A program made the position numbers and the translations under genes. A stretch of DNA of 63,312 nucleotides, counting the filler, from Kipferlia bialata (lineage: Eukaryota): the NCBI GenBank assembly GCA_003568945.1. It is 9 parts of 8 records of this genome, joined end to end, with 100 filler letters (N's around TTAATTAATTAA, not from the genome) between each part and the next. Parts side by side here need not be neighbours in the genome. Positions count along the whole stretch, not along the records: positions 1 to 8,109 come from BDIP01001079.1; positions 8,210 to 15,449 come from BDIP01001080.1; positions 15,550 to 23,546 come from BDIP01001081.1; positions 23,647 to 30,490 come from BDIP01001082.1; positions 30,591 to 36,338 come from BDIP01001083.1; positions 36,439 to 40,885 come from BDIP01001083.1; positions 40,986 to 53,404 come from BDIP01001084.1; positions 53,505 to 61,068 come from BDIP01001094.1; 1 more part is not named here. One strand, 5' to 3'. Below, one piece after another: positions 1 through 63,312 of this stretch. Position 1 is the stretch's first letter, and each line of letters opens with the position of its first letter. The notes under the pieces are model-generated. The model did not search any database, was not told the origin of the DNA, and saw only the letters and a list, made by a program, of their open reading frames with translations.

Positions 1-79
1 TTTTTTTTTTATTTTGTCCCCCCCCCCCCCCCCCCCCCATTTCCTCATCGATGTATGAATACCTCTCTCTCACCCCTAG

Positions 80-456
80 GATCAAGCGTGACCACTTCTG
101 TGTGTTTGGTGACCCAACTGGCACAGGGACAGGGGGAGAGTGCATCATGGGACTGATCAAGGTATGTTAGTGTTTGTGTATATATTGTATCCCCCTCCCC
201 CCCTTCACACACACACACACCCTTCTAGCTCTGCGGATGGATCTTCTCTCTGTCATTCTCTTATTCCAGGGCCGTTCTGCCAGATACCTCCCCGACCACA
301 TCCTCCTATCCAAGGGCCTGCCCATCAAGCACGACAGGGCAGGTTAGTATAGTGTATTTACTATATATTGGTGGATAGGTGTATATATATATCATACTCT
401 CTAAGGGCCTGCCCATCAAGCACGACAGAGCAGGTATAGCCTATGTTACTGATATA

Positions 457-493
<37 letters not shown>

Positions 494-1221
494 TCATACC
501 CTCTAAGGGCCTGCCCATCAAGCACGACAGGGCAGGTTGGTAGTATAGTTTAGTGCTCTATATCTGTTTATCATGTTCCCTCTCTCACCCCCCAGGCATT
601 GTGGGTCTCCTCCCCTCCATCAACAAGCCCAACACCCTTGGGTCCCAGATATATGTGACACTGGGACCTGCCCCTATGCTCGATGATAGGGGGAGCATCA
701 TAGGTGGGGATCAGTGTATATATATATAGTATATATGTATGCATGCCTACTATTACACCTAGGAAGACAGGGGGAGTGTCATAGGTAGACAGTGTTGAGT
801 AGCATATACATGTGACCCGATGCATACTACCATCTGGAGTGTTGAGAGGAGTTGCTGAGTGTATTCCCCCCCCCCCCCCCCCCCCCCATTCTCCCATCTG
901 CCGGCAACTCCACTGATCCTCCCCTGAGGGGAGTCCCCTCTATCTCTCTCTCTCTCTCTCTGTATCCCCTCCCCCCTCTGCCTCTCACCCCAGGCAATGG
1001 GCATGGGAGACAGCGCCCAAAAGAGGGGCAGGGGGGTGGATGGGGGCGAGGTCACCCAAGACCCAAAGAGGAGGCCTGGCGAGGAGAGGGGAGGTACCAC
1101 TGGTGTAGTGGTGGACGGACAGCCTGGTGACACCGACCCTACCCCTACCCTGCCCATCCCCACATACTCTCTGCCGAATGGGGCCAGGCTGGGTGCGGCA
1201 GATGAGAAGGTGTTCATTTAG
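80..1221 (+). CDS. PPIL4: Cyclophilin-type peptidyl-prolyl isomerase, PPIL4/CYP59-like (multi-exon, 5'-partial)
   Basis: Spliced exons read IKRDHFCVFGDPTGTGTGGECIMGLIK / GRSARYLPDHILLSKGLPIKHDRAG / IVGLLPSINKPNTLGSQIYVTLGPAPMLDDRGSIIG ... GARLGAADEK. GDPTGTGxGG and GSQxxIT are cyclophilin motifs, and RLGAADE matches the PPIL4 'GRIGADE' segment. The RRM was not found. Confidence 0.72.
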
Positions 1222-1452
1222 CTTGCCACTCCGGCAGACAAGGAGAAGGTGGGAGATGGTTATGCTTCGGCCCCAGTGGATTATAGCCAGTGTCTATGCG
1301 ACTATATTCAAAGCTCGGTATTTGGGATATAGACGTATTTATAGGGTGTAGACACTATGGTTCTCAAGTGGTACGCTTTCAGTGATGCGTTATTGGCTGC
1401 AAGGTAGGTTAATCTAGTTTCCGTCCGGCCCTATCCCCATATTCTCACCCCA

Positions 1453-4400
1453 GTTGACCCTATGGGAAGTGTGTGCCCATGAGACCCTAGTGTCTGACCC
1501 CCTTGCCATAGCCATAGTACAGCTTCTGCCGCAGATGCCCAACGTCACCTCGGTACGTAGACAGATGCTGTTAGATGACTACATTGTGTCTCATTATTGA
1601 TATATGTGCTGCTGACGTTGTGCGTTGGTTGGGCAAGTGACATTTCTTTGCTCATGTCATGGCTCATAGCTCCAACACATCAGTATCTGCCTTCATAGGC
1701 ATATATATGTGTATATTAATTATGTATATCTATAGTATATTTTAGTGTATAATTTAGTAAACTATATATATTTCTCTATAGTCTTTACACTATTCTATAT
1801 GTACCCTTTACTTCTATATAAGCTTACTTATACTGTTAGTATTCCAGTATTCTATTCTATATATTATATTGTGTATATGTTTCATGCCCACATCCAGGTC
1901 ACGTTCAGCAACCTCAAGCTCTCCGAGTCTGCTGGAGTACTCCTAGCCTCCGTATTGCCTGTGATGCAAAGACTGAGAGAGGTATGGGCAGGGGTATCCA
2001 TTAGTGCTCATTCTCTTGCATAACACAGTTGTGTGAAACACATTCCCCTGTGTCACTCTACTACCAGCTCTCTGTCTCGCTGATTGAGGTCCGACAGAGG
2101 GAAGCAGTAGCATTGCAGGCAGCTCTCTCTCAGATGACAGGCTTGGAACAGGTGGGTATACTTGTGTACATTCTCACCACCCAGTTCCCCACCCGTTGCT
2201 CAGAGTCAGCTAACCATTTCCTCCAGCGGATTTCCAGCCCAACTGATCCCCATTGTCACCAAGGCGCTTCCCAAGCTTACGAGACTCACAAGGGTAAGTG
2301 CTATATGTGTATGTATGAGTTATGGTCTCACGTTATTCTCCTGTTCCATCTCAACATCAGCTAACTTTCCATTGGGACAAGAAGAGCAAGAAGGGCACCA
2401 AGGCTCTGTGCGAGGCTCTCATGCTCATGCCACAGGTCAAGAAGGTGCGATATTAGTGTTCCTTGAATTAGTACTATTCCGGGTTCTGATACACTGTTCT
2501 GATGCCAGTTGTCACTCTTTGGCAACCACATCGGTGACTACGGAGCCAAACTGCTAGCACCTGCTCTGGCCCTGATGACTGACCTCACAGAGGTATTACT
2601 GCACGTATATATACCATTGTGAACATGAGTACATACACATTGGCATTGTATTTAACATGGGATGACCTTACACCTAGCTAAGTCTGTATGCCAACTCTAT
2701 CGGGGATGAGGGTGCTAGGGCCCTTCTTCCTGTTCTGGTCAGACTCCCAAAGCTTGAGAAGGTATTCCAATACGTTGATATATGTGTTGTTTCGTGGAGT
2801 GAGCACAAGTTGGTATTTGAGCTGAGGTTCCTGCTTTGGAAGTACGAAGTATTCTGATGTCAGTTCCAGAGGAAAGATAACAACACGAGATTCTACGATG
2901 TCCACTGTATAGTAGGATACTACGGGCCAGATGGGAGGTTGGATGCGTGGCTGAAGGTCAAAGATGGGCTTGACCGCGCTAAGGCTGAGGCTGAGGCTGA
3001 GGCAGAGGCAGAGGCTGAGGCAGCCCTCAACCCAGTGAGCGAGGCAGAGAGTAATGAGGGAGACCCGGCAGAGATATGGAATGAAGCCAGGTTCATAGTA
3101 GAGTGCAAGGACCCGGCGAGACGCAGATGCGATGATCGTGACAACAGAAAGAGCTTTAGGATCTACGAGGGGTCACCATCAGGGGGCAAGAGGGTACGTA
3201 TGATATAGTTTGTTATTCTACCTTGCCTCACCATCAGCTCCTCTGCAAGGGAGTGCGGCTGGAGGGTACCGAGGGCCGAGCCTTTGTCAGGGGAATGACC
3301 AGTCTGACAGAGCTATCAGAGGTACGTCGGCATCAGACATATGATTGTCAGTGGACATTTTTGTATTCAAGCACCACGTACTTGGGATATGGACACGTTT
3401 TCTAATTCCCAGATATACCTTAAGAACTGCACCATCACTGAGGGTGTCGCCGTTGTCCTTGCGGAGAGCCTCACCCAGCTCGCCCTTCTAGACACGGTGA
3501 GTCACTGAGTGATACGCTGATAAATATTTGAGGGTTCGCTCTGCTTGTGAAATTGGAGTTACAAAGCAATCACATACAGTTTCTCTAATTCCTCACTCAC
3601 AGGTCGGACTCGATAACATCACACAGTCAGGTGCCGCATGGGCACATGTCTTTGCGGCCCTCCCTAGTGTGGCCCTTCTGAGAGAGGTTGGATACATACA
3701 TGCTCATGGTTATAATGACATGCTTTCCTGAGATACCTTCTATTGACATACGTTATTGTTAGTGTCAATTGATAGGTTGTTTTGACTCTCTTAGGTACGT
3801 CTCGATCGGAATACACTCTCCAGCCCAGCTGCCCAGTCCCTGTCCAGGGCCATGAAGGAGCTACCCAGAGTTTCAAAGGTTTGTGTTGTCCTTGTGTATT
3901 CAATCCTATCAGTTACTCAGGTTTGGTATAGGATGTTGCGATGAGTGTGCCGGGTTCTGTCACGACTGATTCAGTTTTGCGTGCTGCAGAACGTCATGTC
4001 TGATGCGGACTCTGCTGTCGTTGCCGGTGCTCTACCACAGATGGTGCAACTCACAAAGGTACTCAGTATATATGGATGGGAGGTCACTCCCTCTGTTTCG
4101 AGAATTTGCAATCTCTACCAATAGCTGTTTATCACCAAGATACCAACGTTCATTGTTACTAATCGTACCGTGTCTATTAGGTTCCATTGACACAGCTGGA
4201 ATGGCAGCAAGGATCTAGAGCACTTGAGGTTGCAGCTCTCTGCGAGTCTCTTCCACAGATGCAGAACCTGGACGAGGTTAGACCTTCAACATACCATATA
4301 CTCTTCTATTCCCACTCTCTAACCGGCAGTTCCTCTGGAGCAGTGGAGATGGCCCGGATCTCAGTGTTCCAACGCTAGTCTCTCTGGTCAAGGTCATTTC

Positions 4401-5313
4401 CCGTATACAAGGACTGACAAAGGTATTCTGCTCCCTCCCCTAGCTGTTCATATAGGTTGATTCTTAATACTATATTGCGACAGTCGAGTGAAATAACAGA
4501 GGCATCAGAACACTATTCTGCCTTGTGATAGTCAATCAGTTTCGAACTGTGAAACCCACCTCAGCTGAATCTTCAATGGTCCAAGAGGAGCGTGGTGATT
4601 ACTAGAGCAGTTTGCCTTGCACTCAGCCAGATGCTTGGTCTGACTTCTGTATGTGGATCTTTTGCCTAGTAGATATAGTGTCCATAGCAGAGTGTATTTC
4701 TAGTTCTTGCTAGCATCATTAACTTCGTCTGTTTACTCCAACTGTCTTCCAACTAACACAGGTGTCCATCTCTCACACCTTCCTTGGGGATAAGGGGATA
4801 ACCCTCCTAGCACCAGTGCTCAGCCAGATGACCAACCTCACATATGTACGGTCTATATATATGTGTATATTCAAAAAAAGGCTGAGCAGTCTTATCATCA
4901 CTACATTGTATATGCAGTCACAACAGCCACCGCATCCTTGCTCACCTATAGCTCAGCTTGTATTGCACCCGATTTGGGACTCCAGGGGGCATTGCGCTTC
5001 TCCCTGTGCTGGCTGGGCTTCCCCGGCTCAAGAATGTGAGTAAAAGTAGTACACAATACCACATAAGAGTGAATCTAGTCAAAAGGAGAACTGTCGCCAT
5101 CCCATGTATCACTGATGACAGGCAAACTGTACGGGTCGCAACAAGGTCTTTGAGTATACCTTCGATTCGTACGGCATTCTCAGTCCAAACTCTCCAGAAG
5201 AGAGAGAGAAGGAGTGCGCAAGAATGCTGGAGCAGGTAAAGTTGTACGGTTGTTCGTTTCTGTTCTCTAAACGTGTGTTTGCCCCTCATATCCAGTGTGC
5301 CAATATGAAGTAG
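1453..5313 (+). CDS. Ribonuclease-inhibitor/NLRC3-like leucine-rich repeat protein (about 20 exons; start uncertain)
   Basis: Series of phase-0 exons, mostly 84 nt: 1898-1981, 2068-2151, 2210-2293, 2361-2444, 2509-2592 (LSLFGNHIGDYGAKLLAPALALMTDLTE), 2678-2761 (LSLYANSIGDEGARALLPVLVRLPKLEK) and more. The last exon is CANMK* with TAG at 5311-5313. Confidence 0.85.
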
Positions 5314-5683
5314 AGGACTCCAGACTGGAGTCTACAGTGCTGACCTCGGCTCAGCACACACTGTCATCTGGGCCCGGCTCATCTTGGCGTGTAAAGTCGT
5401 TGTGTCTCAAAACCATACACTGAGTAGAACCTCTGAGCATGCTGATGGTGCCTGGTTCGTTGCTTACTCTATGCTCAAAAGTCTTTAGAGTGTTTTGGAT
5501 GAGCAGTCATACCCCGTCGGCATACATCACTGTATGACTGACCCATCATTAAAGTGAATGGAAAGCGTGTCTACTGAAACTACATATTTATGATTGGGTA
5601 TACTACTTAGAAACTGCATGCGCTATTCCCTTGGGACCTCGCTCTGGCACCAACTATCCTGCTTCTCTCCCTCCCTCCCTCAC

Positions 5684-5716
<33 letters not shown>

Positions 5717-5731
5717 GTAAGGTGTCTGTCC

Positions 5732-8054
5732 TCACAGTACTCTCACAGGTGGTAGGGGGATCCTGAGGTGGGAATAGACTACAATGATGCTATCCCGAGA
5801 CACCAAATGTGACATCCCATCCTTTTACGCACCAAATAGCTACATATACCACGCCTGACATCCAATGTGGGTCCTATTGCTCACAATATACGAATCGATA
5901 ACACATGTAATCACAATACACTCTCTCTCACCTAATCTCCATGCGTGTGCTCACATACTCTGCTAACTCTAATACCCCTCTTATGTACATATCATATGTA
6001 TATCTATCTATATATAAATTCAATATACCTGATCTCCATGCGTGTGCCATGGTTCTTCCCCCCCCTCAGCGTGTTCACCTTGAATGTGCCGTTGTACTGC
6101 TTGACAGTGTAGTAGGCCTGGGGGGAAGAGGGGGGTGAGAGGGTGTGTGTGAGGGAGAGAGGGAGAGGGTGAGAGAGAGAGAGAGAGAGAGGGAGGGAGA
6201 GAGGGAGAGAGGATACAGTGTGTACTATTCCACCACCCACCTTGGTGAGACCGAAACCCTTTCCGAATGAGCGTCTGTTCTGCACCTCGGGTCTATCTGA
6301 GGTGTGGTACATCTGGGGTGAGAGAGAGAGAAACTTTACATATTGGGGACCAATGGACATCATCATGTATCCTTATACACCTGTACTGATAGTAGGAGTG
6401 GTACATCTGGGGGGTGAGGATAAATGCAAATATATATATGAATATAGCATGGCAATACTATAGAATTCTTAACCTTGACTGCGTCCTGCCCCCCCCCCTC
6501 CCCCCCGTCTCTCTACTTCTACAATACATGTGTGGTGATTACTTTGATTGCTTCTTGCAGTTCCACCTCTCTCCCTCTCCATCGCTCTGTACAAGTATAA
6601 AAGATAGATAAAACTATTGTGCATATATATGTGTATATATCCCACCTTGATTGCGTCCTGCAGCTCCCCCTCGTCCTTGAAGCCTATGCCCTCGTCCTCG
6701 ACCAGTATCAACAGCTCCTCAGACCCACCGGACAGGGGGACATTGGTGATGAGGCCCTAGGGGGTGAGGGAGAGGGTGTTGTGATATACTACATATATAC
6801 ATATATATATATACATGTATACTATATATATGTATACTATATCTATATTGCTATATTGGTGATGAGGCCCTGGGGGGGTGAGGAGGGGGTATATATACAC
6901 CCAGAATAATCGCTAAAGACCAACATAATACTACAAGAACACAATTCGAATGTGTATTATATACACCCATCCATACCTTGATTGTGGATGCCTCACTGTA
7001 CTTCCTCGAGTTGAGCATGAGGTCCCTGGGGGTGAGGGGGGAGGTTGGTATTACCACATAGCTAACATACACATGGACTGTACTATGTATACCTGAACAC
7101 GCCTTTTGACATTACATACTATAGACATTATATATGAATATCCAGCACCAACACGTACTGCAGACAAATACACACACACATATATATACGTATAAAGGTA
7201 TGCACCTGAACACGTCCTGTAGCACACAGGGCATCTTGACAGACACACCAGGCAGGGAGGACTCGTCACACGAGGAACGGCCTAGGGGTGAGGGTGTGTC
7301 TACTATCAAACTACATGCGTATACTCACACACCCTATATTCCTATATACCCTGCATACCTGATCTCTCGAACCCAGACAGTATCTCCTCACTGGACATGG
7401 TCATCTCCTCACTGGACTCAACAATGAGGTCAGAGTCACTGGACAGGATGTCGAGGTCTGGGGGTGAGGAAATTGGATACAGAGTGATACAGAGTGACAC
7501 ATATGAATGTATATCTGTACTAAGGTGAATGATACCTGCCGGTGGCCTTGACACTGCTGACTCGAGCATCAGTCTGGTGGGTCTATCTAGCATACCGGAC
7601 TCAGAGGCTGCTAGGTCGCCTGGGGTAAGATATGCTATACATTCGGGAGTACGATACATGGAAGATAGACTGTGGATATGAATAGAAACATACTTCCACC
7701 CCCACCTATGTAGAGCATGAACGTGTGTGTGTGTGAGGCCAGGTCTGCACTCTCTGTCTGCTGGAGCACAGACTGCTGCAGACGCTTGGGCAGTCTGGGG
7801 TGAGGTCCTAGGAGGGTGTGGGTGTGGGTGTGGGTATACATACAGTGCATGGAGACGCTTGGGCGGAACATGGACCTGTCTGCAAATAACCCAATACCAT
7901 ATTCATACATATACACACCCCTCCTCATGAATGGCACCCTCTGACAAACCCTTTTTCTCTCTCTCTATATATGTATATCTGTCTATCTATCAACCAATAC
8001 ATATATTCTTATATACCTCCTCATCTGCTCTGCTGTGAAGGGCCACCCTCTGGC

Positions 8055-8060
<6 letters not shown>
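5732..8060 (-). CDS. Histidine kinase-like ATPase (HATPase_c/GHKL) protein, sensor-kinase type (5'-partial at gap)
   Basis: Minus-strand exons join to MPCVLQDVFR/DLMLNSRKYSEASTIK (N box) / ...LLILVEDEGIGFKDEGELQDAIK (G1 box DxGxG) / MYHTSDRPEVQNRRSFGKGFGLTK (G2 box) / AYYTVKQYNGTFKVNTLRGGKNHGTRMEIR / IPLPPVRVL*. Confidence 0.85.
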
Positions 8061-8109
<49 letters not shown>

Positions 8110-8209
8110 NNNNNNNNNNNNNNNNNNNNNNNNNNNNNNNNNNNNNNNNNNNNTTAATTAATTAANNNNNNNNNNNNNNNNNNNNNNNNNNNNNNNNNNN
8201 NNNNNNNNN
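8110..8209. other. Assembly gap with artificial TTAATTAATTAA linker (same at about 15450, 23547, 30491, 36339, 40886, 53405, 61069; plain N gap at about 47749)
   Basis: 100-nt N blocks with a central six-frame-stop 12-mer, mostly flanked by homopolymers or microsatellites. Confidence 0.95.
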
Positions 8210-8525
8210 TTTCTCCCCCCCTCTAAAAAACCCCCCCCCCCCCCCCCACTCCTCGTCAGTGGCACTATATGTACACACACCACTCACTCACACTCCTCTC
8301 CTCTCCTCTCAGCACAGGTGTATTTCGGTCATAATTCACTTCTAGTATCCATGTTTCCTATTCATCTCATGGTATTCCCTCTCTTATGTTACAATGACCT
8401 CGATTAGTGTAGGATTAGAGTGTATCAAGGTATACTCCCTCTCCCTGTAACGTACGGCCCAGTATCCTCCTTATATCCCTCACTGAGTGTATTCACACCC
8501 TCTCCCATGACTCCTCTCATCCCAG

Positions 8526-11046
8526 GTGGATGGTATGTACCATGAGTTGCTATGGGCTATGGATGACGATGACAGGGAGACAGTCATCAGCTTCTGCCTC
8601 GGGGTGGCCAGGCATCTGATAATCGATGAAGAGGTGGGTAGGGACTGGATATATTGCATATACTTATAAGTGAACTAACAGTATGATCTATTGTGTGGTG
8701 AGGACTCTGAAAGGTATCTTAGTTGGGGGGGGGGGGTTGGGGGGGGCACAAGCCTGTAGTATAATGAGTAAATATACTACTACTGGAGAGTGCACCCCAC
8801 TATACAATTATTCCTGTGGGATTAGTCTAAATTGTGTGTCTCACTGTAGGACCCAGAGTTTGCCCTTTCTGTCGCCAATGATACCAAGCTGCTGCCTACT
8901 ATCATATCATACCTCTCGGAGGGGTATCCTGCTGAGTCATTTGAGGCTGGGTGAGTGGTACTATTACCTACATCATTAGAAGAGTATCGGACCGTGTGCA
9001 TGTTATCTGGTAGTGCACTGTATCCCCTGTGTTCAATGTACCACCGTCTCACCCACAAGTTCCCTGATCGCTCTTGTTTCTGGTCTGGCACCCAGTGGGT
9101 ATTACGGCCACCCGATATACTCATGGCCTGTGCAGCGTATGGTGGAGGAGGGTGTGCTAGCTGTGATGGCCCCCTACGTCCACAGGGGTACTCTAGGTAT
9201 GGCAACTGTTTTATGATAGCCTTTCACACTGTATTAGTACATACACGTAAGTATTGGTAAAGGATATCTCACCAATCACAGTGTCTGACACTGCTGTGAA
9301 GGCCCTCAACAACATCATGCACCACTCCGTCCTGGCAAGGGATACGGTGCTGCAGAACCACACGTTGTTGGACGAACTGCTAGCATACGCAAGGCATACA
9401 TTGTGGCATATGCCAGTCGCTGGAGTCTCTTCAACCTTGAACCCCCTCTCATACTGCGCATCACTTCCCTCTCTGTGTATTGCTATGTGACTCTCCCGGT
9501 CTAACACTCCAGACACGCAGAGACAGACACTGAGGTCGACAATGCCATCGACACACTCCACAGACTCACCCTGTACGTTCACCAATAAGTGTATGTCATC
9601 CATCTCTCTTCGAAAGTCATATCGGGTCTCTCATTATGTATGCTTGTTGCTAGGTTCTAACCCCAGTGGATTGCCCATGCCTCTCTTCTCAGACATCAAG
9701 GAGGTATGGTCATGTCTAGCATATATCCACAGCGCAGTAATACTGAGAAGAGAATTCAATTCTTTCAATGTCCCTGTGTCGTGTTCCTGAGCCCAGGTAC
9801 TACCCATTGCAGCCGAGTACATCAAGACCAGACAGGAGGAGTGGGACCTGGAGAGGCTCATAGCCTGTATCCACATCTACACCATCATTGGAAGAAGGTA
9901 CGCCTCATCCTACGCATTGTGTAGCTAATTCAGTATCATCTTCTCTTTGAGGTGCATTGCTCTGACATGTTCTTACACTCAGTGCCGACGATCCCACCGA
10001 AGCACTCATGGACGTAGTGGGGGAGGACCTAATCCCTAGGTAATCACAGCTAGTAGTAGTAAGACCATTTGTGACGTAGATAGCAGACTATATTGCTAAT
10101 ATTCCTCTTAGTCATTCACAATAGTCAGTCATGCTTCTGTTGGGGCACTCTCTTACTTCCCTTACACAGACTGATGGAGCTGAGTCTACATGCCGAGCCG
10201 ATTGTATGGAGAAGTGCCGTAGACATCCTACACACAATATCCCAAGACATATCCCCAAGCCTCCTAGGGCACGGGGTCATGCAATACCTCCAGGTACATG
10301 TATATAGTCCCATTTGGTCCTTGACTGATATACAATCTCTGGAATATGAGATTAGATGTGTCTCCACCTGACACTTCCAGACGCTGATGCTACGCTTCGA
10401 GGCAGAGGGTGAGGATGAAGAGATGAGGTGGCTGGTCTGCAAGATGGCCAATGCCGCTGCCTTCGGGGAGACGCCAGAGTCTGAAACCAATGTTGAGATG
10501 GCAGTGAGTTCAGGTACCAGCAGATATCCCTCTCGATACTCAATGACACTTCCCTTACTCAAGGCTACGTAGACAGTGCTGTGAGGCAGCTCAGTATCTG
10601 TGGTAACCCCTCTAGACGGTCTGAGTGTTACGGTCACTCCTCGTTCCTGCTCAACCTCCTATCCACTTGGAACCCCCTCGCCCTAGGTAGTCCTAACCAC
10701 ACATATATAGTGCCACTCGAACTAGGGTATGCATGTACTGATGAGGTGTGATTCCCCGATATGCATTGGTTACTGACCCACCAGGCCAGCTGGAGGAGGA
10801 CAAGAACTTCAAAGCCATGGTCCAAGCATTCGAGACACTGGAAGAGACTGCGCCTGAGTCCCCTGACAGGTGTGTGTAGTGCAGTGTAGTGTATGTAATG
10901 ACAGGTCTCTCACCACCAGTGCCTCCTACCTCGCAGACACTGTGTGGTTCCTGCAGTATGTTCTATATGAGGTGTCAAGCTACCACCACGACCACTCCCA
11001 CGGCCAAGACCACCACATGTACTGGGTCCAAGAGTTCCAGGCCTAG
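8526..11046 (+). CDS. Divergent importin-alpha-like armadillo-repeat protein
   Basis: Exons include AVKALNNIMHHSVLARDTVL (cf. AVWALGNIAGDSxxxRDxVL) and LIPRLMELSLHAEPIVWRSAVDIL (cf. VPRLVELLxHxxxxVxTPAL). The frame ends ...HHDHSHGQDHHMYWVQEFQA* (TAG 11044-11046). Some junctions are uncertain. Confidence 0.6.
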
Positions 11047-11478
11047 CTGATAGTATCAGTGATAGCCTATCAGTACCAGTATCAGTATAGGTGTGATACG
11101 TATCCAGATTTGTGGATCGCTGTACTTGTTGAAATATATGGAAGACTATTGTATGCGACATAGACTTTTTCTCTCTGAATGACATCGTGGTGTCAAAGTC
11201 CCCTCATCGGTGTATCTGTGACGCTAATAGAGACAATCACTACTTGTTCCTCTTGAGTATCCTCTTCGGGGAGAGTATAGGATATTTCACTATTGGCTGT
11301 CCCAGACACACCTCTGTACATATTCCTGAAGTGGCGATAAATCCAGCCTTGCTGGTCGCATGGTATAGAGTAAGAGGAGAGACAAGGCGCCATTTCAATA
11401 AGGGTCCCTTATTAAGGGTCCGCTGTATTTGTTGTGAACCGTTCGTCAGCCAACTAGGTTGAACGGCTCTCCACGCCG

Positions 11479-12150
11479 ATGACAATCCACAACGTCTGTC
11501 GCCGCACTGCGAGCGCACTGTGGGTTCTTGCTGCGATAAGACTCTTTCTGCCTGTTCTGCTCTATGGCCTGTTCTGGGAGGACCTGAGTGAGGCCGAGAG
11601 AGAGGAGGGTGATGAGATATTCAGGTGGGAAATAGTGGTTCCATTGAAACTCCCTTGTGTTATGCTACTTCAGTAACCCCCCCCCCCCAAAACCTACGTC
11701 AGCGTGGCACAGCTGATTTATATTGATGCCTTGATCATGGGCACAATTGGCGTTGTCGGCCTCAAGTACTGTACAATAGGTAATTCCAGTGACATATATA
11801 CCTCTAGTAAATTCGCCGTTGCTAACTACACATGTATCTTCCTACCCATTACCGGTCTATATCGTTACTCGCAGGCGCCATCCTCTCCATGCTCTACCCT
11901 ATGTGGCTGCTACACATGTTCTACCTGCAAGACTGTGTCTTTCGTGTGCTATGGGCCATGTTCAGGTGGAGTGTTACACACATGAATACTGTATACTATG
12001 TAGAACATATACACTATGTATACTGCACTGAGGGGGGGGGGGGCTATTCATGTGGTTGTATTTGAGTCTGTTTCCGTGTAGCAACCATTTACCATCAGGG
12101 CTGCTCTCTTCGGTGTAGCACATTACACAGCCCCACCCAAGACCAATTAG
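11479..12150 (+). CDS. Small multi-pass membrane protein of unknown function (4 exons)
   Basis: ATG at 11479 and four phase-compatible exons: MTIHNVCRR...FLPVLLYGLFW...EIFS / VAQLIYIDALIMGTIGVVGLKYCTIG / AILSMLYPMWLLHMFY...AMFR / AALFGVAHYTAPPKTN*. Confidence 0.6.
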
Positions 12151-12691
12151 TTCCTCCCAGTTAATACTGATACTGAACGATGTACGTGTGGGGAGTCCAG
12201 AGAACGTGATATACCATCCGTTATTTGTACTCAGCATTCGAAAACTCTCAACAGTGTAGTATTGGCAAGCAGCGTGTCAACCTACACGGATACGATAGAC
12301 AGTGACTGGACGTTGCAAGCTCCCCAATTGCTTAGTAAGCTTAGCCAGGATCAGTATCTAGTCGCCCCCTGACTCGGGGGGTCATTTTCTCTCTCTACGA
12401 TTCCTGAGAATATTCTGGTTGTTGCCTTAGTACTATTTATGATCCTCAATCGATGGTGACACAAGATGACTTGCACTTTGTACCGCAGTGTGACTGTATC
12501 ACCATCAGTGTCTATATCGGCTGCTTCTTGGCTCTAGCACTCCTCAATACTAGCTAGACTCGTGCTGCAGTATATGTCCAACTGTGAAGGGTATGCAACT
12601 ACCCAAGAGTACTACCGTCTTCCCTCCCTAGAACCTAGTGTAGATACTATCTAGAAAACATGTGATTAATTATCCCTTGTTCATTCACTGT

Positions 12692-23363: not shown

Positions 23364-26300
23364 ATGCTGCAGCTTGACCCATTGTCCCCTGTTCTGCCGG
23401 AGCAGGTGGCGCCCTTACTCAAGGTTCTGAGCAAGGATGACCTGCATAGGTATGCACCACAGAAGTGCTCTTTTCGAACTCTCCTCCATAATCTCTCTCT
23501 CTCTCCCCCCCCCCCCCCCCCCCCCCCCCACCCCCCCCTCCCTTTTNNNNNNNNNNNNNNNNNNNNNNNNNNNNNNNNNNNNNNNNNNNNTTAATTAATT
23601 AANNNNNNNNNNNNNNNNNNNNNNNNNNNNNNNNNNNNNNNNNNNNCCAAAAGCCCCCTTTTTTTCCCCCCCCCCCCCCCCCCCCACCTTCCCCTCCCCT
23701 CCACCAATATATATCTCTCCCACCCCCTAGGTCCAACGACTCCTTCCTGTGGGGTGATGAGGTGGAGTACACTGTGGTGGTCAAGACAGAGGACGGGTAC
23801 AAGCTGTCAATGTGTGCTCCGGAGGTATGTGAGGGTGTATTGGTCTCTCTCTCAAGCATTTGCATTGATAATCTGATTCATTTACCCCCAGGTCCTTGCT
23901 GCCATTGAGGCCGAGCAGGATAGGAGAGAGGAGGCAGGGGAGGAGCTGATGCCCATACATGCAGTGCCAGAGTATGGCAGGTGGGGGTGTATGTACCATA
24001 CTATATTCATCATAACATCCATGCTGATATATATGCTTACTCTACCCTGCCCCTCACCCCCCAGACACATGATCGAGGCCACCCCCCTCCTACCCTACAA
24101 GGCAGGTCTCTGCTACCTGGCCCACCTGCCAGAGGACATGAGGAGGAGGAGAGAGGTAAAGGGTGTATCTAAGTATGTGTATATGTACCGGTCGAACTGT
24201 CGACAACTAGTATTACTGATAGATATTCGTTTCGAGACATCAGTCGTTGTTGTCTGAACGACAAGACACCTCACTCACCCCCAGCTTATTCAGTCCTACC
24301 TACCTGAGGGGTGTAAGCTGCTCACCGTCACCTCCTACCCCCTCATGGGAGTGGGGCACTTCACCCACCCCCCTATGGCACCAGGTACGTGCATACACGC
24401 CATGTCATGTATACTGACGATACACACATACCCTGGTGTGCCTCAGTATGTCTCACTGTGCTTCCCCTCCCTCACCACAAGGCGGTCCCCACTCGCAGTC
24501 CGTTTTCCTCCCAGACGGCATGATATCTCCCCACCCAAGATTCGCCACTCTTACCAGGCACATCAGAAAGAGGTGGGTCCGTTGTGGTCTTTGGACTATG
24601 CTATACGGTTCTACTAAATACCTTATGCTGATAGTATAGTGATGACACTCTGTCTCCGTGTCTATACTCTCCCCCTTACCCCCAGGCGCGGGACCAAGGT
24701 GCGTATCAACGTGCCAGTCTTCGAGGACAGCCATACCCCCAAGGACATTGTGACCCCCCCTCAGATAGTGTCTGAGCTAGCACATGAGGCAGAGCAGCAC
24801 CCCGGGGTGGGTGTGCCTGTGGCCAAGGGCAGCCCCCTGCTGACAGCCAACCAGCAGAAGGAGCTGGGTGCCGTCAGTGCCAGTGCCCTCCGGATAGGGC
24901 ACTCGGTCAGTGTAAGCAGGTGGGAAGGGCTTGTTGTATAGTGAGTGTCAATGGTTTGCAATGTCCCAATGTCAACTACGCTCTGACCCAGGACCCAGTC
25001 CAGGGCTGGTTCCCCATCCAGACGGGGTGTCTCTAGCAGTGAGGGAGTGTCACCGGATGCCATGGTGGCTGGGATATACGCAGCAGACCTCCTGTCACCC
25101 CCGGCATCTCCCAGCAGAGGTATGGTATATAGTATATCATGCCACTAATCTCTGCCAGTCTCTCTCTCCTTCTACTGCACCCCCCCCCTCACCTTGTTAG
25201 GCAGGTTCAAGGGAGATGAGCCCATACCGCAGCAGGACCTGGGTGCCCTGGAGCTGAGGGACTTCACATCAGCCAGGTGGGGGTGCATGTATGCTGTGTG
25301 TGTCCCGTGCTGCCTAACATGTCCCATGTATAATGTGTCTAACTCCAGGAACAACTCCTACCTCCCCCTGGCTACCTCCCCCTCTAGATTCAGAGGCCTG
25401 CAGGGGTGTGTCGCTACAGAGGACACCGGTAAGGGCCGCATCGACAGGCTCAATGACCTCATCCAGGTATATGTGTATGTATATAGTAATATATATCCAT
25501 CTTGCTGATGTATAGTCTCTCCCCCTACCCTGCCGCCCTCTACCCTCAGGAGAGCACTGACGACACGTGCATGACAGATGCCTACATACGCTCTGTCACG
25601 TCCTCCACCCCATCCTGTGCCAGGGTGGACCTCCTCGACTGCATTGGGGGTGCAGTGCCCTCACCATGTGCAGGTGCAGTGCATGCTCCCTTCTGTCTTG
25701 TAACGGTGGCATACTATTATTAGTGGCCGTCGTCACATTCCTATTCATCCACCACTGACACTCACCCCCAGGCCCCTGCAGCCATACAACTGCCTGTAAC
25801 TGCTGCGACTGCCCCTCTCAGTCTGGCACAGGTGTCCCTGATACCCACCACCCCTCCTGCCTAGGCCACTGCGACAGCACTAACCCGACTGAGAACCCAT
25901 GTCTCTGCGAGAGGGCCTCCCTACCAAGGTGCGTGTGTATGTATGATCGTTGGTGTTAGCTGCGAAACCCAGCCCTACCTTACCCCAGGTGTGTGTACAT
26001 GGACGCCATGGGCTTTGGGATGGGTCTGTCTGGCCTGCAGTGTACGTTCCAGACCCCCAACATGCACCTGGCTAGGTACCAACGTGGATGTGTGTATCTA
26101 TGTGTCTAGAGCATCTATGCATCTTTTCTTTTGTTGAGCTCTTCCCTAGTTCTTTGATGTCGTCCGAACCCCAGGTATGTCTACGACCAGCTGCAGCCCG
26201 TGTGCCCCCCCTGTCTGGCCCTGTCTGCTGCCACCCCATGGGCCAGGGGCATGCTCACGGGTATGGGGAAGCAATATACATATATGTATGTATCATATAT

Positions 26301-28552
26301 ACTGTTGGTACTCCCTGGGCCAGGGGCTCACGGGTGGGGCAGCCATGTGTGTGTGTATATGTAGGGTTATTGTGCTTACGTACCTTGTGTTCTTCCCCCT
26401 CCCCTTTCCCTCACTCCCCCTGACCCTCCAGGCTGGGATGCCCGGTATGGCATCATCAGTGACAGTGTGGATGACCGGAAGGCAGGGGAGAGGAGTGTGC
26501 AGACGGTGAGGGGGGACGGCGACAGTGCCCTGTGCGACAGTGCCCTGTACATTCCCCAGTCCAGGTCAGGGGTGGCACAGTGGAGTGGCGTATATATGTC
26601 ATATGAGTGTATGCTTAGACCCCTACAGACCCCCATCTCCCTCTCCCACCCAGATATGGCGTGGCCGATGCCTACATTGCCGCCCACCCTGCACACTGTG
26701 CCACGCTCAACGACATATTCATACCCGTGTCAGGCCAGGTGGGGTATTGACTGTGGGTCTGTCTCTTTGCCTGTTCTTCTCTCTCTCTCTCTGTCTCTCT
26801 CACCCTAGGCCATGGAGTCCCTACTTAAGGGAACCCCAGAGGTGGATCTCAGGTATGGCCGTGGTAGTAGACATGCTCTGTCTCTGCTATTGTGTGATTG
26901 TATCTCAATATCCCTCCCTCCCCGCCTTACCCCAGGCTGGCTGTCCACATCTCCCACCTCTTTGTCCGTGACCCTCTCGTGGTGTTTGACAACGCCGTGG
27001 ACATTGACGACGAGACCAGGTATCTGGTACAGATGGAAGGAAACCGATACTATCACACTTTCTAGTCACAGCATCGCTCTCTTCCTCACCCCAGGACCGA
27101 CCACTTTGAGAACATCCAGTCCAGCAACTGGCAGACCGTGAGGTTCAAGCCCCCCCCGTCCGATGCCTCGACTGGGTGGAGGGTCGAGTTCAGGTGCGTA
27201 TATCTATACCATGTGCAGTGTGTGTGACGATACCACCCCATGTGATGTCACCCACCCATGCTGTAGTCTCACTGTCCAGGGTCATGGATGTGCTTCCCAC
27301 CGATGTGGAGAACGCTGCCTACCTCGCCTTCATCTCCCTGTTGACACGGTGCATAGCCCTGTTCGGCCTCTGCTTCTACACACCCCTCTCCCTCGTACGT
27401 GTGACGCTCTCTCTCACTCTCTGTCCCCCCCTCCTCCCCTGACCCCAGGTGCATGAGTCCATCATCCATGCCCATGGCCACGATGCATGCAACACTATGT
27501 GCACCCCATTCAGGTGGGACACACTCATGATGCTGTACTCTCTCCCTCTCCCTCCTACATATACCTAACCCCAGGGAGAACCTGCTCCTCCCCCACGCCC
27601 TGCCCTTCAACACCGAGTGTTCAGAGGCTGTGGAGGGGGCCAGGCAGAGATACAGAGAGGTCTTTGCATCCCAGATGGCCGCATCTGACGAGAGGTGCGC
27701 ACTATATATATACATGAATGGTGTAGAGATGTGCCCCTGTATACTATTCTCTCTTTGCCGTGCCTGACCCCAGATGGGCCAGGGAGAGTGAGACCACCTA
27801 CATCCACAACCCCAAGCAGTGCCTGTCCAGCGAGTACTGTCCCAGGTAGGGAGAGGGTGTTATGAATGTGTGGTAAATGGAGTTCACTTGTGATGACTGG
27901 GATGCCTCTGCTCTCTGACACCAGGGTCCGTCCCATGACGGTCCAGGAGATCTTCTGTGGATCCAGCACGTTCCCAGGTACTCACAAGCCACAACCCTCT
28001 CTCTCTTTCTACCTCCACCCAACCTCCAGGCCTTCTCCCTGTTGTGGACCTCTTCCTCGACATATGCGGGTCCCCCCTGGCCGCCCTACCCGGGTTCAGC
28101 ACCTTCTTCGGCGGGGTCTGCAACCAGGAGAGCGTAGGAACCATCAGGTACTGTATGTGGATATGACCGTGTATGTCGATATGGGTTGCTACTAGCGTCT
28201 GGTCTATTCCCTCTCTCACCTCAGGGCCTACCTGGGTATTCTGGCCGGCAGGGCACAGGGCAAGCTGGTCACAGGTATGAGCTCTCTCTCTCTCTATCAA
28301 TATGTATCCTCGTCTCACCCAGGTGCCGCGTACCTGAGGGACTATGTCCTGTCCCACCCAGACTACAAGCAGGACAGCGTCATATCACAGGTATGATACT
28401 TCACTATACTGTTCCTTTATGATTTATCTTATCACTGTCAATCTAGTGTGCCTCCCTCACCCTAGGCTATCAGCGATGGCCTGATGGACGAGGTCCAGAG
28501 GCTCAACACCCTGGGACTTCAGGACCTGTGCCAGGAGTACACTAGACACTGA
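23364..28552 (+). CDS. GCLC: Glutamate-cysteine ligase catalytic subunit (gamma-glutamylcysteine synthetase); spans a gap
   Basis: Motifs [108 protein letters not shown]. Stop TGA at 28550-28552. The first exon at 23364 is less certain. Confidence 0.95.
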
Positions 28553-28761
28553 GCACCCTTACTCACTGACGGCGTCAATTCAGAACCATCATTCTTTAGA
28601 ATACTTAGCATCGTTCATTGGTCGTGACGCTGGTGGTGTATAAGAGTATAAATAGAGTAATAATACCGACGGTCTATTTTTAGATTTCTGAATGAGGGTG
28701 TAGGGAGGGTCAAAAAGGTTGTCTCACATATTGTGCAGCTGTTCTTCACCAACACGCTAAA

Positions 28762-30398
28762 ATGGGTGCTGGTTCCTCTTGCACTAACCCCTCCAGCCAG
28801 GTCTCTCAGATGACCCAGGTACGCACGGAACCATGAGCCTGCTGTAAAATGACCCGTCAGATAGCCAAATATTTGAGTGTTTCTGCCTCACCTCAGATGG
28901 CCACCCAGGCCTTCCTTGGTGGTGGTGAGCAGCAGCAGCAGCAGCAGCAGCCCCAGCAGCCCCAGCAGATGCAGCAGCCTGGACCCCAAGGACAGGTAGT
29001 GATATATATTTCTCATTCGGAGTTTGATCGATTGTATAGAATGGTTGATGTCACTCTCCTCTCTGACCCCCAGTACCAGCAGCCTCCCCCAGGATATGGC
29101 CAGCAGGTACGGAAACATCTCTGATCACACGGCTCACTGGTGTATTTGTGGGTCGCTTGAGTGTGTATTGGCAGTGTTGGACAGAACTGTAGTTAATTGT
29201 GCTTCATCCCAACCCTACCCACTATTTCTGAACCCCAGCAGCAGCAGAGACCTCCTATGCAGATGCAGCAGCAGAGGCCCCCCCAGCAGATGCAGGTGTG
29301 CTTGTACTCCATCCAACCTGTCTTTCTCTTTAGTTACTTCATGTTCATTAACTCCAGCAGCAGCAGCCTCGCTACAACCCCCGCATGATGCCCCAGCCCA
29401 TGCCCCAGCAGTACAGGGTACGGGGGTGCAGATGTGTTGTATGTTGATAGTCGACTGGTGTGACACAATTTTGTGTATAGGCGCGTTGTACTCTTCCCCG
29501 CCTTCCTCACCCCCAGCCCCCTCCCAACTACGGAGTCCCTCCCCCCAACTACCAGTTCAACTCCCAGGCCCAGCACGCACAGGTGGGTACCTTGCCACTC
29601 ACTTCCTCACTCCACCCCCCTTCTCTGACCCTAGACCCAGGGCCCCCCCGGCTACTCTGGCCCTGCCCCCCAGTACCAGCACCAGCAGTACTCCCAGCCC
29701 CCTGCCGGGTACCGCCTCCCCGGTGTCAAGACCAACCCATACGGCGCCATTGCCACAGATGACTTCGGGTGCCCCGCAGGTGGGTGTCTCTCTCTCCCCC
29801 CTCTCTCTCTCTCTCTCTCTCTCTCACTAATGCATTGTATATATATGACACCCAGGCGATGGTGCAGGCTGGTCCGCAGGCCCCACCTATGCACCCCAGA
29901 TCGCAGCCCTGAACCAGGGACAGGTATGTGTATATGTATATATGTATACCTTCTCATTGTGCATCTACCACTCTCTCACCCCCTAGGACGGCATGCAGTA
30001 TGTGACCGTGTCCCGCGTGTCCTCTGCTCCCCCTGAGGATGATGGGCCCCAGGGAGAGGGTATCGAGAGGGAGGTAGGGGCAGATGGATATAGTGCATCA
30101 GAGTGTCTGAATGGATATTGTCTCTCTCACCCCCTAGGAGGAGGACGCCTGTGCCATCGAGACTGCCTCCAAGGCAGCCATCCACACCACAGAGTTCGAT
30201 GAGACCGAGAACGGCATCAGGCAGACCGTCAACAGGTATCGTGCATGGACGGTAAAGTGTCATAGATGTCCTCCCCTATTAGCCCCTCCCCTCCCTCACC
30301 ACAGGAACAAGCCCGAGCTGCAGCGCATGTGGAGACAGCTGGACTACAACGGAAACGGCCTCGTCTCTCTGGCCGAGATCGACAAGTGGATTGTTAAC
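28762..30398 (+). CDS. Pro/Gln-rich EF-hand protein, calflagin/FCaBP-like (3'-partial)
   Basis: Starts MGAGSSC (myristoylation consensus plus Cys), continues through long P/Q/Y-rich exons, then ELQRMWRQLDYNGNGLVSLAEIDKW (canonical EF-hand loop). Confidence 0.7.
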
Positions 30399-30437
30399 GT
30401 GAGTGTATATATATACATACATATAGCCATTCTTCGC

Positions 30438-30490
<53 letters not shown>

Positions 30491-30590
30491 NNNNNNNNNN
30501 NNNNNNNNNNNNNNNNNNNNNNNNNNNNNNNNNNTTAATTAATTAANNNNNNNNNNNNNNNNNNNNNNNNNNNNNNNNNNNNNNNNNNNN

Positions 30591-30645
30591 TACGGCCATA
30601 CTACGCAGACCACACCTGGTTCCCGTTCCGAATCCAGAAGTTAAG
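30591..30645 (+). rRNA. 5S rRNA 5'-half fragment (truncated or pseudogenic)
   Basis: TACGGCCATACTACGCAGACCACACCTGGTTCCCGTTCCGAATCCAGAAGTTAAG follows the eukaryotic 5S consensus (TACGGCCATAC...GAAGYTAAG), with CTGG/CCAG pairing for helix III. The expected complement of ACGCAG and the 3' half are absent. Confidence 0.7.
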
Positions 30646-31018
30646 AATTAGAACAGAGATTTTAGCTCTTAAGTTTCACCTGTACCTTTTGGGAGAGAAC
30701 GGCTATAACTCGCCCAAATTGCTCTCTGGAAAAATCAAAACTGCCTATTTAGATTGTTTACGGTGAAATAGAGGTCTCTTGTTGTTTAATTGGAAGCTCT
30801 AGAGCCTTACCTACCGAGATAGAGCGATATTTACAATATTACCCTTTTCCAAACAATTTGACACAAAGGTATACAAGCCTGATTTATCTGCTGTCCTCTA
30901 CTTGTCCTTTCCTGTTAGTCTGTAGCTACAGGCAGTCTGTTTCATTCATTCCCTACTTGGCACTGTCACTCACCCATGCTCTGTCGTCTACTCTATCCTA
31001 TCTATATAGGTGTGTTAT

Positions 31019-33261
31019 CTACTTGTACATGCCCATGGGCACTGTCTGCTGGGGCATGGGGGCACCTAAGGGGTGAGAGACAGGTGCTCACATATCAATA
31101 TATATGGTTAGCACATGAGTCTATAAACAAACTGTATATATACAACCATATACGCATGTGCTTCGGCATGGCAGCACCAAGGGTGAGAGATGACCATCAT
31201 GTATCACGGAGTTGTAGTCTCTCATACTATATGGTAAGTACTAGATATGGTTATCACTGACATGTAGTATTGAATCCCCCATCTGAGCCACCTGTTGTCA
31301 GCATCATCTGATTATATTAACTACTGTATATAGTGTGACACTCACCAGGCATCTGCATCTGCATCTGCATGGCCTGTGCTGACATGACTGGGCCAGTCAC
31401 ACCCTGGGTCTGTATAGGCACCATGCTGGAATAGGAGTGCACACCCCCTCCCATGGCCATCTGGGGTGGGTGTCATATAGGTATATATGCTACAGTATAG
31501 TATATATCTCTGCATCGACATGCCCACCTGCTGCTGTGTCATGATACCCTGGGGGTTGAGCTGCATGGGCTGGCGTCAGTGCATAGATGTATACTATAGC
31601 ATATACATTTATATAGTATATACATTTATATAGTATTTGCATCCCATTGGTATTGGTATTGGTATGGGTACCATATGTATAATAGCATCTGTATGGGCTG
31701 GTGTCAGTGCATAGCATAACGCAATATGTTCAGTATGGACAGTATGTATCAGTTGGTATATCAGCACGTTGTGGGTCACAAGTGTGGAAGGTGGAGCAGT
31801 ATGTCTAGTGTTACGTAGGTACATGTACCACACTCACCTGCTGCTGAGGGGCTGTAGCATTATGCATCTGCCTCTGCCTCTGCCTCTGCATATCCCTCAT
31901 CTGACGGCTGTCCTGGACGGCCTAGAGTCATATACACAATAGAATAATTCACAGTATATTTGTATCAGCTATAACTGTATCTATTTGTGACATATATATG
32001 CATACTTTTTCATCGTGACAGAAGATTTTAGTATGCAGTATATGACGCATTACCATACCTGCTTGTTTGTCATGTCCTTCTGGTCTTTGGCCTGCATATC
32101 CTGGGTCAGACATAAGGATATAGATTCTTCTACACATACATAGTGATTATATGTATTAGAGTTATCTGATAGACTCATATGCAGTATACCTGTACTGCAT
32201 TTCTGACTGTGGCTGTGTTCATGAGCCAGCACAGACACACCATGTCAATGAGGTACCAGGCAACTGGGTGGAGACGGAGAGGGGGGGGGGAGAGAGAGAA
32301 AGAGACCATGTCTATCATGTACTGGGCATGTTGGGGGAGGGAGAGAGAGCAAGACCGAGAGGGAGGCACAAGATAATATGGATAGGTCATTGGGTACGCA
32401 CCTGATATCAGCGCCACCTCGGGTATGAGCTGGGCCAGAAGGGCTGGGGGTGAGAGAACAGAGTGGCCAAGAGGGGATCAATCATCAATCCCTGATTATT
32501 CAACATGCAGAGAAGACAGGTATGACACACACTCATATATACTATCCACCTGTATATATACTAGGCCTATTTGATATGGATATGATACTCACTCACTTAG
32601 TGCTAGCTGGCACAGACCAGTCTTCCACATGCCCAGGTAGAACTGGGGGTGAGGAGTGAGTGTATTATAGATATTCGTATATGAGCGTGGTATTACACGC
32701 TCTGTTACCACTGGTAACAGTGGTAGATATATGTTCTTTGAGGGGAAGTGGTTTGATTGAGAAGGAGAGAGGGAGGGAGAGAGGGAGAGAGAGAGAGAGA
32801 GAGAGATGAAGACATACGATACCCAGTCCACCCTGTATAACCCCGACAGTGCCAACATACCCTGTGTACGCCAAAGCACCCCAGGAACAACCACAGGGTC
32901 ACCAGCTGGGGTCATGGGGGGTTGGAGAGCGAAGACTGGAAAAATGCACAACCTAATACACTTCTACACGCTTTCGAAATACACTGATCAGATGTAATAT
33001 GCATTCCCACAGAGCAACTAGTGACACATTAGACATATAGAGTCCCATTATGTTGAGTATAGTTGAGTGTATATGCAGTGTGGGTGGGGTACAGGTGATA
33101 TGAATAGCCTACACGTTAGAGAGTATTGGTGTTGTTTTCGAAGAGTGCTATGGGAACATAGTTTCTAATAGATACATAATTCAGGAGAATATACCAATAC
33201 CACTCACACAGCATAGGTCGTATCTATCAGACACCAGCACAGAGCACACAGGGACAGTCAT
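31019..33261 (-). CDS. TM2-domain membrane protein with a Gln/Met/Pro-rich tail
   Basis: MTVPVCSVLVSDRYDLCC / LVTLWLFLGCFGVHR / FYLGMWKTGLCQLAL ... VAWYLIDM matches the TM2 motif FLGxFGxHRFYLG...WxLID. Ends GAPMPQQTVPMGMYK*. Confidence 0.8.
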
Positions 33262-33542
33262 CTTGGATACGTCAAAGGAGGTGAAACAAGACGTGGTTTG
33301 AAACCACTGGTTTCTGACGTCTTCAATAAAGGGGCTAGTGACCAGTCAATGAATCATAGATTCATGATGACAAGTTGTCATGTGGCTTTCACTGAATCGA
33401 GAGCACCCAAAGATACAACAATAACTATTCTATTCATATTCTGTAACGCAAACATACACTCCACATCCATACAATGCGATCCATCCACATATCACTATAT
33501 CCAACACCGTGTACTCGAAACACTCAATGGTAGACCCCCTAT

Positions 33543-33616
33543 CTACTTGAGCAGCCTTGGCATCTGTGTGTCCATGGGCCTGTACAACTCGATGTCAATG
33601 CCCTGAGGTGAGGGAT

Positions 33617-33670
<54 letters not shown>

Positions 33671-35651
33671 CCTTGAAGAATGGCCTTCCGTCCTTGGCCA
33701 CGCATATCAGCTGCAGCTCATAGCTGACAGAGAACCTGGGGATAAGGGCAGAGAGAGAGAGAGAAAGACAGAGCGAGGGTACCCCAAAGATGAATGTATA
33801 TGGCCCACCCACCTGTTTGCGACCTTCTCCTGCGAGGGAGAGAGAGAGAGCTGTGCCAGGTGCACTCTGATGGGTATGGTGTCACCTGCCACGGGCATAC
33901 CCTCCATGACCTGTCATTAGGTATATATATATACATATATATAGGTATATATATATACATATATATACAGTGTACACCCCTTACCTCGTACTCTGCCACC
34001 ACGTCCTCGTATGGCACCCACACCCCCTGGCCATAGGACTCCCTTCTGACAAGGCGGACAAGCATGCTCCTGGGGGTTAGGATACTACAACATACAAATA
34101 TGAACACACATATACTCATATATCACGCCTTAAAAGGTGGACAAGCATGCTCCCGGGGGTGAGACACTAACAAAATTCAGTACCCTCACAACCACACACA
34201 TACAAATGTATGAATATTCATCTATATATTTCCTGACCTGAGTGACACACTGCTCTGGTCCAGGGACAGGAAGGTGACACGGCCCCTGGGGTGAGGGAGA
34301 AATATTGAGAAACACAGGGTTGACCAATCTACACTCCTTACAGACATAGATGCAGTGGATATAATATATATCATATCATGCAGTGGATGCCATAGAAGCT
34401 TACCAACACACAAATATATATACCCATTCTCATATACCTGATTGTGTCGTAGATTGAGTAGATCCCCCTCTCAAACACAAACTCTAGCAGCAGGCCATCC
34501 TCGTCACTCCCTGGGGGTGAGGGTACAAGAGAATACATGTATATATAATATTGACTAGACAGATGATGAAGAAGAGAGAAATGGAGGGAGAGAGATATGG
34601 ATACCTATCTCGAGTGAGAGTGGGGGCAGCAGGCGGGGTGGGGGAGAGGGCAGGTGCACCACAAACTCGTGCACTGTGGATATGTCAAAGGCCCCATCCC
34701 TGAGCACCACGGCACGCAGCTGGTAGTGCATCCTAGGGGGTGAGAGGGGGAGGGGGGAGGGAGATATCTGATACACTGAGCAATGTATCAGAGGTATACT
34801 ATATATACATGTATATATATATATATCCATACCTCAGATACTGTCCGTAGCAAGACTCGAACCCCATGGATGCAGCTGGGAGGGAGAAGGGTATCTCCAC
34901 CACATCCTCCAGGGTGCCACCCTCACACAGCACAGTGCGCAGGGTCTGCACCTCAACACTGTCGGCCTGGGGTGGGTATCAAGAGGTATCGAGAGGCAGC
35001 AATGCATGCATTCATATATATGAGTAGAATGGGGGAGTGGGGGAGGGGGGGAGATAGTCAGTCGTGCTTGCCCTACCTGCAGGTACAGCAGCTCCACCCT
35101 GGCCAACAGCTCCAGTGCAATGCCCTTGTAGTGGATGTTCTTGCCCTGAGGGTGAGGGGGGGATGAACACACGTGCATTACATACATTGTCCACTCTACT
35201 ACATATATTCTGGGGAGGAGGAGTTATATACACAATGAGAGCATACACATACACTCATACAAACACCACTGACCTTTGGTGTGAGTGTCAGCATCCCACT
35301 GAGTAGGCATGGCCCCACCACCACTGGGATGGCATTGATAGTGCCGTTGCTCTGCTTCAACTTGATGCTCTCCTGGGGGTCGGGGTCCATATTAGACACC
35401 GTCGGTGCATACACAAGAATGTGAATATATGAGACTCAGAGAGGCAAAATGTGTGAGGCGCTGACTGCACTGTGACAATACCAAAACCACCTCTCACACC
35501 ACCCCGAAGCCATCAGTATTCACTATTGCAGTGGCTGTGTATCCTCCCCCGCACTATACGAGTAACTAGGTGTGGGTACCTTACTGCAGTCCAGCTTCAC
35601 ATCAATGTCTACGGGACTCTGCAGGAACCGGTAGATGCCCTGTCTGCTCAT
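33543..35651 (-). CDS. VPS26: Retromer subunit VPS26
   Basis: MSRQGIYRFLQSPVDIDVKLD, GKNIHYKGIALELLARVEL, FESCYGQYLRMHYQLRA, YEVMEGMPVAGDTIPIRVHL, FSVSYELQLICVAKDGRPFFKGIDIELYR. Confidence 0.92.
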
Positions 35652-35899
35652 AGCAGGTCAAGGCAGGTCAAGGGACCTCCCTACGGTATTAAGGTCACGG
35701 GAGCAACGTAAGAGTACGACTGGTGGTCTCTATCGGTGCTTGGAAAGGAGGGTATTAAGTGAGTCATTGACTTAGTCAACCCTCACTGCGAAAACATCAC
35801 AAAAACTTCGACCTGTCTTGCCACCGGCGACCTTCCTTAAAACAGGCTGTACAGCCCACTGACCCACTCATATACGTCTAGGGTGGTTGCTACGAGAAT

Positions 35900-37028
35900 A
35901 TGATAGGTGGGGCACCGCTCCGAGTGAGCGAGAGGCTGCTCCTACTTCTGCTGAGGAAGAACCTCTCCAGTAAGGCCGCGTACAGGCTCCAGCCCGATGA
36001 GTTGGAGCTCCTGCAGGAGATAAGGGAGTCCCTAGGGGTTGATGCCTTCTTCCACTACCTTGGTGTGGCGAAGCAGCAGAGGAAGGACCTCAAGGTGAGA
36101 GGAAATTCTGAACCTGCTCTACTCTCTTCTCTCTCCCTCCTTTCCTGCAGTAGGAGCATATATGTAGTGTCCACGAGGCAGTTATCTGATCATAGGTCCT
36201 TCCCCGCGAGACTCGTCAGGAGTACGAGGCCACTGAGGCCACTGAGACTGCAGAGGAGCTAGAGGGAGTGCTGGCTGCATTCCACCAGGTAGAGAGAGAG
36301 AGATAGGGGGGGGGGGGGGAAAAACCCTTGGGACATCANNNNNNNNNNNNNNNNNNNNNNNNNNNNNNNNNNNNNNNNNNNNTTAATTAATTAANNNNNN
36401 NNNNNNNNNNNNNNNNNNNNNNNNNNNNNNNNNNNNNNTCTCTCCTTCCCCTCTCCCCCCCCCCCCCCCCCCTCCTCTCTCACCCCCTAGGCATTGCCTT
36501 CAATGCCATCATCTGCCTGGGTCTGGTCGGCACAGGCACCAACAACGCTAGGTGAATTAGTATACAGTGTATATTGTACTTTACATAGTACTGTATATAC
36601 TATTACTATTCATCTGTCTGGGTCTGGTCGCACAGGCACTAACAACGCTATGTATATATATAAACTATGTATATGTGTGTGTGTTCTCCATATTGTTGCG
36701 CAGGGCCAAGGACTTTTCTCCACATTCTCTCTCTCTCTCTCTAAACCCTTATTCTCAGGGTTGCCCAGATGCTCAGAGACCTCTTTGTCTACTACCCCAC
36801 CAACGACATCATGCTCTTTGCAATCAGATACTCACTCGGCCTGGTCTACGCCGGAAAGGTACGTTAAACCTTATGTCGTACGGTAGCCAGCGTCTCATCG
36901 TCTAATTACCCAGGGTACCGTGCGTATCAACGTGACGCACTCTAGGGGCAGGGTTGTCTCTCCCTCTAGACTGGCATGCATCATGGCCCTGGCCCTGTTC
37001 CTGGCACCCGCGTCTAGGTATGCAGTGA

Positions 37029-37060
<32 letters not shown>

Positions 37061-50564: not shown

Positions 50565-52627
50565 GGATGTATACATCTACATACACACTCACTATACCTC
50601 CTTGTCCTGTGCCATGTGGAGCAGGGTGTGTAGCATACATTCACAGTATGGATCACTGTATATATATACCCATATTCCATATACCTGTGGATCTTGGGAC
50701 ATGTGGAGCAAGGTATCTAGTATACCAGCCTGGAACAGCAGGGCACATGTGGGATCTGGGGGTTAGGCATATATATCACCTAGTTATATTCAGTACACAA
50801 CAATATATATAGGAAAGGTAATAGGTAATCACCCGGAACTTCGCACATACCTGATATAGTGAGTGGCATCAGCATCGTGCACCCCTCCTGTGGACACAGT
50901 GCATAGTGTGTATGGGCCATGTCAACCAAGGATGGGACAAGGTGGGGGGTGAGGGATAGACCTGATATAAAAATATACAAATATATATGTATATACATTT
51001 ATACTAATATATACTAATATATGTATAACCAAGGACTGCACAAGGTGGAGGTGAGGGGTAGACCAGGAGCTGGGGGTCAGAGAACAATAGTAGCAGAAGA
51101 TGTCACAACGAGAGCAATCATTATTAACTGCTTGTATAGTAGTACCTTGCAGCACAGCGTGTATCAGCTGGAATGCGGCCTCAGCCGTCTCTGTCAGCAC
51201 CAGTGCCTCAGGGAGGGTATCTCTATCAAAGGGCACTGCCTTCTCTATGTCACCCTCATCAACAACCTCCACATCCTCTGTGTCTAGATACTCCATGAAC
51301 TCGTCTGCCTCTGCCTCACCCTCTCCACCCACCTCTCTCTCCCCTCCCTCCTCCCACGTCTCCATGGACATACCACTATCTTGGTCAATAGGGTCCATAC
51401 CACTCTCTTGGTCAGTAGTGTCTACACTGGTGTCAGCATCAGACTCGGAAGTTGTCTCCTGCAACATCTCTCCTGGCTCACTCTGCTGCACCATGTCTCC
51501 CAGTCTGCCTAGGAATGATATAGTGCCACCTGAGGGTACAACCACATCTGTGTCATCTTCCATGTCAGTCTCTGACACCTCCACACTCTCACACTCAACT
51601 TTTCCCTCTCCCTCTCCCTCACAATCACTACCCTCACCACCAACCTCAGTCTCCATGAGTCCACCCAGGGCACCTGTGAATGATATGATACCCCTCGGTG
51701 TCTCAACAGCCAGTGTGTCAACAATTACATCCCCTCTCTCCCTCTCTCCCTCTGACCCATCACTCAAGCTAGACAGAGCACCCAGGAAGGATATTGTACC
51801 AGCAGGTGATACACTCTCTCCCGTCTCTACCTCTATGCCCTCACCCTCCACTGATGTTGGTCTGTCCAAGCATAGGTATGCCCTCTCCTCTGACACTGAC
51901 TGACAGACAGTGTTGATGCAGTCGACAAGACCTGAAGATGAGGAGTACACTCATACAGGAGTCTATATAGTCATAAGTGGTAGGACATATGACCCACACA
52001 TACACATAGTGTATATATAGTGAATGAGAGATATAAATGAGCAACGCTACGTATATACAACATTCATGGTATATACAATCATGACTAGAGACGCTAAGAA
52101 CCCATACCTTCATCTAAGAGTAGATGGGAGTAGGAAAGATTACCAGAGCCCATGGGAGTGTCTACGTCTCCTGATAATTAGAATTAGTTTGAATACCTAT
52201 AGAGAGTCACTAGAAAATATTGAAAGTATATACCTGCAGTAGCACTCATATAGTATGATACTGTACCACTCTAATGATACACTTCCTATATCAGGACACC
52301 TCACAGCATGGCAATCAGACCATTGTTGTATGTATACCTTGCACCTCCACCTCTGCCTCTGTGTGCACTATGTGTGTCAGCAGGGACAGAACACTGATGG
52401 GTGAGGGCAGTGACTAAACAGAGAGATATGAAACACACAACTACCATAGCACATGGATAGGTATTGGTCTGACATATGCAAATGGATATGTACCTCCTGA
52501 CCACGTCCCAGTTGTGTGGCCCCTGTGCCAGTGTCTTGGCTGCACTCAGCAGTAGGGGACACGCCTCACCCAGGAGGGAGGACTCTGTCGCAAGAGTACC
52601 TGGGGGTAATATTCGATTGAATTGTAT

Positions 52628-52668
<41 letters not shown>

Positions 52669-52990
52669 ATATGCCTCACCCAAGAGGGGGGAGGGGGTGG
52701 GGGTAGACTCTGCTGGTAAGGGAGGCAAAGGTATTCCCCATATTCACAAGGAGATTGTATACCCTATGGGTAAAGCTATTGATACACATTACCTATCTGT
52801 GTCCCCATGTATCCCACTATGGCATGCACTGTGTCTTGGCATGACTGTCTACCCTATACGTATATATATATATAGCATGTATATGTACTGTATATATATA
52901 TATTATACCTATATGACCCACTATGCCATGCACTGTGCCTGGGCATGTCTGTCTAGACCTCAGGGCACAGACATAGAAGGGGAGGGCTAG
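45784..52990 (-). CDS. Large hypothetical multi-exon protein (helical repeats plus an acidic low-complexity exon near 51100-51950)
   Basis: Many minus-strand exons with canonical junctions (RPALDSLSSALSTHGHWDRVAYALLDM, LAEFTHMGERLETFFE, last exon YRYQRSAVLVDSMDY*) plus the 342-aa ORF 50922-51950. The 5' limit is unclear. Confidence 0.5.
46801..47200 (-). repeat. Array of five copies of an exon end plus donor (...ATGGTG|GTGAG), about 100-bp period
   Basis: CTCACCACCAT on + at 46801, 46901, 47001, 47107 and 47170. Confidence 0.9.
49711..49828. repeat. Intronic tandem repeat, 18-bp unit CTATAGTACTACTATAGT, about 6 copies
   Basis: Read directly; the unit is built from the short palindromes CTATAG, AGTACT and ACTATAGT. 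Confidence 0.9.
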
Positions 52991-53504
52991 GGGTAAGTAC
53001 TGATATAGTACATGCACTAATATAGATAATTATACTGATACATTAACATACAAGGGGAGTGAATAGGACCAGTATACATAATAAAAGAGGGGGAGGGCTG
53101 GAGTGAATGCAGAAGGAGTTACCGATGGTACTGTACTAGGTATATATTGGCACATACATAGAGGGGGAGGGCTGGAGTGAATGGGAAGAGATACACACAG
53201 TGGCGAATACATAAAACACATACTATATGGTCACTGCTCATGTGAATGTATATGTGTCGGAGGGGAGGAGGGGGGATACAGAGACGGAGAGAGGGTGTGT
53301 GTGTGAGAGAGAGAGAAGTGGGGATAGGCTAGTGGTCAACGATATACAGGAGAGAGACACATGTCGGGGGGGGGGGGGGGGTGAGAGACGGACTGCCACA
53401 CTTGNNNNNNNNNNNNNNNNNNNNNNNNNNNNNNNNNNNNNNNNNNNNTTAATTAATTAANNNNNNNNNNNNNNNNNNNNNNNNNNNNNNNNNNNNNNNN
53501 NNNN

Positions 53505-53553
<49 letters not shown>

Positions 53554-53616
53554 ATGGGCTGAACACTCACACGTTTCATTGGTCACTCACTATCCATACA
53601 CAGCTACAGACACGTA

Positions 53617-55128
53617 CTTGTGCAGGATGTGCTGCTGGATGGGGGTGGGGCAGAGGTGCAGCCTGGAGGCCACGGGGGGAGAGGCCAGGAGCTCGTCAAT
53701 GTTGGGCCGGGAGGCACTGTTACGGGAGAGAAGGGCAGAGACCACATTCCTAGGGGTAAGGGGGACAGGAGGGAATGAAACTGGATATAACCATGATTAA
53801 TAACACGTACTTGAGGTCATCGCTGTACATCTTGGGCAGTGCAGAGTAGCGTCCTGCAAGCACCCTGGACGCCAGACCCTTGATGTCCCTGGCCTCGAAG
53901 GGGTGTCTGAAGGTGCACATCTCGTACAGCAGCACACCCAGACTCCACATGTCAGACTGGGGGTGAGGGACTGGAGAGAGAGACTGCACTTGGAGGAAGA
54001 AGGCAATGGTACACCAACCTTGTTGTTGTAGGGGCTGTTCTTCCATATCTCTGGGGATATGTAGTACGGGGTGCCAATGGACGTCTTGGCAAGCGAGTTC
54101 TCCTGCTTGAGCAGCTTGGCCACGCCTGGGGTGAGGAGGGGAGAGACATGTCCAGATAGAAGGATTGAATACAGAGACTATGATAGGATATCATAATAGT
54201 GGATACATGGCCACGCACCCAGGTCCCCAATCTTGACCATGGACTTGTCAGCACTCAGGAAGATGTTGGCAGACTTGAGGTCTCTGGGGGTGAGGAAGGG
54301 TGAGAGAGAGGTAGGGAAACTACAATACACTTCTGACGCATTGAGAATACTGGATACGGGTATACACACACAGAAACACTCATGCTTGTGCATAGATAAC
54401 ACCATACGAGAGCACACACATCTAACCTGTGCAGAATGTGGTGCTTGTGCAGCGTCCTGATACCCACACACAGCTGCAGGAACAGAGGCCAGATCTCATC
54501 CTCAGAGAAGGGATACCTCTTCATCTTCCTGAGGGTGAGGGCTTATCAGAGTGGGGGAGAGGGGACAATAAGTGAGATACGGTAACACAAATAGACTGAT
54601 ACCAGGTGACCGCCACACATGATATGCACGCACCTCGTCTCAATCAGGTTTTGGAGGTCACCACCAGACGCAAACTCTGTCACAATGTAGATCTTGTCAT
54701 TCTCGACAAACGACTCGTAGTACCCGACAATGTTGGGGTGGAACACAGAGGCCAGAATACGGATCTCATTCAGAGCCTCCTCCCTCTCCTTACGCTTCAT
54801 GTACTCTGGAGTGAGCACGTACACACGGGGAATACATATAAGTAGAGACATACATACAGCAGGCGAGACAATAGGGGTGAAGACTGAGCATCAACTGCGC
54901 CATTAAGAAGAGAGACAGCAGTACGTACTGACGTTGATCTCCTTGATAGCATAAACTTGGCCATCGCTTGACCTGGAGGCCTTGAAGACAGAACCATAAC
55001 TGCCCTTCCCCAAGAACTTCTTAATCTACTGTGAGAGACTGTCCAGTTTCTTACAGATGCCTCTGATCCGAGTGAGAAAGATAGAATTCATAGAGTGAAT
55101 CACTTACCTCGAAGTCGGACAACGGCAT
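53617..55128 (-). CDS. NIMA-related (NEK) serine/threonine kinase, NEK1/CNK2-like (3'-partial)
   Basis: MPLSDFE / [22 protein letters not shown] / [22 protein letters not shown] / [11 protein letters not shown] / VKIGDLGVAK / [10 protein letters not shown] / YNNKSDMWSLG. Confidence 0.95.
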
Positions 55129-55658
55129 AGTGACTTGGGCCCTTCACGCTCGCAATAACAGTACTAATAGGGCTCCTTGTAAGCTATATACGCTCTTTCA
55201 ATCTCTGTAAGAGGCACAAACAGCACTAGAAGCGATGTCCAGCTTTCAAATTTCAGAATTACTGGACTTTTTTGCCATTCTCAGTTTTTTTGTTGGACCC
55301 TAGACCCTTTGAATGTCTATGTATATCAAAAACAACAAAAGGGTTCGATAGTGTCCCACAACTGGGACCCAGAACAGAGTTGACTGCTCTCTCTCCAAAG
55401 GGCCGCACTACTGTTTCCTGTATTCTGAGAAGCCTGTGGCTTTGTTTCTGGCAGACCCGTTAGCTAGTGTCTTGGGAGCGGCCGCTCTGGAGCATTAGTT
55501 GATCTCTCTTCATCAGACACAGTCAACTATTGTCTTGGGCCACTGTACTATCTCTTCACTTAGAGGATTCTGTTCGATATTGGAGTTGGGGTCTGTGAAG
55601 TTCTGTACCCTGGGTATCACTAGGCGAGTGTAGTGGGCCAGGTCGTTGGTCTCTCCCG

Positions 55659-58600
55659 ATGGACAACTTTCTGTTCCATGTCAAGTCTCTAGTCGTGTTT
55701 GACAAGAGTCTCAGCGAGGAATTCCACACCAGGCACAAGAAGGTGGGTCATTATGAAGGTCATTGGATGTGCAGACTCGCATTTATGTGAGTGGCATCAT
55801 TCGAGTGTCTGCTGTCGGCTGTTGTTACTATCTGTTGTCGTGTGCTGCTCTCTCTATTCCCACTCACCCAGCTTGTGTTTGCATACCCCCTTGATGGACA
55901 CGAGAGCCCTGTGCTGCAGGGTATATGGGACAAGCAGGGTGAGTGTCCTATGGTGCTGCTTTGTATACTCCTGTTTGGAGTACAATGATACGACAACGCT
56001 CATTCGGCACCGATACACCCTACTCTATTCTGGGGTCACTCTCCCACCATTATCTCCGTCATATACCTCACCTTAGTGTGTCTTGTACCCTTAATGTACA
56101 CTTAGTGTACCATACTCACGCCAGTGCGTCTCTATGAGGCACTGGACGGTCTATCCGACACCCTAGGGACTGGGTCTCTGCAGACCTTTGAGTCTGGGTC
56201 AGACGTCACCCTCTGCGGGGCACATGGTAGGGAGAGGGTGTCTACACACATCATGACCGGTATATTAGTCTCACTGTCTCTCTCTGTGCTCATACTTTAC
56301 CCCCAGGCACCTGCTGTGTGGCGCTTTGTCTGGCCAAGCCTAGCCACGAGGAGTCTGAGGAGTGTACGTACCCAGAGGCAGGGCACAAGTACAGACAGGT
56401 GGGGGGAGCTGTGTACATAGTAGTCTGACACTCTGGCACATATCAGTATATATATATATGTATATGACTATATATACATCTCACTATTAGGACGGCAAGG
56501 CTGCCCCGAACACCAAGGAGGACACCAGCCGGCAGGGGTCCCCCAAGGAGGGGGCAGGGGAGGAGGAGAGGGAGGACACATCCTCCGAGGATGCTCTCTT
56601 TGCCGCCAAGGCATCCCCCCCTCTCTCCCTGGCTGACGTGCTCCCAGGCCTGGCCGACATCCCCCCACCCCTAGTCAAGGCTGTGCTGCGCCATCTGCTG
56701 GACTGCATGTGTCTCTACCTAGGGGGGCCCCTGGATGTGTGTGTGAGGACTATGGGGGTGCATAGCATGAGGCGTATCCTGCCAGCGCTGTGCCTCGGGT
56801 GGATACACGGGTGGGTGGACGGTGTATATACGGTGTGATACAAGGAATGCACAGGTTGTTGCTCCCACCCCCCCTTCTCACCCCCTCTGACTGTAGCGTT
56901 GAGACCCAGGGTCTGTCTGTGGCTGATCTGCTAGGGGGCGCCACACCAAAGGTATCAGAGAGTCACAGCTGGTGTATGAGGGTGATATACACAGTCAACA
57001 AGTGCACTGACATACTAGGGAGGGGCCAAGCTGGCTGCTGCAGACGCACCTGTGTATGGAGAGGCCTTTGCATGTGCCTGTGAGGCCTGTCTAGGTATCT
57101 CTCTCTATCACTACATATGCTGTATGTGGTACCCTCTGTACCTACCCCCCTCACCCCAGTCCCCGGTGTGATGGCTGCGGCTGTCCATGTTAATCACCAG
57201 CTACTGGCTGTGGGTGGTGTGCAGACATCGCAGTACATGGCTGTGGACGCACTGTACAGGCGACACATCCCTCTGACTGGGCACAGACAGGTGGGAGAGG
57301 CAGAGGAGGAGGAGGAGGGGCAGGGGGTGGGTGACATTGGGGGAGAGAGGGCAGCCTGGGTGAGGGAGAGGCTGGTAGGTGCTCAGATCATACCAAGGCC
57401 CACCCCCACCCCCACCCCCTCTGAGGCCGAGCTGTCCTACGGCACAGGGCATGGGAGGAGGAGCAGGTTGGCCAGTGCCCTTCCCTCTCCCCCTCTGCCC
57501 TGCTACCTAGAGCTGGGCCTGCCCCCTATGGATGTGGAGGAGGAGGGGGGAGAGGAGAAGGCAGAGCCGGAGGACACAAAGGCATACCCACCAGTCAGAG
57601 ACTGCCTCCTGCCCACATCCCACCTCAACCCGGCATATCAGGTGGGGGGCTGACGACTATCTGTATGTAGAGTCCCTTATGTGTATTCTTGTCTTACCAC
57701 CAGGTTGTTTGTGACGTGGGGTGCCGAAACGAGGGGGGGTCCCCCCCGAAGAGAGACAGGGACAGAGAGACCAGGTAGGCACTGGGCAATGATACTATCC
57801 TTGTTATCTCTATTTATCCTCTCCCACTCAATATACCCATATAACAGATACACCCGCACTGTGGTGGTCAGACAGGGTGAGCCAGAATCCGATGACCCGA
57901 CTGAGAAGGGGACCAAGGCGAGTGTGTGGAGGGACGGGGGAGGCGACACCTCAGGCCACGTGCACAGGGTGACAGGCAGGTTCATCCACACCCACACCCC
58001 CTATGCAGTGTCAGAGGATGTGTCAGACAGACCGGTTAGGGGGAGGCGGCCCCTGGAGATCCCAGTCTGCATGGCCTATCCTGACTGTGGGTCATCCACC
58101 TTGGAGGCTACCCCGGCTGGACACTCTGCCCTGCCCAGGGGTGCTGTCTCCCCCACATCTGTGATGGAGGAGGATGGGTACCAGTACATCCAGTCCTCCC
58201 CTGCACCCGGTGCCAGTGATGGCTTCACCACCCCTCCCCTCCAGCACCAGTCCCCTATGTCCCAGAGGGTGCCTGGGAGTGGGCGCACCCCCTCGCACAA
58301 GCCCCACACCCCCTCGGGTCTGGGTGTACATAGCAACCGCATGGCAGGGCAGGTGGGCGGAGAGGCCGGCACCCCATCCCTCACAGTGGGTGAGGGGGAA
58401 AAGGATGAGAGGCTCTCTCGGTACCAGGCCTCCCCTTTCCTGGGGGGATCAGATGATGACACAGAGACAGAGGGCTCAGAGTCTGGGAGTGAGGGGGAGA
58501 GCACTGAGGAAGAGGAGAGCGAGGAGGGGGATGTTGGACAGGAGGATGAGACCACCACCCCCACCCTTGGCAACTCCACCCCTGTGACCGACCCCACCTC

Positions 58601-59783
58601 CCCCCACACCCCTGTGTCTGAGGGGTCTGAGGCAGTGCAGGTGGCACCCAGAGCCACCCTGCTCAACCAGACTGTGCTGGTGAGACAGACACCCCTGAGG
58701 GCAAGGGGGAAGGCGAAGGGGAGGAGAGAGAGGAGGGGCAGGAGGAGAGGGGTGTCCAGACACGGTGCCACCCCGGCCACTGCGTCCCCTCTTTCTCTCT
58801 CTGTCGGACCCCAGGCCCTGCTCCCTGTGGATGTCTCTCCTGTGCCGTCCAGACTCATGACTGTTAGGGTGACGGTGGAGAGAGAGAAGGCCTCTAAGGG
58901 GAGGCACAGGGCGGGGCCGGGGCACACCGAGGGGGAGTATGTGCCTGTGGGTGGGGTGGTCGACCTTGTGCTGCTGGTCAAGGACCCCTCTTCCACTGTT
59001 GACATGGATGGTCAGACACCCTCAGTGGCAGTGGAGCAGGACAGGGAGAGAGAGAGGGAGACTGTGTGGGACGGTGTCGTGTCTCTGTGCCTTCAGAACC
59101 TGGGCATGATAGCCAGTCAGAGTGTCAGGCCTGGTCTGATGGGTGTGTGTGACGTGGCTGCGGCATGTGGCATGTCGGTACCAGAGGCAAAGGCAGATAG
59201 GGACGGCGCCAGGCACTTCTTCGGAGTGCTGCCCATAGGCACCTCCAGTGCCAGACACAGACCCCTTGCTGTGCACTCCTCCACCCCTCCCCTCTCACCT
59301 GTGCTGCTGTCCAGTCAGTCTACGCTGTCCACATCTCTGCCCACCCTACCCGAGCACGACATCCTGCACAGGTCAGGCATATACACCCAGGGGGGCAGTC
59401 TGACCAGGATGGAGAGGGTAGGGCCCTCCACTCTGCAGAGCAGACTGTCTCTCTATGATGCAGCCCACCCCATGCTGTCTGCCGCAGTGCTTCTAGGGGA
59501 CATTGGCACAGAGGCGGACCAGGGGAGGGAGAGAGAGAGGGTGCACTCCGTCGCTGTGTCTGTGCCTGCCACTGAGCCATCCTGTGCATACCAGAGGGGC
59601 ACAGACTCACTGCTGGGGACAGGGGCCAGGCCTAGCGTCAGTTGGGTGGTGGGTAGCAGGGGGAGGAACGGACGGACGGGCCTCTACCTACACGACGGGG
59701 CATGCATCAACATTGTCGATGCTGTAGATAGGGCCACTAGGGATGATGCTGTGCTGTTCAATGTTCTGGGTGGTGGGGCATAG
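55659..59783 (+). CDS. CCZ1: CCZ1-like tri-longin protein (Mon1-Ccz1 Rab7 GEF subunit) with long insertions
   Basis: N-terminal SLVVFDKSL...KKLVFAYP...VRLYEAL; LVKAVLRHLLDCMCLYLGG; AAVHVNHQLL; C-terminal SWVVGSRG...INIVDAVDR (cf. CCZ1 YWVVGKK...NLIEVNEEV). The HPS4 paralogue is not excluded. Confidence 0.65.
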
Positions 59784-60041
59784 ACCCTCTCCTTACCCCA
59801 GGTCATGAGGTTCATGGTGTACCCTTGTCATTGTGGTTGATGTTGTATGTGTGTTAGTGTATTATTCGTGTAAATGAACCCTGTCCTCTTTCTTGTTGGA
59901 CCATGTAGATACCAAGCCATCTATTCACATACATATACACTAAACACTAACACCTTCTGACAAAGGAGGTGCCACAGAGAGAGTCTCGACCTAGAAATGG
60001 TATACACACAGAGGGACGCTACTGTGTCTAGTACACACCCT

Positions 60042-60120
60042 CTACTGAGCAGCCTTGAGCTGATCGTTCAGCTGCCGGATCTGCTCGTTCTTGGTCCTTG
60101 GAGTGAGTGAGTGAGTGAAG

Positions 60121-60163
<43 letters not shown>

Positions 60164-60936
60164 GAGAGAGACACTCTCCATACTTGAGCATGGCCTGCAG
60201 GTTCTTGAACTGGGCTGAGGCAGCCACGTTCCTGGTCAGGGCCTTCTCAGCAGCAGCCTTTGCGGCAGTTGCCTCGTCAGCCTGGGTCTGCACAGAGGCC
60301 AGTTGCTGAGGGTGAGAGTCTAGAGCGGAGAGACTCAAAGAGTGACTGTGCATGTACAAGAATATGGACACACCCTTACCTGCTTAAGCAGGGCCACCTC
60401 CTCCCTGGCAGCACCGGCGTCCCCTCCCATGGACTCTGGGGGTGAGAGGAACACACATATAGACTGCTACGTGTAATACTCCAAGACCCAGTCTCGGGAG
60501 GGAAGAGGGTAGTGCACAGCACATTTGGGCACGACCACAATAAGAAGCATATGACTACTCCCCCACCTAGCACCACAGGGGCTGCCCCCTCGACCGATGA
60601 CCTGAAGGCCAGCGTGATACCGGCGGCCTCGGCCTGTGGGTAGAAGGGGAGCACATGGTACAGTGGAAGGAATATATACAACTTGCAGTTAACAGAGTCA
60701 ACTCTATATATGTATATATACACCTGTGCAATAAGGGCTAGGACTGGCTGCATTGCGGCCTGGGAGAGTGTCTCCAGCTCCGTTGACAGGGCATCACGCA
60801 CATTGCCTGTGGTTAGGGTATACAGGAATAGCGTACACAATGAGGCAGACAGTGATAAGAGCATGTAATATACACTCACTCTTGAGGGTTGCCATTCCGT
60901 TGACAACGTCCTCCTCTGTGAAGATCTCCTCCCCGG
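60042..60936 (-). CDS. LZTFL1: LZTFL1/BBS17-like coiled-coil protein (5'-partial)
   Basis: EEIFTEEDVVNGMATLK / ..STELETLS..LIAQ/AEAAGITL and SAQFKNLQAMLK/TKNEQIRQL match LZTFL1 (DTFTxDEV, LFxQAE, AYRNMKEILTKKNDQIKDL). Confidence 0.8.
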
Positions 60937-61212
60937 CAGACAGACTGAGGGTGAGGGTGAGGCATATGTATATAGGGGCAGATAATGGCTGAGGGTGCAG
61001 CAGAGAGGGAGAGATGTGGTGGAGGGAGGGAGGGGGGGGGGGGGGGGGGGCAAAAACACCACACACTANNNNNNNNNNNNNNNNNNNNNNNNNNNNNNNN
61101 NNNNNNNNNNNNTTAATTAATTAANNNNNNNNNNNNNNNNNNNNNNNNNNNNNNNNNNNNNNNNNNNNTTTTTTTTTTTTTTTTTACCCCCCCCCCCCCC
61201 CCCCCACCCCCA

Positions 61213-62929
61213 GGAGCTGAAGCCGTCCTCGCCCTCCAAGTGCTCCATCGACACAGACGACATGTACTTCCACTACGCCATATACAACAAGGTAGGCAGA
61301 CACATGCGATACATGGGAGTATATACGCATTGCGAATGAAGGTATTCATTCCCCCTCACCCCCCAGGTCATCTACCTGACCCTGTGTCCCAAGTAGTCTC
61401 ATATGACATGTATCTCATATCTCATATATTCATATATATGTGTGTCCCATATATCTCTCTCTCTACCCTCAGGTCATCTACCTGACCCTCTGCCCCAAGT
61501 CATACCCCAGGGCACTGGCATTCAAGTTCCTGGAGGACGTCAGGTATCCTCAGTGGTGTGATATGTCCAGAGGATATATATATAAGAACGGGGACGTAGT
61601 GTATGTATGTAGATAGTATTGTGTATATGCATACACACCCTCACCCTCAACCAGGGCCTCCTTTGAGACCGAGCATGGTGTGTATATGTTATGATCACCC
61701 TATTGTATATATAGTATTGTATACACTCTACATACCCTCACCCTCACCCCCAGGGACTCCTTTGAGACCGAGCATGGGGTGTATATTAGAGATAGTATTC
61801 ATTTGTATGTATTTATGTGTATATGCACATACACCCTCACCCCAGGGACTCCTTTGAGACCGAGCACGGGGGAGAGGTGGCCACAGCAAACAAGCCATAC
61901 CAGTACGTGGTAATTCACATATGTAATATTACATTTCAGTATCAGAATCAGTATCAGATACTGATACAGCCAACAAGCCATACCAGTACGTACATGGTAA
62001 TTCACATATATGATATATATGTATTGAGCATGTCTTATGTTCCCTTCTCCCCCTACCCCAGATTTGTACAGTTATATGACACCCCAGATATACACACATA
62101 TGTAACATATATATTATCTCTTACTTATGTCTCTATCCTCACCCCCCAGGTTTGTGCAGTTCTATGACACCATTGATGACATTGCAAACAACTACCCAGT
62201 GTCAAACAGGGAGCAGACGCAGGTATATCCATCATGGTATATTTACATTTATATACATGCATGTACCAATGTGTAAACTGGTAATGATATTGTAAACCAG
62301 TGTCCAACAGAGAGCAGACGCAGGTATGTATGTATATCCATCACTTTGTGTATGCATATTATTGCACGAGTATTTGTGTTTCTGTGTCTGTATCTATCCG
62401 CCCTCTCAAAATATATATGTATATATATTATTGTATGCGTCTGCCTGTCTTCTCATCCCAGGGCCAGCTCGAGGCCCTCTCTGAGGAGTTGCAGTCGGTG
62501 CAGAGGGTCATGGTGTCAAACCTCAGCGACATCCTAGGTACCCCTTCGCATATGAGTAATGATGGGCATGTCCCCTCTTACCCCCCAGGCCGTGGCGAGG
62601 TCATCGGCGAGGTGTCCAACATGTCCCAGCACCTGGTGGAGTCCAGTGCTAAGTTCGCTGACCAGGCCAGGTACATACGTGGATATGCACTCTCTCGCTG
62701 TCTCTCTAGCACCTAGCACCTCCTGTTACTTACCCCAGGGCCCTTGACCTGCATGCCCTCATACTCTCCCTCTCTCTGTCTCTCTCTCGAATCTATATAC
62801 CCTGTTCTCTATTGCATCCCTGACCCCAGGGCCCTTGACCTCCATGCCCTGTGGCGTGAGTGGAAGACAGTTGTCATCATCGTGGCCGCATTCCTGCTCT
62901 TTGTCATGCTCAGATACTTTGTGTTCTAA
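61213..62929 (+). CDS. SEC22: Longin R-SNARE SEC22 (5'-partial)
   Basis: KCSIDTDDMYFHYAI / VIYLTLCPKSYPRALAFKFLEDV / VATANKPYQFVQF / LSEELQSVQRVMVSNLSDILGRGE and a C-terminal TM segment VVIIVAAFLLFVMLRYFVF*. Confidence 0.93.
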
Positions 62930-63312
62930 TGGATATACTATACTCACATGGAACCAGGCATATTAGTAGGGTGCTCAGATACTTTGTGTTATAGGGGGCG
63001 TATACACACATGAGACTAGGGGTTGCACTCGGGGAGCCATGATGGTACGAGGGCGAAGCGAAGCATTGAACTGCAACAGAATAGAAAAGTGTTTGAGAAC
63101 TTGAGGGTTGAAGAGTGGACACGATAGATTCGGTCTCAACGTGTTTCTCTTGGGCTTCCACTCTAGAGGCCTAGGGTTGGCATGGGAGTGTCACACAGGG
63201 AGGAGAGGTACCCAGCAGTGCGGGCAGGGCTCAACATAGTGAACAGCGTCGGTATAGTCACAGTGTATAATGAGTAACTGCAAATTTGTATACGTCATTA
63301 GTTATTACCATC

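What the first reader, a model, noticed from the sequence alone, without database searches (positions are those of the whole stretch)
312..62830. Pervasive 'splice-site echoes': introns stacked with diverged copies of their own exon ends
Seen: many introns carry 15-45-nt, slightly mutated copies of the adjacent exon end together with its splice site, separated by TA/CT-rich spacers. Donor echoes include 312-342 copied at 403-433 and 505-535; GT at 17630/17724/17790; 37256/37353/37447; and 40490/40590/40690. Acceptor echoes include 17998/18118; 39752/39835/39903; 41150/41233/41315; 61370/61468; 61650/61750/61840; and 62735/62825. In the cases examined, the frame-preserving donor is the 5'-most copy and the frame-preserving acceptor is the 3'-most copy. 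The echoes are half-exons that mostly carry one splice site. Inference: this may be an undescribed mode of intron growth by serial junction-spanning duplication. It also implies a spliceosome that skips near-perfect proximal decoy sites in short introns, through exon definition, recursive splicing, or regulated unproductive splicing coupled to NMD. I do not know of a description of this pattern.
Basis: partly seen in the sequence, partly recalled or inferred. Interest (0 to 1): 0.88.

Follow-up and report, generated by a model that had tools for sequence, protein, structure and literature searches.

The report
Exon-end stutter in Kipferlia introns
In this stretch of the protist Kipferlia bialata about a quarter of introns carry copies of the neighbouring exon end with its splice signal, spaced about 95 bases apart and skipped in the one spliced transcript examined; they account for most of the long introns here and likely arise by DNA repair or recombination rather than serving a splicing function.

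Summary
The echoes are real. The window is K. bialata. 48 of 188 hand-curated introns carry a copy of the adjacent exon end (chance 0.75). Spacing is about 96 nt, and each copy adds about 95 nt of intron. DNA contigs span the copies tested at even depth, and one spliced contig uses only the outermost sites in four echo-bearing introns. The pattern is described already: 'exon stuttering' on bird dot chromosomes and human junction-spanning minisatellites; this scan also noted it in a sea-urchin gene. What differs here is the frequency (25% against 3.4%), the tight spacing and an asymmetry: the exon side is 90-95% identical while the intron side is near background from base +3, yet GT, AG and the branch point mostly survive. 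Echoes also occur at stop codons, and none in 5.5 kb of intergenic DNA. Recursive splicing fails its test. Best reading: exon-anchored repair or unequal exchange copying from a diverged allele (0.45). Plain sister duplication with fast intron decay is the main rival (0.30). No second haplotype was available to decide between them.

The parts
312..537 (+). Donor family: real exon end with GT at 343; echoes with GT at 434 and 536
5930..6877 (-). Minus-strand gene with donor echoes (5930, ~6474, ~6540) and acceptor echoes (6394, 6855)
12758..14972 (-). Minus-strand gene with donor and acceptor echoes in 4 of 12 introns
17605..17806 (+). Donor family GT 17630/17724/17790; the first echo is a young ordinary tandem copy with the intron side still alike
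17996..18153 (+). Acceptor echo (AG ends 18002) and real acceptor (18122)
19807..19931 (-). Acceptor echo in KIPB_007228; the public gene model uses the outer acceptor (19833)
21305..21411 (-). The homologous acceptor echo in the neighbouring RPA2-like paralogue
36510..38138 (+). Rpn1-like gene (name recalled from the translation): echoes in 5 of 6 introns, including GT 37279/37372/37471
38151..38386 (+). Stop-codon echo: last 49 nt of coding sequence copied at 38280-38328 and in part at 38362-38386, with no splice site involved
39738..39926 (+). Acceptor family AG 39756/39839/39908
40480..40720 (+). Donor family GT 40533/40625 plus a degraded third copy
41018..41047 (+). Probable donor echo of an exon end lying before the contig start; the spliced contig matches 23 letters and then differs
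   Evidence: tables 5, 5c
41140..41343 (+). Acceptor family AG 41154/41237/41319; the spliced contig uses 41319
41360..41491 (+). Donor 41386 used; echo (26 of 26 exon letters identical, different donor) skipped
42091..42216 (+). Donor 42115 used; echo (24 of 24 identical) skipped
42686..43464 (+). 714-nt intron 42721-43434 with three donor-side and four acceptor-side echoes, removed whole in the spliced contig
45906..46061 (-). Donor echo, 38 of 38 exon letters identical, spacer (77 nt) longer than the remaining intron (50 nt)
46797..47200 (-). Four donor echoes in a ~100-nt tandem array whose spacers are still alike (secondary amplification)
47221..47501 (-). Two acceptor echoes whose branch points differ at the free position
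48049..50614 (-). Echo-rich gene (6 of 9 introns); some junctions uncertain
61360..62850 (+). Longin/SNARE gene: echoes in 5 of 6 introns (AG 61366/61472; 61654/61753/61845; 62738/62829; two donor echoes)
62907..62990 (+). Stop-codon echo of the SNARE gene

Best explanation
The echoes are head-to-tail copies, about 95 nt apart, of an exon end plus its splice signal; they are skipped in the one spliced contig examined and are likely made by DNA repair or unequal exchange that starts in the conserved exon and copies from a diverged allele. Shown: the copies, their spacing, intron lengthening by about 95 nt per copy, use of the outermost sites in four introns, and identity that is high in the exon part and falls to near background just past GT or AG. 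Inferred: a break near an exon end is repaired by invading the homologous chromosome, where only the exon still matches. Synthesis runs 40-90 nt into that allele's different intron, cannot re-anneal, and is end-joined back to the resident exon end. The outer copy becomes the working site and the resident one is left as the echo. Misaligned exchange between echo and exon, and ordinary sister duplication, then add copies. Selection keeps only products that hold one splice site and no whole exon, which would set the spacing (exon part 15-60 nt plus most of a ~87-nt intron). Also inferred: the spliceosome pairs sites across the ~80-nt GC-rich exon, or reads the AT-rich spacer as intron, so the inner sites stay silent and the echoes decay without a function.
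For: Asymmetry: exon side 0.87-0.95 identical near the junction; donor +3..+12 at 0.20-0.57 against background 0.27-0.51. The 13 donor echoes with <=1 mismatch in 20 exon letters (6 of 260 mismatched) match at only 40 of 78 positions +3..+8. Of 55 real-echo pairs, 44 have intron-side z<2; simulation needs about 0.35 substitutions per site per copy for that, against about 0.07 on the exon side, whereas the 7 pairs that do align differ only about twofold (39 of 306 against 8 of 126). Signals are kept while free positions change: GT 35 of 36, AG 25 of 30; branch point kept in 20 of 23 with the free base changed in 8 of 20; the 29 echo donors that differ from the real one still score above interior GTs (p=5e-4). 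Substitutions: 90 of 170 synonymous, codon positions 43/29/98, p=0.013 against neutral echo plus exon drift. In 7 of 29 single-echo introns the spacer is at least as long as the whole remaining intron. Echoes at stop codons, none in 778 intergenic windows. The spliced contig has 0 other letters against the real exons, so echo sequence is not in that mRNA. K. bialata has Spo11, four Dmc1, five Rad52 and PolQ entries and no Ku70 in the supplementary table of PMC8516963. Crossovers favour exons in a hypervariable fungus (PMC4209137).
Against: No second haplotype was seen: DNA run X1 shows no other letters and no extra exon contig at >=90% over 40986-43611, so allelic diversity is assumed, not shown. 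With one copy per family the synonymous excess is only p=0.052, and the branch-point counts shrink to 13 of 16 kept and 5 of 13 changed. Private changes in multi-copy families look neutral (20 synonymous, 36 not) and shared ones synonymous (9 to 1), which plain duplication plus exon drift also predicts. In the paralogue pair the echo kept 22 of 26 letters while flanking intron diverged more (one case), so exon-derived sequence may simply mutate more slowly in place. Differing echo donors score below real donors (0.63 against 1.28, p=0.046). Detection by exon similarity favours well-kept exon parts.
Confidence: 0.45

Rival explanations
1. Plain local tandem duplications of about 95 nt from the sister chromatid, filtered by selection. 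In a genome of ~80-nt exons and ~87-nt introns almost any such duplication spans a junction, and only single-junction ones survive. The intron side then decays much faster because it is AT-rich and slippage-prone.
For: Intron sides keep faint homology overall (10 of 58 pairs at p<=0.05 against 11 of 172 same-gene controls, KS p=1e-9). Some units are ordinary tandem copies (17630, 46797 array, 39738). Private changes are neutral-like and shared ones synonymous. The paralogue pair has exons 154 of 162 identical with an intron at background level (7 of 45 null scores as high). Microsatellites are abundant.
Against: Needs a 5-10-fold rate gap, whereas alignable pairs show about twofold (biased low by selection of alignable pairs). 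Predicts intergenic copies, and 0 of 778 windows were found. Does not explain kept branch points with a changed free base (no single decay rate among the five tried fits both) or spacers longer than the parent intron (7 of 29). A flap or mismatch-repair defect is not indicated: Fen1, Dna2, Msh2 and Msh3 are listed for K. bialata.
Confidence: 0.3
2. Old duplications whose exon part is repeatedly refreshed by short gene conversion from the real exon about 95 nt away, while the spacers diverge freely.
For: Explains the sharp fall in identity at the homology edge and perfect exon parts beside unrelated intron sides, and the stop-codon echoes.
Against: Identity does not fall steadily with distance: the stretch between branch point and AG differs in 14 of 20 while the more distant branch point is kept in 20 of 23. 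In the paralogue pair echo B keeps the letters of exon A at both sites where its own exon changed.
Confidence: 0.15
3. Echo sites are kept by selection as working alternative, decoy or stepwise (recursive) splice sites, for instance for unproductive splicing coupled to NMD.
For: GT kept in 35 of 36, a little more than about 0.07 decay per site predicts; echo donors score like real ones (5.19 against 5.80, p=0.26). Use of an echo would give a stop in the insert or a frameshift in 52 of 57 cases.
Against: No AG|GT enrichment (22 of 26 against 134 of 162; exon starting GT 4 of 22 against 28 of 166) and no acceptor signal at donor echoes. Same anatomy at stop codons. The one spliced contig holds no echo sequence. 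Echo acceptors are weaker than real ones (6.55 against 8.12, p=0.037).
Confidence: 0.07
4. Short-read misassembly, or tandem collapse of two haplotypes.
For: Fragmented short-read assembly; spacing close to a read length; run X1 may be the source of this DNA.
Against: Separately assembled contigs of X1 run across the copies with 0 other letters at even depth 341-422 (41018-41858, 42040-42715, 42811-43062, 43115-43356). The copies differ from each other and have unique spacers.
Confidence: 0.03

Closest known systems
Exon stuttering on avian dot chromosomes (Hron et al., bioRxiv 10.1101/2025.09.16.676548; seen: abstract, passages, second part of the Discussion; supplements not seen)
   Same: The lateral part of an exon with its donor or acceptor is copied into the adjacent intron as imperfect tandems; sources lie at the exon border; the exon part is short (median 36 bp there, 15-62 nt here); the coding region is intact; introns are rich in simple repeats; repair or meiotic strand invasion is proposed there as speculation.
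   Different: 3.4% of dot-chromosome introns against 48 of 188 here; 1-44 copies over a median 1.75 kb against 1-4 per side at about 96-nt spacing; there most stuttering is purely intronic and tied to GC-rich microchromosomes. The passages I saw do not report the exon/intron asymmetry, a synonymous bias or a splicing test. Length polymorphism is shown there and untested here.
Human junction-spanning minisatellites: F7 IVS7 37-bp VNTR, also CBS, LAMIN B2 (100-bp unit), PDGF (81-bp unit), 6-16 (PMC1557585; seen: abstract and passages)
   Same: The first unit spans the exon-intron border; downstream pseudo-donors are intact; the most upstream donor is used (only that one in F7, LAMIN B2 and PDGF).
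   Different: Single loci with near-identical units, donors only in the cases named. Here both donors and acceptors, in 16 of 24 gene models, with spacers mostly unalike.
Recursive splicing ratchet points (recalled)
   Same: Many donor echoes read AG|GT inside a long intron.
   Different: AG|GT is no more common than at any exon end here, there is no branch point before it, and acceptor echoes mostly lack GT.
Intron gain by tandem duplication of an AG|GT exon segment (Rogers model; recalled)
   Same: Local duplication of exon sequence with a splice-like site.
   Different: That model makes a new intron and puts the upstream-exon copy at the intron's 3' end. Here an existing intron is lengthened and the copy carries its own GT about 95 nt from the donor.
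Exon-biased crossing-over in hypervariable Schizophyllum commune (PMC4209137; seen: passages)
   Same: Recombination anchored on conserved exons when non-coding DNA is too diverged, which is the premise of my preferred mechanism.
   Different: Clean crossovers, not duplications; high diversity is not shown for K. bialata.

Membership tests
Exon stuttering (Hron et al. 2025) | Edge of an exon with its splice site copied into the adjacent intron, source at the border | tested here: met
   66 of 73 hits reach the junction; GT 35 of 36, AG 25 of 30
Exon stuttering (Hron et al. 2025) | Strictly local, coding sequence intact | tested here: met
   0.75 hits per 188 against other genes' introns; 22 of 24 models have an open frame; spliced contig
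Exon stuttering (Hron et al. 2025) | Massive arrays and mostly purely intronic repeat clusters | tested here: not met
   1-4 copies per side; 22 of 1107 intron-interior windows hold a repeat, 20 of them in introns that carry echoes (the 31570 echo read by eye)
Exon stuttering (Hron et al. 2025) | Extensive within-species intron length polymorphism | not testable with these tools
   one DNA holder; no Kipferlia-like locus in two metagenome scans
Junction-spanning minisatellite (F7 type) | Outermost site used, pseudo-sites silent | tested here: met
   four echo-bearing introns in one contig; minor use cannot be seen in contigs
Junction-spanning minisatellite (F7 type) | Near-identical monomers along the whole unit | tested here: not met
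   44 of 55 real-echo pairs have intron-side z<2; only 4 have z>3
Recursive splicing | Intronic branch point and AG directly followed by GT | tested here: not met
   26 AG|GT donor echoes score -13 to 4.0 as acceptors; no enrichment of AG ends or GT starts
Recursive splicing | Intermediates or lariats in raw RNA reads | not testable with these tools
   only contigs were served
Intron gain by tandem duplication | New intron begins with downstream-exon copy and ends with upstream-exon copy | tested here: not met
   positions of copies show the opposite layout
Exon-definition splicing | Sites paired across the exon in preference to the nearest sites across the intron | tested here: inconclusive
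   outer sites used although inner pairing would give introns >=45 nt in 56 of 57 cases; echo-bearing exons <=148 nt but not significantly shorter; an AT-content rule (spacers 68% AT) or scanning would fit as well

The most novel reading that the evidence does not exclude
K. bialata introns are a stacked record of past alleles. Exon-anchored repair from diverged homologues repeatedly grafts another haplotype's splice site and intron end next to the resident one, is the main source of long introns in this genome, and is tolerated because a reduced metamonad spliceosome with short introns defines exons rather than introns.
Probability: 0.35. Interest if true: 0.82.

Novelty: new variant of a known kind. 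Interest (0 to 1): 0.6.

Why it matters
Protists with short introns are proposed to splice mainly by intron definition (PMC2397502, section 12). Here intact inner sites that would give normal-length introns are passed over, in an organism with 87 of 174 surveyed spliceosomal proteins detected (PMC6679479). If the window is typical of the 124,912 introns reported (PMC5874029), which is an extrapolation from 188, tens of thousands of natural competing-site pairs would allow a genome-wide test of how splice sites are chosen. The pattern also gives a stepwise, countable mechanism of intron lengthening and extends exon stuttering, whose cause is unknown, from birds to a protist. It is an annotation hazard too: my ab initio runs called echoes as mini-exons.

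Tried and rejected
No whole genome was held, so nothing genome-wide was tested. RNA and DNA contigs could be laid only on 40986-43611; the other echo families have no read-level check. Runs X3 and X4 laid nothing, which is no evidence. The run search listed no holder on record as RNA; X2 is treated as spliced only because it joins across GT..AG introns. Metagenome scans for another haplotype: none for one exon; 12 distant kinase loci for another, of which I read 1 (L001) and it is not Kipferlia-like. The homologue search with the LRR exon found nothing. The first self-trained gene finder over-predicted and was discarded. Rejected: recursive splicing; refresh from spliced mRNA, because GT, AG and branch points are kept; present coding use of echoes; a flap or mismatch-repair defect as cause (genes listed); a link between a gene's echo share and its intron AT content or length (rho 0.14 and 0.05, 18 genes). 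Known faults in my models: LRR and AT3a frames are not clean and were left out of codon tests, as was g4c; exon 20072-20116 is absent from the public model; 41018-41047 is probably an echo, not an exon; some junctions at 48-51 kb are uncertain. Rows dropped: 7 of 73 hits not reaching the junction; echoes without GT or AG in register for the signal tests; pairs with more than 4 mismatches in 18. Literature searches found no description of this pattern in Kipferlia or another protist; the library lacks most subscription papers, and the bird preprint's supplements and one scanned supplement of PMC8516963 were not seen.
Full report
Source. The window is nine pieces separated by N-linker spacers. 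An exon at 20162-20743 matches KIPB_007228 of Kipferlia bialata at 98% over 86% of the query, and that protein continues with the two window exons at 19833-19612. K. bialata is a free-living fornicate with 124,912 GT-AG introns in a 51-Mb short-read assembly (PMC5874029, passages and section 12). Pfam confirms a kinase, a glutamate-cysteine ligase and a longin exon; the names Rpn1, RPA2, Vps26 and SelB-like are recalled from translations.

Is it there? Yes. All ten families are present, two with shifted coordinates. An unbiased scan found 82 local repeat pairs, nearly all at exon ends on either strand. I built 24 gene models with 188 introns (22 have an open frame). Using exon-only queries, 48 of 188 introns hold a copy of the adjacent exon end at score >=24; 66 of 73 copies reach the junction. 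Chance is 0.75 per 188, and the far end of the same exon hits in 3 of 147 and 5 of 147. Spacing is 63-165 nt, median 96.5, quartiles 87-104.5. Echo-free introns have median 87 nt (n=140). 46 of 65 introns over 150 nt carry echoes and 0 of 107 up to 125 nt do, partly because a copy needs room. Length rises 94.7 nt per copy. Genes differ strongly, from 0 of 10 to 5 of 6 introns (permutation p=0.0002).

Artefact? Unlikely. Contigs of DNA run X1 cross the copies between 41018 and 43452 in several overlapping or adjacent pieces with no other letters at depth 341-422. X1 may be the source of this DNA and the reads are short, so long reads remain desirable.

Which sites are used? One 1762-nt contig of run X2 lies on eight exons in consecutive pieces with 0 other letters. 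It uses acceptor 41319, donors 41386, 42115 and 42721 and acceptor 43434, the outermost site each time, and removes a 714-nt intron holding seven echoes. Three skipped donors score at or above the real one. Its 5' part matches 41018-41040 and then differs, so that segment is probably one more skipped echo. Contigs hide minor forms, and only this stretch was tested. The public model of KIPB_007228 also uses the outer acceptor.

Recursive splicing and function. Exons with donor echoes end in AG no more often than others (22 of 26 against 134 of 162), exons with acceptor echoes start with GT no more often (4 of 22 against 28 of 166), and AG|GT echoes lack an acceptor signal. Echo use would give a stop in the insert in 43, a frameshift in 9 and an open insert in 5 of 57 cases. 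The same copying occurs at stop codons (38198 and 62929, weakly 12692, of 17 ends) but in none of 778 intergenic windows (5.5 kb) and at none of 13 start positions. The boundary that matters looks like coding against non-coding, not the splice site as such.

The unexpected feature. Identity is 0.87-0.95 in the exon part next to the junction and near background a few bases into the intron. Thirteen donor echoes with 6 mismatches in 260 exon letters match at only 40 of 78 positions +3..+8. Yet the signals persist: GT 35 of 36, AG 25 of 30, branch point 20 of 23 with its free base changed in 8 of 20, and changed echo donors still resemble donors more than interior GTs do. Simulation needs about 0.35 substitutions per site per copy to erase the intron side, five times the exon-side figure, while the seven pairs that still align differ only twofold. 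Exon-side differences are 90 of 170 synonymous (p=0.013 against a neutral echo plus drift in the exon). Seven of 29 single-echo introns have a spacer at least as long as the remaining intron, including one with 38 of 38 exon identity. At the Rpn1-like stop the coding copy has two silent changes in 49 nt (read) while the untranslated copy has 12- and 17-nt block indels. This is how two working alleles differ, rather than how a copy decays.

Against that reading. With one copy per family the synonymous excess is p=0.052 and the branch-point numbers are small (13 of 16 kept, 5 of 13 changed). Private changes in arrays are neutral-like and shared ones synonymous, as plain duplication predicts. Faint intron-side homology exists overall. 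The paralogue pair shows an echo outlasting its flanks in place (22 of 26). No second haplotype was found in X1 or in two metagenome scans.

Mechanism. I prefer exon-anchored repair or unequal exchange templated on a diverged homologue (0.45) over sister duplication with fast intron decay (0.30), conversion refresh (0.15), functional echoes (0.07) and artefact (0.03). The supplementary table of PMC8516963 lists Spo11, Dmc1, Rad52, Brca2, PolQ, Fen1, Dna2, Msh2 and Msh3 for K. bialata and no Ku70, and the main text reports NHEJ absent from metamonads. That makes the route possible and does not show it. One-ended invasion is described in PMC4888836 (passages); its failure into a duplication by end joining is my inference from recalled work. 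How the inner sites are ignored is also inferred: pairing across the exon (median 81 nt, 59% GC), a rule based on AT-rich spacers (68% AT; plant analogy recalled) or 5'-to-3' scanning as in F7, which by itself would not explain choice of the last acceptor.

Known relatives. Exon stuttering on chicken dot chromosomes has the same anatomy in 190 of 5,572 introns; human F7, CBS, LAMIN B2 and PDGF minisatellites span junctions with silent pseudo-donors. My ten searches found no account for Kipferlia or other protists.

Verdict. Real, common and spliced around. It works like exon stuttering but fails two of its marks (massive arrays, mainly intronic clusters) and is untested for polymorphism, so I file it as a new variant of a known kind. 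Interest 0.6: the frequency, the fixed step and the asymmetry are surprising, and they make splice-site choice in a short-intron protist directly testable.

Noticed in passing
window 19612-20665 and 21098-23180 (-): KIPB_007228 looks chimeric: an unrelated 5' exon joined to a copy of the last two exons of the neighbouring RPA2-like gene (154 of 162 nt identical), with a possible relic exon at 20072-20116.
   Followed up: partly
window 50851-51069 (-): A strong acceptor at 51069 leads into an exon copy that closes with the frame lost, while the frame-keeping acceptor near 50963 lacks a branch point; possibly an acceptor shift caused by an echo, or a 6-nt microexon.
   Followed up: partly
window 50245-50359 (-): An acceptor echo at 50359 with a short exon part scores higher (10.1) than the frame-keeping acceptor at 50290 (6.4); it is below the threshold of my count.
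   Followed up: partly
window 19080-19195 (+): Three branch-point-plus-AG motifs in series with little or no exon copy; such acceptor-only repeats are missed by exon-based screens.
   Followed up: no
whole window: The branch point is fused to the acceptor: CTNA(C/T) lies in the last 18 nt of 153 of 188 introns, recalling the fused signals of diplomonads.
   Followed up: partly
window 1898-3878 (+): Leucine-rich-repeat-like gene with mostly 84-nt exons and no echoes in 10 introns.
   Followed up: no
window 43274-43449: Summed contig depth of run X1 reaches 41,000-59,000 over this AT-rich spacer, so its words recur very widely in the run.
   Followed up: no
window 49712-49828: Near-perfect 18-nt tandem array (6.4 copies) inside an intron, with one N.
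   Followed up: no
window 23731-30398 and 53590-60944: Echo-poor regions (1 of 36 and 0 of 19 introns) beside echo-rich ones; the clustering is unexplained.
   Followed up: partly
window 8110, 15450, 23547, 30491, 36339, 40886, 53405, 61069: N44-linker-N44 spacers join separate pieces, so genes are not continuous across them.
   Followed up: yes
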